From NCBI GenBank assembly GCA_963693055.1, contig OY843751.1, positions 2,400,001 to 2,464,000 on the forward strand: a DNA stretch of 64,000 nt, given 5' to 3'. How positions within the stretch are numbered: the stretch's first letter is position 1; each line of letters opens with the position of its first letter. Below are positions 1-64,000 of the stretch, in pieces. The notes under the pieces are model-generated. The model did no database searches. It had not been told where the DNA came from and saw only the letters and a list, made by a program, of their open reading frames with translations. A program made the position numbers and the translations under genes. The DNA comes from a bacterium. GTDB taxonomy: Bacteria; Zhuqueibacterota; Zhuqueibacteria; Residuimicrobiales; Krinioviventaceae.

Positions 1-2
1 AC

Positions 3-614
3 AAGGAATGTATGCATTTTTATGTCAAAGCTCCTATTGATGGAATTGTTTCGGAAATGAATATTAAACCCGGACAGAATATAGGCGCAGGTGATCAAAT
101 GATGACCCTGGTTGATCCTGATGTGGTTTGGATCCATGCGGATTTGTATGAAAAAGAATATTATAGATTGGGCAAGCCGGATGGAGCTACGCTTGAACTA
201 CCTGGTAGGGATGAAAAACTCCATCTTGATAAAAATGAAATCAAAATGATTAATAAAGGTGAAATTGTTGAACAGGAAACACGCACTATACCCGTGCTGT
301 TTCAACTCCAAAATAAAGATAGGGTGCTAAAAATCGGTCAAACATTACAGATGAACATATATTCTGCCAGTGATGATAAAGCTGTTATTGTACCTGTATC
401 CGCTATTCTTGATGAAGATATTCAAAAATTTGTTTTTGTACAACATTCTGGAGAATCTTTTGAAAAGAGGCTGGTGAAAACGGGCCCAGTATATAAAGAC
501 AATATTGCTATTCTTGAAGGATTGAATCCCAATGAACGTATTGTGACAAAAGGTACCTATTTGTTGAAACTGGCAACAGTTACAACAGCTGTAGGGCACG
601 CTCACAGTCATTAA
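3..614 (+). CDS. Efflux RND transporter periplasmic adaptor subunit (CzcB/CusB-like), 5'-truncated by window edge
   Basis: Frame is open from position 3. VKAPIDGIV..VPVSAI..FEKRLVKTG..GL...ERIVTKG membrane-fusion-protein motifs, His-rich C-terminus GHAHSH, directly upstream of an RND permease. Confidence 0.88.
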   Translation, partial: KECMHFYVKAPIDGIVSEMNIKPGQNIGAGDQMMTLVDPDVVWIHADLYEKEYYRLGKPDGATLELPGRDEKLHLDKNEIKMINKGEIVEQETRTIPVLFQLQNKDRVLKIGQTLQMNIYSASDDKAVIVPVSAILDEDIQKFVFVQHSGESFEKRLVKTGPVYKDNIAILEGLNPNERIVTKGTYLLKLATVTTAVGHAHSH

Positions 615-636
615 TTATTCATTGAGGAGAATAAAT

Positions 637-3600
637 ATGTTAGATTTTATAATGCAAAATAGTCTGCGAAACCGGTTGATTGTGGTTCTGGCCGGTATTG
701 CAGTTCTGGTGATGGGAATTCTCATTTCCGGCAAGCTGCCGGTTGATGTTTTTCCGGATTTAACCGCACCAACTGTTACAGTTATGACCGAAGCACATGG
801 TATGGCCCCCGAAGAAGTAGAGATGCTGGTTACGTTTCCTATTGAAACTGCGGTGAATGGAGCAACAGGGGTAAGGCGGGTACGGTCCACTTCAATTCAG
901 GGATTCTCTACGGTCTGGGTTGAATTCGAATGGGGCATGGATATTTATCGTGCTCGTCAAATCGTTAATGAAAAAATGCAGAATCTTCAAGGTGCATTAC
1001 CTGATGGTGTAGATTCACCTGTGCTGGCACCTATAACTTCGCTTATGGGCGAGATTATGACCGTTGGTTTGACCAGCGACTCGTTATCTCTGATGGAATT
1101 GCGCTCATTATCTGATTTTCAAATACGACGCAGATTGCTTGCTGTGCCCGGAGTTGCACAAGTCAAGGTCTATGGTGGCGAAGTCAAACAATATCAGGTC
1201 CTGGTAAATCCTAATATGTTACGCAAGTATGATCTTACTTTGCATCAGGTGCATGAAGCTGCACAAAATGCAAACTTGAATGCTGCGGGAGGATTTTATG
1301 TACAATCCGGTCAGGAATACCTTATCCGGGGTATGGGCCGTATCCACGATATTAAAGAGCTGGAACGTGCGGTGATCAGCACGCATAATAATATTCCGGT
1401 ATTGATGCGTGATATCGGTAGGATTGTTATTGGTCCTGCAACAAAGATTGGTGAAGCATCTATCAACGGTGACCATGGTGTGCTGATTGTAATCAGCAAG
1501 CAGCCGGACGCAAACACATTGAAACTGAATGAGCGATTGAATACGGTTATTGCCAACATTGCTGATACCCTGCCAAAAGGAACGAAATTGCATCCCAACC
1601 TCTTCACTCAGGCGGGATTCATTACCCGAGCAGTGGAAAATGTTATAGATGCCCTACGTGATGGCGCATTACTGGTTATCATTATTTTGGCTTTGTTTTT
1701 GGCAAATGTAAGAACAACAATAATTTCCACGCTTGCAATTCCTTTGTCACTCATGTTTTCGGTTCTGATATTGTATTTGGCAAATTTATCTATTAATACC
1801 ATGACCTTGGGAGGTATGGCCATAGCTATTGGTGTACTGGTGGATGATGCTATTATATATGTTGAAAATGTATTCCGGCGTTTGCGGCAAAATCGGGAAA
1901 AACCAGTCAATGAACAGCAAGACGAAGATCAAGTGATTTTAAAAGCATCATCAGAAGTGCGTGCACCTATTTCAATAGCTACATTTATTGTTATAATTGT
2001 ATTTTTACCTCTGTTCTTTTTGAGTGGAATTGAGGGACGTATGCTCATTCCACTGGGTATTGCGTACATTGTTTCTATTTTTGCATCGCTGATTGTTGCT
2101 ATTACTGTTACTCCGGCACTGAGTTCTTATCTGTTAAAGCGGAACAAGAGTTCAAAAAATCGAGAGAGCTGGATCGTTTTGTTTTTGCAGTCTCTGTACA
2201 AACCGGTTTTAAACTGGTGCCTGACTCACAAAAGATGGGTTGTGGGTCTTGCCAGTATATTTTTGTTGATATCATTGTCAATTCTTCCCTTTATTGGCCG
2301 GTCATTTTTACCGGAATTTAATGAAGGCACGCTTAATATCAGTCTGGCAACTTTACCGGGTACATCTCTGGACGAATCAGACAGGATTGGTCGGATTGCA
2401 GAGAATTTATTATTGGAACATCCATCTGTTGTTACGGTGAGTAGACGTACCGGACGAACGGAAATGGATGAGCACTCGTTAGGCTCGCATGCGCATGAAC
2501 TTGAAGTTGAGATTGATTTTAGCAATATAACACAAGACCAGTTGTTAAAAGACGTGAGAGAAAAATTGAGCTTGTTACCGGGTTGCGTATTTGTCATCGG
2601 CCAACCCATTGGCCACCGTATTGATCACATGTTATCCGGTACGCGCGCAAATATTGCAATCAAGATTTTTGGCTCAGATCTTTACAAGCTTCGACAGATC
2701 GGTCTCAAAGTTCAACAAGAGATTGCGGACATACCGGGAGTAACAGATCTGTCAATGGATCAGCAAATTGACATCCCGCAGTTACGTATTCGGGCCAATC
2801 GTGAGCGCATGGCATTGTATGGTGTAACCATGGGTGATGTGGATGAAATGATAGATACCGCTTTTCTGGGAACTGCGGTGTCGCAGGTATATGAAGGTCA
2901 AAATCAGTATGATCTTGTGGTTCGCTATGACGAGTCCTTTCGCAATAACATTGATGCAATTCGTAACAGCCTGATCGATACACCCATTGGTGCCAAAATT
3001 CCACTGGATATGATAATGGATATTCAAGTGGATCGTGGCCCCAATTACATCAGTCGCGAAAACGCCCAGCGCAAGATCGTCGTTCAAGCAAATGTGGCAG
3101 AAAGAGATATAGGCAGTGTTATCAGTGATATCCAATCAAGGATATCCAATACGGTAGATCTGCCGGTCGCCTATTATGTAGAGTATGGCGGACAGTTTGA
3201 GAGTGAACAGCAAGCCACACGTGTAATTTCTTTACTGAGCTTGTTATCACTGTTGCTTATCTTTTTGGCATTGTATCTGGAATTTAAAAATCTGAGAATA
3301 CCATTTCTCATCATGTCTACATTACCTTTTGCACTCATTGGTGGAATTATTGCCATTCGGGTTACGGGTGGGGTAATGACCATTGCATCTATTGTGGGAT
3401 TTATCACCCTGTTTGGAATTGCAATTCGTAACGGTATTATCATGGTTTCTCATTACATCCAGTTACGGGATGAGGGAGTAGCGCTATCCAAAGCCGTCAT
3501 TCAGGGTTCTCTGGACCGTCTGAGTCCGGTTCTCATGACTGCGCTTACTACAGGATTAGCATTGACTCCGCTTGCCTTTGCCGGTAACAAACCCGGTAAT

Positions 3601-3711
3601 GAGATACAGGCACCGTTGTCTATTGTAATATTGGGTGGATTGATCACGTCAACGTTGTTGACACTGTTGGTACTTCCCATTGTTTACAGTTGGATTAATA
3701 AAGAGAAATAG
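637..3711 (+). CDS. CusA/CzcA-family heavy-metal efflux RND permease
   Basis: About 1025 aa. LPVDVFPDL, APEEVE..VTFPIE, TM4 GVLVDDAIIYVEN, RLSPVLMTA. Start moved to ATG 637 behind GAGGAG. Confidence 0.95.
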   Translation: MLDFIMQNSLRNRLIVVLAGIAVLVMGILISGKLPVDVFPDLTAPTVTVMTEAHGMAPEEVEMLVTFPIETAVNGATGVRRVRSTSIQGFSTVWVEFEWGMDIYRARQIVNEKMQNLQGALPDGVDSPVLAPITSLMGEIMTVGLTSDSLSLMELRSLSDFQIRRRLLAVPGVAQVKVYGGEVKQYQVLVNPNMLRKYDLTLHQVHEAAQNANLNAAGGFYVQSGQEYLIRGMGRIHDIKELERAVISTHNNIPVLMRDIGRIVIGPATKIGEASINGDHGVLIVISKQPDANTLKLNERLNTVIANIADTLPKGTKLHPNLFTQAGFITRAVENVIDALRDGALLVIIILALFLANVRTTIISTLAIPLSLMFSVLILYLANLSINTMTLGGMAIAIGVLVDDAIIYVENVFRRLRQNREKPVNEQQDEDQVILKASSEVRAPISIATFIVIIVFLPLFFLSGIEGRMLIPLGIAYIVSIFASLIVAITVTPALSSYLLKRNKSSKNRESWIVLFLQSLYKPVLNWCLTHKRWVVGLASIFLLISLSILPFIGRSFLPEFNEGTLNISLATLPGTSLDESDRIGRIAENLLLEHPSVVTVSRRTGRTEMDEHSLGSHAHELEVEIDFSNITQDQLLKDVREKLSLLPGCVFVIGQPIGHRIDHMLSGTRANIAIKIFGSDLYKLRQIGLKVQQEIADIPGVTDLSMDQQIDIPQLRIRANRERMALYGVTMGDVDEMIDTAFLGTAVSQVYEGQNQYDLVVRYDESFRNNIDAIRNSLIDTPIGAKIPLDMIMDIQVDRGPNYISRENAQRKIVVQANVAERDIGSVISDIQSRISNTVDLPVAYYVEYGGQFESEQQATRVISLLSLLSLLLIFLALYLEFKNLRIPFLIMSTLPFALIGGIIAIRVTGGVMTIASIVGFITLFGIAIRNGIIMVSHYIQLRDEGVALSKAVIQGSLDRLSPVLMTALTTGLALTPLAFAGNKPGNEIQAPLSIVILGGLITSTLLTLLVLPIVYSWINKEK

Positions 3712-3721
3712 ATTCCTTGTT

Positions 3722-3748
3722 AAGGCCGGATATCATTCCGGCCTTTTT
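3722..3748. terminator. Intrinsic terminator between convergent genes
   Basis: aaggccgga-tatcat-tccggcctt hairpin followed by a T run. Confidence 0.8.
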
Positions 3749-3749
3749 A

Positions 3750-5321
3750 CTATCGCAGCAATATCATCTTTTTATTTTTTGAAATGCTACCATAATTCAT
3801 ATTATAAAAATAAACACCAGATGCTACCTTGTTTCCCAAATAATCTGTACTGTCCCATGTAATTGTATACTGTCCTGCTTGATAATGCCGATTTACCAGT
3901 GTCTTAACCATTCTACCTTTTATATCAAATACATTGATCATGATTTGCTCTGCTTTTGTAATGCTAAAATTGATTTGTGTTGTTGGATTAAACGGATTGG
4001 AATAATTCTGCATCAGTTCAAATTGTTCCGGTGTTTGATCGTGTTTTCCAATGCCAGTTTCTGGTGTGGTGATCTCAAAAACGTGGATGATGCTCTTGTC
4101 TTCATCAGCACGTCTCTCATTTATGTACAGCAAACCCCTGGACCTGTCGTAACAGCAAGCACCCAGTGTTGTCATTTTATAATTACCGTAATCGTATCCC
4201 GGACTAAACATGTATTCATTGATGTTCATCATGGCATAAGGTTGTGGCTCCCAAGGCGATTTGATCCCATTTGCCACATCTGCCAAATCTGCAGGATCAA
4301 AAAACAGAATGACGGCATTGATACTGTCTGCCCACCAGCCGCGTTCATCATGCGGCCATTCGGGAACATCGGGATAGGGAGGGTCCTGCGGCCAGACGGT
4401 TCCGTCCGAAAACCCATACCAGGAATCTCCCATAGCTTTGGTACCCACCAGAACGACTGCTGATCTATCTCCACCTGTTAACCAGGCCCCCCCTGACCAT
4501 TCATCCGGTTCTTTATAGTCGTTCATTTTCTTGTCTTGTGATGCAACCAGGTACGGATTACCGGGCTGATGTTCACCAAACATAAGCAGGGGAGTGATGT
4601 TCCACAACGTATCTCCCGCGGTTGGCAATGTGGAATGAACAACAGGTGTATACGCATACAAGGCGGGTCCCAGACCACCCCACTCACCGTCCCTGAATCG
4701 TCCGCTGGCAAGGTATTGCCCCGGCGTGTTTGCATCCGCCCATTCATGAGGAATGGCAAATAAATAATCGTTTGTTGTATAGTGACTGTAATTACCATAA
4801 TACCAGGGTCCCACAGGAGTTGGGCTGCCGAGATCCAGATTGCAATATCCATGCGATGGCACAAGCACATCCTGAAAATGTTCACCGCGACAGTAATAGA
4901 GTCCCTCAGGCAGATCACCCATTGCAGGCAAGTACTCTATACCCATCCGTGGGATTTCCTGTTCACCAAATACACCCCCGGTTATATCTCCAAAGGGTTG
5001 CAATGTTTCTGCAACGTTGAGATCGGCAGGATCTTTGGCTCCGGAAATCACCGGATTCGGAATCGATATCTCTGAAACCAGTTGATGATGATCGTGTCCT
5101 AAAGCAAAGATAGATCCCGGATAATCATCCGTATTGGAGGGATCTCCATCCGGATAAAAAGTCATGGCATATCCACTGTAAATCCATTCAGAAACATCAG
5201 AAACATCCGGTAATCTAAACGCCCCAAGATAATTCAGGTCCTGCGGTTGTATTAATTCTCCCGCAGACAATAGTGTTGTTGTGCAAAACAACAGGCTGAT
5301 AATTGCTTTTAAACTTTTCAT
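3750..5321 (-). CDS. Secreted hypothetical protein with C-terminal T9SS type-A-like/FlgD-Ig sorting domain
   Basis: Signal peptide MKSLKAIISLLF; C-terminus NYSNPFNPTT..WD..G..VASGVYFY..KKMILLR. The ~420-aa N-terminal domain is not recognised. Confidence 0.8.
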   Translation of the reverse strand: MKSLKAIISLLFCTTTLLSAGELIQPQDLNYLGAFRLPDVSDVSEWIYSGYAMTFYPDGDPSNTDDYPGSIFALGHDHHQLVSEISIPNPVISGAKDPADLNVAETLQPFGDITGGVFGEQEIPRMGIEYLPAMGDLPEGLYYCRGEHFQDVLVPSHGYCNLDLGSPTPVGPWYYGNYSHYTTNDYLFAIPHEWADANTPGQYLASGRFRDGEWGGLGPALYAYTPVVHSTLPTAGDTLWNITPLLMFGEHQPGNPYLVASQDKKMNDYKEPDEWSGGAWLTGGDRSAVVLVGTKAMGDSWYGFSDGTVWPQDPPYPDVPEWPHDERGWWADSINAVILFFDPADLADVANGIKSPWEPQPYAMMNINEYMFSPGYDYGNYKMTTLGACCYDRSRGLLYINERRADEDKSIIHVFEITTPETGIGKHDQTPEQFELMQNYSNPFNPTTQINFSITKAEQIMINVFDIKGRMVKTLVNRHYQAGQYTITWDSTDYLGNKVASGVYFYNMNYGSISKNKKMILLR

Positions 5322-5473
5322 GTTAATCCCCTGATTAAACATTGTGATTATGAAATATATTACAATATCTGTGAATAATGCCAGTCTTTTTTACTTGATA
5401 TTCATGAAATCAATCACTATAGTTCAATATCCTGTTATTGAACAATTCAATCATTTTTACCGGGAGGGTAAAC

Positions 5474-6613
5474 ATGAGATTCATCGTTCCATTTTTACTG
5501 GTTCTGAGCGTATTGTTATCCTGTACATCTACACCGCCAGGATTAAATGTAAAACATGTAGTGGTTTACCAGGAAAAAGGGCATTTTGGCGGCTGGCCGG
5601 CCAACCATGGCATTTGGAGTTGGGGAGACGAAATTCTGGTTGGGTTCTCTGAAGGTGAGTACAAAGATCTGGGTCCTGACCGGCATCACATAGACCGGGA
5701 AAAACCCGAGCGTCATTTTCTTGCCCGCAGTATGGACGGTGGAGAAACCTGGGAGATTATTGATCCTGCTTTACAGGGTGATTTGATACCGGAAGGCGGT
5801 TTCCTGCATGGAGTACCTCGTGAGGATGTTGAGGTTCCACCTTTAATGGATTGTCCCGGTGGCATTCCTTTTACCCATCCCGATTTTGCCATGACCTTGC
5901 GTACCAATAATATTGATGCCGGTTTATCTCGTTTTTGGTACTCTATCGATAAAGGGCATGACTGGCTGGGTCCCTATCGCTTACCTGATTTCGGATTTAC
6001 CGGCACTGCAGCCCGTACCGATTATCAGGTAGAAGGACCGTCAGACTTGACACTCTTTTTAACAGCTGCTAAAAGTGACAGTAATGAGGGACGCCCCTTT
6101 TGTGCCCGCACTCATGATGGTGGAAAATCCTGGGAATTGGTGTCAAAGATTGGTCCTGAACCCGATGGATTTAGTATTATGCCGGCTTCTGTAAAACTGG
6201 ATAAAGACTCTTATTACGTTGCCGTCCGTAGAAGAGAAGGCGACAAGCGCTGGATAGGTGCCTGGCGCACGGATGATGATTGTAAAACCTGGCAAAGTAT
6301 GCCTGATCCCGTTGAAGATTGTGGAGAAGGGAATCCCCCCAGTCTTATCCGTTTACAGGATGGCAGACTTTGTTTGAATTATGGCTATCGTGCCGAACCG
6401 TTCAGTATCCTTGCAAAACTGAGCGATGATGAAGGCCGGACATGGAGTGATCCCATTGTATTGCGACAAGATGGGGCGGGACGGGATATTGGCTATTGCC
6501 GTGCAGTCCAACGCCCGGACGGCAAAGTAGTGACGCTGTATTACTTTACTGATCCTGTAACAGGGCCCGAGCGTTCAATCGTTGCAACCATCTGGCAACC
6601 GCCGGCCAAGTAG
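5474..6613 (+). CDS. BNR/Asp-box repeat sialidase-family lipoprotein
   Basis: Lipobox LLSC. Asp-boxes SMDGGETW, SIDKGHDW, THDGGKSW, TDDDCKTW, SDDEGRTW. RBS GGGAGG before ATG 5474. Confidence 0.82.
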   Translation: MRFIVPFLLVLSVLLSCTSTPPGLNVKHVVVYQEKGHFGGWPANHGIWSWGDEILVGFSEGEYKDLGPDRHHIDREKPERHFLARSMDGGETWEIIDPALQGDLIPEGGFLHGVPREDVEVPPLMDCPGGIPFTHPDFAMTLRTNNIDAGLSRFWYSIDKGHDWLGPYRLPDFGFTGTAARTDYQVEGPSDLTLFLTAAKSDSNEGRPFCARTHDGGKSWELVSKIGPEPDGFSIMPASVKLDKDSYYVAVRRREGDKRWIGAWRTDDDCKTWQSMPDPVEDCGEGNPPSLIRLQDGRLCLNYGYRAEPFSILAKLSDDEGRTWSDPIVLRQDGAGRDIGYCRAVQRPDGKVVTLYYFTDPVTGPERSIVATIWQPPAK

Positions 6614-6632
6614 AAATACAAATATAAAATTT

Positions 6633-6668
6633 AATGCCCGAGTAGTTTTTCTATTTAGGGCGTTTTTT
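6633..6668 (+). terminator. Probable intrinsic terminator
   Basis: aatgcccgagtag...ctatttagggcgtt imperfect hairpin plus T run after the stop codon. Confidence 0.6.
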
Positions 6669-6826
6669 ATTTTATTTGTTGATATATAAGTAATAATTTA
6701 CTATAGTAAACTGTACCAATTCAAATTGTGGGATCATTTCTATTCATGTATTACAAGAAAGATAAATAACAAAGAATCTTGTTGGTGCATTACCAGCTAT
6801 AATTATTCTATTGGAAAGGGGTTGTT

Positions 6827-7423
6827 ATGACTTTATCTCAAACCGAAAACAAAGTATTAATGGCACAAGCACGGGAATCCTTATCCGGGAAATGGAAACT
6901 TGCAATTGGAACATGTCTTGTTTATGTCTTATTGACAGTTGGAATTGCTTATATTCCCGGAATAGGATTTATTGCGCAATTAATCGTAGCAGGACCTCTA
7001 ACTGTAGGTATATCTATTTTCAGCCTATCCATTGCGAGAAATCAGGAACCCAAGTTTGATCAATTGTTTGAAGGATTTCAGAATTTTGGTGTTACTTTGG
7101 GTACGTATTTGTTAATGATTTTATTTATTTTGCTCTGGATGCTGCTGCTTATCATTCCCGGGATTATTGCTTCAATAGCATATTCGCAAGTATTTTATAT
7201 TCTTGCGGAAGATAAAAATATTGGTCCTATGGATGCTTTGGCAAAAAGCAAACAAATGATGCAAGGCAACAAGTGGAAATATTTTTGCCTGGGCCTAAGA
7301 TTGATTGGCTTGGCATTACTTTGTGTATTAACATTAGGAATTGGGCTTTTATGGTTAGAACCTTATGCGAATGTTAGTTTTGCCAAGTTTTATGATGATT
7401 TAAAGGATGTTAGCGAGGCCTAG
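6827..7423 (+). CDS. DUF975-family membrane protein
   Basis: ARESLSGKW, LLW.LLLIIPGII..IAYSQ..YIL, S..MM.GNKW..F, W..PY......FY signature. Confidence 0.85.
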   Translation: MTLSQTENKVLMAQARESLSGKWKLAIGTCLVYVLLTVGIAYIPGIGFIAQLIVAGPLTVGISIFSLSIARNQEPKFDQLFEGFQNFGVTLGTYLLMILFILLWMLLLIIPGIIASIAYSQVFYILAEDKNIGPMDALAKSKQMMQGNKWKYFCLGLRLIGLALLCVLTLGIGLLWLEPYANVSFAKFYDDLKDVSEA

Positions 7424-7559
7424 AACCATTTGGTAATGTTGTATTTTTTTAAGCGTTTGCAGCATTCATTGTTTTGATAATTACACTTTATTTTATTGGA
7501 TTGGTAATTGATAATTGTATACCAATCATTTTTACATTCAACGATTAAGAAAGAACGCT

Positions 7560-8306
7560 ATGGTTAAAAAATGGTTGGTAATTCTGGTATTATCTATGGT
7601 TTCTTTAACATTTTCTGAAAACAATTCTTCTTTTGTTAAAATGAAAAATGGTCATCTTTACAAGTATAATGTCAAGCAGGTTAATGATTGGGGGATAACA
7701 TTTACCAATAACCGTTCTGTTTTATATAAAGTTATTGACAGAATTGTATTAAAAGATGAACTCTATGCAAATCAGATAAAAGGCTATATTCCGGATATTG
7801 AAATTCAGTATGAGAATGAGTTATATGTTCTGGATTTTAATAATATTACAATCCCCAAAGTTGAAAGAAAAGTAGAGTATTTATTTGATTTTGTTTCATT
7901 TTCTTATGACATCAAGAATGATAGTAAAGCCGGTGACAGACTTTTGGTAATGTTAAAACCACGGAATACAAATTTTACCACAAGATTTGGAATGCTGGAA
8001 GCACATACTGACATGGATAATCCTCAATTGGAAACAGTTTATGGATATTTCCTGGGAGTAGGTTATCAATTCAGAAATCTGGTACAATTTTATACAGATA
8101 TAGCTGGTTATTCAACAACTTTTACAGAAGAAAAATATTATCCTGAATGTTTTGCTGTTAGCGGTATTGAATTTGAACTACCATTATTTACTGATATGTT
8201 TTGTGTGAAATTCGGGTACGAATATAAATATTGGGAAACTCCAAAGCTGGATATGATTGGAGGTGATCTGTTTCTAGGATTATGTTTTAATTATATGCTT
8301 AATTAA
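7560..8306 (+). CDS. Hypothetical secreted protein, possible C-terminal beta-barrel
   Basis: Signal peptide MVKKWLVILVLSMVSLTFS; aromatic amphipathic strands at the C-terminus; no family recognised. Confidence 0.55.
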   Translation: MVKKWLVILVLSMVSLTFSENNSSFVKMKNGHLYKYNVKQVNDWGITFTNNRSVLYKVIDRIVLKDELYANQIKGYIPDIEIQYENELYVLDFNNITIPKVERKVEYLFDFVSFSYDIKNDSKAGDRLLVMLKPRNTNFTTRFGMLEAHTDMDNPQLETVYGYFLGVGYQFRNLVQFYTDIAGYSTTFTEEKYYPECFAVSGIEFELPLFTDMFCVKFGYEYKYWETPKLDMIGGDLFLGLCFNYMLN

Positions 8307-8357
8307 TGATGATTTTTTATTGATATCTAATTGTTGTAAAGTCTGTATACAAGCATT

Positions 8358-8393
8358 AAAAAGCCCGGTGTAATTATGCACCGGGCTTTTTTT
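8358..8393. terminator. Bidirectional intrinsic terminator
   Basis: aaaaagcccggtgta-atta-tgcaccgggcttttt between convergent genes. Confidence 0.88.
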
Positions 8394-8394
8394 A

Positions 8395-9366
8395 TTATGA
8401 TTTGAATTTGCGCGTAGTTGGATCAATTTTTAATATCTCTGCTATTGTATGTCCCCACATTTTCTTACGGTCATTGTCCGGTACATTATTCGCATCCAGC
8501 ATCATCTGAAATCGTTCTATATTGCCTTTTAAGCCGGTTGGTTTTTCATCCGTACCGAACAGAATATGTTCCCATGCTCCGGGTCCGCCTTTGAGTGTGT
8601 GAGGATTGTTTTCCGATTCATCATCACTCCACCAAAGAATTTCACTCATACGTTCCAGTTTGCCCAGTTTGATAAACTTTAACAGTGTTGAACCGGTTAC
8701 ATCAAAGTAGAGTGTTGGGTTCCATCTTGCAGCTTCCGCGGCTTCATCATACCAGGGATTTCCCAAATGCGCGCCTTGAACTGTCAATCTTGGGAATTGA
8801 CGACATATGGTATCCAGATACATGGGACGCATTCGCGCTGAAGAGCCCCATTGGGGTTCATCTGTGATACGATGTGAGGAAATACCCGTGTGGAACAATA
8901 GATGGAATCCCAGTTCCTCGCATAAACGATAGACGTGGAAATAGGAGGGATCGTCATAATTTTTTTGCGGACTGTGAAATTTCATGCCCACAAAGCCATT
9001 CTTTTTAAAATCCTCAATTTCACGTACCGAATTAACATCATCAAGGTTTACACGGCCATACCCAATGAAAATTTCGGGGTGCGATTTCATGGCATCTATC
9101 ATTAACTGCATATCTTTATGCCAGGTCAGCACACATGCCATGGCTTTGTAGGGTTTATAGTTGGTAATCATATCCCTGACCCACTGTTCATTACTGCCAC
9201 AATGGATATGAGAATCAATAATGAAATCTGGTATTTTAAAATCCTTTTTTTCTTCCGCAGCCCGAGAATCACCTGGCTGGGTAATCATGCCCGCGGCTGC
9301 GGCAACTGCTGTATATTTGGCGGTTCTGGAGAAAAAATCACGTCGTGCTAATTTTTCATCATTCAT
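8395..9366 (-). CDS. Amidohydrolase-family (Amidohydro_2) protein with Tat signal
   Basis: LARRDFF twin-arginine leader; IIDSHIH, GMKFH, LLFHTG, GAHLG and LFGTD metal-ligand motifs. Confidence 0.85.
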   Translation of the reverse strand: MNDEKLARRDFFSRTAKYTAVAAAAGMITQPGDSRAAEEKKDFKIPDFIIDSHIHCGSNEQWVRDMITNYKPYKAMACVLTWHKDMQLMIDAMKSHPEIFIGYGRVNLDDVNSVREIEDFKKNGFVGMKFHSPQKNYDDPSYFHVYRLCEELGFHLLFHTGISSHRITDEPQWGSSARMRPMYLDTICRQFPRLTVQGAHLGNPWYDEAAEAARWNPTLYFDVTGSTLLKFIKLGKLERMSEILWWSDDESENNPHTLKGGPGAWEHILFGTDEKPTGLKGNIERFQMMLDANNVPDNDRKKMWGHTIAEILKIDPTTRKFKS

Positions 9367-9389
9367 GTTGTCACCTCTGTTTTATACTT

Positions 9390-10745
9390 CTAACTTGCCG
9401 GAGGTATCTCTGTAATTTCTTCGTTTTGCCGATCCCAATATAATTTTTTACCAGTACGGTATGCCTGTGTTGCCATTGCAGCGCCAACCGAATGCCAGAA
9501 TCCCGTATGGATGTGTCCATTGGTCATCATGTTTCTGCTGCGAATACAATCAATCCAATTATCCAGATGCGGTTTGCTGTCATCACTTTGGGAAGGTGGT
9601 GGTACATTATTGTTTCCTTCTATGGTAACCAATTCCGCTCGACCATTTTGTACAGCTTCTTTAAATCCTTCGTAAAAACGATAACGACCGGATTTATTAC
9701 CGCCCTCGGGAATCAAGAACCAACGCGGACTGCCTTCACCACCATCAGAAAAGAGAGTTGCTTCTTTTCCACGTATTACTGAATAATCGCCAAACAGATT
9801 ACCATAGGTCGAGTTGTATGAATAGAGAAAATTCTGATCTTCATATGTTGCCAGGGCTTGAAATGTATCCGGATTCTGCCGTATATCCGGCCATGAGAAT
9901 ATGCCGCCACTGGCTACCATGGTATCCGGAATTGCGGTATCCATAAAAAAGTGGACCAAGCCAATACCGTGGCTCATCCATTGACTGGTAATACCGCCCG
10001 AATATTCGCGAAATATTCTGAATTCAAAATACGCCCAGGGATTAAAGGGCTGGTAGGGTTTGTTTAAAAGCCATCTGTTCCAATCCGTATCCTCTTCCCG
10101 AATCGCAGCCACATCCGGATCACTGGGTTCATGCCAGCGATGGTTGTTGTCGTTCCAGCATTGTTCTATTTTAGATATTTCTCCCAGTCTCCCTGAACGG
10201 ATAATTTCTCTGACCTTGAGATGGTAGGGGTCAGATACCCATTGAGAACCCATTTGTACAACCTGATTGGAATTTAGTACAGCTTTACGAGCATACTTTG
10301 CTTCTTCAATATCCAGCGCCATGGGCTTTTCACAGTAACAGTCTTTGCCAGCTTGAACAACTTCAGCCAGAAGGTAACCGTGTTGGAAATCACCTGTTGC
10401 GATCATGACGCCATCCAGATCTTTCATGGCAAGCATATCTTCAGAATACTGGAATTGTTTAACATCCGTATCAAATCTTTTTTTACAGTCTGCTGCTGCT
10501 TTTTCCCGGTTTTTTTCCCAGATATCACAAACAGCTACTACACCCAGGTTTTTGTCTTTAATTGAGGTTTCAACCATTCTGCGGTGTCCTCTGCTGCGTG
10601 CGCCACAACCCAGAAAGCCAATATTGATCCTGTCGTTTGCACCTTTAACTTTTGCATAAGATTTTGCGCTCATGGCTGTTACCGCTCCTGCAACGCCCAG
10701 TGCGGATTTATTTATAAATCCCCGTCTACTTAATTCTTTTTTCAT
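9390..10745 (-). CDS. Gfo/Idh/MocA-family oxidoreductase with Tat signal
   Basis: LSRRGFI leader; IGFLGCGAR Rossmann motif, YCEKPMA, GG....W.SH. Confidence 0.9.
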   Translation of the reverse strand: MKKELSRRGFINKSALGVAGAVTAMSAKSYAKVKGANDRINIGFLGCGARSRGHRRMVETSIKDKNLGVVAVCDIWEKNREKAAADCKKRFDTDVKQFQYSEDMLAMKDLDGVMIATGDFQHGYLLAEVVQAGKDCYCEKPMALDIEEAKYARKAVLNSNQVVQMGSQWVSDPYHLKVREIIRSGRLGEISKIEQCWNDNNHRWHEPSDPDVAAIREEDTDWNRWLLNKPYQPFNPWAYFEFRIFREYSGGITSQWMSHGIGLVHFFMDTAIPDTMVASGGIFSWPDIRQNPDTFQALATYEDQNFLYSYNSTYGNLFGDYSVIRGKEATLFSDGGEGSPRWFLIPEGGNKSGRYRFYEGFKEAVQNGRAELVTIEGNNNVPPPSQSDDSKPHLDNWIDCIRSRNMMTNGHIHTGFWHSVGAAMATQAYRTGKKLYWDRQNEEITEIPPAS

Positions 10746-10783
10746 TTTCCAACCTCGTGAATTTACAATTGAATTATTATCAA

Positions 10784-12136
10784 TTACCATTTCCATTTTA
10801 ATGGAATGTTTACCAGATCAGCTATTTTTACTCTTTCACCTGTTTGAATCGATTTTCTTGCAGCAATACCAATCAGACTGGACATAACTCCGGCCCTGCT
10901 GCCAGCCAGTTTGGAAAGGGGATCAGTCTCACCCGGAACAAATAAAAGTCTTTTCAGTTTTGCATCTGCACCACCGTGTTCACCTTCTCCTTCTTTGAGT
11001 GTCCAGCTACGGGATTTTCCAAAGCTTTTTGAATAGCGCAATTCCGTATCATATTCTACATCCCAGGCTTGTCTCTGGAAATTACGGATATCCAGTCTGC
11101 CATTTTCTCCGTTAAAATGGATAGACTGTCCTTCATAAGGTGCATAAGCATTCAAAGTATAGGCCAAGATGACTCCGCTGTTATATTTAACTTCAACAGT
11201 CATCGAATCATAGGTATCAATATCATTGTCCCAAACACAACCGTCACGCAGGTAGCCGTCTGCATCTTCATTATTGACATACAAATCAACCATACGTTTG
11301 CTTTGTGTGATGTCCCAGTAGAATTTACATTTGCTTGTAAAGGGACAGCTTCTACAATTCCGTCCGCGGAAGGCATTGTTCTTGCCGTAAAAATCGACTT
11401 TACCAAAAGCATGAACTTCTACAGGTTCAGCATCCAGCCACCAGTTCATTTGATCAAAATGGTGCGATGCCTTGTGAACGAGCAAAGACCCGGAATACCT
11501 TGCTTTGCCATGCCATCTCCTGAAATAGCTAGCGCCATGATCAATGTCCAGATATTCATGATACTCTGCAGAAATTATTCTACCCATTTCTCCTGAAAGT
11601 ATGAATTTCTTGATTTCTTCGGCATATGCTGAATGGCGTGCGTTAAAGGTGGTTGTAACGGTTTTACCAGTTCTAATTTCTGCGTCCAGTAATTTTTGGC
11701 ATTGTTCTGATTCTGTTGCCAGTGGTTTTTCAGACATTGCATTGCAACCCAGCTCCAGAGTCCTTACTACATATTGTGCATGGAAGCAATCGGGGGTTGT
11801 TATTATAACCGTATCCGGTTTGGTTTCTTGAATCATCTTTTCAAAATCTTTTGCCTGGTAAAGTGGTGCGTTTGTGCCAATATATCCTTGTGCATATTTT
11901 ACCCGCTTGGGATTAATGTCGCATAATCCTACCATTTCAATATGATCTGGTAATTGTTGCAGCAAACGTCGTCCCCAGGTTTCGCTGCCACGTGAACCAG
12001 TCCCTATTAATGCGATTCGGGTTTTATCTGTAGATGCTTGAGCATTTTTTATAGATCCCATTGCAGCTGCAGCGGCAACCAGTTTTGTACCTTGCCCCAA
12101 AAATTCTCTGCGTGCCATATTTGACTTTTCAGACAT
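10784..12136 (-). CDS. Gfo/Idh/MocA-family oxidoreductase with Tat signal
   Basis: MARREFL leader; ALIGTGSRG, SEKPLA, YFRRWH..SGSLLVHKASHHFD, Cys cluster CRSC....CKF, HGGAD. Confidence 0.9.
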   Translation of the reverse strand: MSEKSNMARREFLGQGTKLVAAAAAMGSIKNAQASTDKTRIALIGTGSRGSETWGRRLLQQLPDHIEMVGLCDINPKRVKYAQGYIGTNAPLYQAKDFEKMIQETKPDTVIITTPDCFHAQYVVRTLELGCNAMSEKPLATESEQCQKLLDAEIRTGKTVTTTFNARHSAYAEEIKKFILSGEMGRIISAEYHEYLDIDHGASYFRRWHGKARYSGSLLVHKASHHFDQMNWWLDAEPVEVHAFGKVDFYGKNNAFRGRNCRSCPFTSKCKFYWDITQSKRMVDLYVNNEDADGYLRDGCVWDNDIDTYDSMTVEVKYNSGVILAYTLNAYAPYEGQSIHFNGENGRLDIRNFQRQAWDVEYDTELRYSKSFGKSRSWTLKEGEGEHGGADAKLKRLLFVPGETDPLSKLAGSRAGVMSSLIGIAARKSIQTGERVKIADLVNIPLKWKW

Positions 12137-12446
12137 TTTAGACTCCCTGTAATATTGTTTACTACCTATGATTTGTCTAACTGAAAATAAGAAACAGATT
12201 TATATTTATAAAATTAAGAAATAAATTTATTGTAAAAGAATATCTCAATTGCACGTAGGTATATGTATTTAAAATAGCTAATTTGTTATCATGAGTCAAG
12301 TATAAATATTTTCTTACAATTGGGGTAGTTATTTTCTGAATGGATTACGTCCGCAATATGATTTCTTAATTCATTTATTGCATTCATATAATTAAATGAT
12401 TATTTTTATTTAATTCATTCAAGAAAACACATCAGTTGGAGGGATT

Positions 12447-13460
12447 TTGAAAAAGTTAACTTTCCTACTACTTATCCTCATGATTTCTATCTTGTCTTGT
12501 AAAAATGCACCTGTTAACAAGGGTAAACCTGCGCCAAAACCGTTGTACCGTGATCCTATTTTTGATGGAACTGCTGATCCGGTTGTATTGTGGAACCAGC
12601 ATGAAAAAAAATGGTTCATGTTTTATACTAATCGTAGAGCAAATGCAAAAGGTGAAACCGGGGTAACCTGGGTACATGGTACACGTATAGGCTTGGCCGA
12701 ATCCTTTGATAATGGTGCCACCTGGAGATACAGGGGGACCTGTAATATCCCATTGCGTACAGATGAGGATACTCACTGGGCACCGGAGGTCATTGAACAT
12801 GATGGTGTATACCATATGTACCTTACATATGTCCCCGGCATTTTTCAAAATTGGGACCATCCACGCTATATAGAACATCTTACCAGTACAAACATGATCG
12901 ATTGGAAGATAGAGTCGCGGTTGAATTTGGTTAACGAAAAAGTTATTGATGCCTGCGTTTTTAGATTACCTGATGGAACTTGGCGTATGTGGTACAATAA
13001 TGAGATTGACGGTAAATCCATTTATTATGCAGACAGCAAAGATCTTGATACCTGGGAAGATAAAGGTAAAGCTATTGGAGATCAGAGTGGTGAAGGCCCC
13101 AAGGTTTTTTCATGGCATGATTCCTATTGGATGGTTACCGATGTGTGGGACGGACTCGCACTTTATAAATCTGATGATCTGCTTGATTGGAAACGCCAGC
13201 CCGGGAATTTGCTACAGGGTGTGGGGATAGGCAAAGATGATGGTGTAAATGGCCAACACCCGGATGTGGTTGTAAATAATGGCAGAGCTTATTTGTTCTA
13301 TTTTACCCATCCCGGACGGGTAGATTCAATTCCCCGTAGTGACTGGTATCAAAAACGACGCAGTTCTATACAGGTTGTAGAGCTTGAATATAAAAACGAC
13401 AAGATCACATGCGACAGGGATAAAACCACATATATTAATCTGTTACCACCAATAAAATAA
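12447..13460 (+). CDS. GH43-like five-bladed beta-propeller glycoside hydrolase, lipoprotein
   Basis: Lipobox ILSC; GTADPVV, WAPEV, VIDACV, GEGPKV, GQHPDV acidic motifs. Confidence 0.8.
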   Translation: MKKLTFLLLILMISILSCKNAPVNKGKPAPKPLYRDPIFDGTADPVVLWNQHEKKWFMFYTNRRANAKGETGVTWVHGTRIGLAESFDNGATWRYRGTCNIPLRTDEDTHWAPEVIEHDGVYHMYLTYVPGIFQNWDHPRYIEHLTSTNMIDWKIESRLNLVNEKVIDACVFRLPDGTWRMWYNNEIDGKSIYYADSKDLDTWEDKGKAIGDQSGEGPKVFSWHDSYWMVTDVWDGLALYKSDDLLDWKRQPGNLLQGVGIGKDDGVNGQHPDVVVNNGRAYLFYFTHPGRVDSIPRSDWYQKRRSSIQVVELEYKNDKITCDRDKTTYINLLPPIK

Positions 13461-13490
13461 AAGTATTAGAGTAGATATTGGGAGTTTTAG

Positions 13491-14465
13491 ATGAGAAAAT
13501 TAATTGTATTGAGTTTAATTCTGTATTCTATACTTTTAGCACAACCCAAAGCAGAGAATATAAACCTTGATGATATAAAAATGAGAGATGTTTGTATTTT
13601 AGCAGATGATGCAACGCAAACCTATTATATGATTGGCCCGGCATGGCGTAATGGAGTAAGAGCATATACCAGTAAGGATTTAAAAAACTGGTATGGCCCA
13701 ACAGTGATTTTTCAGGCTCCTGATGATATTTGGGGTGATATTGAAATACGTGGTATCTGGGCACCCGAGTTGCATAAATACAAGGGGAAATATTACCTTT
13801 TTCTCACGTTTAATACCAACAACGAATTTCTTGAACAATGGCGTGACTGGCTCCCAAGAGTTACCCGTGGCTCTCAGGTACTTGAGGCTGATTCTCCCAT
13901 GGGTCCCTTTAAACCCTTTCAAAATCGTTCTACACTTCCACCAGATATGATGACTTTGGATGGCACACTTTGGGAAGAGGATGACACTCCATACATGGTA
14001 TTTTGTCATGAATGGGTACAAATCAAAGATGGTACTGTGGAATATGTACAATTAAAAGATGATCTTTCTGAAATTGTAGGCGAGCCCAAGCGTCTTTTTG
14101 ACGGTAGTGATGCGGTGTGGAGTCAAAAATCTCCTCAATATGGATGTCATGTGACTGATGGCCCTTATCTGTATACCGGCAAGACCGGCAAGCTCTATAT
14201 GATCTGGACTAGCGGTGGATATACGGGATATACGTGTGGTATTGCTATTTCACAGTCAGGCAAGCTGGAAGGTCTCTGGGAGCAACAGGAAGAACCTTTG
14301 TATGGTGAGGATGGCGGGCATGGAATGCTGTTTACAACTTTTGACGGCAAACTGATGATGGTATTGCATTCACCCAATAATCGTGATGCTCAACCCAGAC
14401 TTTTTGAAATGGAAGACACGGGTGAAACATTAAAGGTTGTTAAACCCTTTACTGGACGAGAATAA
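13491..14465 (+). CDS. GH43 glycoside hydrolase
   Basis: Signal peptide; MRDVCI, WAPELH, TLDGTL, VTDGPY, DGGHGMLF. Confidence 0.85.
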   Translation: MRKLIVLSLILYSILLAQPKAENINLDDIKMRDVCILADDATQTYYMIGPAWRNGVRAYTSKDLKNWYGPTVIFQAPDDIWGDIEIRGIWAPELHKYKGKYYLFLTFNTNNEFLEQWRDWLPRVTRGSQVLEADSPMGPFKPFQNRSTLPPDMMTLDGTLWEEDDTPYMVFCHEWVQIKDGTVEYVQLKDDLSEIVGEPKRLFDGSDAVWSQKSPQYGCHVTDGPYLYTGKTGKLYMIWTSGGYTGYTCGIAISQSGKLEGLWEQQEEPLYGEDGGHGMLFTTFDGKLMMVLHSPNNRDAQPRLFEMEDTGETLKVVKPFTGRE

Positions 14466-14514
14466 ATATTTTATTAAATCAATTGTCTTGCTCGTTTTTC
14501 TTTAAGGTATAATA

Positions 14515-15735
14515 ATGGTTAAAATCAAAACTGCCCTAAGATCCATAGGTCCAGGATTCATCACTGCTTCGGTAGTACTGGGCCCTGGAAGTATTGCTGT
14601 TGCTTCGCGAATTGGTTCAGTATATGGTTACGCTCTGTTGTGGATCATTTTAATCGCTGCGATCAGTATGGGGATCTTTACAGCAATGGGTACCCGGTTT
14701 GCCATTGCGTCAAATTCTTCTATTTTAAAAGCCATTAAAGACGTATATGGTAAATGGTTTGCCGGTCTTATTGGCATTTCTGCTTTTATGGCGGCAGCGA
14801 GTTTTCAATTCGGCAATAATCTGGGAATTGCTACAGCCATGCACGGATTAACAGGAATTGGGATCAATATCTGGCCTCTTGTTTTTACTCCATTGGGTTT
14901 AATTCTTTTATTCTGGGCAAAGAATGTTTATGCTATTATAGAAAAATTAATGATGGCTCTCGTGATGGTTATGATTCTTGCTTTTATAACCAATTTGTTT
15001 TTTGTAAAGCCCCATCTTTTTAATATTCTTAAAGGCTTTAATCCGTTTTCATTTCAAACCAGCCAGTTGGATGAAATCGCTGCACTGGTTGCTACCACTT
15101 TTAGCCTGAATGCCTGTATATACCAGTCTTATCTGGTTCGCAATAAGGGGTGGGGGAAAAGTGATCTTAAAACCGGAATTCGTGATACTGTAGCCGGTAT
15201 AACCGTTTTAGGGTTAATTTCAAGTTTTATCATCATCACATCTGCTACTGCCCTAAAACCCCAGGGAATAACCGTAGCAACTGCAGGAGATATGGCGATA
15301 CAACTCGAATCATTATTTGGGAGTTTTTCCAAGTATATTTTTAGTTTGGGATTGTGTGCCGCAGCGTTTTCTTCACTATTAGTCAATGCTGTTATTGGTG
15401 GTGGACTTTTATCAGATAGCTTGGGATATGGACGATCCATGCAGGATAAAGTGCCCAAAATATTGTCTGCAATTATTATGATCATAGGTATGACTATCGC
15501 TGTTTTTTTCAAGGGGAACATTGTCTATGCTCTGGTAATGGCTCAGGCATCTTCATTGCTGGCGATACCTTCTGTAGGATTGGGATTATTTTTAATTGCC
15601 AATAATAAAAAGATAATGGGTGATTTGAAAAACACCAAAACACAAAACGTTTATGCTTTATTTGGATTTATATTAATAATTATTATGGTAATTTATATGT
15701 TTTCCAAAGTGTTTAACATGATCAAAGCTTTGTAA
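14515..15735 (+). CDS. NRAMP-like (YcsG-type) membrane transporter
   Basis: About 11 hydrophobic segments; IGPGFITASVVLGPGS and FQFGNNLG. Lacks the canonical DPGN metal motif. Confidence 0.8.
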   Translation: MVKIKTALRSIGPGFITASVVLGPGSIAVASRIGSVYGYALLWIILIAAISMGIFTAMGTRFAIASNSSILKAIKDVYGKWFAGLIGISAFMAAASFQFGNNLGIATAMHGLTGIGINIWPLVFTPLGLILLFWAKNVYAIIEKLMMALVMVMILAFITNLFFVKPHLFNILKGFNPFSFQTSQLDEIAALVATTFSLNACIYQSYLVRNKGWGKSDLKTGIRDTVAGITVLGLISSFIIITSATALKPQGITVATAGDMAIQLESLFGSFSKYIFSLGLCAAAFSSLLVNAVIGGGLLSDSLGYGRSMQDKVPKILSAIIMIIGMTIAVFFKGNIVYALVMAQASSLLAIPSVGLGLFLIANNKKIMGDLKNTKTQNVYALFGFILIIIMVIYMFSKVFNMIKAL

Positions 15736-15784
15736 TAAATTAGAAAAATAAACTGGTTTTTATCAATAATATCAAGCAGGTAGT

Positions 15785-17824
15785 ATGAAAAACATATTAT
15801 TATTCCTCTTGCCCGTTATATTATTCAATTGTACGCACAAAGATTCTAATACTGTTCATTATGAGAATTCATTATGTAAACTGGAATATAATAATCCGGG
15901 ATTACTGGTTGATCTTGATGCAGGATTTAAAGCTTTACCCATGCCAATGGATTTTGATGGTGATGGAGATACGGATTTATTGATTTCAGAATCGGGTAGT
16001 TATGCAGAGTCCGGTATATTTTATTTTGAAAATATCAGTGGAAATGTGGAAATGCCGGTTTTCAGGCGGGCAATGAAAGTGTCTTATGAGAGAAGACGCC
16101 TGGGTTCTGATGGAAGCTTGTTCCAGGTATCAACCTTGAATGGTGGAACACATGTAATAACACCGGACAATGTACGCGAAAAGCTATTGATCTATCGTAA
16201 TGTTCCACAGAATGTTTTCTGGGATATGAATGAGATTGTGCTACCCAATAAGGGATATGATTATTTACACAGTTTTAAATTAACCCAATGGCTTTTGATT
16301 GATTTTGATGGTGATGACATAAAAGATCTGTTGTGTTCTGCCGCTAGTCCACACATAACAACTTTACGTGGTGCGGGCTCATTACAGAGACAGCAAGCTT
16401 TTGACAAACTCCCCAAACATTCACAGTTATTATTTTTCAAGAACAAAGGTACCGATATTGATCCGGTATTTGTGGATCCGGTTGAAATATTAAAACAAAA
16501 TGGCGAGTCCCTGGCATCAGAACTTTCTGTTAAACCTACCTTTGCTGATTATGATAATGATGGAGACGTAGACTATATTGCTATAGGTCTGGTTGATAAA
16601 CAGTTTAAATTTTTTGAAAATATAGGTACTCTTGAAAAATATCTTTTTTCAGAGGGAAAAACGATATCATTCAACGGAAATCCTGTCTATATGGAATCTC
16701 GTGCTACGATTCATTCCACAGCCATAGACTGGAACAAGGACGGGCGTGTAGATCTCATTGCCGGAGATGAGGATGGTAAAATATCTTATTTGAAAAATGT
16801 AGGCAAATCAGAGAAAGGGGTATTGCAATTTGAACCACCCCGTTTTTTTCGGCAGGAAGCAAAGTATGTTGATTTTGGTGCATTGACTGCTCCACGAGTA
16901 TTTGATTGGGATGGCGATGGACTTGATGATATTGTTAGCGGCAATGGAGTGGGGCATATAGGGTTTATCAAAAATCTGGGTGGCAAAGTGCCGGTTTGGG
17001 ATGCTCCTAAATTACTCACTGTAAATGATGAACCTATCCGAATTATTCCTGATAAAGCTTTATGGGGATACACTACGATTGATGTTGCAGACTGGGATCA
17101 TGATGATCTACCCGATATTCTGGTGAATCATCATCATGGGAATGTTTTATGGTTTAGGAATATTGGAACACGCACATCCCCCAAACTGTCAGAACCGCAA
17201 CCCATTACCGTACAATGGGGAGATAATGGACCTTTAAGGCCGGCATGGGTCCCCGGAACAGCACAAGACAATGAATTGCTTGCGCAATGGAGAACATCAC
17301 CTCTGGTACGTGATTTTAATGAGGATGGTCTTAATGATCTGGCTATGTTGGACCATGAGGGATATCTTGCTGTTTATTTGCGATATCGTGATGAGAACGG
17401 CACTTTGCAGCTAAATTCCTCAGAACGTCGTTTTGTTAATCCCTCCGGTGAGCCCATCTTGCTGAATCAGCGCACAGGTTCCAGTAGCGGGCGATTAAAG
17501 ATTACCTTTGCTGACTGGGATGGTGATGGTCTGGATGATTTGATTATTTCATCCAAACCCGCAGTTGACTGGATGAAAAACATGGGGACCCGTGATGGAA
17601 ATATGGTTCTGCAATATATGGGAAGGGTGTTATCTCGTACACTCATGGGTCATACTGATGGTCCTGTTGTTTCTGACTGGAATCGTGATGGTATTCCTGA
17701 TCTTTTGGTGGGAACCGAAACAGGTACATTTTATTACTGGCAGCGGAGTAGTTATGATATAACGACAACAATGACTACAACGGGAAAACAGGTACCAGCA
17801 AACTATTCATATTTCAAGCGGTAG
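15785..17824 (+). CDS. FG-GAP/VCBS-repeat lipoprotein
   Basis: Lipobox LFNC; about nine repeats D(F/W/Y)DxDGxxDL. Confidence 0.85.
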   Translation: MKNILLFLLPVILFNCTHKDSNTVHYENSLCKLEYNNPGLLVDLDAGFKALPMPMDFDGDGDTDLLISESGSYAESGIFYFENISGNVEMPVFRRAMKVSYERRRLGSDGSLFQVSTLNGGTHVITPDNVREKLLIYRNVPQNVFWDMNEIVLPNKGYDYLHSFKLTQWLLIDFDGDDIKDLLCSAASPHITTLRGAGSLQRQQAFDKLPKHSQLLFFKNKGTDIDPVFVDPVEILKQNGESLASELSVKPTFADYDNDGDVDYIAIGLVDKQFKFFENIGTLEKYLFSEGKTISFNGNPVYMESRATIHSTAIDWNKDGRVDLIAGDEDGKISYLKNVGKSEKGVLQFEPPRFFRQEAKYVDFGALTAPRVFDWDGDGLDDIVSGNGVGHIGFIKNLGGKVPVWDAPKLLTVNDEPIRIIPDKALWGYTTIDVADWDHDDLPDILVNHHHGNVLWFRNIGTRTSPKLSEPQPITVQWGDNGPLRPAWVPGTAQDNELLAQWRTSPLVRDFNEDGLNDLAMLDHEGYLAVYLRYRDENGTLQLNSSERRFVNPSGEPILLNQRTGSSSGRLKITFADWDGDGLDDLIISSKPAVDWMKNMGTRDGNMVLQYMGRVLSRTLMGHTDGPVVSDWNRDGIPDLLVGTETGTFYYWQRSSYDITTTMTTTGKQVPANYSYFKR

Positions 17825-17831
17825 GAGAGCA

Positions 17832-18197
17832 TTGCTCGTGCCTGTTCAATATATCGGCTGTTGTGGCGCGTTCTGCAAAACCTGTCCCGAGTATGTCAAC
17901 TCGAATTGTAAAGGATGCAAACTGGGATATGATGATGGCAAACGGGATATCAATAAAGCCAGATGTAAAATAAAACTCTGCTGTTTTCGTGACAAGCAGT
18001 TATCTACTTGTGTAGATTGTGCTGAATTGGATACATGCAATGTTATACAATCCTGGTTCAGTAAAAATGGCTATAAATACAGAAAATACCAGGAATCCAT
18101 AAAATTCATCCGTCAATTTGGATATGATAGATTTTTAGTTTTTGCAAACAGTTGGAAACGTCACTACGGCAAGCTGGATTGGGATCCAGAACAATAA
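17832..18197 (+). CDS. DUF3795-like small Cys-rich metal-binding protein
   Basis: CCG..C..CP...CKGCK...CKIK.CC......C.DC....C pattern. Confidence 0.75.
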   Translation: MLVPVQYIGCCGAFCKTCPEYVNSNCKGCKLGYDDGKRDINKARCKIKLCCFRDKQLSTCVDCAELDTCNVIQSWFSKNGYKYRKYQESIKFIRQFGYDRFLVFANSWKRHYGKLDWDPEQ

Positions 18198-18361
18198 ACT
18201 CTATTCAATAATTTTTGTTAGAGAACAAGGATTATGCAAAAAAAATCATTGTTCTTTAGGCATGTTTCTCTTATTTTACTTTTAATAATATGTCATTATA
18301 AATACAAATTTTAATTGATAGTGGTTGCAGTACGGTTGTGAAATTCAAAAAGAGGCTACCT

Positions 18362-21300
18362 ATGAAATTCCTATGTCGCGATTCCAAAAATTTTCCCCGA
18401 TTATTGTTTTTTACTTTATTCTTGTTTTTTATCAGTACTCATTTTTCTTTGTTTGCTGCTGAATGGCAGAAAAAGTATGATTATGATCAGACCCGTCAAC
18501 AGTTTGAGCAACCGCCGTTATGGTATGCACCCCATGCATTCTGGTTCTGGGATGATACTCTGGATGTTTCTGTAGCTGAATCTATGGCTAAAGAAATGAC
18601 AACGCAGCGTTTGAATCCCGGTTACGCGCATCCACGTCATAGTGATGCGCCAGACAAACCATACCCATCCTTACCCAAAGCAGAATGGTTGTCCCCAAAA
18701 TGGTTCGAATGCTTTTCTGCCGCATTGACTAATTCTGAAAAAGCAGGAATGACACTGGGTTACTGTGATGAATACTGGTGGCCCAGTGGTCAGGCAGCTG
18801 GCAGGGTATTGGAACAACATCCCGAGTTGGCTTCCCAATCCCTCTCTTGGAAACGTCAGGTCTTTCAAGGCCCCAAAGTTGTTAACTTACCAGATAACAA
18901 GTTTACAGTTGCAGCTCAATTAAATGATAAAGATACAATTATTGCCAACACTCTACAGGCTATTGGTGAGGGTGGTTCTTTTAACTGGAATGTTCCCGCA
19001 GGTAAATGGGTGATATATTCATATTCAATCTATCATCACCCTGGTGTAGACAATGGTCAAGTAAATTACCTGGATCCCAAGTTAATGGATGTGTTTATTC
19101 CCATTGCTCACGAGTCTTATGAAAAATCATTAAAAGATAAGATGGGCAATTCAATTCCCGGTGTGTTTGTGGACAATGAGGGCGATTATGGTTGGCAAAT
19201 GGCTTGGTCAGAATATCTGCCTGTACGCTATAAGGAAATGAAGAATCGTGATATTCGTTTGTGGATGCCATTGCTTACCGAGGAGGACGAAAGCGGACTG
19301 TGGGCAAAAGCAAGATATGACTGGTTTGATGTGGTTTCTGATATCTATTCCAACCAATTTTTGGGCAGGCTAAGTAATTGGCTGGAAAAACGAGATATGT
19401 ATTATATCTCTAATTTATGGGAAGAAGATTTAATGCTTCAAACCCGTGCGGTGGGTGATTTTATGCGCGCGCAGCGTGCAGTTTCACTACCCGGGAATGA
19501 TTGTTTGCAAATGAAATCGCTACAGGTTCATGATTTCAAGGAAACCCAATCTGTTTGCGAGTTTGAAAATCGTCCCTTTATGAGCGAGTTGATGGGGGTA
19601 GCCGGCTGGGAGCAAACACCGGTTCAAATGAAAATGACCCTGAACGCCGTTACTGCATGGGGTATAACCCATACGGTACCTCATGGTATTAATTTAAACC
19701 GACAAGTTGAAACCATTCCTTTTCCTGCTGACTGGTTTTCGGAAAATCCATTTTGGCGCTATCTGCATCTTTGGACAGATTTTGCGCGTCGTGCTTCATT
19801 TGTTAACCGGCAAGGGAAATTGGTTGCAGATATCTTGCTTGTTAATCCATTTGAAAGTGCATGGGCATTGTCTGAAGGATATTTTACCAGTCATGATGGT
19901 AAAGAATGGCCGGATAAAGTTATTGAAATAAATAATACCTATTCCGATGCGATGCAAGTCCTTTCAAATTCCCGTTTGGACTATTTGATTGCAGACAAGT
20001 ATTATTTGGAAAAGGCAACCATTACAAAATCTACACAAAAAAGTGTTTCTCCGGAATTGAATATTGCTGATCATAATTTTTCCGTTATTGTTCTACCACC
20101 AATGTTTATTTTGTCTCAATCTTTAGCTCAAAAGATACTGGATTTTGCAAATAGTGGTGGTACAGTTGTTTTATTGGGCGATTTACCACAGGGCTCTCCT
20201 GAGGTTGGTTCCAATGATCCTGTAATTGTTTCCAAATTTGAGAATCTGGTTTCTCTACCCTCTGTAATCAATTTGGCAAATGACCCGGAAAAGATTAACC
20301 TACTCCCCGCAAAAATCAAGGATGTAATCACTCCTCAGGTTGAAATGCGATCTGGTGATTTTCCATTGTTGGTATCTCACCGCAAAATAGATGGTAAGGA
20401 TTTCTATTGGATGGTGAACAATACCAATCAGAAACAAATCTGTTCACTCTTGTTGCGAGATGGTTCCGGTAAAGCAGAGATTTGGGATTGTGAAACGGGT
20501 GATATACGTAATGTTTCTTCTGGTACAATAGATAACCGGGTTAAAGTTGATCTGTCATTTCAACCGTATGAAGCATACTGGGTTGTTCTGGATCCCGCTG
20601 AGAAGTCTGTCAATTTTGCTGAAAATGATTCCAAGTTGAAAGAAATTCAACTTGGCAGCAATTGGTCAGTTTCGTTTCCTGAAACAGATTCTGTACTGGT
20701 AACATCCGCCAGATCTTTTATTTCTCTAAATGAAAACAATTTACCGAATGTACTGGAACCGGATTTTGATGATTCAAACTGGCGTAATCTCAATATATTG
20801 GGTGAAACGCGGTTTATTGATACCTGGCGCGCTAAAATGTTATATATCCCATTTGCTGACACTAGACGTTATTATAGATATAACTTTGATTTGAACGATG
20901 ATGTGGAAAAATCACTCATCAATATAAACGCTGATAACAGTGTGCGTTTCTGGGTTAATGGTACAGCAGTTGAGCCGGGTTTTCTTTCAAGCAGTATGAG
21001 GGATGCGGATATACATGATATTTCACCATTGTTGAAAAAAGGCAAGAATTGTATTGCAGTAGAAGCTACCAACCGTCCCGGATTTGGTTGGATGTTGTTT
21101 CAAGGACAAATTCTCTTGAAAAATGGAACAATCATTGAAATCCTTTCAGATTCTACATGGAAGGAATCGGAAACAGAGACCCCAGGATGGTACACGCTGG
21201 ATTTTAATGATGCTGCATGGGGTCAACCCCTTTTGGCTAATGAGTTGCAAATGCAAGAAATTGCTAAAATGCGGGAACCGCAAAAATTGGTTCCTTCCAC

Positions 21301-21898
21301 AGGAATACTGTGGTGGCGAATGGGAATCCCTCCCGGTGCAAATACATGTCGGCTTTATGGCTTGTCCAAAAAAGCGGAAATGTTTATTGACGGTAATAAA
21401 ATCAAAGCCCATAATAATTTAATTTCTATTCCCTCTGATGCAAAGGTGCTGGTTGTTAAAAATTATATGGGTGAAAACGGTTTGTCACAACCCGCTGCAT
21501 TTTATTGTGAGAATTCCAGTAACAGACAGCTTTGTTCATGGATCGATATGGGATTAAGAAGATTTACCGGTTTTGTTGATTATGAAACAAGTTTTAATGT
21601 CACTGATAATAATTCCAAATTGCAAATAGATCTGGGCAAAGTTTTGCATATGGCTGAAGTTTGGGTCAATGATGAAAAGGTTGGCGAACGTTTGTGGCCA
21701 CCTTTTACATTTACCGTCAAGACTCCAGTCAAGAAAGGTGAAAATACGCTACGCGTTCGAGTTGGAAATTTAATGGTTAATGAAATGGGACTCAAAGATG
21801 ATCTGGGAGAGCTTCGTACCTGGGGATGGGTGGGTACACCACCAGATTCCTGTTATGTTGCCGGTTTGTTTGGCCCTGTCAAGTTGTATGTTGAATGA
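18362..21898 (+). CDS. GH106 (alpha-L-rhamnosidase-like) multidomain glycoside hydrolase
   Basis: FWFW, YCDEYWWPSG.AAG, GVFVDNEG, MSE..G..GW; beta-sandwich insert (NADN.V.F.VNG); C-terminal IDLG.V...AEV.VN..GL.GPV. Confidence 0.8.
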   Translation: MKFLCRDSKNFPRLLFFTLFLFFISTHFSLFAAEWQKKYDYDQTRQQFEQPPLWYAPHAFWFWDDTLDVSVAESMAKEMTTQRLNPGYAHPRHSDAPDKPYPSLPKAEWLSPKWFECFSAALTNSEKAGMTLGYCDEYWWPSGQAAGRVLEQHPELASQSLSWKRQVFQGPKVVNLPDNKFTVAAQLNDKDTIIANTLQAIGEGGSFNWNVPAGKWVIYSYSIYHHPGVDNGQVNYLDPKLMDVFIPIAHESYEKSLKDKMGNSIPGVFVDNEGDYGWQMAWSEYLPVRYKEMKNRDIRLWMPLLTEEDESGLWAKARYDWFDVVSDIYSNQFLGRLSNWLEKRDMYYISNLWEEDLMLQTRAVGDFMRAQRAVSLPGNDCLQMKSLQVHDFKETQSVCEFENRPFMSELMGVAGWEQTPVQMKMTLNAVTAWGITHTVPHGINLNRQVETIPFPADWFSENPFWRYLHLWTDFARRASFVNRQGKLVADILLVNPFESAWALSEGYFTSHDGKEWPDKVIEINNTYSDAMQVLSNSRLDYLIADKYYLEKATITKSTQKSVSPELNIADHNFSVIVLPPMFILSQSLAQKILDFANSGGTVVLLGDLPQGSPEVGSNDPVIVSKFENLVSLPSVINLANDPEKINLLPAKIKDVITPQVEMRSGDFPLLVSHRKIDGKDFYWMVNNTNQKQICSLLLRDGSGKAEIWDCETGDIRNVSSGTIDNRVKVDLSFQPYEAYWVVLDPAEKSVNFAENDSKLKEIQLGSNWSVSFPETDSVLVTSARSFISLNENNLPNVLEPDFDDSNWRNLNILGETRFIDTWRAKMLYIPFADTRRYYRYNFDLNDDVEKSLININADNSVRFWVNGTAVEPGFLSSSMRDADIHDISPLLKKGKNCIAVEATNRPGFGWMLFQGQILLKNGTIIEILSDSTWKESETETPGWYTLDFNDAAWGQPLLANELQMQEIAKMREPQKLVPSTGILWWRMGIPPGANTCRLYGLSKKAEMFIDGNKIKAHNNLISIPSDAKVLVVKNYMGENGLSQPAAFYCENSSNRQLCSWIDMGLRRFTGFVDYETSFNVTDNNSKLQIDLGKVLHMAEVWVNDEKVGERLWPPFTFTVKTPVKKGENTLRVRVGNLMVNEMGLKDDLGELRTWGWVGTPPDSCYVAGLFGPVKLYVE

Positions 21899-21902
21899 TA
21901 TT

Positions 21903-21931
21903 AAAACCCGGATTTATTTCCGGGTTTTTTT
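21903..21931 (+). terminator. Intrinsic terminator
   Basis: aaaacccgga-tttatt-tccgggtttt followed by further Ts. Confidence 0.85.
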
Positions 21932-21989
21932 ATATGATATTATTCCCGAGTTTAAATTTTTACATTTTTTACGCTATTGATTTTTTTAA

Positions 21990-22018
21990 TTGACAGTTAT
22001 TTTAGAATTATATACATT
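21990..22018 (+). promoter_or_regulatory. Sigma70-type promoter for the PEGA/FISUMP pair
   Basis: TTGACA-N17-TACATT. Confidence 0.55.
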
Positions 22019-22280
22019 TAAAATACACTTTGGGGCGCATCCAATGCTGAAAATTCAATATGCTTATTATGACTGCTTCTACGGCCAAAAGTAATTTGTT
22101 AAAATTAAATATTACATGACAAATTTACAGTATAATATAAATATTAATTTTACTAGTTAGATTATATTTCTTTAATAAATAATTCATAAATCATTGTTTA
22201 CGATTAACAGTTGTTCTGTCATTGGGTTAATCTTGATCATGTATAATCTTTTTCATTCAATTGTAAAATTCGAGGTGATC

Positions 22281-24017
22281 ATGAAAAAAATTATCATCTA
22301 TTTACTTTTCTTTTTTATTACTTCATTTGCTCAAACAGCAATCAAGCCTCAACTTTTGGTAATGGATTTTGATTTGACTGATGTTAAGCAATCAGAATTT
22401 TCCAAACTTTATGATATTTTTCTAACTGAATTGAATAATACCGGACGTTTTGATGTAATGACAGTCCATGATCGGTCAAGTATTTTTGAACAAAATGGCA
22501 TCAGTCCGAAAACATTATGCAATGATGTTGATTGTTTTGTCAATGTAGGGAGAATTGTTCAGGCAGAACGTGTTATTGGTGCAGTAGTCAAAAAACAAAA
22601 AGAGAATTTTCAATTAACCGTTAAAATGATTGATGTTGAAAATTCCAAACCCATGCTGATCAGAACAGTGGATTTTAATAATCCCGATAACTCGTTTTTT
22701 GATTACGAATTAAAAAAAATCGCCAGAGAAATGGCCGGAGTAACAAACTGGCAATTGCCTACAGGTGGAGCTGTTGATACTGAAATTAAAGGCAAGGGAA
22801 CACTGTATTTAAATTCAAATCCATCTCAGGCCAGTATTTACATTGATGGTAAAGACATGTCTTTAAAAACACCGGCAACTATTAAAGATCTGCAGGCAGG
22901 TGTTCATTTTATCCGTATTGAAAAAGAGTCTTTTTCAGCATCAACCCCTGTATATTTGGAAGCGGATGAGTTTGAAAAAATTGGACTACAACTGGATGAA
23001 ATAAAACCCAGTTTGAAAATTCTTACAAAACCCACAGAAGCAGAGGTGTTTATTGATAATGAAGACCATGGTGTATCTCCTCTTTTAGCCAGTAGGCTTG
23101 ATGCCGGTGAGCATTTGATACGAATTCGTAAACAAGGTTTTGTTGATTATATCAGCACAGTATCTGTCTCTGGTGAATTTATTAACGATCTAATTGTTGA
23201 TTTGCAAAAGTGGAGCTCTCTTACCGTGTTATCAGAGCCCGCTGATGCAGATGTCTATATTGATGATATTTATCTTGACAAATCACCCGTAAATGACAAG
23301 TTGATAGCTCCGGGAAAACACATGATTGCAGTTAAAAAGAAGGGTTTTAAAAGTTATTATCAATATATAGATGTTGAACCTGGAAAATCTTCACTGGTCA
23401 AGTCAAAATTAGAAAATATTTCTCAACCTGCAAAAAAAGTTGAAACAAGCTCTGCTGCACCTGCACCCAAAAGAAAAACACAGACAGTAGAATCTCAACG
23501 TCCCAAACAGGAAGAAATGCCGGTAACAGATGAACAAATTAATGAAATACAATCTGTTTCTCCCAAAACGACAAAAGGCGCAGTCTTGCGCTCAGCTTTA
23601 GTACCTGGATTGGGACAACATTATTCAGGTTGCAATAAGCGATCTATCATTTATCCGGCTTTGGAGATCTTGATGATAGGGGGCATTGTGTGGGCAAATA
23701 GTCAATACAATACATCGATTGATGATTATGATGTTATCAAGATTGATTATTTGAATTCCGTTTCAGATAATCAAATTAATTCCAACCGAGATCTCATGTT
23801 GTCTACATATGATGATATTGAAAGCTATGAAAACCAACGTAACTATTTTATCATTGCTGCAGTAGGAGTTTGGATTGTAAATATTCTGGATGCTGCTTTT
23901 TTTGAACCCAAACTTGAGAGCAATAACTCAATGGGGAATGTGAAAAATTCTGAACCTAAAATATGTCTATCGTTAAATAAAGAATGTACTCGAATTGGTT
24001 TTTCATTACATTTTTAA
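22281..24017 (+). CDS. PEGA-domain envelope protein
   Basis: Signal peptide; N-terminal TolB-N/CsgG-like segment; three PEGA repeats (S/T.P..A.V.ID...G.H.I...K.G); C-terminal AVLRSALVPGLGQHY (DUF5683-like). Confidence 0.8.
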   Translation: MKKIIIYLLFFFITSFAQTAIKPQLLVMDFDLTDVKQSEFSKLYDIFLTELNNTGRFDVMTVHDRSSIFEQNGISPKTLCNDVDCFVNVGRIVQAERVIGAVVKKQKENFQLTVKMIDVENSKPMLIRTVDFNNPDNSFFDYELKKIAREMAGVTNWQLPTGGAVDTEIKGKGTLYLNSNPSQASIYIDGKDMSLKTPATIKDLQAGVHFIRIEKESFSASTPVYLEADEFEKIGLQLDEIKPSLKILTKPTEAEVFIDNEDHGVSPLLASRLDAGEHLIRIRKQGFVDYISTVSVSGEFINDLIVDLQKWSSLTVLSEPADADVYIDDIYLDKSPVNDKLIAPGKHMIAVKKKGFKSYYQYIDVEPGKSSLVKSKLENISQPAKKVETSSAAPAPKRKTQTVESQRPKQEEMPVTDEQINEIQSVSPKTTKGAVLRSALVPGLGQHYSGCNKRSIIYPALEILMIGGIVWANSQYNTSIDDYDVIKIDYLNSVSDNQINSNRDLMLSTYDDIESYENQRNYFIIAAVGVWIVNILDAAFFEPKLESNNSMGNVKNSEPKICLSLNKECTRIGFSLHF

Positions 24018-24043
24018 AATGTACCGATAAAAAGGGTGGAAAA

Positions 24044-25888
24044 ATGAATAGAAAAATTGTTGTTATACTATTGTCCTTTATTGTCGCTTTTATGAGTTGT
24101 AAAGACAAACCCACCGAACCGGATATGTTGAATCCTCTGGATACTCAAAATAAACAAACTGCTGGTGACCCTTTCGGGCTCGCCGTTACTATTGGTAATG
24201 GCGGTGTGTTGCTGGAATGGGAAGAGGTAGACGTTAAAAGTATTACAAATTATTATATATATCGATCAGCTGAATCCAATTCCGGATTCCTAAAAATGGG
24301 GCAGGTGACATTTGAAACTAGAACGTTTACGGATACTACCGTTCAAAATGGTAACAGCTATTGGTACAAAGTCTCTGCCCTTGATGAAAACGGACAGGAA
24401 AGCAATTACACCCATGTTGCGTCTATCCGTATCAATACAGAACCGGTCATTGATATCAATAATGGAAACAAATATATTACATCGGGTAATATTGATCTCA
24501 CCATACTTGCCATGACTGCGAAACAAATGTGGATTTCGAATAACAAGGATTTTTTAGATGGTGAATGGGAAGCGTATTCCACCCGTAAAAGCTGGTCCAC
24601 AAGTGAAATTGAAGGTCAGAAAATTATATATTTAAAAGTTAAATATGATAACGATGAAATATCCACAACATCTTCTGACACTGTTTATTATGATACAACT
24701 CTGCCTGTTGCTGCATTTAGTATTTCTCCCGAGATAGGTGTCTTTACTGAAACTCCATTTCAGTTTGATGCATCTCCATCTACTGATAACCTTACTCTGG
24801 ATGAGGATATGAACTATCGTTGGGATTGGGACAATGATGGCATTTTTGATACGGGCTGGACCCATGATGAAATAACCTATCATAATTTTGATATAGGTGG
24901 TGGATATACTCGTGTAAAATTACAAGTTATGGATGGTGCCGGTTGGCAGGCTGAAATTGTGGATTCGGTATATGTAAACACTGCGCCGGTTGCCAAATTT
25001 GATTGGGATTATGATAGGGACAATGTGAAAGTGGTCTATTTTGATGCTTCCAAATCAACCGATTTGGAGGATGGGCAGGAATTGCAATATCGTTGGGATT
25101 GGGAAGGTGATGGTGTTTGGGATACGGATTTTGTATCTTTACCTGAAATTTCTCATGAATTTGGTGAATCTAATGATACGGTTTCGGTTGTACTGCAAGT
25201 TCAGGATTTACATCAAGGGAAAAGTACAAAAGTAAATTATTTTGATTTTTTAAATGCGATTTTATTTGATATTGATGGAAATCTTTACAAAGTCGTTTGT
25301 ATTGGCAACCAGTGGTGGACGGTCGAAAACCTCAAAACGACCCATTATCGAAATGGAGAGCCAATAGAAGAAGTTACAGATAATGCTGAATGGACAACCC
25401 TGACTCGCAGTGCGTATTGTGCCTGGGGCAATTTTTATTCACTGGTTGAGGAATATGGATTGCTATACAACGGCTATGCCATTGAAGACAGCCGGAATCT
25501 GGCACCCGAAGGATGGCATGTTGCAACAGATGAAGATTGGAAAGAACTTGAAATGTTTGCCGGTATGAGTAAAGAGGATGCGGATTATTATGGCCCTGTG
25601 CGCGGAACAACTGAAGGCGCAAAACTTAAAGAAGAAGGCTATGAACATTGGGATAAACCCAATGTTAATGCCAGTAACGAATTTGGATTTACAGCTTTAC
25701 CTGCCGGATACCGTGATTATAAGACCGGAATTTCTGTATATATGTTAAGAAAAACTTATTTCTGGGGTGCAGGCAATTCAACAGAGACTCATGCAATTAT
25801 GCGAAAGATGAATTATTATGTTACCTTTATTTATCGGAATTTATATGATAAAAGATTTGGTGCTTCTGTAAGACTGGTTAAAGATTGA
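24044..25888 (+). CDS. FN3/PKD lipoprotein with C-terminal FISUMP (Fibrobacter succinogenes major paralogous) domain
   Basis: Lipobox FMSC; FN3 (YIYRS..YWYKVSA); two PKD (FDAS.STD...YRWDW); FISUMP DIDGN.YK.V.IGNQ.W..ENL, YGLLYN, LAPEGWHVAT..DW..L, GFTALPAG, SVRLVKD. Confidence 0.88.
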   Translation: MNRKIVVILLSFIVAFMSCKDKPTEPDMLNPLDTQNKQTAGDPFGLAVTIGNGGVLLEWEEVDVKSITNYYIYRSAESNSGFLKMGQVTFETRTFTDTTVQNGNSYWYKVSALDENGQESNYTHVASIRINTEPVIDINNGNKYITSGNIDLTILAMTAKQMWISNNKDFLDGEWEAYSTRKSWSTSEIEGQKIIYLKVKYDNDEISTTSSDTVYYDTTLPVAAFSISPEIGVFTETPFQFDASPSTDNLTLDEDMNYRWDWDNDGIFDTGWTHDEITYHNFDIGGGYTRVKLQVMDGAGWQAEIVDSVYVNTAPVAKFDWDYDRDNVKVVYFDASKSTDLEDGQELQYRWDWEGDGVWDTDFVSLPEISHEFGESNDTVSVVLQVQDLHQGKSTKVNYFDFLNAILFDIDGNLYKVVCIGNQWWTVENLKTTHYRNGEPIEEVTDNAEWTTLTRSAYCAWGNFYSLVEEYGLLYNGYAIEDSRNLAPEGWHVATDEDWKELEMFAGMSKEDADYYGPVRGTTEGAKLKEEGYEHWDKPNVNASNEFGFTALPAGYRDYKTGISVYMLRKTYFWGAGNSTETHAIMRKMNYYVTFIYRNLYDKRFGASVRLVKD

Positions 25889-25893
25889 TACAT

Positions 25894-25934
25894 ATCCCAT
25901 GTATCGTCAAGCGTTTGTTGATGATACATGGGAT
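25894..25934. terminator. 17-bp inverted repeat between convergent genes, probable terminator
   Basis: atcccatgtatcgtcaa-gcgtttg-ttgatgatacatgggat, one G-T pair. Confidence 0.65.
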
Positions 25935-25939
25935 TTATT

Positions 25940-28066
25940 TTATTTTTCAATGAGAATAAATTTTGCTTCATTTGCGTCAAACCGCATTTTAATTTCTGAC
26001 ATATTTTCAGGTTTTTCAATTGCTGATATTGCTGTTGTTACTCCACTTAAAATATTCAACTCTTTAATGGTTCCACTACCTTTTAAACTTGCCTGACAGG
26101 TAATGGGTTTTTCACCTTCATTAAAGAAAAAGTAGAGTTCACCATCAGGAAACGTCCGGTGCATATAAAAAAGTTCAGGTTGATTGCTGTCCAGTAATAC
26201 ATCTGCATGTGGCAGTTTTTCTATCTGTTCCCGGGTAAATTCATGCATCAGGTATTCTTGCATCCAGTTCGCCGGGGCTGGAGCTGTTGCCTGCATGAAG
26301 GATTTATCTGTAATTAATTCAGGTGTCTTGTTCAAAAAGATTAATGTACCGCCTGCTTTTGCAAATGCTTTCACACGTTCAAGTGAGGCTTGGGAAATTG
26401 CACTCACACCTGGGATAATCAAGGTAGAATAGTATTGATAACTTTGATTCACAAATTTACCATCTTGTAATGTTAATACCTCGCTTAGTGCCTGTTCATC
26501 AACAATATCAAAATCGCGTTGATTGCTTACGAGTTTGTGAGCAGTCTCCCACAATATATCGTTCGCTCTCCAGTCATCCAGCCAGTAACTCTGCGTGGGA
26601 AAGTAAATTCCAATGTTTGCCGCCGGTCGTCCTTGAGATAGTAAAAAGGATGCCGCGTTTGTGAATTGCATTACTTGCGGGAATTTTTCTTCTCCCATAT
26701 AACCGCGTATGTTAACCTGACCTTTTGACGAGGCTCCATAAAACATGAATTCAAAAAGATTTATACCGCGTACCAGTTGATAGTTAACTCCCCACAATAC
26801 CTGCTCACAGTCGGGACGGGGATTATATGCCGCGTAACTTTCGCTGAGTGCTCTGGGTCTGCCATACAAGTGAGAGGCAGAGGAGGCCAGCTTTACAAAA
26901 TCCGCAACAGTACCCGGCCATACCTGGTTCCAGATTGCATCTACACCCGGTATTTGTACCTTACGCATAGGTCTGAAAAAATCTCCTGTGGATCGAAAAA
27001 GTTTGGGGAGAACATGCTCATTGTTTAAATGGGTCATGTATTCAACATTATTTTGCGCACACCAGTCAGCCTGCATCCCGAAAAAGTGATTACCAAAAAG
27101 CTCTGACCATACATCCCAATAGTCTGCTCTGGCGCGTTTTTCTTTATCTGTTCGGGTAGGAGCAAAGAATGATGCAAGGTAGGGTTTAACATCGTATCCC
27201 TTTTTGTTCATAAATGTATCCAGCATGCCTGTTGTCCAGGGAATGTGACCAAAATCCGGTTCATCACCTCTGAAGCCCAGAACCGTTTTTCCAAACTCGT
27301 CGCCAAGGAATTGTTTGTATCCTTCATGCGTCCAATTGATAAATTGGGCCACTGCCTGTGGATCCAGTAAATTGCCCATGGAATTTTTTGTGGTTTTTGC
27401 ACCGGTTGAATCGTTTACTGCACGTGTAACCGGGGTCCTGAACTGGTGGTCAATGATACGTATTTCCCATTTACCGGATGGTGCCTGCCAGTGCAGTTTG
27501 TTGTTTTGGGTATCCAGTATTGTACTGGTTTCATTGTCAAGGTTTACTGCAACAGCACTTACTACATTGTCAGCCAGGTCTTTGTCTATGCTCTGATTGT
27601 CGGTTAATTCGATTTTTTCTGCAATGCCCAATCCCTGCATACGCAGATCAGGACGCTCCTGGCTGAATTTACCACCTGCAAATCCGCTGGGATACTTACC
27701 CTCATCAATGATCCATACTCGCATATTCCGTTTTTTGGCTTCATCCACTGCATACCGTATCATTGCAAACCATTCATCAGAGAGATAAGGTGCATTATTC
27801 ATCCGGTAACCGGCTTCAATAGTGACGGTGCGAAAGCCCCTTTTGTATAGGGCATCCAGGTCGCGCTCAATAACCTTGTGAGACATGGGCCCATTCCAAC
27901 CCCAGGTTACGGTGGCGCAATATTCGGATGGAGGTTCTTGCGCTTGTTTTACAGCATCACTTAATTTAATGTCTGACAAGTGCTGCCAGGAACGATCAGA
28001 ATTGCAGGAGAACATCAACAGGGTGATTATCAATAAATGGAAAAATAGAATTGTTCGGGTTTTCAT
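25940..28066 (-). CDS. GH106-like glycoside hydrolase, lipoprotein
   Basis: Lipobox MFSC; TWGWNG, YLSDEWF, WIIDEGKYPSGFAGG, FRGDEP, PGVDAI, ALSESYA. Confidence 0.8.
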   Translation of the reverse strand: MKTRTILFFHLLIITLLMFSCNSDRSWQHLSDIKLSDAVKQAQEPPSEYCATVTWGWNGPMSHKVIERDLDALYKRGFRTVTIEAGYRMNNAPYLSDEWFAMIRYAVDEAKKRNMRVWIIDEGKYPSGFAGGKFSQERPDLRMQGLGIAEKIELTDNQSIDKDLADNVVSAVAVNLDNETSTILDTQNNKLHWQAPSGKWEIRIIDHQFRTPVTRAVNDSTGAKTTKNSMGNLLDPQAVAQFINWTHEGYKQFLGDEFGKTVLGFRGDEPDFGHIPWTTGMLDTFMNKKGYDVKPYLASFFAPTRTDKEKRARADYWDVWSELFGNHFFGMQADWCAQNNVEYMTHLNNEHVLPKLFRSTGDFFRPMRKVQIPGVDAIWNQVWPGTVADFVKLASSASHLYGRPRALSESYAAYNPRPDCEQVLWGVNYQLVRGINLFEFMFYGASSKGQVNIRGYMGEEKFPQVMQFTNAASFLLSQGRPAANIGIYFPTQSYWLDDWRANDILWETAHKLVSNQRDFDIVDEQALSEVLTLQDGKFVNQSYQYYSTLIIPGVSAISQASLERVKAFAKAGGTLIFLNKTPELITDKSFMQATAPAPANWMQEYLMHEFTREQIEKLPHADVLLDSNQPELFYMHRTFPDGELYFFFNEGEKPITCQASLKGSGTIKELNILSGVTTAISAIEKPENMSEIKMRFDANEAKFILIEK

Positions 28067-28332
28067 TTCTACTCCTTGATTATTACTATAATAATATCAA
28101 TTTTATAAAATCAAAACAATGAAAAATATTAAACACATATATTGCCTGGGAATTTGAATAGTTTCAAATCCGTTATTAAACTATATGCAGAATACCTGAT
28201 TTTGATTTGTAATACGATTTTAGCCTGGCTATACTTTAATTAAATATGTTTGATTCCCAGGGGAATTCATATATATTCTAATACTAAAACTCTAAAATTT
28301 ATTTGTTCTAACCTCAGGAAAGCTGGTATATC

Positions 28333-29259
28333 ATGATCGCGAAAAAAATTCTGGAAGCAATTGGTAATACCCGACTTTTGAAATTAAATCGGGTCGTTCC
28401 TCAAAACTGTGCAAATATATATGTAAAATTGGAATGGGAAAATCCCACCGGCAGTATGAAGGACCGTGCAGCACTTGCCATGATTGAAAGGGCCGAGGCT
28501 GATGGTAAATTAAAATCCGGTGATACCATTCTGGAATATACAGGCGGCAGTACCGGTATTTCTCTTGCCATGGTTTGTGTAGCAAAGGGATATCCGTTGG
28601 AAATTGTAACGTCCGATGCATTCAGCAATGAAAAATTGAACCAGATGAAATCTTTTGGCGCTGAACTGACAATGGTACCCAGTGAGGACGGACTCACAAC
28701 CAAAAAGCTGATTCAGGATATGGTTGCAACCGCCAAAGAGATGAGCATGAAACCCAATACGTATTGGACAAACCAGTTGGAAAATGTTGACAGCATATCG
28801 GGGTATTATGCGCTTGCAGAAGAGATATTGCAGCAGACATACCAAAGCATTGACGCGTTTGTTCATAGTGTTGGAACGGGTGCGTCATTGCGTGGAGTGG
28901 CAACGATTTTGAAAAAGCATGCTCCCAACTCTCGCATTGTTGCTGTAGAGCCCGCGGAATCTCCGGTATTGTCCGGCGGGCAGCCGGGACCACACAAGAT
29001 CGAAGGCGTGGGAATTGGTTATACGCCGCCTCTCTGGAAACCCGACCTTGTGGATGAAATTGTACCTGTAGCTACGGATGATGCTAAAGCCATGTGCAGA
29101 CGTTTGGCAAAAGAAGAAGGGATCTATGCGGGGACCTCTTCCGGCGCAAATGTTATTGCTGCCATAGAGATCGCAAAAACGCTTCCTCCTGATGCCAATG
29201 TAGTAACGCTGATGGTTGACTCGGGATTAAAATATACCAGTACGGACGTGTTTCGATAG
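28333..29259 (+). CDS. cysK: Cysteine synthase-family PLP enzyme
   Basis: KLE..NPTGSMKDR PLP lysine, VGTG, HKIEGVG, EEGI.AG.SSGAN, DSG.KY.S. Confidence 0.88.
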   Translation: MIAKKILEAIGNTRLLKLNRVVPQNCANIYVKLEWENPTGSMKDRAALAMIERAEADGKLKSGDTILEYTGGSTGISLAMVCVAKGYPLEIVTSDAFSNEKLNQMKSFGAELTMVPSEDGLTTKKLIQDMVATAKEMSMKPNTYWTNQLENVDSISGYYALAEEILQQTYQSIDAFVHSVGTGASLRGVATILKKHAPNSRIVAVEPAESPVLSGGQPGPHKIEGVGIGYTPPLWKPDLVDEIVPVATDDAKAMCRRLAKEEGIYAGTSSGANVIAAIEIAKTLPPDANVVTLMVDSGLKYTSTDVFR

Positions 29260-29316
29260 AAAAGTTATGAGAATGAATCGAGAATAAATATATTTGAATA
29301 TTAAAAGCGAGTATTT

Positions 29317-29847
29317 ATGAGTACATATATAGCACTATTCAGAGGGATCAATATTGGTGGCAAGAATTTGTTGCCCATGAAAACGCTTGTTCCTTCACTT
29401 GAAGAGATGGGGTGCAGCGGCATTCAAACCTATATACAAAGCGGCAATGTTGTGCTGGAATGGGAGGGAGAATCTGCTGAATCCCTTGCACGGGATATCA
29501 GTTCGGCTATACAAAAGCAATTTGGATTTGAACCGAGGGTCGTGCTCCTTACCGCGGATGAGCTTGAACAAGCCATTGCCAATAATCCCTTTCCCACGGA
29601 TAACGGCAAGGTGCTAAGCTTCTTTTTTCTGGATGAAATTCCTGCACATGCTGATTTTGAGAAAATGGACGAAATCAAAATTGCATCAGAAGCCTATAAA
29701 CTGCATGACAAGGTATTCTACTTTTGCGCACCCGACGGATTTGGCCGGTCCAAACTCGCCGCGAATGCAGAAAAGCTGCTGGGTGTACCGGCAACTGCCC
29801 GAAACTGGAATACGGTTAACAAGCTGAGAGAGATGGTGGGGGGATAA
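29317..29847 (+). CDS. DUF1697 domain protein
   Basis: YIALFRGINIGGKN, TYIQSGNV, TARNWNTV.KL. Confidence 0.9.
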   Translation: MSTYIALFRGINIGGKNLLPMKTLVPSLEEMGCSGIQTYIQSGNVVLEWEGESAESLARDISSAIQKQFGFEPRVVLLTADELEQAIANNPFPTDNGKVLSFFFLDEIPAHADFEKMDEIKIASEAYKLHDKVFYFCAPDGFGRSKLAANAEKLLGVPATARNWNTVNKLREMVGG

Positions 29848-29880
29848 ATAATATATAAATTTTTGTAGAGTAGTAGGTTG

Positions 29881-30258
29881 TTACAACTCTTCAATCTGAC
29901 GTTTTTTAAATTCCAGTAATTCTATTTTGCGATTGGTGATTTTGTGGGCCCGGTTAATCTGTTCTTTTTCTTTCATATCTATTTTCAGCATCATTTCAGT
30001 TGCCGTGCTTCCGGTAAGATTCCTTTTCGCCAATTCTCTTTTGGCTTCAATGCGCGTATTTCTGAATCTCTGTTCAAGCTTTAAAAGATGTTCTTCTAAA
30101 TCCTGTTTCACATGTTTAATTTTAATATCCATTTCTTCAGGCGTACTGAGCTTGAAATATTGCTCAATCTTTTTCATTTGGAGGGTTTGTCTATACGCAA
30201 AGATTGCAAGGGTAAGTGAGCCGAGACTGATAAATAGTGCCAATATGCCTAATATCAT
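29881..30258 (-). CDS. Hypothetical membrane-anchored coiled-coil protein
   Basis: N-terminal hydrophobic helix then a K/E-rich helical region; ORF fills the intergenic gap. Confidence 0.55.
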   Translation of the reverse strand: MILGILALFISLGSLTLAIFAYRQTLQMKKIEQYFKLSTPEEMDIKIKHVKQDLEEHLLKLEQRFRNTRIEAKRELAKRNLTGSTATEMMLKIDMKEKEQINRAHKITNRKIELLEFKKRQIEEL

Positions 30259-30384
30259 ATTTCTTCCTGTTTACTGAGGGATTAATAATTAAATATAAAT
30301 TCGTTCAGGATAAATGCTTAATATTATACAAATTGTAAGGATATATGTCAAGGACATTGATGTGATTTCGGGATGTATCTAAAC

Positions 30385-30411
30385 AAAAAAAGCCCGCTTT
30401 AAAAGCAGGCT
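30385..30411 (-). terminator. Intrinsic terminator of tRNA-Leu
   Basis: Minus strand agcctgct-ttta-aagcgggct-like hairpin followed by a T run, just 3' of the tRNA. Confidence 0.75.
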
Positions 30412-30415
30412 CCAG

Positions 30416-30499
30416 TGCCGAGGGGGGGAATCGAACCCCCATGGGATTGCTCCCGCTGGATTTTGAATCCAGTGCGTCTACCAATTTCACCACCTCGGC
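30416..30499 (-). tRNA. tRNA-Leu(CAA)
   Basis: GCCGAGG acceptor, D loop TGGTAGAC, anticodon arm CTGGA-TTCAAAA-TCCAG, long variable arm, GGGGG-TTCGATT-CCCCC T arm, A73. CCA not encoded. Confidence 0.97.
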
Positions 30500-30517
30500 G
30501 TGAATTGAACGTCGAAT

Positions 30518-30546
30518 AATATAGCTAATCTAAAATTAAATGTCAA
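30518..30546 (-). promoter_or_regulatory. Sigma70-type promoter of tRNA-Leu
   Basis: Minus strand TTGACA-N17-TATATT ending 18 nt before the tRNA. Confidence 0.7.
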
Positions 30547-30663
30547 GAAAAAGATATTAATTTGTTGATTTGTTTTTCATTGATTTTTAATCAGGAATGA
30601 TTAAATTAAAAGATTCTTGTAAATTTGATGTTTTTTATATAACCCATATCTTCAGGAGATATA

Positions 30664-31890
30664 ATGAAAAAACAAACAATTGACGATCTTGCCTTAAAAG
30701 GCAAACGCGTTATGATGCGCGTGGATTTTAATGTTCCGCTGACTGCTGATAAAACGGTTGCGGATGATAAACGAATTGTTGCTGCATTACCTTCAATTAA
30801 AAAAGTTGTGGATGAAGGCGGTAAAGCTATTTTAATGTCTCACCTGGGTCGTCCCGGTGGAAAAGTTGCTCCCGAGTTTTCATTAAAGCCGGTTGCCGAT
30901 CATCTGGGTACCCTGTTGGGTAAACCCGTTGTTTTTGCTCCCGATTGTGTTGGAGATAAAGTAGATGCACTGGTAGCCAAAATGAATGACGGCGATGTTC
31001 TTTTGCTTGAAAACCTGCGTTTTCATCCTGAAGAAGAAGGCAAAAAAGATGGCACCAAAATGACAACCGAAGAACGCCAATGGTTCATTGATGGATTGGC
31101 TAAAAATGCTGACCTGTATGTGGATGATGCTTTTGGTACCGCGCACCGCGCGCACGCTTCCATGTCTGGTGTGCCTGAAAAATTGGGACAAGGAGCTGCC
31201 GGTTACCTGCTGCAAAAAGAACTTGAATACTTTGCCAAAGTATTTGATGCACCTGAACGTCCGTTACTGGCTATTCTGGGTGGTGCCAAAGTTAGCGACA
31301 AAATCCTTGTGATTGAAAATTTACTTGAAAAAGTAGACAGTCTTATGATTGGCGGTGCAATGGCATATACCTTTTTAAAAGCCAAAGGTATTGCTGTTGG
31401 TAATTCACGCGTTGAAGAAGATTTTGTAGAAAAAGCAAAAGATTATATTGAAAAAGCCAAAGCAAAAAATGTAACACTGTTGTTGCCTGTTGATCACGTT
31501 GTTGCATCAGAATTTCCCGCAGCAGGCGTCGATGTAACTCCGCAGGTTACAGAAGGTGAAGCCATTGCAGATGGTATGATGGGACTGGACATTGGTCCTA
31601 AATCAGTTGAACTGTATGTTGCTGAAGTACAAAAATCAAAGACCGTTGTTTGGAATGGACCTATGGGTGTATTTGAAGTCAAAGGTTTTGATAACGGTAC
31701 TTATACACTGGCAGAAGCTATTGCAGAAGGCGATTGTGTTTCTGTTGTAGGTGGTGGTGATTCAGCAAGCGCGGCTAAAAAATCCGGTCATGGCAGCAAG
31801 TTTAGCCACATCTCTACCGGTGGTGGTGCCAGTCTTGAATTGATGGAAGGCAAGCTTTTACCCGGTGTTGCCGCTCTAACCGAAAAGTAA
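30664..31890 (+). CDS. pgk: Phosphoglycerate kinase
   Basis: RVDFNVP, SHLGRP, LLENLRFH.EEE, DAFGTAHRAHAS, GGAKVSDK, WNGPMGVFE, HISTGGGASLE. Confidence 0.99.
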   Translation: MKKQTIDDLALKGKRVMMRVDFNVPLTADKTVADDKRIVAALPSIKKVVDEGGKAILMSHLGRPGGKVAPEFSLKPVADHLGTLLGKPVVFAPDCVGDKVDALVAKMNDGDVLLLENLRFHPEEEGKKDGTKMTTEERQWFIDGLAKNADLYVDDAFGTAHRAHASMSGVPEKLGQGAAGYLLQKELEYFAKVFDAPERPLLAILGGAKVSDKILVIENLLEKVDSLMIGGAMAYTFLKAKGIAVGNSRVEEDFVEKAKDYIEKAKAKNVTLLLPVDHVVASEFPAAGVDVTPQVTEGEAIADGMMGLDIGPKSVELYVAEVQKSKTVVWNGPMGVFEVKGFDNGTYTLAEAIAEGDCVSVVGGGDSASAAKKSGHGSKFSHISTGGGASLELMEGKLLPGVAALTEK

Positions 31891-31904
31891 TAATATTGAT
31901 TTTT

Positions 31905-31939
31905 AAAAAGCCGGGTATGTAGATATCCGGCTTTTTTTT
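31905..31939 (+). terminator. Intrinsic terminator of pgk
   Basis: aaaaagccgggtat-gtag-atatccggcttttt followed by further Ts. Confidence 0.85.
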
Positions 31940-31997
31940 GTAACATTCACACATTCTCTCCGTTTAAGATGCTGTAAATGAATTTTATGGAGGCATC

Positions 31998-32597
31998 ATG
32001 AAACGCATCATATTCATCATATTTTTATTTTCCATTTCAGCTTTCTCTCAGGAAACACTTTTACCAGAAAATTTTGAATCCGGTGGGTTTGGTGGCCCGG
32101 TTATAAAATTTACTCAGATTCAGGGTGACAATTCCGTACTAATTGGTGGCCGAGGCGGATGGATTATTGGTCATCAATTAATAGTTGGAGGTGGTGGATA
32201 TGGACTCGCCAATTCAATTGATATACCCGAATATCAGATCAATAACAAGCCCGCGGAGATGCATTTTGGTTATGGCGGCCTGGAACTGGAGTACATTATC
32301 AAACCCTCTAGTCTTATACATTACTCGGTTTATTGTCTCTTGGGTGGTGGTGCAGTAGAATATGCAGATAATGACGGCTCAAAATGGAGTGATTCTGGTG
32401 ATTATACTGCTACAGTTATGGATGAATTTTGGGTGATTGAACCAGCGGTACATGCAACAATCAATATTGCTACGTTCTTTAGGATCAGTACCGGTGTTTC
32501 ATATCGACAAGTAGGGAATGTTAAACTTGCTGGTACCAGTAATTCAGATTTATCCGGACCTGCATTTAATATAACCTTACGGTTCGGTAAATTCTAA
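31998..32597 (+). CDS. Hypothetical small outer-membrane beta-barrel protein
   Basis: Signal peptide; Gly/aromatic strands (GGRGGWII, GGGGYGL, FGYGGLELEY); ends in F. Confidence 0.65.
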   Translation: MKRIIFIIFLFSISAFSQETLLPENFESGGFGGPVIKFTQIQGDNSVLIGGRGGWIIGHQLIVGGGGYGLANSIDIPEYQINNKPAEMHFGYGGLELEYIIKPSSLIHYSVYCLLGGGAVEYADNDGSKWSDSGDYTATVMDEFWVIEPAVHATINIATFFRISTGVSYRQVGNVKLAGTSNSDLSGPAFNITLRFGKF

Positions 32598-32680
32598 TAT
32601 GAACTGATTTTCTTGAATTAGTTGGTTTCATCTTTTTATTATTATGATTATATTGTCCATTATAAAAGAGGAAATATATA

Positions 32681-33547
32681 ATGGACAATGTACTTTTAGA
32701 ACAGATAAAAAGTTATCAAAAAAATGAAATAACAGAATATCATATTTATACCCGCCTATCCAAAATTGTAAAAAACAAAGAAAATTCAGAAATCCTTTTT
32801 AAAATTGGTAAAGAAGAACTGGCCCATTATAAAAAATGGAAAGCTATTTCAGGTAAAGAGGTTAAACCCAATCGGTTAAAAATTCTTTTCTTTGTTTTCA
32901 TTAGCCGCATATTTGGATTTACATTTGCAATCAAATTAATGGAAATGGGCGAAGAAGATGCTCAGGACAATTACGAGTTGATCATTCCGCATTATCCCGA
33001 AGCAGAACAAATCATGCGGGAAGAGAATGAGCATGAAGAACGCTTGATGGGTATGTTAAATGAAGAACGCTTGCATTATATTGGCTCTATCGTTTTGGGC
33101 CTTAACGATGCTCTGGTAGAATTGACAGGCGCATTGGCTGGTTTAACACTGGCGTTGCAAAATACCCGACTTATCGCTCTAACCGGATTAATAACCGGTA
33201 TTGCTGCATCTCTATCAATGGCTGCTTCTGAATATCTATCCACCAAAACCGAAGAAACAGTACGGCATCCGGTTAAAGCATCTTTGTATACCGGTACTGC
33301 GTATGTCATTACGGTAACCTTGTTAATATTGCCATATTTGTTTTTAACAAACTATTTTATTTGCCTCGCAACCACTATGCTTGTTGCTGTAATGATTATT
33401 GCTTTATTTAATTATTACGTAGCCGTTGTAGACGATGTATCCTTTAAAAAACGTTTTTTTGAAATGGCTGGACTCAGCTTTGGTGTTGCCGCGTTTAGTT
33501 TTTTTATTGGTATTTTAGTAAGGCACTTTTTGGGAGTTGATATTTAA
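32681..33547 (+). CDS. Rubrerythrin-like/VIT1-CCC1 fusion (MbfA-like iron exporter)
   Basis: N-terminal E..Y, EE..H, ME..E, EE.EH di-iron motifs; VLGLNDALVE, SLSMAASEYLS VIT1 motifs. Confidence 0.85.
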   Translation: MDNVLLEQIKSYQKNEITEYHIYTRLSKIVKNKENSEILFKIGKEELAHYKKWKAISGKEVKPNRLKILFFVFISRIFGFTFAIKLMEMGEEDAQDNYELIIPHYPEAEQIMREENEHEERLMGMLNEERLHYIGSIVLGLNDALVELTGALAGLTLALQNTRLIALTGLITGIAASLSMAASEYLSTKTEETVRHPVKASLYTGTAYVITVTLLILPYLFLTNYFICLATTMLVAVMIIALFNYYVAVVDDVSFKKRFFEMAGLSFGVAAFSFFIGILVRHFLGVDI

Positions 33548-33644
33548 TATATTATTGTGATATCATTTATTTTCTTGCTATTCCTACCGGATTTGTATAC
33601 ATTTTAGTGATCATTTTTTCATTGTCTAATAAAGGGGCACTTCA

Positions 33645-36600
33645 ATGAAAATCCTAAAATGTTTTATTATTATTATTATTCTATCTGTTAATGTTTATTC
33701 ATTTGAACAGATTGCACACTGGCCGGGTGGGCCCTGTCAATGTGTTGCTGTAAACGAAAACTATGCTTTTATGGCAAGTGGTGGATTTTTGGGTGTTGTT
33801 GATCTACAATCACTAGTCATGATTTCTAATACACAGATTGCTGATCAAATAGTCTCCATGGTTGCTAACGGAAATCACCTGTATATTGCTACTGTTAGCA
33901 CCGGTGTAGTGATTTATGATGTAACTGATGGTGCTGCTCCTCAACAAGAAACCATTATTCCTGTTTATGCAATGGATTGTTCAATCTATGAAGACAGGCT
34001 ATACATCGCTTCTTCAACATACGGCCTCAGTATTTATGATATTGCAGATCCTGCAGATCCTCTTCTGGTTGGCAGTGGAGATGCCTGGGGCTACACCCGA
34101 GGTGTAGCAATAAAAGGGGATTATGCGTATATCCCGCAAAGTAGCATGGGCCTAAAAGCTGTAGATATTTCAGATCCTTCTGATATCTCACAATTCTCCG
34201 AGGTTCCCTTAACAAACCGCACGGCTACTATTGTTAAAGTATATGGTGATTACCTCTATGTAGGCTCATGGGGAGAAGATGGTTTTGAAATATTTGATGT
34301 TTCCGATCCTGGCAATCCGGTATCTGTAAAATATGTTGATGTGAGCAGTTCTTATAAATTTGCTTTCCTGGATAATTATTTGTTTCTTGCCGCAGTAGGG
34401 GACCATTTGAAAATTTATAATATTACAAATCCTCCAGAGTTGATTGAAGTTACTGAATTTGAAGAAGCATCTCCATACGATGTGGCTGTTACTAATGGAT
34501 ATGTTTGTATGGCTGATCAGGAAGATGGTATGTATGTATTTCCCTTGACTGATGAAAAACTACCACAAAAGATTAAATCATTTGATCTCGATTTTTCCGC
34601 AATGTCCATGTTTTCAAACGGTCCATATTTATATTTTCCAATTCACAATCAAGGATTGAGAATTCTGGATGTTTCCGATCCTCTTAATGTTGTAGATCAG
34701 GAATTGTTGGATATTAAAACCGATTATGTACGGTTTTATAATGATCTAATGTTTATATCTTATCTTGATGATATACATGTTGTTGATAATTCGAATCCGG
34801 CAAATCCTCGGGAAATATCGGAAATTGAATTGCCAGATCGTGATATAGGTGTTTTAATTAATTATCCTTATCTATATGCTTATTGCGCTGATGTTGTTGT
34901 GGATAATTATAAGCTGGTAACGGTAAATATTTCCGATCCTGCTAATCCGGTTGCCGTTGATACATTGAGTGGCGCATCTACCTATTATTTGGCAGAATAT
35001 TATAATCATTATTTGTTTCTTTGTGACAGAAATAAACAACTGCATTGTGTTGATGCAAGTGATCCTGAAAATATGGAATTTGTCAGCAAGGCGTTTTTCC
35101 CTGATTCCGTAGCCGGATTCTGGATAAAAGAGCATTATGCTTATGTCACAGATACAGATGGTATGATGAATATTTACGATATGAGTGAACCGTTATCACC
35201 CGTTTTGAAAAATACATTAAATATTAGTACTATCATAGCAAAACCTTTGTTCTATGGAGAATTAGGCTATGCACCAGGATTTATGGGAACAGATATTTAT
35301 GATTTTTCTAACCCTGCGTTGCCTGTGTTAAAGGGATTTGTTAGTCATGGTGGATATATTGGAAGTAAGGCAATTGTAAACGGGCGGTTGTTTGTACAAA
35401 AAGTGATTATGGAAGATAAACTGCAGATCTTTGATCTGTCTCAACCGTTGAATCCGGGAGAATTGGGACTATTTCCGGCTTTTGATGGGACTGAAGCCGT
35501 ACTCGTTAAAGACGGAATTGTATACACTGCTGCAAACAGGGGAGGACTGCGAATTTTTGATTTTTCCCAATCCGATGATCCACTGATCGCTCAAATAGAT
35601 TTTTCCGGCAAAGTTGTAGATTTAGCTATGCAAAACGATTATTTGTTTCTTGCTGAATCCGAATACGGTATGCGTGTAGTGAATGTTACTGATCCTGCTC
35701 ATCCTTTTGTGGCCGGAGAATTTCATCCCAATACCAACAGCGCTGTTGGGGATATTATCATTGATGGCCAGTATGCCTATTTGATCGGAGGACCTTATAA
35801 CGATGTGATTGATATCAGCGATCCCGAAAATCCGGAATACATTGCGGACATACCATCCGCTGGTATAAATGCGCAGGGCCAGGTTTTAAACAGTTATTTG
35901 TACCTGGCAGACCAATATAATGGATTAAAAATAATGGATGTTAGTGATCCACAGAATGTCACTTTATTAAAGACCGTTGAAACAGATGGCTATTTTATGG
36001 ATGTCTGTATTCATAATAATTATGCTTATATTGCTGATATAAACAATCATTTAATGCGAATATTTGATTTAACTGATCCTATAAATCCAACTCAGGTTTC
36101 TTTTTTGGAATTTCCCTATGCCCCGGTGAGTGATATTTGTATTTATGATCATTACGCATTGGTAGCTTGTGACTATAGCGGAATATATATCGTAGATATT
36201 GAGGACCCACTGAATCCTATAAATGTCGGTCGATTTTATATTTACAATGCAGAATTTACCGATGTAACGGTAGAAAATGGTTATATCTATGCAACAGACA
36301 CAGTAACGGGAGTTTACAAACTGGGCGATGAATTGATCACAGCCATAGAGGAAGCATCCGCATTACCGCAAACTTTTAGGTTGTTCGATAATTATCCCAA
36401 TCCCTTTAATCCGGTTACAACCATAACCTATACATTACCCGAACCTGTATCTGTGAAAATCGATATATTCAATATCAACGGACAGCATATTTGCACTCTA
36501 GTGGATATGAAACAAGGCCCCGGAGTTCAAATTACCCAATGGGACGGCAAAACCGCAATGGGAATTTCTGTTTCGTCAGGTCTCTATTTTTACAGGATAC

Positions 36601-36647
36601 AAGCAGGCGCTAATACAGAAACCAAAAAGATGATGCTTTTACGATAA
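33645..36647 (+). CDS. LVIVD-repeat secreted protein with T9SS type-A-like/FlgD-Ig C-terminal domain
   Basis: Many ~41-aa repeats Y.Y......G..I.D(I/V)SDP.NP; C-terminal NYPNPFNP..WDG..VSSGLYFYRI..KKMMLLR. Confidence 0.88.
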   Translation: MKILKCFIIIIILSVNVYSFEQIAHWPGGPCQCVAVNENYAFMASGGFLGVVDLQSLVMISNTQIADQIVSMVANGNHLYIATVSTGVVIYDVTDGAAPQQETIIPVYAMDCSIYEDRLYIASSTYGLSIYDIADPADPLLVGSGDAWGYTRGVAIKGDYAYIPQSSMGLKAVDISDPSDISQFSEVPLTNRTATIVKVYGDYLYVGSWGEDGFEIFDVSDPGNPVSVKYVDVSSSYKFAFLDNYLFLAAVGDHLKIYNITNPPELIEVTEFEEASPYDVAVTNGYVCMADQEDGMYVFPLTDEKLPQKIKSFDLDFSAMSMFSNGPYLYFPIHNQGLRILDVSDPLNVVDQELLDIKTDYVRFYNDLMFISYLDDIHVVDNSNPANPREISEIELPDRDIGVLINYPYLYAYCADVVVDNYKLVTVNISDPANPVAVDTLSGASTYYLAEYYNHYLFLCDRNKQLHCVDASDPENMEFVSKAFFPDSVAGFWIKEHYAYVTDTDGMMNIYDMSEPLSPVLKNTLNISTIIAKPLFYGELGYAPGFMGTDIYDFSNPALPVLKGFVSHGGYIGSKAIVNGRLFVQKVIMEDKLQIFDLSQPLNPGELGLFPAFDGTEAVLVKDGIVYTAANRGGLRIFDFSQSDDPLIAQIDFSGKVVDLAMQNDYLFLAESEYGMRVVNVTDPAHPFVAGEFHPNTNSAVGDIIIDGQYAYLIGGPYNDVIDISDPENPEYIADIPSAGINAQGQVLNSYLYLADQYNGLKIMDVSDPQNVTLLKTVETDGYFMDVCIHNNYAYIADINNHLMRIFDLTDPINPTQVSFLEFPYAPVSDICIYDHYALVACDYSGIYIVDIEDPLNPINVGRFYIYNAEFTDVTVENGYIYATDTVTGVYKLGDELITAIEEASALPQTFRLFDNYPNPFNPVTTITYTLPEPVSVKIDIFNINGQHICTLVDMKQGPGVQITQWDGKTAMGISVSSGLYFYRIQAGANTETKKMMLLR

Positions 36648-36655
36648 GGAATATA

Positions 36656-37387
36656 ATGAGAACTTGTTTTTATTTGATCTTTTTTATGATAGGAATATTA
36701 CTGTCATGTGCTACGGAAAAGTCGCCTTTATCAGTTGTTACCGATGAAACAGAAACTGAAATTGATGACCAGGATTTAACAACTAATGCGATTTGTAAAA
36801 CTGTGAATGGTCAGGAATGTGTTGTATATTATCGGGAATTCAATTCAAACAATAAAGTGGTTATTGCTCCGGATTCTATAATATCCAAAGCTTTTACTCA
36901 TATTGTAGATAAGGTTGGAAAAGAATATGCAGATCAGTATTTTACCTTGCATTCGGCAAACCATACTGATTATCCACGCATGTGGGATACGAGCGATTCC
37001 TGTTACTTTTTTTATTATGAATACAAAGTGACAATAGATGATTTTACAACTATATTACCCATACGGTTTACAACAAATCTGGATGGAGATTTATTATCCG
37101 GGTTTCGTTTACCAGAGCGATTATCTGATCCTAAATTTGGAATGCCCATTACTATTAGTGATTCAGTAGCCGTTTTGTTGGCGCAGAATGACGGATTGCC
37201 GGGTAGTATAGATCCTTATGAAATATCTTTTACCATATTATGGAACAAGAATGATGAATATACATATTGCTGGTACATTAAGAGCTTTGTATGGGGAAGA
37301 ACCAGTGGACAATATATAAGAATTGATGCAACAAATGGTGAGTTGATTGACAAAGGTGGATTTATTGTTGCAACTCCTGTAGGATGA
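36656..37387 (+). CDS. Hypothetical lipoprotein
   Basis: Lipobox LLSC; starts 8 nt after the LVIVD gene; PepSY-like C-terminal IDATNGELI. Confidence 0.6.
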   Translation: MRTCFYLIFFMIGILLSCATEKSPLSVVTDETETEIDDQDLTTNAICKTVNGQECVVYYREFNSNNKVVIAPDSIISKAFTHIVDKVGKEYADQYFTLHSANHTDYPRMWDTSDSCYFFYYEYKVTIDDFTTILPIRFTTNLDGDLLSGFRLPERLSDPKFGMPITISDSVAVLLAQNDGLPGSIDPYEISFTILWNKNDEYTYCWYIKSFVWGRTSGQYIRIDATNGELIDKGGFIVATPVG

Positions 37388-37525
37388 TTTTTTTAGTCAA
37401 TGTCTTTTAGGGATAAATGGGACAATAGTTACCCCAGGATTCTTGCCTCTCTATGTATAGGCTAGCTCGGGTTATATGGATTCAACTTTTTCCGTGCTAT
37501 TTAACTTGCTAATAACATAATAAAG

Positions 37526-37620
37526 CGGGAATGTGTGGGAATCGAACCCACCCAGGACGGGGACACCGCCCCACAACGGGTTTGAAGCCCGCGGGCACCA
37601 CCAGGTCACCTTTCATTCCC
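37526..37620 (-). tRNA. selC: tRNA-Sec(UCA)
   Basis: 95 nt. GGGAATG/CATTCCC acceptor, 4-nt D loop TGGT, anticodon arm GCGGG-CTTCAAA-CCCGT, 7-bp variable stem, GTGGG-TTCGATT-CCCAC T arm, G73. CCA not encoded. Confidence 0.93.
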
Positions 37621-37681
37621 GTATTTTTAATATAACAATTTTAGTATTATTTCAAATAGAATTGTTACTGATCAATTTTAA

Positions 37682-40981
<3,300 letters not shown>

Positions 40982-40986
40982 CATGT

Positions 40987-41021
40987 ACCCCTGCTGATTT
41001 GAATGATCAGCAGGGGTTTTT
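40987..41021 (+). terminator. Intrinsic terminator
   Basis: acccctgctgatt...gatcagcaggggt followed by a T run. Confidence 0.85.
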
Positions 41022-41079
41022 ACTTTAGCCACTTTTTGCTTATAAATCTAAATAATTTTGAAATTAATAAAAATAACAA

Positions 41080-41108
41080 TTGACCTTTATTATTTAAAAA
41101 ACTATAAT
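41080..41108 (+). promoter_or_regulatory. Sigma70-type promoter of TBDR module 1
   Basis: TTGACC-N17-TATAAT. Confidence 0.7.
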
Positions 41109-41255
41109 GAAATGTAAACAAATGTAATATTTAGTCTCACCCTTGGCTATACAAGCTCTTTCTTTTTATTTAATCCGTTTGCAGTCTAGTATTTTTATAC
41201 ATATTCGTATCGGTTAAATGAAACCTCTTTTCTTAAAAATCACATCTAATCAAAC

Positions 41256-44200
41256 ATGGACAGTACTATGCAAAAAAACTTTTTTTTATTGTACTGCGTT
41301 ATTTTGTTTTTGATTTTTCAGATTTTTGTACTTCCACTACATGCTGCTGTAACAGGAAAAATAAGGGGGCAAATTGTTGATTCAGTATCAGGAATGGCCC
41401 TTCCCGGAGTGAATGTTGTCATTTCACATGTGTGGATAAATGGCCAGGAAGAAGTTTATGATGGAGGCCTGGGTGCAGCAACCAGTATTGATGGTGAGTA
41501 TTTTATTCTCAAAGTCCCACCCGGTATCTATTCTATTACTTCATCAATGATCGGTTATAATACCATTACCAAGCAGCAGGTTCAAGTCAGTATTGACCGA
41601 ACATCAATTGTCGATTTTCAGATGGAAGAGGCTGCTTTGCAAGGCGAAGAAGTAGTTGTTACCGCAGGACGTGACCAGATCCAGGTTGATGTTGCTGCGA
41701 CTGAAAATTATGTCACTGCTGAAGAGTATCAAAATACACCGTTTGCAAACAGAGTTGAAAATGTTATAGGGCTGCAATCCGGTGTAAGTGGCAATATTGT
41801 TGAGGGTCAAATATCTATTCGTGCTGGTGATACTCGTGAGGTGGGCCTTTTGGTGGATGGTATGTCGCTGGTAGATAAAAAGTTCAACCGCCCGGTTTTC
41901 TCTGTGCAACCCGGTGTTGTACAGGAAATAAAGGTAATGCGTAATGGTTTTAATGCTGAATATGGCCAATCACGTTCCGGTATTATTAATGTAATCACCA
42001 AAGATCCTGATGAAAAATATAGATTTTCAATGGACTATCAGTTTACACCCGCTCACAAGCCCCATTATGGCAGAGATAAATATGATAAAGATTATCGATG
42101 GGAATGGAGATTGCTTGACGGCCCAAACGCTTTTATTGGAGATACTTTGTACCTCCCCGATGGCACTCATCAGAATATGAAAATCTGGATGGGTTGGAAC
42201 AAGTATGCTGAAGAATTGCTTTCAGATGATAATCCCGATAATGATCTGACTGCTGACGAAGCATACGAGTTATGGAAATGGCGCCATCGTCCTATGGAAT
42301 ATGGAAATCTCAATGGTCATAATGTTGATTTGTCTTTTTCGGGACCTGTACCTTTTATGCCATGGAGAACCAATTTCCTTGCAGGCGCAAAATATGAATT
42401 CAAGCCGCTTAATTATCCTCAATCTACCGACCATTATGATGAAAAGATGGGTTCATTAAAGATTATTTCAAATCCTTCTCCTAATATTAAACTGACACTA
42501 AATGGTATGTATTCTTCTGTTACTTCGGCAGCTGGAGGCAGGCTGGATGCAACCTGGGCAACAGAAACGTTGATAGACTATGATGGCGTAACCCTGAGAG
42601 ATTATTATCCCTATTATTATCCAGTGATCAATCGTGAAACCAGTTTGATCGGTGCCAAGTTGGTACATACCTTGTCACCAACACTCTATTATGAAACATT
42701 TATCAACTATTTCAATATAGGTTGGAACTTGTCCCGTGCTGATCAATCCAATCCTGCCGATGGGCGCTATTTTCATGGAAGATTATATTATGATCCGCAA
42801 TCAGGTTATATACCACGCTCCTTGGGAGTAGATGATGATGCATCTGATTTTAAAATGGCAGGTATTGACCAAACCTGGGATGATTCATGGAACAAGCGGT
42901 TTGTATATAATTTTGTACTGACAAGCCAGTTCCATCCCGCGCATGAACTTAAATTTGGTGTTAATGGAAATTATGACATTTTACGTGAAAATCGGGTTTA
43001 TTGGCCCAATGAAGATCCTGATAAAGAATTCATTCGTCGATACAAAGTAAAACCTATTGAATTTGCTTCTTTTATTCAAGACAAGATCGAATTTCAGGGT
43101 ATGGTTGCCAATATCGGTTTGCGCTTTGATTATTTCAATACCAATACAGACCGGCCGGATGTAACAGCAATACTCTCTTATGCCAAAGACCGTGATATGT
43201 GGGAGGCAGTCAAGAACAATGAATATCCAATGATGCGGGCAAAACCGAAATATTATCTCAGTCCTCGTGTTGGGATTTCTCATCCCTTGTCAGACAAAAG
43301 TAAGGTGTATTTCAATTATGGCCATTTTGTTCAAACACCTCCCAGTCGTGACCTTTATATCATTACTTTGGATGGTGAGCGCCCCGGTATTCAAATGATG
43401 GGTAATCCTGAACTCAATTTTGAAAAAACAATAGCCTATGAACTTGGTTTTGATATGAGTGTGAAAAGTGAACTGCAATTTCATGTGGGTGCATTTTATA
43501 AAAAGAATAGTAATGTGGCCAATCGAATGACCTCAGCACATCTTGATCAAAGTGTGGTTGTAGATTGGTTTGATGATATAGGTTACGCAGAAATACGTGG
43601 TCTGGAATTAGAATTACGTAAATCAACAGGTCAGTTTTTTACCGGTTGGATAAATTACAATTATATCAAAAAAAGTAATTCAGATCTGGGTGTTCCCGGT
43701 TTGTCTGATAATCCCATTATTACCGATGATCCATCCGTCGGTAGGGATGGTATAATCTGGGGAGTGCCTACTTCAGTGATCCGTGATATAATTCCCAATG
43801 CACGTGGTGTTTTATCATTACATACTCCCGGTGATTGGGGACCCAAATTTAAAGGCTTTTCACTAGTCAGTCAAACCAGTATCAGTTTACAAATGCATTA
43901 TCAAGGTGGTGCTTTAAAAGAACACCCTAAAACGAGTTTCCAGGATATGTACCCTAATGTCCGTTTTCGCGAGTTGTGTAAATTCTGGGCAGACTTGCGT
44001 GTGTCACGCCAGTTTAGAGTAGCTTTTATCAACATGGAATTATATATGGATATAAGTAATATTTTTCACTCTACTTTTCGAAATCCGCCAACAGGTACAA
44101 GTGGAGAAGATTATTATGACGAACTGTGGGAAGCAGGACGTTTAGATCAGGTAGGAACAGACGAGTTGACGAATCCCATGATTCTGCTAACTGAAAATGA

Positions 44201-44258
44201 TGATGTATATTGGGGCAGGGTCAAAATTTTTAATTTTGGATTGCGTATTAATTTATAG
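41256..44258 (+). CDS. TonB-dependent receptor (Oar-like, N-terminal carboxypeptidase-regulatory-like domain)
   Basis: TGKI.G.I.D..SG..LPGVNV, plug GFNAEYGQSRSGIINVITK, SPR.GISHP, GNP.L..EKTI.YELG, C-terminal FGLRINL. Confidence 0.92.
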   Translation: MDSTMQKNFFLLYCVILFLIFQIFVLPLHAAVTGKIRGQIVDSVSGMALPGVNVVISHVWINGQEEVYDGGLGAATSIDGEYFILKVPPGIYSITSSMIGYNTITKQQVQVSIDRTSIVDFQMEEAALQGEEVVVTAGRDQIQVDVAATENYVTAEEYQNTPFANRVENVIGLQSGVSGNIVEGQISIRAGDTREVGLLVDGMSLVDKKFNRPVFSVQPGVVQEIKVMRNGFNAEYGQSRSGIINVITKDPDEKYRFSMDYQFTPAHKPHYGRDKYDKDYRWEWRLLDGPNAFIGDTLYLPDGTHQNMKIWMGWNKYAEELLSDDNPDNDLTADEAYELWKWRHRPMEYGNLNGHNVDLSFSGPVPFMPWRTNFLAGAKYEFKPLNYPQSTDHYDEKMGSLKIISNPSPNIKLTLNGMYSSVTSAAGGRLDATWATETLIDYDGVTLRDYYPYYYPVINRETSLIGAKLVHTLSPTLYYETFINYFNIGWNLSRADQSNPADGRYFHGRLYYDPQSGYIPRSLGVDDDASDFKMAGIDQTWDDSWNKRFVYNFVLTSQFHPAHELKFGVNGNYDILRENRVYWPNEDPDKEFIRRYKVKPIEFASFIQDKIEFQGMVANIGLRFDYFNTNTDRPDVTAILSYAKDRDMWEAVKNNEYPMMRAKPKYYLSPRVGISHPLSDKSKVYFNYGHFVQTPPSRDLYIITLDGERPGIQMMGNPELNFEKTIAYELGFDMSVKSELQFHVGAFYKKNSNVANRMTSAHLDQSVVVDWFDDIGYAEIRGLELELRKSTGQFFTGWINYNYIKKSNSDLGVPGLSDNPIITDDPSVGRDGIIWGVPTSVIRDIIPNARGVLSLHTPGDWGPKFKGFSLVSQTSISLQMHYQGGALKEHPKTSFQDMYPNVRFRELCKFWADLRVSRQFRVAFINMELYMDISNIFHSTFRNPPTGTSGEDYYDELWEAGRLDQVGTDELTNPMILLTENDDVYWGRVKIFNFGLRINL

Positions 44259-44272
44259 CAGAAAGGTCACGA

Positions 44273-46360
44273 ATGAAAACCAGAATTATTGGATTGGTTA
44301 TATTATTTATATGTTTATCTGCTGTCAATTCATACAGTCAAATGAAACACCATCAGATAGGGCGCTTGTGGCAAACCATGTTTGAGGTGGGTACCAGGCC
44401 AAATTATTCACCCTTGTATACGGCAATGAATTATCCCGGTGGCGATTTTTATCTGGGTACTCGAAAAAATATGGACCGTACCGGCCTTTGGATTGGTGTT
44501 AAAGAATGGACAAATAAATTCAACGAATATCAGCCCTATTATGTATCAGAGGGCGGGTATATGAATAATGAAGCTACCGGAGTGGTGTTTCCCATTTATA
44601 ATAAAAAGTATGTGCGCCAGCGCCTGCCGCTTGTATCAATCAATGGTACAGCTGAAAAACGTTATTCGGATTCACGAGACAGTAGCACCAGACGTTCTTC
44701 ACTGGATTCTGATGAGCAAATCGTTACAAAATGGGCTACTGATGTGGGTATTGAAGTCACACGTACCAGTTATGCTTTTGCAAATCCAAGGCACGACAGT
44801 TATATCATTCAGGAATATGTATTTAAAAATACCGGCAATGCAGATAAAGAGGAAAATACAGTTGAATTGCCTAATCAGGTTTTAAAAGATGTATATTTTG
44901 GGTTTTGGAGAACATTTATTCCATCATTGGACGTGGGCCACCAGCAAATGGGTGGCAAACATGATGAATGGTGCCATTATTACGGCAACCAGCCCGGAGA
45001 TTCTCTACGTGGATTCTGGTACGTTTACGATGGTGACAACAATTACAAAATTTTTGATGATACCGGAGATCCGTCTGAATTGAATGGTGAATTTCTGTCT
45101 CCGCAATATCCCTCTTTTGGAGTGCTTTATGCTGACACGGATTACATGACCGAGATTGATGATCCCAATCAGCCGGCAACTGTCAATTTCTGGCCTTATA
45201 GTCAGGTCAATTCTCATGTGAGTGGTGATCCTGATGCTACGCTTTATTCTGATCTTAGCAGCGGTGTTCAGAGTATGGGATCAGACACCCGCGAATTCGG
45301 CAGCCCTGTCGATCCGCAAATTCAACAGCCCCAATTGCTCATGTCATTTGGTCCTTATGAAATCCCTTTTGGCGAAGACATTCGAATTGTTATGTTTGAA
45401 GCTGTTGGAAGTGTGTCACGAAAACAGGCTATGCAAAAAGGCCGTGATTGGTTCGCTGGTAAATTAGAGTTGAATGGTTTGACAGGTGATGATGCAAAGA
45501 ATGCCTTTGTTGCGACAGGCAAAGATTCTTTACACGAAATTGCCAGGCGTGCAGAATGGACGTGGCAAAATGGTATTGAAGCAGTACCTGATGGTCCGGA
45601 ATCTCCCAGTTTAAATATTTCAGCCGGTCCGGCAAAAGTAGAATTGGAATGGTATTATAACACTGATGATTCTTTACCTCCCAAACCGGATGTGGACACA
45701 GGTGAATATGATTTTTCCGGATACCGCGTGTTTCGGGCTGCTGATGACTATAATAATGAATATTACAAGATTTGGGAATGCGGTGGAAATTCGGGAATTG
45801 ATGTTACCAACAAATATACAGACCGAGATGTAGAACGCGGTCAAAGTTATTATTATTATGTAACTGCCTATGATGACGGTTCGCAAAATACCAGCGGACT
45901 GGTTCCCGGTGAATCTGTTGAATCCAGCCATTTCAGTAACCGGAATTTTATCTATGCCGGTGTGCCTTATGCAGGGGCCAGACCCCAACTGGATTCCGTA
46001 TTTGTTGTTCCCAATCCGTTTCATTTTCAGGGGCTTGCATTCGGTGGTACCTGGGATGCTGATTACAAGTTTGATCCCAATACCGGTGGCCGCCCTGAAG
46101 ACAAGCTGTTATTTGTTGGATTACCGGCCAAAGCCACAATTAGGATTTTTACAGGCAGTGGTAATTTGATTAAAACACTTGAACACCCGAATCCTTATAA
46201 CGCTCAATCTGTTTCAGAGTCTGCTGATGAAATGTGGCTGCAGATAACTGATGAATGGCAAACGATCAAAAGTGGTGTTTACTTTTTTCATGTTGAAGGA
46301 TGGGACCAGCAAGGCAATTATATTGGTGAAACCATGGGCAAGTTTATCATTATACGCTAA
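44273..46360 (+). CDS. Secreted protein with FN3-like domain and variant C-terminal sorting domain
   Basis: Sec signal; DFSGYRVFRA..YTD.DV..GQSYYYYVTAYD; C-terminus VVPNPF..F.GLP..ATIRIFT.SG.LIKTL.H..SGVYF..GKFIIIR. Confidence 0.75.
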   Translation: MKTRIIGLVILFICLSAVNSYSQMKHHQIGRLWQTMFEVGTRPNYSPLYTAMNYPGGDFYLGTRKNMDRTGLWIGVKEWTNKFNEYQPYYVSEGGYMNNEATGVVFPIYNKKYVRQRLPLVSINGTAEKRYSDSRDSSTRRSSLDSDEQIVTKWATDVGIEVTRTSYAFANPRHDSYIIQEYVFKNTGNADKEENTVELPNQVLKDVYFGFWRTFIPSLDVGHQQMGGKHDEWCHYYGNQPGDSLRGFWYVYDGDNNYKIFDDTGDPSELNGEFLSPQYPSFGVLYADTDYMTEIDDPNQPATVNFWPYSQVNSHVSGDPDATLYSDLSSGVQSMGSDTREFGSPVDPQIQQPQLLMSFGPYEIPFGEDIRIVMFEAVGSVSRKQAMQKGRDWFAGKLELNGLTGDDAKNAFVATGKDSLHEIARRAEWTWQNGIEAVPDGPESPSLNISAGPAKVELEWYYNTDDSLPPKPDVDTGEYDFSGYRVFRAADDYNNEYYKIWECGGNSGIDVTNKYTDRDVERGQSYYYYVTAYDDGSQNTSGLVPGESVESSHFSNRNFIYAGVPYAGARPQLDSVFVVPNPFHFQGLAFGGTWDADYKFDPNTGGRPEDKLLFVGLPAKATIRIFTGSGNLIKTLEHPNPYNAQSVSESADEMWLQITDEWQTIKSGVYFFHVEGWDQQGNYIGETMGKFIIIR

Positions 46361-46372
46361 CTGGAGTGTTTT

Positions 46373-47410
46373 ATGAAAACCGGTTTTAAAATTGTTTTTA
46401 TTTTTTACATTTTGCTAAATGCTATAACCTGTTTGTATGCCGGGCAAAAAAATGCGGGACAAAGTGGAATGACATATTTGGCAATCAGCATGTGTTCCAG
46501 AGAAAATGCAATGGGAGATGCCGGTACGGCCAGTGTTAAAGGAATTAACGGGTTGTGGCATAATCCTTCTGTTATTGCTGATATTGCCAATTTTGCTGTT
46601 TCTCTTAATCAGGTTGACTGGTTGATTGATACTTATGTTTCGGGTGTTGCTGCTGCTTATGGATTGGGAAACTGGGGTACGGTTGCACTGGATGTAACTT
46701 ATATGGATTGGGGGGATATTATTGGAACAAAACCTGTTGACAGATCTGTTGATCCCAGAGGGTTTCAGATTACCGGCAATATTGAAGTTGAAGATTATGC
46801 CCTGGGTGTTGCCTATGCAAGAAGAATCAACAACAAGTTTGCAATGGGTGTTAAAATAAAACGAGTACATGAAAATCTGGGTAATGCACTATATGTTACC
46901 AGTGAGATTGGTGAGAACGAGGATGGTGATATTGAATATGAAAGAGGCTCGAAAGAATGGGAGTTGAATAACTGGGGTTTTGATTTTGGTACTATCTATG
47001 ACACGGGCTTTAAAGGCCTCTTGTTTGCAATGACTTTGCAGAATTTTTCTCGTGATATGAAATATTATTATGATGAATTTCAACTTCCCATGACTTTAAA
47101 AATGGGACTGGCAATGAAGATCTCTGATATTTTTTTCCCAAACAGTAAGCAATTTTGTGTCAACGCTGCCATAGATGCAAGTACACCCAATGATTATTCT
47201 GAAAGAGTAAATATTGGTTCTGAACTGGTTTACCTTGATCGTTTCGCATTACGCGGTGGATACAAGTTTAATAATGATGTAGAATCCATGACAATGGGCT
47301 TTGGTTTGAATTTTGATTTTTCAGGCGTGAATGCAAGTATAGATTATGCCTATTCAAGTGCAAACTATTTTCAGGATATTAACAGGTTTTCACTCAATTT
47401 TAATTTCTAG
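46373..47410 (+). CDS. PorV/PorQ-family (FadL-like) outer-membrane barrel
   Basis: AGQSG.TYLAI..SRENAMGDA, WHNPS, DFGTIY, LP.T..MG, LRGGY, DYAY, ends in F. Confidence 0.85.
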   Translation: MKTGFKIVFIFYILLNAITCLYAGQKNAGQSGMTYLAISMCSRENAMGDAGTASVKGINGLWHNPSVIADIANFAVSLNQVDWLIDTYVSGVAAAYGLGNWGTVALDVTYMDWGDIIGTKPVDRSVDPRGFQITGNIEVEDYALGVAYARRINNKFAMGVKIKRVHENLGNALYVTSEIGENEDGDIEYERGSKEWELNNWGFDFGTIYDTGFKGLLFAMTLQNFSRDMKYYYDEFQLPMTLKMGLAMKISDIFFPNSKQFCVNAAIDASTPNDYSERVNIGSELVYLDRFALRGGYKFNNDVESMTMGFGLNFDFSGVNASIDYAYSSANYFQDINRFSLNFNF

Positions 47411-47423
47411 GTTGTAAGGATGA

Positions 47424-49015
47424 ATGTTAAATAGAAAAATCCGTCTTACTTTGAAAACATTATTGGTACTTTTTTTTTTACTGCCTGTTCAACTCACTCT
47501 GTAGATCAATTTATATCAATACATGGTAATCGATTTGTCGATTACAAGGGGAACCAGATAATTTTTCATGGAATAAATCTGGTGAACAAGGATAAATCAG
47601 TCAACTATTTAGGAACTGAAGCTGAACATGATTTCCAAATAATGAAATCATGGGGCTTGAATTGTATCAGGTTAGGAATTATTTAGGATGGTTTGGAACC
47701 ACAACCCAGTGTGTATGATGATAAATATCTAGAGGGAATTGACCAACGCATTGCATGGGCAAAACAAAATGGAATGTATGTCATTTTAAATAAGCACCAG
47801 AATTTGTTCAGTGTAAAATTTTCAGATGGTGCGCCTGAATGGGCTACTTTAACTGATAGTAAAGAACACATCCATAATAGTCCTGTATGGAGCGATGCTT
47901 ATAATACCAGCTCTGCTGTACAAACCGCGTTTGATAATTTTTGGAATAATACGCCTGAATCTGATGGTACGGGAATTCAAGACCATTATGCAAAAGCCTG
48001 GCAATATGTTGCCAAACGGTATGCAAACGAAACATCTGTTGTCGGATATGATATTATGAATGAACCGTTTATCGGTTCAAAAATAAACGAAATACAACCG
48101 CTTCTGTTTTTTGAAGGAGCAAAGATTTTTGCTGAACAAGATTCTAAGGAGCATGCTTCCGTTTATAAACTTTAACAAATGTGGATGACAGAGGAGGGAC
48201 GTTATAAAATTTTGCAGCATTTGGCTAATCCCTATGTTTATTCACGTGTAATAGCTCGCACTGAATCCGGTTATCAGGAATTTGAGAAACATACACTGGC
48301 ATCTATGTTTCAAAGAGTTGCCAATGCTATATGCAAAGTAGATCAGAGTCATATTTTGTTTCTAGAGACAACAATTGCTTCCAATATGGGAGTTCGATCT
48401 GGTCTTGAACCCCTTGCGGATGCTTTGGGCAACCGCGATCCATTACAGGCATATGCTCCACATGGATATGACCTTGTAACGGACACAAAATTGGTAGCGC
48501 TTGCAAGCAATGACCGGCTGGATTTGATCTTTGACAGACACTTTGAAGCCTCAAAACGACTACAAATGCCCATGTATGTGGGTGAGTGGGGGGCCTATTA
48601 CATGAATGCAAATGCAAAAACAACAACAATGCATGTTGCCGGATTGTTTGAAAAAATGTTGTGTAGCGACACCTATTGGAGTTATAATAATAATTTACCC
48701 AAGGCTGATTTTTTTGAAGCAATCAGCAGGATTTATCCTGTTCATGTTCCGGGAGTATTACTGTTTTATTCTATTGATCCCGAAACAAATATATTTCATT
48801 GTCGCTGGCTAGACGATACTGATATCAGCGGATCACTCAAGAGATACATCCCATCACGATATATGGTTTCACTTGATCAAATTGAATGCATACCTGACAA
48901 TATGAATATCAGGTTAGAGATAAAAGAGGGCAGTGAAAGCAATTACATTATTGCAAAACCTGCCCGGGATTATTCGGATATTTGTACTATAACATTTCGA
49001 CTTTATACAAAATAA
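47424..49015 (+). pseudogene. GH5 (endoglycoceramidase/cellulase-like) lipoprotein pseudogene
   Basis: ATG 47424 signal peptide is frameshifted at T10 (47470-47479) relative to FTAC..HGINLVNK..RLGII. In-frame TAG 47684-47686 (RLGII*DGLEP) and TAA 48173-48175. Catalytic motifs YDIMNEP and VGEWG remain. Confidence 0.88.
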
Positions 49016-49025
49016 TTGTTGGTTA

Positions 49026-49832
49026 TTATTTTTCCAAAAACTTGATCAAACCTTCAGGATCGTCTGTCTGAATACCATCCGTACCCCAATCCAGTGCTTG
49101 CTGCCAGCATGAGGAATCACTTTCATCAACAATAACAATAGCACCGGCCTTGTGACATGCATCCAAAAATGTTTTTGAATAATATTTCCATACCGATGCA
49201 ACCACATAAGGTTTTAATTCAGTAAGCAGTGTATTCAGGTTCTTTTCAGGGCCCGGATCAGGCATAATAATGCATTCAGAACATAATTTTTTGACTTGTT
49301 TTAGCTCTTGAGGATCAGCATACCACACAATATCCTTTTCCATGTCCCATTTTTTAATTACCGATAGAGTTTGATTAATATCTGCGTTTTTAAAATCCAG
49401 ATATATGCCTATTTTACCTTTACACAATTCCAATATCTCATCAAAAGTAGGAATTCTCTCATTCGTCCATTTCGCATCAATGCGACTCCCAACATCCATA
49501 GCTTTCAATTCTTCAAGCGTAAACTCGGATACTAATCCTGTAGTACCGTCTGTTACATATGCATCGATTTTACTATTATGAACACTAACCAAAGCACTGT
49601 CACGGGTTGTTCGAAGATCAATTTCAACAAAGTCAGCACCCAGATCAATAGCTTTTTGGTAGGCCGCCAGCGTATTCTCCGGAATTCCTATATGAGCTCC
49701 CCGATGAGCAACCACATATACTTTACCATTTTGGGGTGGCTTTAGAAACGTTTCTGATTGGTTTTTACAGCCCAATACTACCATTGTTGCAACTAGAATT
49801 ATTAGAAATTTAATTCGGTTCATCAGTTTCAT
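49026..49832 (-). CDS. Glycerophosphodiester phosphodiesterase-family lipoprotein
   Basis: Lipobox VLGC; VAHRG..PENTL.AY..A, VEIDLR, IPTF.E, DGIQTDDP. Confidence 0.92.
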   Translation of the reverse strand: MKLMNRIKFLIILVATMVVLGCKNQSETFLKPPQNGKVYVVAHRGAHIGIPENTLAAYQKAIDLGADFVEIDLRTTRDSALVSVHNSKIDAYVTDGTTGLVSEFTLEELKAMDVGSRIDAKWTNERIPTFDEILELCKGKIGIYLDFKNADINQTLSVIKKWDMEKDIVWYADPQELKQVKKLCSECIIMPDPGPEKNLNTLLTELKPYVVASVWKYYSKTFLDACHKAGAIVIVDESDSSCWQQALDWGTDGIQTDDPEGLIKFLEK

Positions 49833-51784
49833 TCCTTATATTGATAAGCGTTAAATGGGATCATTGTCCAGTTTCCGTCCTTAAACTTGTACCATAATCT
49901 TAGCCGTTCATTACCATTCTGGTTCATATATTCAAATTTTATCTTGTGATATCCTTTTTGTAACCCCAAAAAGCCTAAATTACTATTCTGATTTTTGGGG
50001 ATATCATCATCAATAACCAGTTCATCATCAATATAAACTTTGACAGCGTCATCTCCTCTGGAACGAAACTGGTACAATCCATCTTGCGGTATTTTAAAAA
50101 ATCCATCATAGACAATACCGAAATTCTCCTCACGCCATTGAGGGCCATCCGTCCAGAAAAGATCAGTCTTCCAGAATTCTTTAACAACGCCAGATGATTT
50201 TGGAACGAGTTTTTCAAAAAACGGTAATTTAGTCCATTCACCCTCATAGTATCTATATCTCAGGCCTTGTTTAAATGCTTTATTTTTTGTACTGTTTTTT
50301 AAATTTATTTTAATAAAATCAACTGGTGCCAAGGATGCGAATTGGTTATTGTCGTTATAAAGACTTGCTTGTACAGTTGAATTTTGTTTAACAACCAACG
50401 AGTCCTTGAATTTAATATCCGGTATTGAATTATCCAAAGAAAATCCAGAGTGCAGATCGTGAAAAGGCATATCCATATATACTATTACAGAGTCAACAAA
50501 TGCATAGAGTTTGGGGTTCAGGTAATCCTGATTTATCTTGGGGCTTATGGGGAGATCAAATTGCCCATGCTGTTCAAAATCCTGATTGTTGCTGTAACTT
50601 AATTCCCAATCAAATTGCAACAGGTCAAGATCTTTGTATGCAGTCATTTGATTAGCATGAATTTCTGATTGGATGACTGTATCTGTCTTTGCCGGCAGAA
50701 CGAGATTGATATGAGCATTTGTAATATCAACCTGATGATGATGATAAAATTTCATTTCAATATTCAAAGCTTCAGCAGCATCATTCTTGAAATATAAATA
50801 CAAGCTGCCATTTTTAAATTCATTCCCTTTATTGCACAATACCAGATTTTCGAATGATGTATTCTCAAGTAACGAGGCTGCCATCTTGCGAGTTTGTTTA
50901 TTGCTTACATCATGTGGATGAATCCCATCAAGCTGCAGATTGGAAAATACTGGCCCATCATCTGTTACTGTCACCCAGGAGATGTGATCAAACTCACCAA
51001 AATGGGGTCCACGTAAACGGCTACCCCCGCCGGCAGTCGCTAAAATATAATAGTTGTTATTGTTTCTCTCATTATGAAAATACCGATGTTCATGACCCGC
51101 AAAGACAGTATATTGCCGGTTATGTAATACGTCTTCAATTTCCTGAAAACGGTTTTGTGTATCATATTTCCAGACAGGGTGGTGCATGAATAAAAATGTC
51201 CACCGTACGTTTTGATTTTCCTTTAACGTTTCTATTACGAATTCTTTTTGTTGATTTGTTATTGAATAGTCCTTGTCATCATTACTATCCAAAGTGATAA
51301 ATAATACGTCTTTGTATACAAAAGAATAGTATCTTTTGCCATAACGTTTTTCCCATTCTTTTTGCATTACTTTGTTGGTAATATCGTGATTACCTGGTAA
51401 ATAAAAGAAAGGGACGTTGAGATTTTCAACAATTGAATTGAACTCTTTCCATTCTTTGTCAATAAGCAGAGAATCCTGTGTATAACCGGGGATTAAATCA
51501 CCCACACTCATTACAAATTCAGGCATAAGCATATTAATTTTATCTACAGCTTTGGGGAAAATACCTTTTCTTAAACCACCGGTACGATCACTGACAATAA
51601 CAAATTGAAAATTCTGAGGATCATTATAGAATTTTAAATTCGTCCAGGGTTTTGCCTCAGAGTCAACCGTACTTTTAAAAGCATTGTCTTTTTTACAAAA
51701 TGCATATCCGGCTGTAAATAAATAAAGAGCAATTATCCATATCACTGATAACCGATTATGTTTATTTCTCAATCTTGAATTCAT
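49829..51784 (-). CDS. Calcineurin-like metallophosphoesterase with C-terminal PA14 domain
   Basis: SDRTGG, VGDLI, PGNHD, FMHHP, AGHEH; PA14 GL.Y.YYEG.W..F...Y.G..IP.DG.Y.F..DD. Confidence 0.85.
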   Translation of the reverse strand: MNSRLRNKHNRLSVIWIIALYLFTAGYAFCKKDNAFKSTVDSEAKPWTNLKFYNDPQNFQFVIVSDRTGGLRKGIFPKAVDKINMLMPEFVMSVGDLIPGYTQDSLLIDKEWKEFNSIVENLNVPFFYLPGNHDITNKVMQKEWEKRYGKRYYSFVYKDVLFITLDSNDDKDYSITNQQKEFVIETLKENQNVRWTFLFMHHPVWKYDTQNRFQEIEDVLHNRQYTVFAGHEHRYFHNERNNNNYYILATAGGGSRLRGPHFGEFDHISWVTVTDDGPVFSNLQLDGIHPHDVSNKQTRKMAASLLENTSFENLVLCNKGNEFKNGSLYLYFKNDAAEALNIEMKFYHHHQVDITNAHINLVLPAKTDTVIQSEIHANQMTAYKDLDLLQFDWELSYSNNQDFEQHGQFDLPISPKINQDYLNPKLYAFVDSVIVYMDMPFHDLHSGFSLDNSIPDIKFKDSLVVKQNSTVQASLYNDNNQFASLAPVDFIKINLKNSTKNKAFKQGLRYRYYEGEWTKLPFFEKLVPKSSGVVKEFWKTDLFWTDGPQWREENFGIVYDGFFKIPQDGLYQFRSRGDDAVKVYIDDELVIDDDIPKNQNSNLGFLGLQKGYHKIKFEYMNQNGNERLRLWYKFKDGNWTMIPFNAYQYKE

Positions 51785-53525
51785 CTTTAATATCTCCGGC
51801 AAGATTGTAGGTTTTATATTCGAGTGTGTTCTTGTTTACATCAAGCGATAAATACAAAGGTTCACCTCCAAATCGTACATCGACAAACTCTCTGGCAGGC
51901 ATTTCACGGTCCCCGTTCGGAACGGATATGGATATTACATATATAGTTCCATCAGCAGGAGATTTAACCGGTTTTTGGTTATACATGGGTTTAGAACGCA
52001 TGTAATAATGTACGTGTCCTGAAAAAACCATATCTACATGATATTTGTCAAACATATCACCCCATTGCTTGCGAATTACCGGATAATCCTCTTCATAGCT
52101 GTAGGGAGGGAAATGGAAAAATACAAATTTCCAGGTTTTATCAGAATTAGCCAATGTGTTTTCAAGCCATTGTGTTTGATCTTTTATAGGGGCCGTTGCA
52201 TCTAACATCACAAAAAGCGCGTTGCTGTATTCAAAGCTATATACTCTTTCTTTTTCTATAAAGTCAGGACCGTTTTTAGGATATTCAAACTGGTCCAGAT
52301 ATAGTTGTGCGCCCAGACCATCCTGATTATCATGATTGCCCAGAGTTGTCATCATGGGACGTTGTTTTAATACATCCTGGCCATATTTAAACCAATGATC
52401 CCAATCATCCCTATACAGTCCCGTACTGACAACATCTCCACCGATTGTAAAAAAGGAGGTAGAGGGATGTTGCTTAAAGGCTGTATTGATCAATTGTCCC
52501 CAATGGGGTGATCTGTGTGTATCTCCAAAATAAACAAATGAAAAAGGTTCATCATCTTTGGGACCGGTTACAAATTCCGAGGTATCACTCCATGTTTGAT
52601 TATAACCTACAGTATAATTGTATGTTGTATTGGGTTCAAGCTCGACTAGTTTTGCATGAAAACGATGTGTGTATCTATCATTTTTAAGCAATCTGTTTTC
52701 AATTAATGTTTTTTCTGCAACGCTGGTTTTCATATCTTGTTTTTTTTGCCAGTAACGGACCTGACCCTGGTTAACCTTGGAGTTGGTTCTCCATTGTATG
52801 TTCATGGTGGTTGATGGATCATCGCTCCAGGTCAGAGATATCTGATCAGGATACTCGGAAGAAGGAAAGGGTGTGTTTCTGAATGCATTGATAAGGTGGG
52901 CTTCTCTTGCTCTTCCTCGTATTGTGGTAAGCAGTTGATTGCCAATCAATGATTCTGGCACCTGTGTTAATACCAGTTCATCCCAATCATGATATGTGAA
53001 CGCTCCCGGTTGCATAATTTCAATATGTTGGTTCGATGGAAAGAAATTGCTTAACTCGAGCTTGTCTGCTTTATTCTTTGGACCAACGGAAACAAAGTAA
53101 ACCGGACGGTGTTTGTCGAATCCATTAATCCCCAATTCCACACGCCCTGCAGGAAATTCTTTTTGCCATACTGAATATGTGTTTAATTCATTTTTTACAA
53201 TCATATCCGTTTTGCTGAACCCAGATGGTTCGAGCCAAAAGGGAGGTTGCTGCTGATTCTGGTGTTGCATGATTGAAACAGTCACAGGCACATTTACATC
53301 AAAATACCAATATTTTTTTGCAAGTATATCTTTTTCTTCTTTTGTAATATTGTTCATGATAAAATCATGATTAATAGATTCAAGTTCCCCGTCCGTTAAA
53401 TTTGCATACATTCGTGTAACAATATTGTCCATTGTAGATTTAACAGTTGGCGTTGAATGTGTTACACACCCAAGAAAAAATAAAAATATTATACCCAAAA
53501 CTATGATGCTTTTTTTGTTTTTCAT
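51762..53525 (-). CDS. Purple-acid-phosphatase-like metallophosphoesterase (FN3 + catalytic), lipoprotein
   Basis: Lipobox FLGC; PDQISLTW..L.PNT.Y.Y.VG FN3; GDTH, GGDVV, GNHD, FHFPPY, SGHVH. Confidence 0.87.
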   Translation of the reverse strand: MKNKKSIIVLGIIFLFFLGCVTHSTPTVKSTMDNIVTRMYANLTDGELESINHDFIMNNITKEEKDILAKKYWYFDVNVPVTVSIMQHQNQQQPPFWLEPSGFSKTDMIVKNELNTYSVWQKEFPAGRVELGINGFDKHRPVYFVSVGPKNKADKLELSNFFPSNQHIEIMQPGAFTYHDWDELVLTQVPESLIGNQLLTTIRGRAREAHLINAFRNTPFPSSEYPDQISLTWSDDPSTTMNIQWRTNSKVNQGQVRYWQKKQDMKTSVAEKTLIENRLLKNDRYTHRFHAKLVELEPNTTYNYTVGYNQTWSDTSEFVTGPKDDEPFSFVYFGDTHRSPHWGQLINTAFKQHPSTSFFTIGGDVVSTGLYRDDWDHWFKYGQDVLKQRPMMTTLGNHDNQDGLGAQLYLDQFEYPKNGPDFIEKERVYSFEYSNALFVMLDATAPIKDQTQWLENTLANSDKTWKFVFFHFPPYSYEEDYPVIRKQWGDMFDKYHVDMVFSGHVHYYMRSKPMYNQKPVKSPADGTIYVISISVPNGDREMPAREFVDVRFGGEPLYLSLDVNKNTLEYKTYNLAGDIKDEFKIEK

Positions 53526-53717
53526 CAGATCTCCATATGTGATTTGTTAAATTTAAGCATTTTGATTAACACTCTTTTACAATTGAAAATTCATGTTAGG
53601 GAAAGAGTTTATTGAAAATAATGAAAAAATTATAAAATTGCAGCTTATTGCAAAAAAAAATGTAAATTTTGTCATTTTTTTCTTTGATTTGTTTGAAAAT
53701 GGAATATATTTATAAAA

Positions 53718-53729
53718 ACAAACGTTTGC
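53718..53729. promoter_or_regulatory. LacI-type operator, site 1
   Basis: ACAAACGTTTGC; perfect 10-bp palindrome CAAACGTTTG with central CG. Confidence 0.65.
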
Positions 53730-53918
53730 CTTTTTAAGGTTCAGATATTGTAAAAGAATGTAAAAATTAGATTTATTTGTTTTTAAAATACGAAAAATGG
53801 CACAAAAAATAAATAAAAAAACAAGTTTTGGTTTGAATTGCTGTTAATTTATATGAAAAATATTTAAAATCTGCTTAATAATTTCTTAATCATGCATGTT
53901 TACATTTAATTATAAAAT

Positions 53919-53930
53919 GCAAACGATTGC
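53919..53930. promoter_or_regulatory. LacI-type operator, site 2
   Basis: GCAAACGATTGC, 15 nt before the LacI start codon. Confidence 0.7.
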
Positions 53931-53945
53931 CCCTTAAGGAACCTT

Positions 53946-54959
53946 ATGGCAACACTTAAAGATGTAGCAAAATTAGCCAAAGTCCACCCGTCAACAGTTT
54001 CTCGTGTATTACGTGATATTGATAGTTTATCAATAACTACCAAAACACGTGAACGAATCCTTAATGCAGTAGAAGAATTGAAATATCGACCAGATCAGAT
54101 GGCCCGGGCATTAAAGATGGGTAAAAGTTTTTCAATCGGTCTGATCATACCAGATATATCAAATCCATTTTTTGCAGAACTTGTCAAAATTATAGAAAAT
54201 GAATGTACCAAGGCTGGCTTTATTCTTCTTGTTTCCATTTCTAATGAAGATCAGGAAAAAGAGATTCAGCATGTTAACAATTTGTTAGGCAGAGGTATAG
54301 ATGGATTAATTCTGGCTCCAGTGCAGAATAGTTATAATCATATTTTAGAATTAAAAAGCAAGAACTTTCCTTTTTTGTTGATCGATCGGTATTTTGAAAC
54401 ATTTGAAACCAATGCAATAATTAGTGACAATGAAGAATCAGCATTCAAGGCTGTTCAATATCTTGTTAAGCTCGGACACAATCGTATTGGTTTTATCAGT
54501 GGTCGTCCAGAAATTTATACAATTCGGAAAAGGTTGGAGGGATTTAAAAAAGCTCTCAAAGAATTCAATTTAGAAGATAATAAAGAATTTATGTGGGGGG
54601 CTGGCCATACTTTTCAGGATGGGTACGAAGCAACACAAAATTTGCTGGCTTTAAATAAACCGCCAACAGCCTTGTTGATATCTGGCAACCTCATAACTTT
54701 AGGCGCTTACAAAGCTTTGTTGGAAAAAGGATTGCATATACCGAATGATATCTCTATAATAGCATTTTCTGATAATGTTATTTCTCAATATTTGTCTACA
54801 CCTTTAACAACAATTTCACACCCCCTTGAAGAAATGGGTAAACGTGCATTTCAATTATTGTTTCAGAACATAAATACCGAAGTAAGGAATTCTTATACTA
54901 AAATTACGGTTTGTACTAATTTCATCATAAGAGAATCAACAGGTAAAAGAACAAGTTGA
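53946..54959 (+). CDS. LacI-family transcriptional regulator
   Basis: TLKDVAKLAKVHPSTVSRVL HTH, Y.P...AR.L hinge, IPDISNPFF, LGH.RI, IP.DISI, PLTTI. Confidence 0.96.
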   Translation: MATLKDVAKLAKVHPSTVSRVLRDIDSLSITTKTRERILNAVEELKYRPDQMARALKMGKSFSIGLIIPDISNPFFAELVKIIENECTKAGFILLVSISNEDQEKEIQHVNNLLGRGIDGLILAPVQNSYNHILELKSKNFPFLLIDRYFETFETNAIISDNEESAFKAVQYLVKLGHNRIGFISGRPEIYTIRKRLEGFKKALKEFNLEDNKEFMWGAGHTFQDGYEATQNLLALNKPPTALLISGNLITLGAYKALLEKGLHIPNDISIIAFSDNVISQYLSTPLTTISHPLEEMGKRAFQLLFQNINTEVRNSYTKITVCTNFIIRESTGKRTS

Positions 54960-55034
54960 GTTTTAATATAGTAATTAGATAAAAATAATAATATATAATC
55001 AAATGAGATGTATTTCTTGCTCTTGGAGAAAATT

Positions 55035-57965
55035 ATGACAAAAATTCCTAAAAATTGGTTGTATTTATTCATCATCCTTATTTTGCTGGCAACGCAAAGT
55101 GGTTTTGCCGCTGTTACCGGTAAAATTAGCGGAAAGGTAGTTGACGGTGAATCAGGTGATCCGTTACCTGGTGCAAATGTGCTGATAGATGGCACAACAC
55201 GTGGTGCCGCTACAGATGTTGATGGTAACTATTTAATAATTAACCTGGCTCCTGGTACCTATTCGCTAAGGGTTAATATGATTGGTTATAATACGGTACA
55301 GATTCAAGATGTTCGTGTTTACACTGACCGCATAACCAAACAGAATTGTGAATTGACAATGGGTGTTCTTGAAGGGCAGGAAGTTGTTATTGTTGCCGGA
55401 AGAGAGCCGATTGAATTTGATAGAACCAATACCGCAGCTTATGTGAATCAGGAAGAAATTGAAGCCTTGCCGGTAACAACTTTTAGTGAAGTGATTGCTT
55501 TGCAGTCGGGTGTTGTTGCTGATGCTGGTGGAAGTCTTCACTTTCGTGGTGGTCGTTCCCGTGAAGTTGCATACATGATTGATGGTATTCCCGTAACCAA
55601 CAACTTTAGTCAGGGTGGTGGTTCAAACGTTGCTATAGAAAATAACTTTATTAAAGAACTTCAGGTTATTACCGGTACATTTAATGCAGAATATGGTTCT
55701 GCCCAATCTGGTATCATTAATGTTGTAACCAAAGTTCCTGAAGACAAGTTTGATTTTAGTTTTGATGCTATGACTGGTGGATATTATTCACCGGATCAAC
55801 CTCAATATATTGGTCTTGATTCATATGATCTGTTAAATACTCAGGAATACAAGTTTTCAGTTTCAGGTCCGTTACCTTTTCCAAAAAGACTTGGTAAACT
55901 CGGCTTTTTTGTAAATGGTCGTATTGTTAATGATGACGGTTATTTAAATGGTGAAAGACGTTATTCACCAGAAGATGGTTGGGAAATTGAAGTTTTTCGT
56001 GAATGGTATAATGCAACTTTTGATCCCAAAGATCCGCTTTTGATTCCAATTCCGGATTCATTGCATACTGGTGATGGCTCAATAGTTTCTATCGATTGGG
56101 AAAAGAAATACAGCATTAATACAAAACTTGTTTATCAACCCATTCCATCTATGACATTGTCATACAACTTGTTTACAAGTGATGGTGAGGGTAAATCTTA
56201 TTCACATTCCTGGCGTTATACTCCAGATGCGTTGCCATTCTGGTATGATGATAAAATAACGCACATGTTGGTTTTTACACATTCTCCTCTAGAAAATCTT
56301 TATTATAATTTGCGTTATTCAATGCAAAAAAGTGAAACAAAAGCTTATACATATGAAAATCCTAATGACCCCAGATATCAAGCAACTTCTATTAATGCCT
56401 GGGATCCGGGTTCAATCACTGGTTATGACTTTGGCGGTATCTATAGCTGGGATCGTAATTTCCAGGAACGCACAATGAATCTGATCAATGGTGATGTAAC
56501 CTGGCAACTTAATAAAGTAATGGAAATTAAAACAGGTTTTGAATATAAAGACCATGATCTTCATTATAGAAACGCTCCAATGAAACCCAAGTTTGGTTAT
56601 GAAACTCAGCAATTCCCATTCACCCGTAGTGAAATTGCGGGTCTTGAATTGCCTTATGAATTCTTTCGCGATTCTACCAGAGCTTATGATTATGGAACTA
56701 TAAAACTTCGTCAGGCAAGTCCTGACAGTTCATTGGATGATCTTTACTATGTGAATTATAATCGTTATCCTATCGAAGCTGCAACTTTTGCTCAAACCAC
56801 GTTACATATGGGTGAAATTATTTTAAATGCAGGTTTGCGATATGATTATTTTGCACCAGAAGATCGTTGGGCACCAGATTATACAATTATCTATCCTGAA
56901 CTTGTTGGTAAGGATTATATTGAAACTGAAAGTGGTGAAAGAATTCAATACTATGAACAAGCCGAATCCAAGTGGCAATTGAGTCCGCGTTTTGGTTTGT
57001 CATTCCCCATTTCAGAAAAAGGTGCTATGCGTCTTTCTTATGGACATTTCTTTCAGACACCCAGTTTTGAAAAAATGTATCAGAACCCAGTATTACCGGA
57101 TTACAATGAATTTAGTATTATGGGAACCAGTATTGGTAACCCCAATCTTAAACCTGAAAAAACAATCCAATACGAGTTGGGTTTGCAGCAAGAGCTTTCT
57201 CCCGGTTTGTCAATGGAGTTGACAGTTTTCTATAAAGATTTTCGTGATCTTTTGGGTATAGAAATTTTGACATTGAGTAATGCAACCACATTCTATCGTT
57301 ATATCAACAAAGAGTATGGTGATTCAAAAGGTGTTTCATTTGCTTTAAATTATAGCTCAATGGACAACAAGGTTGTTGCCGGTGTTGATTATTCATATAT
57401 GACGGCTAAAGGTACATCTTCCAGTCCTGAAGCTGCCCGTGATGTTGCGATTTTATCCGGTTCTTCCAAAGGTGCATATTCACTTGCTTCTCGTAGAATT
57501 GATTACCTGAATTGGGACCAAACTCACAGTTTAAATGCAACAGTCAGTGTGCAACCTGTTAAAAAACTTTACTTGAGCGTTGTCGGTCAATTGGGTTCTG
57601 GTTTACCTTATTCGCCTTCTACACTAGATCCTAATATTGAGATTCCAAGTGGTTGGTGGGACAATGCAGACCGTAAGCCTGTTAGATGGGCTGTTGATTT
57701 CAAGATCAATAAAACTGTTACTTTGATGAATTATAATTTTTCAGTGTACATGAATATTTATAATATCTTTAATCACTTGAATGAAAATTCTGTTAACAGC
57801 ATAACCGGGCGTGCGGGCCCAGATGCATACCTGCCAGAAATTGCACGTAAACGTTATTACAGACTTGAACAATTGGGTGAATTCACTCAGGAGGAAGCAG
57901 ACTATAATCCTACTGAATATTCACGTCCACGCTTAATTCAATTTGGACTTTCATTTGCATTATAG
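55035..57965 (+). CDS. TonB-dependent receptor (Oar-like)
   Basis: TGKISG.V.D..SG.PLPGANV, RGGR..EV.Y.IDG, GTFNAEYG.AQSGIINVVTK, SPR.G.SFP, GNPNLKPEKT.QYELG, C-terminal PR.IQFGLSFAL. Confidence 0.93.
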   Translation: MTKIPKNWLYLFIILILLATQSGFAAVTGKISGKVVDGESGDPLPGANVLIDGTTRGAATDVDGNYLIINLAPGTYSLRVNMIGYNTVQIQDVRVYTDRITKQNCELTMGVLEGQEVVIVAGREPIEFDRTNTAAYVNQEEIEALPVTTFSEVIALQSGVVADAGGSLHFRGGRSREVAYMIDGIPVTNNFSQGGGSNVAIENNFIKELQVITGTFNAEYGSAQSGIINVVTKVPEDKFDFSFDAMTGGYYSPDQPQYIGLDSYDLLNTQEYKFSVSGPLPFPKRLGKLGFFVNGRIVNDDGYLNGERRYSPEDGWEIEVFREWYNATFDPKDPLLIPIPDSLHTGDGSIVSIDWEKKYSINTKLVYQPIPSMTLSYNLFTSDGEGKSYSHSWRYTPDALPFWYDDKITHMLVFTHSPLENLYYNLRYSMQKSETKAYTYENPNDPRYQATSINAWDPGSITGYDFGGIYSWDRNFQERTMNLINGDVTWQLNKVMEIKTGFEYKDHDLHYRNAPMKPKFGYETQQFPFTRSEIAGLELPYEFFRDSTRAYDYGTIKLRQASPDSSLDDLYYVNYNRYPIEAATFAQTTLHMGEIILNAGLRYDYFAPEDRWAPDYTIIYPELVGKDYIETESGERIQYYEQAESKWQLSPRFGLSFPISEKGAMRLSYGHFFQTPSFEKMYQNPVLPDYNEFSIMGTSIGNPNLKPEKTIQYELGLQQELSPGLSMELTVFYKDFRDLLGIEILTLSNATTFYRYINKEYGDSKGVSFALNYSSMDNKVVAGVDYSYMTAKGTSSSPEAARDVAILSGSSKGAYSLASRRIDYLNWDQTHSLNATVSVQPVKKLYLSVVGQLGSGLPYSPSTLDPNIEIPSGWWDNADRKPVRWAVDFKINKTVTLMNYNFSVYMNIYNIFNHLNENSVNSITGRAGPDAYLPEIARKRYYRLEQLGEFTQEEADYNPTEYSRPRLIQFGLSFAL

Positions 57966-57985
57966 AAAAATGGGTATTTAAGATT

Positions 57986-59053
57986 ATGAAAAAAATACAT
58001 TTATTATTCAGCTTTATTGTAATCTTTTACTGTAGCCAGTCTGTATTTTCTCAAATTGATTTGAGTGATGCCCAATACAGTTCTGATATTAGTAGAAGTG
58101 GTACTTCTGCAGGTGCAATGCTTGAAATTGGTATTGGCGCCCGTGCAGAAGCTATGGGAGGTGCATTCGTAGGTGTTGCTGATGATCCTTCCGCTCTTTA
58201 CTGGAATCCTGCAGGAATTATTAAAGTAAATACAATTTCTGTTCAGGCGACAAAAACCGAATGGTTTGTAGGCACAACTTTTAATTCACTGGACTTGGTA
58301 GTGCCAGTTAAAATGGTTAATTCTGCACTTGGAGTTCACATTGCCATGTTAGACTATGGCTCTAATCCTGTTCGTACAATATTTCGTCCAGAAGGAAATG
58401 GTGAAACATATTCGGCTTCAGATCTTGTTGCCGGACTTTACTGGGCGCTGGGCATTACAGACCGTGTTAACGTTGGTTTGGGTTTGAAATATTTTCAACA
58501 GAATATCTGGCATGTTACAGGTACCAATGTTGCTGTTGATTTGTCAATATTGTTTGATACACCGGTAAAAGGTTTGACACTTGGTGGAGCTTTGAGCAAC
58601 CTTGGACCTGAATTTTCACTGAACGGTCGAGATTTAACTAGAGTTTATGATATTGATGGCCGTAAAGATACATATTATAATAATGATAATGTAGCAATCC
58701 AGCTTGCTACAGAAGCTTATCCTTTACCACTTTTATTTAGATTTGGTATTGCTTATACATGGCAGCTTACATCCAGAAATTCTTTGCTTGTTGCGTCTAA
58801 TATAAACCATCCAAGTAATAATGTTGAAACTGTGGATGTAGGCGCAGAATTGAATTTGCTTGATCTTGGTTTTTTAAGAGCTGGATATCAATCCTTGTTT
58901 GATGATAAATCTGTTTCAGGGCTTTCTCTGGGAGCTGGTTTGAAATACAGGGTACTTGGTTCAGCTACTTTGACTTTTGATTATGCATGGACAGACTGGA
59001 CTGTTCTTGCGTCAACCAACAGATTTACTGTTGGTATCAGTACAGCTTATTAA
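57986..59053 (+). CDS. PorV/PorQ-family outer-membrane barrel
   Basis: GTS....LEIGIGARAEAMGGAFV..ADD..ALYWNPAG, LP..FRFG.AY, LRAGY, DYAW, ends in Y. Confidence 0.9.
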   Translation: MKKIHLLFSFIVIFYCSQSVFSQIDLSDAQYSSDISRSGTSAGAMLEIGIGARAEAMGGAFVGVADDPSALYWNPAGIIKVNTISVQATKTEWFVGTTFNSLDLVVPVKMVNSALGVHIAMLDYGSNPVRTIFRPEGNGETYSASDLVAGLYWALGITDRVNVGLGLKYFQQNIWHVTGTNVAVDLSILFDTPVKGLTLGGALSNLGPEFSLNGRDLTRVYDIDGRKDTYYNNDNVAIQLATEAYPLPLLFRFGIAYTWQLTSRNSLLVASNINHPSNNVETVDVGAELNLLDLGFLRAGYQSLFDDKSVSGLSLGAGLKYRVLGSATLTFDYAWTDWTVLASTNRFTVGISTAY

Positions 59054-59092
59054 TTAAGGTTTTGTTTCTAAAATTTAGTTAAAGGATGATTT

Positions 59093-62000
59093 ATGAAAAA
59101 GCTTGTTAATATATGTGCATTGATCATTTTATCAGCAAGTTCGCTTTTTGCGCAGGCTGCAGGATCACAATTCGATCTGCATCCTATGCACTGGGCCCGT
59201 TTTTGGGCAAGGGGACTTTTTGATCGTAACTTGATTTATTGCCCTGTTTGGAATATTGGAAATGTAACAGACTCTGGCGTTGACCCGGGTGATGATATGC
59301 AATGGCCTGGTAGTGAAGGCCTCAGTTTTGTTGATGCTGCTGTTTTTTATATAGGTGCATTGGTTTATGACATGTCTGCTTATGAAGGACAGCAAGTTCC
59401 TGAAACCTGGGATGGTAGTGATATTTATATTGTGAGCGATGCTTATAATACTCATGTCTCTCAAGCTGTTCCATGGGCACAATTATCAAAAGATAAAACT
59501 CACCAGCAAAAATGGGCACCCATTCCTGGATTTTTTAATGATGGTGCTTATGGCTATATTTATGGTATAAATGAAGATACTGATGGTGATGGTGAATTGT
59601 CTCCTGCGGAAGATATTAATTTGAATGGTATTTTGGATTATAATCTGGAGCCACCTGAAAGTATTTTGAAAAGCATGGCTATCAGTACCGATAAACGTAC
59701 CTGGCCTGAATACTGGCCTGGTGGTACATATGTTGGTGATGAGCGTGAGTTTTTTGGTAGACCCCCAAGAACAGTTGAAGCAGGTGAAAGAAAAGGCAAG
59801 TGGAATGGTGAATTTAAAGCAGGAACCATTTCTGATCAGGAAACATTGTATTGGATGGATGATCATGAAAATGACCATTGGAATGATTACAAACAGGGTC
59901 GTTACTGGCCAATGAAGAATTCTGATGGAACTCCAGATACAACACCTTGGGCTGATGGTGGTATTGCTGGTGCCGGTGTTGAAGTTGAAGCCAGAACTTA
60001 TGCATGGTTTCACCCCTTAGCTGAAGACTTGCTGGTTTCTGTTTATCGAGTTCGAAATTATAGTGATTATACTCTGAAACGCGTTGTTACCGGTATGTGG
60101 GCAAATGCCAATATTGCAGGAAAAGGTGATTATAACCTTGCCAGTTATATTATAGCTGATTTTGATTATGAAGGCTCAGGTGGTCGTCTTGACTTTGATA
60201 TTTTGTATCAATGGCACCAGTTCCCGGATCAACTTTCTACATATAAAAAAGTTGGTACTTTTGGATTTGCATTTCTTGAAAGTCCCGGTATCCCTTATAA
60301 TGGTTTGGATGATGACGCTGATGGTCTTGTAGATGAAGCTATGGATGATGGTATTGATAATGATGGTGACTGGTTACCTTATGCTGATATAGGTATAGAT
60401 AAAAAAGGCCCAGGTGATGAAGGTTATGTAGGTCCCGATGGTGATGGAACTGAAAATAATGGAAGATGGGATACTGAAGATGCAAACCTGAATGGTGCTT
60501 TGGATCCTGGTGAAGATACTAATAAGAATGACAAACTTGATTTTGAACCAATTCGTAACGACCGTGGAACTGATGGAATTGGTCCTGATGAAAATGGCTG
60601 GCCAGGTCCTGATACTGATGGCACTGAAGCCAATGGCGCTATGGATCTTGGTGAGCCCAATTTTGACAAAACTGATATCGATGAAGCTGACCAGGCTGGT
60701 TTGAAACATGTTTATGTTTATGAGAACAATAAAGATCTTAAAGATGATAAAGCCTTTTGGGAAAAATATCTTGCTAAAGATGATGTAGATATTGAAGAAA
60801 CAGATGAAGATATCGTTTTTACTTTTGGTGCTCGTAATGTTCAATTAGATATTGATGTTTGGAGACGCTTTACTATTGCAATGATTATGGGTGAAGATGA
60901 AGCTGATGCCATTCGTAATAAAGCAACCATGCAGAATATCTATGATGAAAATTATCAGTTCCTGACTCCTCCATTACAACCTACTTTGGTATCTAATACT
61001 ACAAATAGAAAAGTACAATTGTATTGGGATACAGATGCTGAAGCATCAAAAGATCCATTTTTTGGTGAAGACTTTAATGGCTACCGTCTTTACAAAAGTA
61101 CCGATCCTAAATTCCTTGATGTAAAAACTATTACAGATGCTTTTGGTAATATCCTGTTGTTTGAACCCCTGGAAATTTGGGACAAGGATGATGGTTTGAT
61201 GGGCGTTCACCCAATTCCATTCCCCAACTTGGGTGTCCATTATGACATGGGTAATGACAGTGGTTTAAAACATGCTTATACCGATACTGTAGTTGAGAAT
61301 GGTAGAACTTATTACTATGCGTTGACAGCAATTGATGCTGGTAATGATGATGATTTTTATGAAAGAAAACTTGTTACTGAAGATTATCCTATGCAGGCTA
61401 TGCCTAGTGAATCACCTTTCAATATTACAGTAAACAAGCTGGGTGAAGTTGTGTATAGAGATCGAAATACTGCCGTTGTTATTCCTACTGAACCGGCTGC
61501 CGGATTTACTGAACCCCATATTGATTCAACCTTGATTAAACACAATTCAGGTTGGGCACGTGGTGGAAAAATGAATATTGAAGTTTTTAATAAAAATCAT
61601 GCAAACCTGGGAAATGTTTATGAACTCCAGTTTGAAGATGATCACTGGCTTGATAGCCTCACCAACAAGTTTGAGTGGGGTGGAACGACAGGTATACGTT
61701 GTTTGAATGTAACAACCGGTGATACAATGTTTGATTTTCAGTATGATACACCTTACTATTTCAAAGAAGAAGCTTATAAGGAAATTGAGCAAGGCTTTTT
61801 TGAAGGTGTTCACTATGATCTAAGTTTTCCGATTGATACGGATGTAAGATATCATGGTATTGAAATTGTTAAAACTAATGCAGATGGTCGCAAAACTAAT
61901 GAATGGAAACGTTGGGCAACTGATACAGAGTCTAATCTTCGTGTTGAAGAAATAGATCTCGACAATTCAGATGCTACCATTGCATTGCCTTTTGATTTTG

Positions 62001-62731
62001 AAATTCGGGTTGAAGAAGATATGGGTGCTGATACATCTATTGCTATTCCACCATTGATTAAGGCTTATCCTCTTAATTTTACTACCTGGAATGTTACTGA
62101 TCCAAACAATCCTATCCAGATGGACGTTGTTGTTCGTTATGATAAAGATTCGCGTCTGGAATTACCTCAGGAAATGTTTGGACAACTTTGGGACAGCACG
62201 CGTGTAATCTTAAAGCTGCCTAATAAAAAAGAAACAGGTTGGTTGTCTTCTTGGACTGTAGAATTTTATAAAAACCGGTTTGATTCTTTAAAACCTGTTA
62301 TTGCACCTGCTCCTGGTGATATTTACAGGTTTAAAACGACACGTAACCCGTCTCGTCATGACCGTTTTCAATTTACAATTGATGGTGGTACATGGGATGA
62401 AGATAAAGCAAAAATTGAAATGCGTGATATCTATGTAGTACCTGATCCTTATGTAGTATCAAGTAGTTACGAGTCTATATATGAACTTGCAGGTTACTCG
62501 CAAAGACGTGTTGATTTTGTGAATTTACCGCCACAATGTACAATTAAAATATTTACAGCCAGTGGTAAGCTAGTGAGAACACTGGATCACAATGAAGCAA
62601 ATGACTTTGGTAGACATTCCTGGGATTTAACAACAGAGGATGGACCTGAGGTTGCCTTTGGAATGTACTTTTTTGTAGTTGAATCAAAAGCACTTGGAAC
62701 AACACGTGGTAAATTTGCGATTATCAAGTAA
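59093..62731 (+). CDS. Large secreted protein with acidic Ca-binding-like repeats, FN3-like domain and variant C-terminal sorting domain
   Basis: Sec signal; DxDxDG repeats; DFNGYRLYKS..YTD..V.NG.TYYYA.TA.D; C-terminus VVPDPY..FVNLP..CTIKIFT.SG.LVRTL.H..W..GMYF..GKFAIIK. Confidence 0.78.
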   Translation: MKKLVNICALIILSASSLFAQAAGSQFDLHPMHWARFWARGLFDRNLIYCPVWNIGNVTDSGVDPGDDMQWPGSEGLSFVDAAVFYIGALVYDMSAYEGQQVPETWDGSDIYIVSDAYNTHVSQAVPWAQLSKDKTHQQKWAPIPGFFNDGAYGYIYGINEDTDGDGELSPAEDINLNGILDYNLEPPESILKSMAISTDKRTWPEYWPGGTYVGDEREFFGRPPRTVEAGERKGKWNGEFKAGTISDQETLYWMDDHENDHWNDYKQGRYWPMKNSDGTPDTTPWADGGIAGAGVEVEARTYAWFHPLAEDLLVSVYRVRNYSDYTLKRVVTGMWANANIAGKGDYNLASYIIADFDYEGSGGRLDFDILYQWHQFPDQLSTYKKVGTFGFAFLESPGIPYNGLDDDADGLVDEAMDDGIDNDGDWLPYADIGIDKKGPGDEGYVGPDGDGTENNGRWDTEDANLNGALDPGEDTNKNDKLDFEPIRNDRGTDGIGPDENGWPGPDTDGTEANGAMDLGEPNFDKTDIDEADQAGLKHVYVYENNKDLKDDKAFWEKYLAKDDVDIEETDEDIVFTFGARNVQLDIDVWRRFTIAMIMGEDEADAIRNKATMQNIYDENYQFLTPPLQPTLVSNTTNRKVQLYWDTDAEASKDPFFGEDFNGYRLYKSTDPKFLDVKTITDAFGNILLFEPLEIWDKDDGLMGVHPIPFPNLGVHYDMGNDSGLKHAYTDTVVENGRTYYYALTAIDAGNDDDFYERKLVTEDYPMQAMPSESPFNITVNKLGEVVYRDRNTAVVIPTEPAAGFTEPHIDSTLIKHNSGWARGGKMNIEVFNKNHANLGNVYELQFEDDHWLDSLTNKFEWGGTTGIRCLNVTTGDTMFDFQYDTPYYFKEEAYKEIEQGFFEGVHYDLSFPIDTDVRYHGIEIVKTNADGRKTNEWKRWATDTESNLRVEEIDLDNSDATIALPFDFEIRVEEDMGADTSIAIPPLIKAYPLNFTTWNVTDPNNPIQMDVVVRYDKDSRLELPQEMFGQLWDSTRVILKLPNKKETGWLSSWTVEFYKNRFDSLKPVIAPAPGDIYRFKTTRNPSRHDRFQFTIDGGTWDEDKAKIEMRDIYVVPDPYVVSSSYESIYELAGYSQRRVDFVNLPPQCTIKIFTASGKLVRTLDHNEANDFGRHSWDLTTEDGPEVAFGMYFFVVESKALGTTRGKFAIIK

Positions 62732-64000
62732 TAAAATCTTTTATCTGATTTTTTTCGGGACATTGATCTTTTTAGCGTGTTCAAAACCTAAAATAGACAA
62801 TGTCCCTATGGATCAGATTATTGCTCAAGTTGGAGATCAATATATTACTGTTGATCAGTTTCGTATTAGTTATGAGCAAAGTTTTCCGATTATGCGTCAG
62901 GGTGAAAAAGAACCTCGATATGTTTACCTTGACCATATGATAAATGAACTTTTACTTGCTTCAAAAGGTTTTGATGAAGGTTATGATAAATCACCATATG
63001 TAAGTAGTCGAATCAATCGAAGGCAATATCAGGATTTGTTGGAATCTTTTTATACAAAATATGTTTACAGTCGGGTTGCTATCCCGGAAGATGAGTTGCA
63101 GGAAGCGACAAAAAAGTCAAGTGTTAAATTCCGCTTAATGTTTTGGCCTACACCTTCACTGGATGATGCAAAAAATGCATATGAGCAAGCTGTGAAAAGT
63201 GATTTGGAAAATTTTATTGATAATGAACTTGCAAAACAGGAAACAAAGCTTCAGTTTAAAGAATTTTTTCAGACCGATTGGATTGATTTTTTAGAGTTAC
63301 CTCCTAGAATTTTTGATCAATTGGCTGATTTGGAAATTGGTGTTCCTTCTCAACCCTTACCCCTGGGAAACGGTTATGCATTGTTTCAGGTTATGGATGT
63401 TAACTTTGAAGGTTTAACATCTGAAGAAGTAAAACACGGTATTAAACGTAAAAAAATGGAACAACGTTTAAAAAATATAGAAACTGATCGTATAGCGCAT
63501 GCTGTCATGGATTCTGTACTCACTCCTATGGATATTCGTGTTAAAGGACCTGTAATTAATAGAATTGCACCATTGCTTTATCAATGGTTTCAAGATGGTT
63601 TACCCAAAAGTAAACCTTTGCTGGAACATGTGAATACTCCTGATGATACGGCAAAACAATATATTTTTGATTTAAAAGAATTGCTAAATGAAGCCTTGGT
63701 AACAACAAGCTCTGGCATTAAAACAGTTTCAGATCTTTTGGACTATTTAAATTATTATCGTAGTTCTTTGAATCAACCCATGGAATATGATTTGTTCCGG
63801 GAGATGCTAATTACACAAATTGGTACAATGATAAAAAATGATGCATTTGTAAATATTGCTAAAAATGAAGGTTTCCTTGATTCTACCAAGGTTCATCAGG
63901 ATTTGAGAATATGGCGTGACAAATGGACATTTGACATAACACGCTATGAAATGATTAAAGATTATAATGTCACAGAAAATGAAATGAAGGAATATTTTAA
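62715..64000 (+). CDS. Peptidyl-prolyl isomerase/SurA-PrsA-like lipoprotein, 3'-truncated (absent from ORF track)
   Basis: TTG 62715 MRLSSNKIFYLIFFGTLIFLAC lipobox; IIAQVGDQYITVDQF..YLD.MINE.LL...G..EG; LEIG.PS.P.....GY.LF.V. Frame matches to the window end. Confidence 0.75.
   Translation, partial: MRLSSNKIFYLIFFGTLIFLACSKPKIDNVPMDQIIAQVGDQYITVDQFRISYEQSFPIMRQGEKEPRYVYLDHMINELLLASKGFDEGYDKSPYVSSRINRRQYQDLLESFYTKYVYSRVAIPEDELQEATKKSSVKFRLMFWPTPSLDDAKNAYEQAVKSDLENFIDNELAKQETKLQFKEFFQTDWIDFLELPPRIFDQLADLEIGVPSQPLPLGNGYALFQVMDVNFEGLTSEEVKHGIKRKKMEQRLKNIETDRIAHAVMDSVLTPMDIRVKGPVINRIAPLLYQWFQDGLPKSKPLLEHVNTPDDTAKQYIFDLKELLNEALVTTSSGIKTVSDLLDYLNYYRSSLNQPMEYDLFREMLITQIGTMIKNDAFVNIAKNEGFLDSTKVHQDLRIWRDKWTFDITRYEMIKDYNVTENEMKEYF

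Follow-up and report, generated by a model that had tools for sequence, protein, structure and literature searches.

Two three-gene modules, each encoding a TonB-dependent receptor (T), a PorV/PorQ-family barrel (V) and a passenger protein (P), lie on the window, a stretch of 64,000 nucleotides from the complete genome of a KSB1-type bacterium. Both modules had been reported in the original prediction, and the observation was confirmed, with all six open reading frames at their expected positions. We refer to the three-gene set as the triad. The features of the locus are as follows.

40987..41017, + strand: terminator-like hairpin, by consensus match only, separating a GH2 gene from T1 (13 pairs followed by a run of T)
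41256..44258, + strand: T1, triad-clade TonB-dependent receptor (1000 aa; CarboxypepD_reg, plug and long-loop barrel; below the SusC cut-off)
44273..46360, + strand: P1, passenger of the short class (695 aa; signal peptide lacking a lipobox, then beta-supersandwich, Fn3 and a PorZ/PorU-like tail)
44342..45580, + strand: P1 N-domain (residues 24-436), predicted beta-supersandwich and linker helices
45986..46357, + strand: P1 C-terminus, T9SS-type tail assigned to the triad subtype from sequence profiles
46373..47410, + strand: V1, triad-clade barrel of the PorV/PorQ family (345 aa; NF033709 169 bits; PorV 6h3i_F E 1.4e-5)
53946..54959, + strand: LacI-family regulator (family match), immediately 5' of T2
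55035..57965, + strand: T2, triad-clade TonB-dependent receptor (reading frame open from 55008; TIGR04056 90 bits)
57986..59053, + strand: V2, triad-clade barrel of the PorV/PorQ family (355 aa; NF033709 163 bits)
59093..62731, + strand: P2, passenger of the long class (1212 aa; N-domain with acidic inserts, Fn3, extra domain, triad-type tail)
61355..62407, + strand: P2 extra region (residues 755-1105; pLDDT 91.2, mostly beta)
62417..62728, + strand: P2 C-terminus, T9SS-type tail assigned to the triad subtype from sequence profiles

The genes within the modules are separated by 14, 12, 20 and 39 bp, and the ATG of T2 at 55035 has GGAG just upstream. CarboxypepD_reg and Plug domains were identified in T1 and T2, and T2 also matched the TonB barrel family. 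Promoter and terminator counts equalled the shuffled expectation. A GH5 gene downstream is interrupted by two in-frame stops.

The two passengers had been described as homologous, and this was borne out: all eight motifs quoted as evidence (8/8) were present in the translations, and the paired motifs share columns of an alignment of 12 passenger paralogues from this genome. BLASTP matched P1 to P2 in the tail (E 5e-13) and in the Fn3 portion (E 8e-5). Identity between the two is 21% in the N-domain, 29% in Fn3 and 35% in the tail, and the nearest paralogue of P1 (63%) sits approximately 1.9 Mb away, so that the word duplicated, as first applied to the modules, is misleading. A recent local duplication was rejected because of the low P1/P2 identity; the modules are old and distant members of one set of 12 loci.

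Receptor, passenger and barrel genes were found together at 12 loci of the genome, two of them in the window, and this recurrence argues against a chance association. All 12 passengers were accompanied by a receptor and a barrel; the order was T-P-V at 10 loci, T-V-P at one and P-x-x-T-V at one, and in one conserved locus type two genes intervene between passenger and receptor. The receptors belong to a single clade, in which 12 of 14 members have partners and two are without partners in cis. Receptor and passenger lengths were not correlated (rho -0.06, 112 triads). At several loci, two or three tandem passengers accompany a single barrel and receptor. The barrel had been termed private; it does belong to a dedicated clade, but where passengers occur in tandem one barrel is encoded with two or three of them.

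A neighbourhood survey indicated that the triad is conserved elsewhere, as had been anticipated, and that it recurs across genomes and phyla. Of 79 GTDB loci fetched, 19 were truncated and set aside; both partners flank the passenger at 55 of the other 60, and four carry orphan passengers with neither partner. Of 79 metagenome loci fetched, 34 were set aside as truncated or too short, and both partners were present at 44 of the 45 retained. Partner counts in both sets rest on a six-frame search. Passengers were found in all relatives examined (31/31), with 6-26 matches per genome, and SprA was found in 49 of 50 passenger-bearing genomes. No description of the triad was found in the open-access literature searched.

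The passenger had been predicted to leave the cell by a type IX route and to be held on its own PorV paralogue. A genome search for type IX secretion system (T9SS) core components identified SprA (906 bits) and two PorU proteins, together with at least 150 T9SS tails, whereas GldM and GldN were not found in a search run without a positive control. A tail profile generated from the 12 paralogues scored outside passengers at 65-112 bits and other proteins of the genome at no more than 54 bits, the next at 38; within the genome, the tail subtype is confined to triad passengers. Against PDB sequences, the first matches of the profile, both weak, were PorZ (E 0.0064) and PorU (E 0.041). At E ≤0.1, the 12 tails matched models for TIGR04183 (10/12), PorU (11/12) and PorZ (9/12). 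The P1 tail matched the PorU model only, and full-length P1 and P2 fell short of TIGR04183 at E 0.01. As for type B tails, P2 scored 18 bits against PF13585 (cut-off 27) and one of the 12 tails matched TIGR04131 (E 0.086); a genome search with PF11751, run without a positive control, was blank. Tails of passengers that share a barrel were 71-85% identical at 64-72% N-domain identity, compared to a background mean of 67-73%, these pairs being few and related.

V1 and V2 passed the NCBIfam PorV/PorQ family model NF033709 (169.2 and 163.2 bits; cut-off 90) but failed the PorV equivalog NF033710 (71 and 41 of the 250 bits needed) and the PorQ equivalog NF033711 (82 and 72 of 220). The best PorV candidate of the genome (242.6 bits) is located elsewhere. 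The 12 triad barrels form one side of a branch (support 95/92) that separates them from 16 other PorV-like paralogues, including the housekeeping PorV. The PorV shuttle had been offered as the precedent for the passenger's attachment, yet for the barrel a nearer precedent is found in the anchoring pairs PorZ-PorQ and PorU-PorV of Porphyromonas gingivalis. PorZ and PorU are described as the two cargos whose tails are left uncleaved on PorQ and PorV (PMC10202324, PMC10947112), and a PorZ/PorU-like tail beside a PorV/PorQ-family barrel therefore fits retention on the cognate barrel. In those pairs the tail is reported as kept and barrel-bound; in the triad the likeness is one of tail sequence. 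They are also single-copy parts of the secretion machine, whereas the triad comprises 12 paralogous pairs, each tied to a TonB receptor, with a cargo body unrelated to PorZ or PorU and barrels below both equivalog cut-offs. Type B cargo is likewise described as encoded together with a private barrel, PorP/SprF, for surface anchoring (PMC10202324), but the triad barrel is of the PorV/PorQ family, the passenger tail lies below the type B cut-offs, and type B pairs have no TonB receptor. Given SprA and PorU, the PorZ/PorU-like tail and the barrel clade, export by the T9SS, retention of the tail and binding of the tail to the barrel are quite probable, on a barrel that is not strictly private.

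The predicted model of P1 (pLDDT 91.6) is mostly beta. The best structural match of its N-domain is cellodextrin phosphorylase (5nz7_A residues 141-449; Z 18.9, rmsd 4.0, 272 aligned), and the domain is predicted to be a beta-supersandwich like the non-catalytic N-domains of GH94 and GH15. The modelled fold resembles the N-terminal, galactose-mutarotase-like domain of GH94, GH116, GH15 and GH65 enzymes (Z 17-19) at 7-11% identity, but their (alpha/alpha)6 catalytic barrel is absent from the P1 model and replaced by Fn3 and the tail; past the signal peptide, only three helices of at least four residues precede these. The beta-supersandwich is not specific to sugar capture, since structure matches show that aldose epimerases and some lyases use it as their catalytic fold, and part of the passenger N-domain fold occurs in two S8 peptidases of this genome. 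The P2 extra region had no clear fold match (best FlgL, Z 6.3, rmsd 3.3, 94 aligned), which does not show a new fold, and an ESM Atlas query with the passenger N-domain returned only unnamed clusters. The passengers were rejected as lipoproteins, as a simple consensus lipobox pattern matched one of 112 passengers and neither P1 nor P2.

T1 and T2 failed the SusC/RagA model TIGR04056 (54.3 and 89.7 bits; cut-off 368.25). No SusD family matched any of the six window genes, and no protein of the genome matched PF07980, PF14322 or PF12771; the expected absence of SusD in cis or in trans was thus upheld for three families. Passengers were rejected as SusD, given the lack of a family match and the mostly beta P1 model. 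Six pairs of a receptor with a 550-to-990-aa protein at other places in the genome were likewise rejected as hidden SusC/SusD pairs, having ordinary type A tails and no SusD match. Among the 31 relatives, two SusD families occurred in 1/31 and 2/31 genomes, compared to 31/31 for passengers. In a phylum sample of 121 genomes, passengers were found in 1 of 21 genomes with at least six SusD and in 53 of 100 others, a contrast that does not prove function because it is drawn across related genomes. SusD coexists with passengers in 18/50 and 32/54 passenger-bearing genomes. The two systems coexist at low copy, and the triad is not exclusive of SusD.

Comparison of the three gene trees, as originally suggested, found them congruent. 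Tree distances among the 12 paralogues agreed with rho 0.66-0.86, and none of 2000 shuffles was as high. Across 92 triads, agreement was 0.80 between receptor barrel and N-domain and 0.69 between barrel V and tail. Partial correlations were weak and showed no domain specificity (receptor barrel-N 0.33, V-N 0.30, V-tail 0.25, receptor barrel-tail 0.11). Congruence of this kind does not prove function, as it follows from operon inheritance alone. A covariation analysis of 75 paired triads, with 58 effective sequences over 1871 columns, yielded noise, its top pairs linking periplasmic with surface parts.

The modules had also been proposed as an alternative architecture for polysaccharide utilization loci (PULs), lying among glycosidases, phosphoesterases and a LacI regulator; not all copies of the triad sit in a glycan locus. 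A LacI gene lies 5' of T2, a CAZyme neighbour was found at 4/12 triad loci, and a CAZyme or LacI at 6/12, but 5/12 had neither (61 neighbours scanned). LacI genes lie within three ORFs of 4/12 triad receptors versus 0/42 other receptors. Three other triad copies sit in GH13, PL10/GH28 and GH28/GH43 loci, and some adjoin housekeeping or glycosyltransferase genes. The GH2 neighbour of T1 was rejected as proof of substrate, because the hairpin separates it from T1 and the two are adjacent in only three of the clustered loci.

The explanation we favour, and consider reasonably likely, is that the three genes are inherited together as an outer-membrane unit for nutrient capture and import, often of glycans, with a barrel-tethered passenger. 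The passenger would leave the cell via the type IX system, keep its PorZ/PorU-type tail and stay bound through it to its own PorV/PorQ-family barrel. Its beta-supersandwich would lie next to or above the TonB-dependent receptor and bind substrate there, as SusD does in Bacteroidia. By analogy with SusC/SusD (RagA/RagB), substrate binding and direct contact with the receptor as a lid are plausible, though we advance them tentatively. Both systems place a TonB-dependent receptor beside a dedicated surface partner, with many paralogues, several near CAZymes or sugar regulators (for SusD, as described in PMC13543919). They differ in that the triad partner combines a beta-supersandwich and Fn3 with a T9SS-type tail and lacks a lipobox, whereas SusD is a TPR-helical lipoprotein; further, the triad receptor falls below the SusC/RagA cut-off and the unit includes a third gene, the barrel. 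The original interpretation thus stands on conservation, the T9SS core, the lack of SusD here, congruent trees, the barrel clade and the tail, but not on the shuttle precedent, strict privacy, SusD exclusivity or a uniform glycan context.

An unlikely alternative is that the passenger is tethered to the barrel but acts as a surface enzyme, or as a loose glycan binder resembling SusE that concentrates substrate close to the receptor, and forms no lid. Its fold is common to mutarotases, GH174 and lyase domains, passengers occur two or three per receptor in tandem arrays, and the 25 closest orthologues share many invariant His, Asp, Glu, Arg and Trp residues. Across the 12 paralogues, however, only Asp, Asn and Trp positions are conserved, with no His or Glu, and the P1 model lacks the (alpha/alpha)6 catalytic barrel. 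At most loci the passenger is also inherited one-to-one with the receptor, a tighter link than accessory proteins usually show.

We regard as improbable that the unit serves secretion or envelope building. In that reading, a glycolipid or glycan would be moved by a PorF-like receptor together with a PorZ-like cargo held on a PorQ-like barrel, or the receptor would pass TonB energy to a T9SS without the PorLM motor. PorF is described as a T9SS component resembling a TonB receptor (PMC12704123), the tail is nearest PorZ and PorU, GldM and GldN were not detected by the uncontrolled search, and some copies neighbour housekeeping or glycosyltransferase genes. Yet no PorF or PorZ model was passed, no such unit accompanies the ordinary T9SS cargos, of which there are at least 150, and the 6-26 matches per relative genome and the diverse CAZyme/LacI neighbours fit substrate-specific uptake.

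It is equally doubtful that the small barrel has no tail-holding role, being a FadL-like transporter or BamG-like side adaptor while the passenger uses the housekeeping PorV and is cleaved or released: FadL-family side adaptors are known from BamA-BamG-BamH (PMC12611786, PMC12578637), receptor and small-barrel trees agree better (0.81) than tail and barrel (0.69), and orphan passengers occur, but the tail subtype is found only in triad passengers within the genome, other PorV-family paralogues also adjoin their own large cargo (two C25 proteins, for example), and tails of barrel-sharing passengers are somewhat more alike than background in the few, related pairs available. The Bacteroidota BAM complex is similar in having a surface protein that a FadL-family side barrel holds above a large barrel, as described in the same two papers; BamH, however, is a lipoprotein, and the complex serves to assemble membrane proteins, so that the analogy is architectural only.

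The favoured unit, a putative barrel-tethered importer, would probably serve to capture sugars and further nutrients where bacteria have few or no SusD lids. It is plausible, if somewhat less likely than not, that a large part of the FCB superphylum beyond the Bacteroidia (KSB1, Calditrichota, Ignavibacteria, Marinimicrobia/Fidelibacterota, Latescibacterota, Krumholzibacteriota) uses a second type of lidded importer, in which a T9SS-exported beta-supersandwich lid sits by its uncleaved tail on a private PorV/PorQ-type barrel docked beside the receptor, with interchangeable lids in tandem arrays. If true, this would be a counterpart of SusC/SusD free of a lipid anchor that PUL predictors cannot see. 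PUL prediction is described as starting from susC/susD pairs (PMC13543919), so glycan uptake in SusD-poor FCB lineages of sediment and deep water is largely invisible to it; the three-gene marker, with its many matches in every relative, would make such loci predictable. How T9SS cargo escapes PorU cleavage is left open in a T9SS review (PMC10202324), and the triads would supply a large natural series of tail-barrel pairs for testing it. If it works in this way, the unit would tie type IX secretion directly to nutrient import and account for the many PorV-family paralogues found in these genomes.

The original prediction described two SusD-less uptake modules, each composed of a TonB-dependent receptor (T), a secreted passenger (P) and a PorV-like barrel (V), referred to here as the triad.

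41256-47410, module 1: T1, P1 and V1
55035-62731, module 2: T2, V2 and P2

The placement of all six genes was correct, with intergenic gaps of 12-39 bp. Domain matches bore out T1 and T2 as TonB-dependent receptors, and their scores (54 and 90 bits, respectively) were far under the SusC/RagA cut-off of 368. P1 had no match in Pfam or NCBIfam, and P2 had weak family matches in its C-terminal T9SS-type domain (tail) only. The motifs quoted for the passengers were present in P1 and P2, and the paired motifs aligned. The modules had been called duplicated; they are homologous, but a recent duplication was ruled out because P1 and P2 are only 21%, 29% and 35% identical in the N-terminal domain (N-domain), the Fn3 domain and the tail, respectively.

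The genome carrying the window, G000 (a single 6.5 Mb contig, 100% complete), encodes 12 passengers, each of them accompanied at its locus by a receptor and a barrel. Gene order was T-P-V at ten loci, T-V-P at one and P-x-x-T-V, where x is an intervening gene, at one. The named homologues for G000 came from KSB1, Calditrichota and Ignavibacteria. A neighbourhood survey indicated that the triad is conserved elsewhere, with receptor and barrel at most untruncated loci. Partner counts, which include a six-frame search and come from overlapping sets that are not independent, were 55 loci with both partners, four with neither, one with the N-domain only and 19 truncated among 79 P1-family GTDB loci; 44 with both, one with neither and 34 truncated or too short among 79 metagenome loci; and 18/20 and 39/40 with both among loci picked from relatives. 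Record titles covered KSB1, Calditrichota, Ignavibacteria, Marinimicrobia/Fidelibacterota, Latescibacterota, Krumholzibacteriota and Eisenbacteria. Gene order varied between loci, and several loci had two or three passengers following a single receptor and barrel. Tandem passengers numbered two to four per array at L041, L054, L149, L250, L252, L253, L086 and L087; their N-domains were 64-91% identical, and most of these arrays shared a single preceding receptor and barrel. The P-x-x-T-V variant was conserved at L005, L136 and L138, where the inserted genes encode an unknown 500-aa protein and a DUF5689 protein whose T9SS tail is of the ordinary kind (type A); in G000, NHL and cytochrome c assembly genes lie downstream.

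Comparison of the gene trees showed that receptor, N-domain, tail and barrel distances agreed among the 12 paralogues (rho 0.66-0.86; 0/2000 shuffles), and agreement was also seen over 92 triads. This demonstrates joint inheritance rather than binding. Covariation between the triad proteins was uninformative on contacts.

SusD partners in trans were sought in G000 with PF07980, PF14322 and PF12771, each positive in a Bacteroides control, and none had a match. Passengers were found in 31/31 relatives (6-26 matches per genome, which are not copy numbers), while PF07980 matched in one and PF12771 in two of the same genomes. In 121 genomes from the phylum of G056, passengers occurred in 54 and SusD in 64. 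A passenger was present in 1/21 of these genomes with at least six SusD versus 53/100 of the remainder, a comparison between lineages that is uncorrected for kinship, and in 0/10 with at least 16. Some SusD, mostly one to five, was found in 32/54 passenger-bearing genomes and in 18/50 of another set; SusD and passengers are not mutually exclusive. According to the accessible text of PMC12611786, SusCD also occurs in FCB phyla outside Chlorobiota.

An AlphaFold model of P1 (114 sequences, pLDDT 91.6) had three parts: residues 24-436, an Fn3 domain and the tail. Residues 24-436 matched the N-terminal beta-supersandwich of GH94, GH116, GH15 and GH65 (best match Z 18.9, rmsd 4.0, 272 aligned). In those enzymes a catalytic barrel follows the supersandwich, whereas the P1 model lacks that barrel. 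Because no N-domain His or Glu is conserved across the 12 paralogues, in which the only conserved positions are Asp, Asn and Trp, one shared catalytic site appears weakly disfavoured. That the passenger is instead a tethered enzyme or a loose binder is rather unlikely. P2 has additional acidic inserts and a confidently folded region (residues 755-1105) that gave no clear match in structural comparison. A simple lipobox pattern was found in 1/112 passengers.

A tail profile trained on the 12 G000 tails gave 65-112 bits to tails from other genomes, which were unseen in training but preselected as passengers; the remaining 133 of 145 G000 matches scored at most 54, the next 38. These scores set the triad tail apart as a subtype of its own. 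When the profile was run on PDB sequences (E up to 10), it had three matches in total: PorZ (0.0064), PorU (0.041) and a decarboxylase (0.21), which is unrelated. In excerpts of PMC10202324 and PMC10947112, the tails of PorZ and PorU are retained and bound to PorQ and PorV, respectively.

A search for T9SS core genes found SprA in G000, together with two PorU over the cut-off, at least 150 type A tails (150 of 264 candidates scored), a best PorV candidate separate from the triads and a PorQ-like gene. GldM and GldN were not found in G000 or four other genomes, in a search that had no positive control. Of 63 passenger-bearing genomes chosen, 50 were tested, and SprA was present in 49 of these. 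The locus of the exception, L064, equals L065 of another assembly in length, gene sizes and scores, and may be misbinned.

The call of PorV-like barrels was upheld, as V1 and V2 scored above the PorV/PorQ family cut-off; both failed the PorV and PorQ equivalog models. A 95/92 branch separated the 12 triad barrels from 16 other G000 paralogues. That the small barrel is a FadL-like transporter or a BamG-like adaptor (compare the accessible text of PMC12578637) is very unlikely. Other PorV-family paralogues directly follow their own large cargo (L013, L024, L107, L108, L109 and L112), including two PorU-like C25 proteins, a DUF11 protein, a 3157-aa protein and a 2188-aa metallophosphoesterase with CarboxypepD repeats; two of these paralogues carry fused OmpA domains and one carries fused TPRs.

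The triad receptors fell within one clade of 14 among 54 G000 receptors, and two receptors of that clade had no partners in cis. One such orphan lies a few genes from, and on the opposite strand to, two S8 peptidases with type A tails (L106:10653-14678 and L106:14716-18795) that both contain a segment of the passenger N-domain, 60-90 residues long. A second SusD-less layout was seen in a clade of seven receptors (L016, L017, L018, L019, L020 and L022), each with a directly 3' protein carrying a type A tail and no barrel gene; five of these partners are 540-580 aa, mutually homologous and matched by Pfam in the tail only.

The glycosidases, phosphoesterases and LacI regulator originally noted around the modules are present, but a terminator-like hairpin splits GH2 from module 1, and two in-frame stops, at 47684 and 48173, interrupt the GH5 gene (47486-49015); the GH5 counterpart in the same-genus genome G001 is a single 536-aa frame (84% identity). 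The neighbours of module 2 are LacI, divergent phosphoesterases and, on the downstream side, prolyl isomerases. The genes after it (62679-64000, L014) code for a pair of prolyl-isomerase-like proteins and for two large T9SS cargos of the C10 peptidase/beta-helix kind, and 33645-36647 encodes a 1000-aa LVIVD-repeat protein with a type A tail. Three other G000 copies head clear glycan loci (GH13 and LacI; PL10 and GH28; GH28, GH43 and LacI), one lies beside LacI and a sugar-binding hybrid sensor, another beside a sulfatase, and five had no CAZyme or LacI among scanned neighbours. LacI occurred within three ORFs of 4/12 triad receptors versus 0/42 others (background 1.1%). Recurrent neighbours in other genomes included GH92, GH57, GH20, a GH29-type fucosidase, GHL10, CBM11, ROK and sodium-solute symporters, along with ExbB, C25 and GWxTD proteins. 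An alternative in which the triad acts in secretion or at the envelope, in the manner of PorF/PorZ (compare the available part of PMC12704123), is highly improbable.

Three defining features of a SusC/SusD pair were looked for in the triad and none was found; the triad is not a SusC/SusD pair, nor is it of the type B/SprF kind. No description of the triad was found in searches of the open-access literature. By term search of the available text, T9SS, type IX and PorV were absent from a 2026 glycoside transporter review (PMC13543919), and "type IX" and "secretion" from the Caldithrix abyssi genome paper (PMC5317091).

The most likely route of export and tethering is as follows. The passenger would cross the inner membrane by Sec and then pass through SprA, and its cognate barrel would receive it by the PorZ/PorU-type tail. 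It would evade PorU cleavage and remain on the cell surface, where the Fn3 hinge would set the supersandwich at the receptor mouth; there it may bind substrate and contact the receptor as a SusD-like lid. The basis for inferring passenger export and tethering is sequence together with the PorZ-PorQ precedent, and the arrangement may be likened to SusC/SusD logic fused with a PorZ-PorQ anchor. The triad is a real, widespread outer-membrane module that has apparently been undescribed so far.
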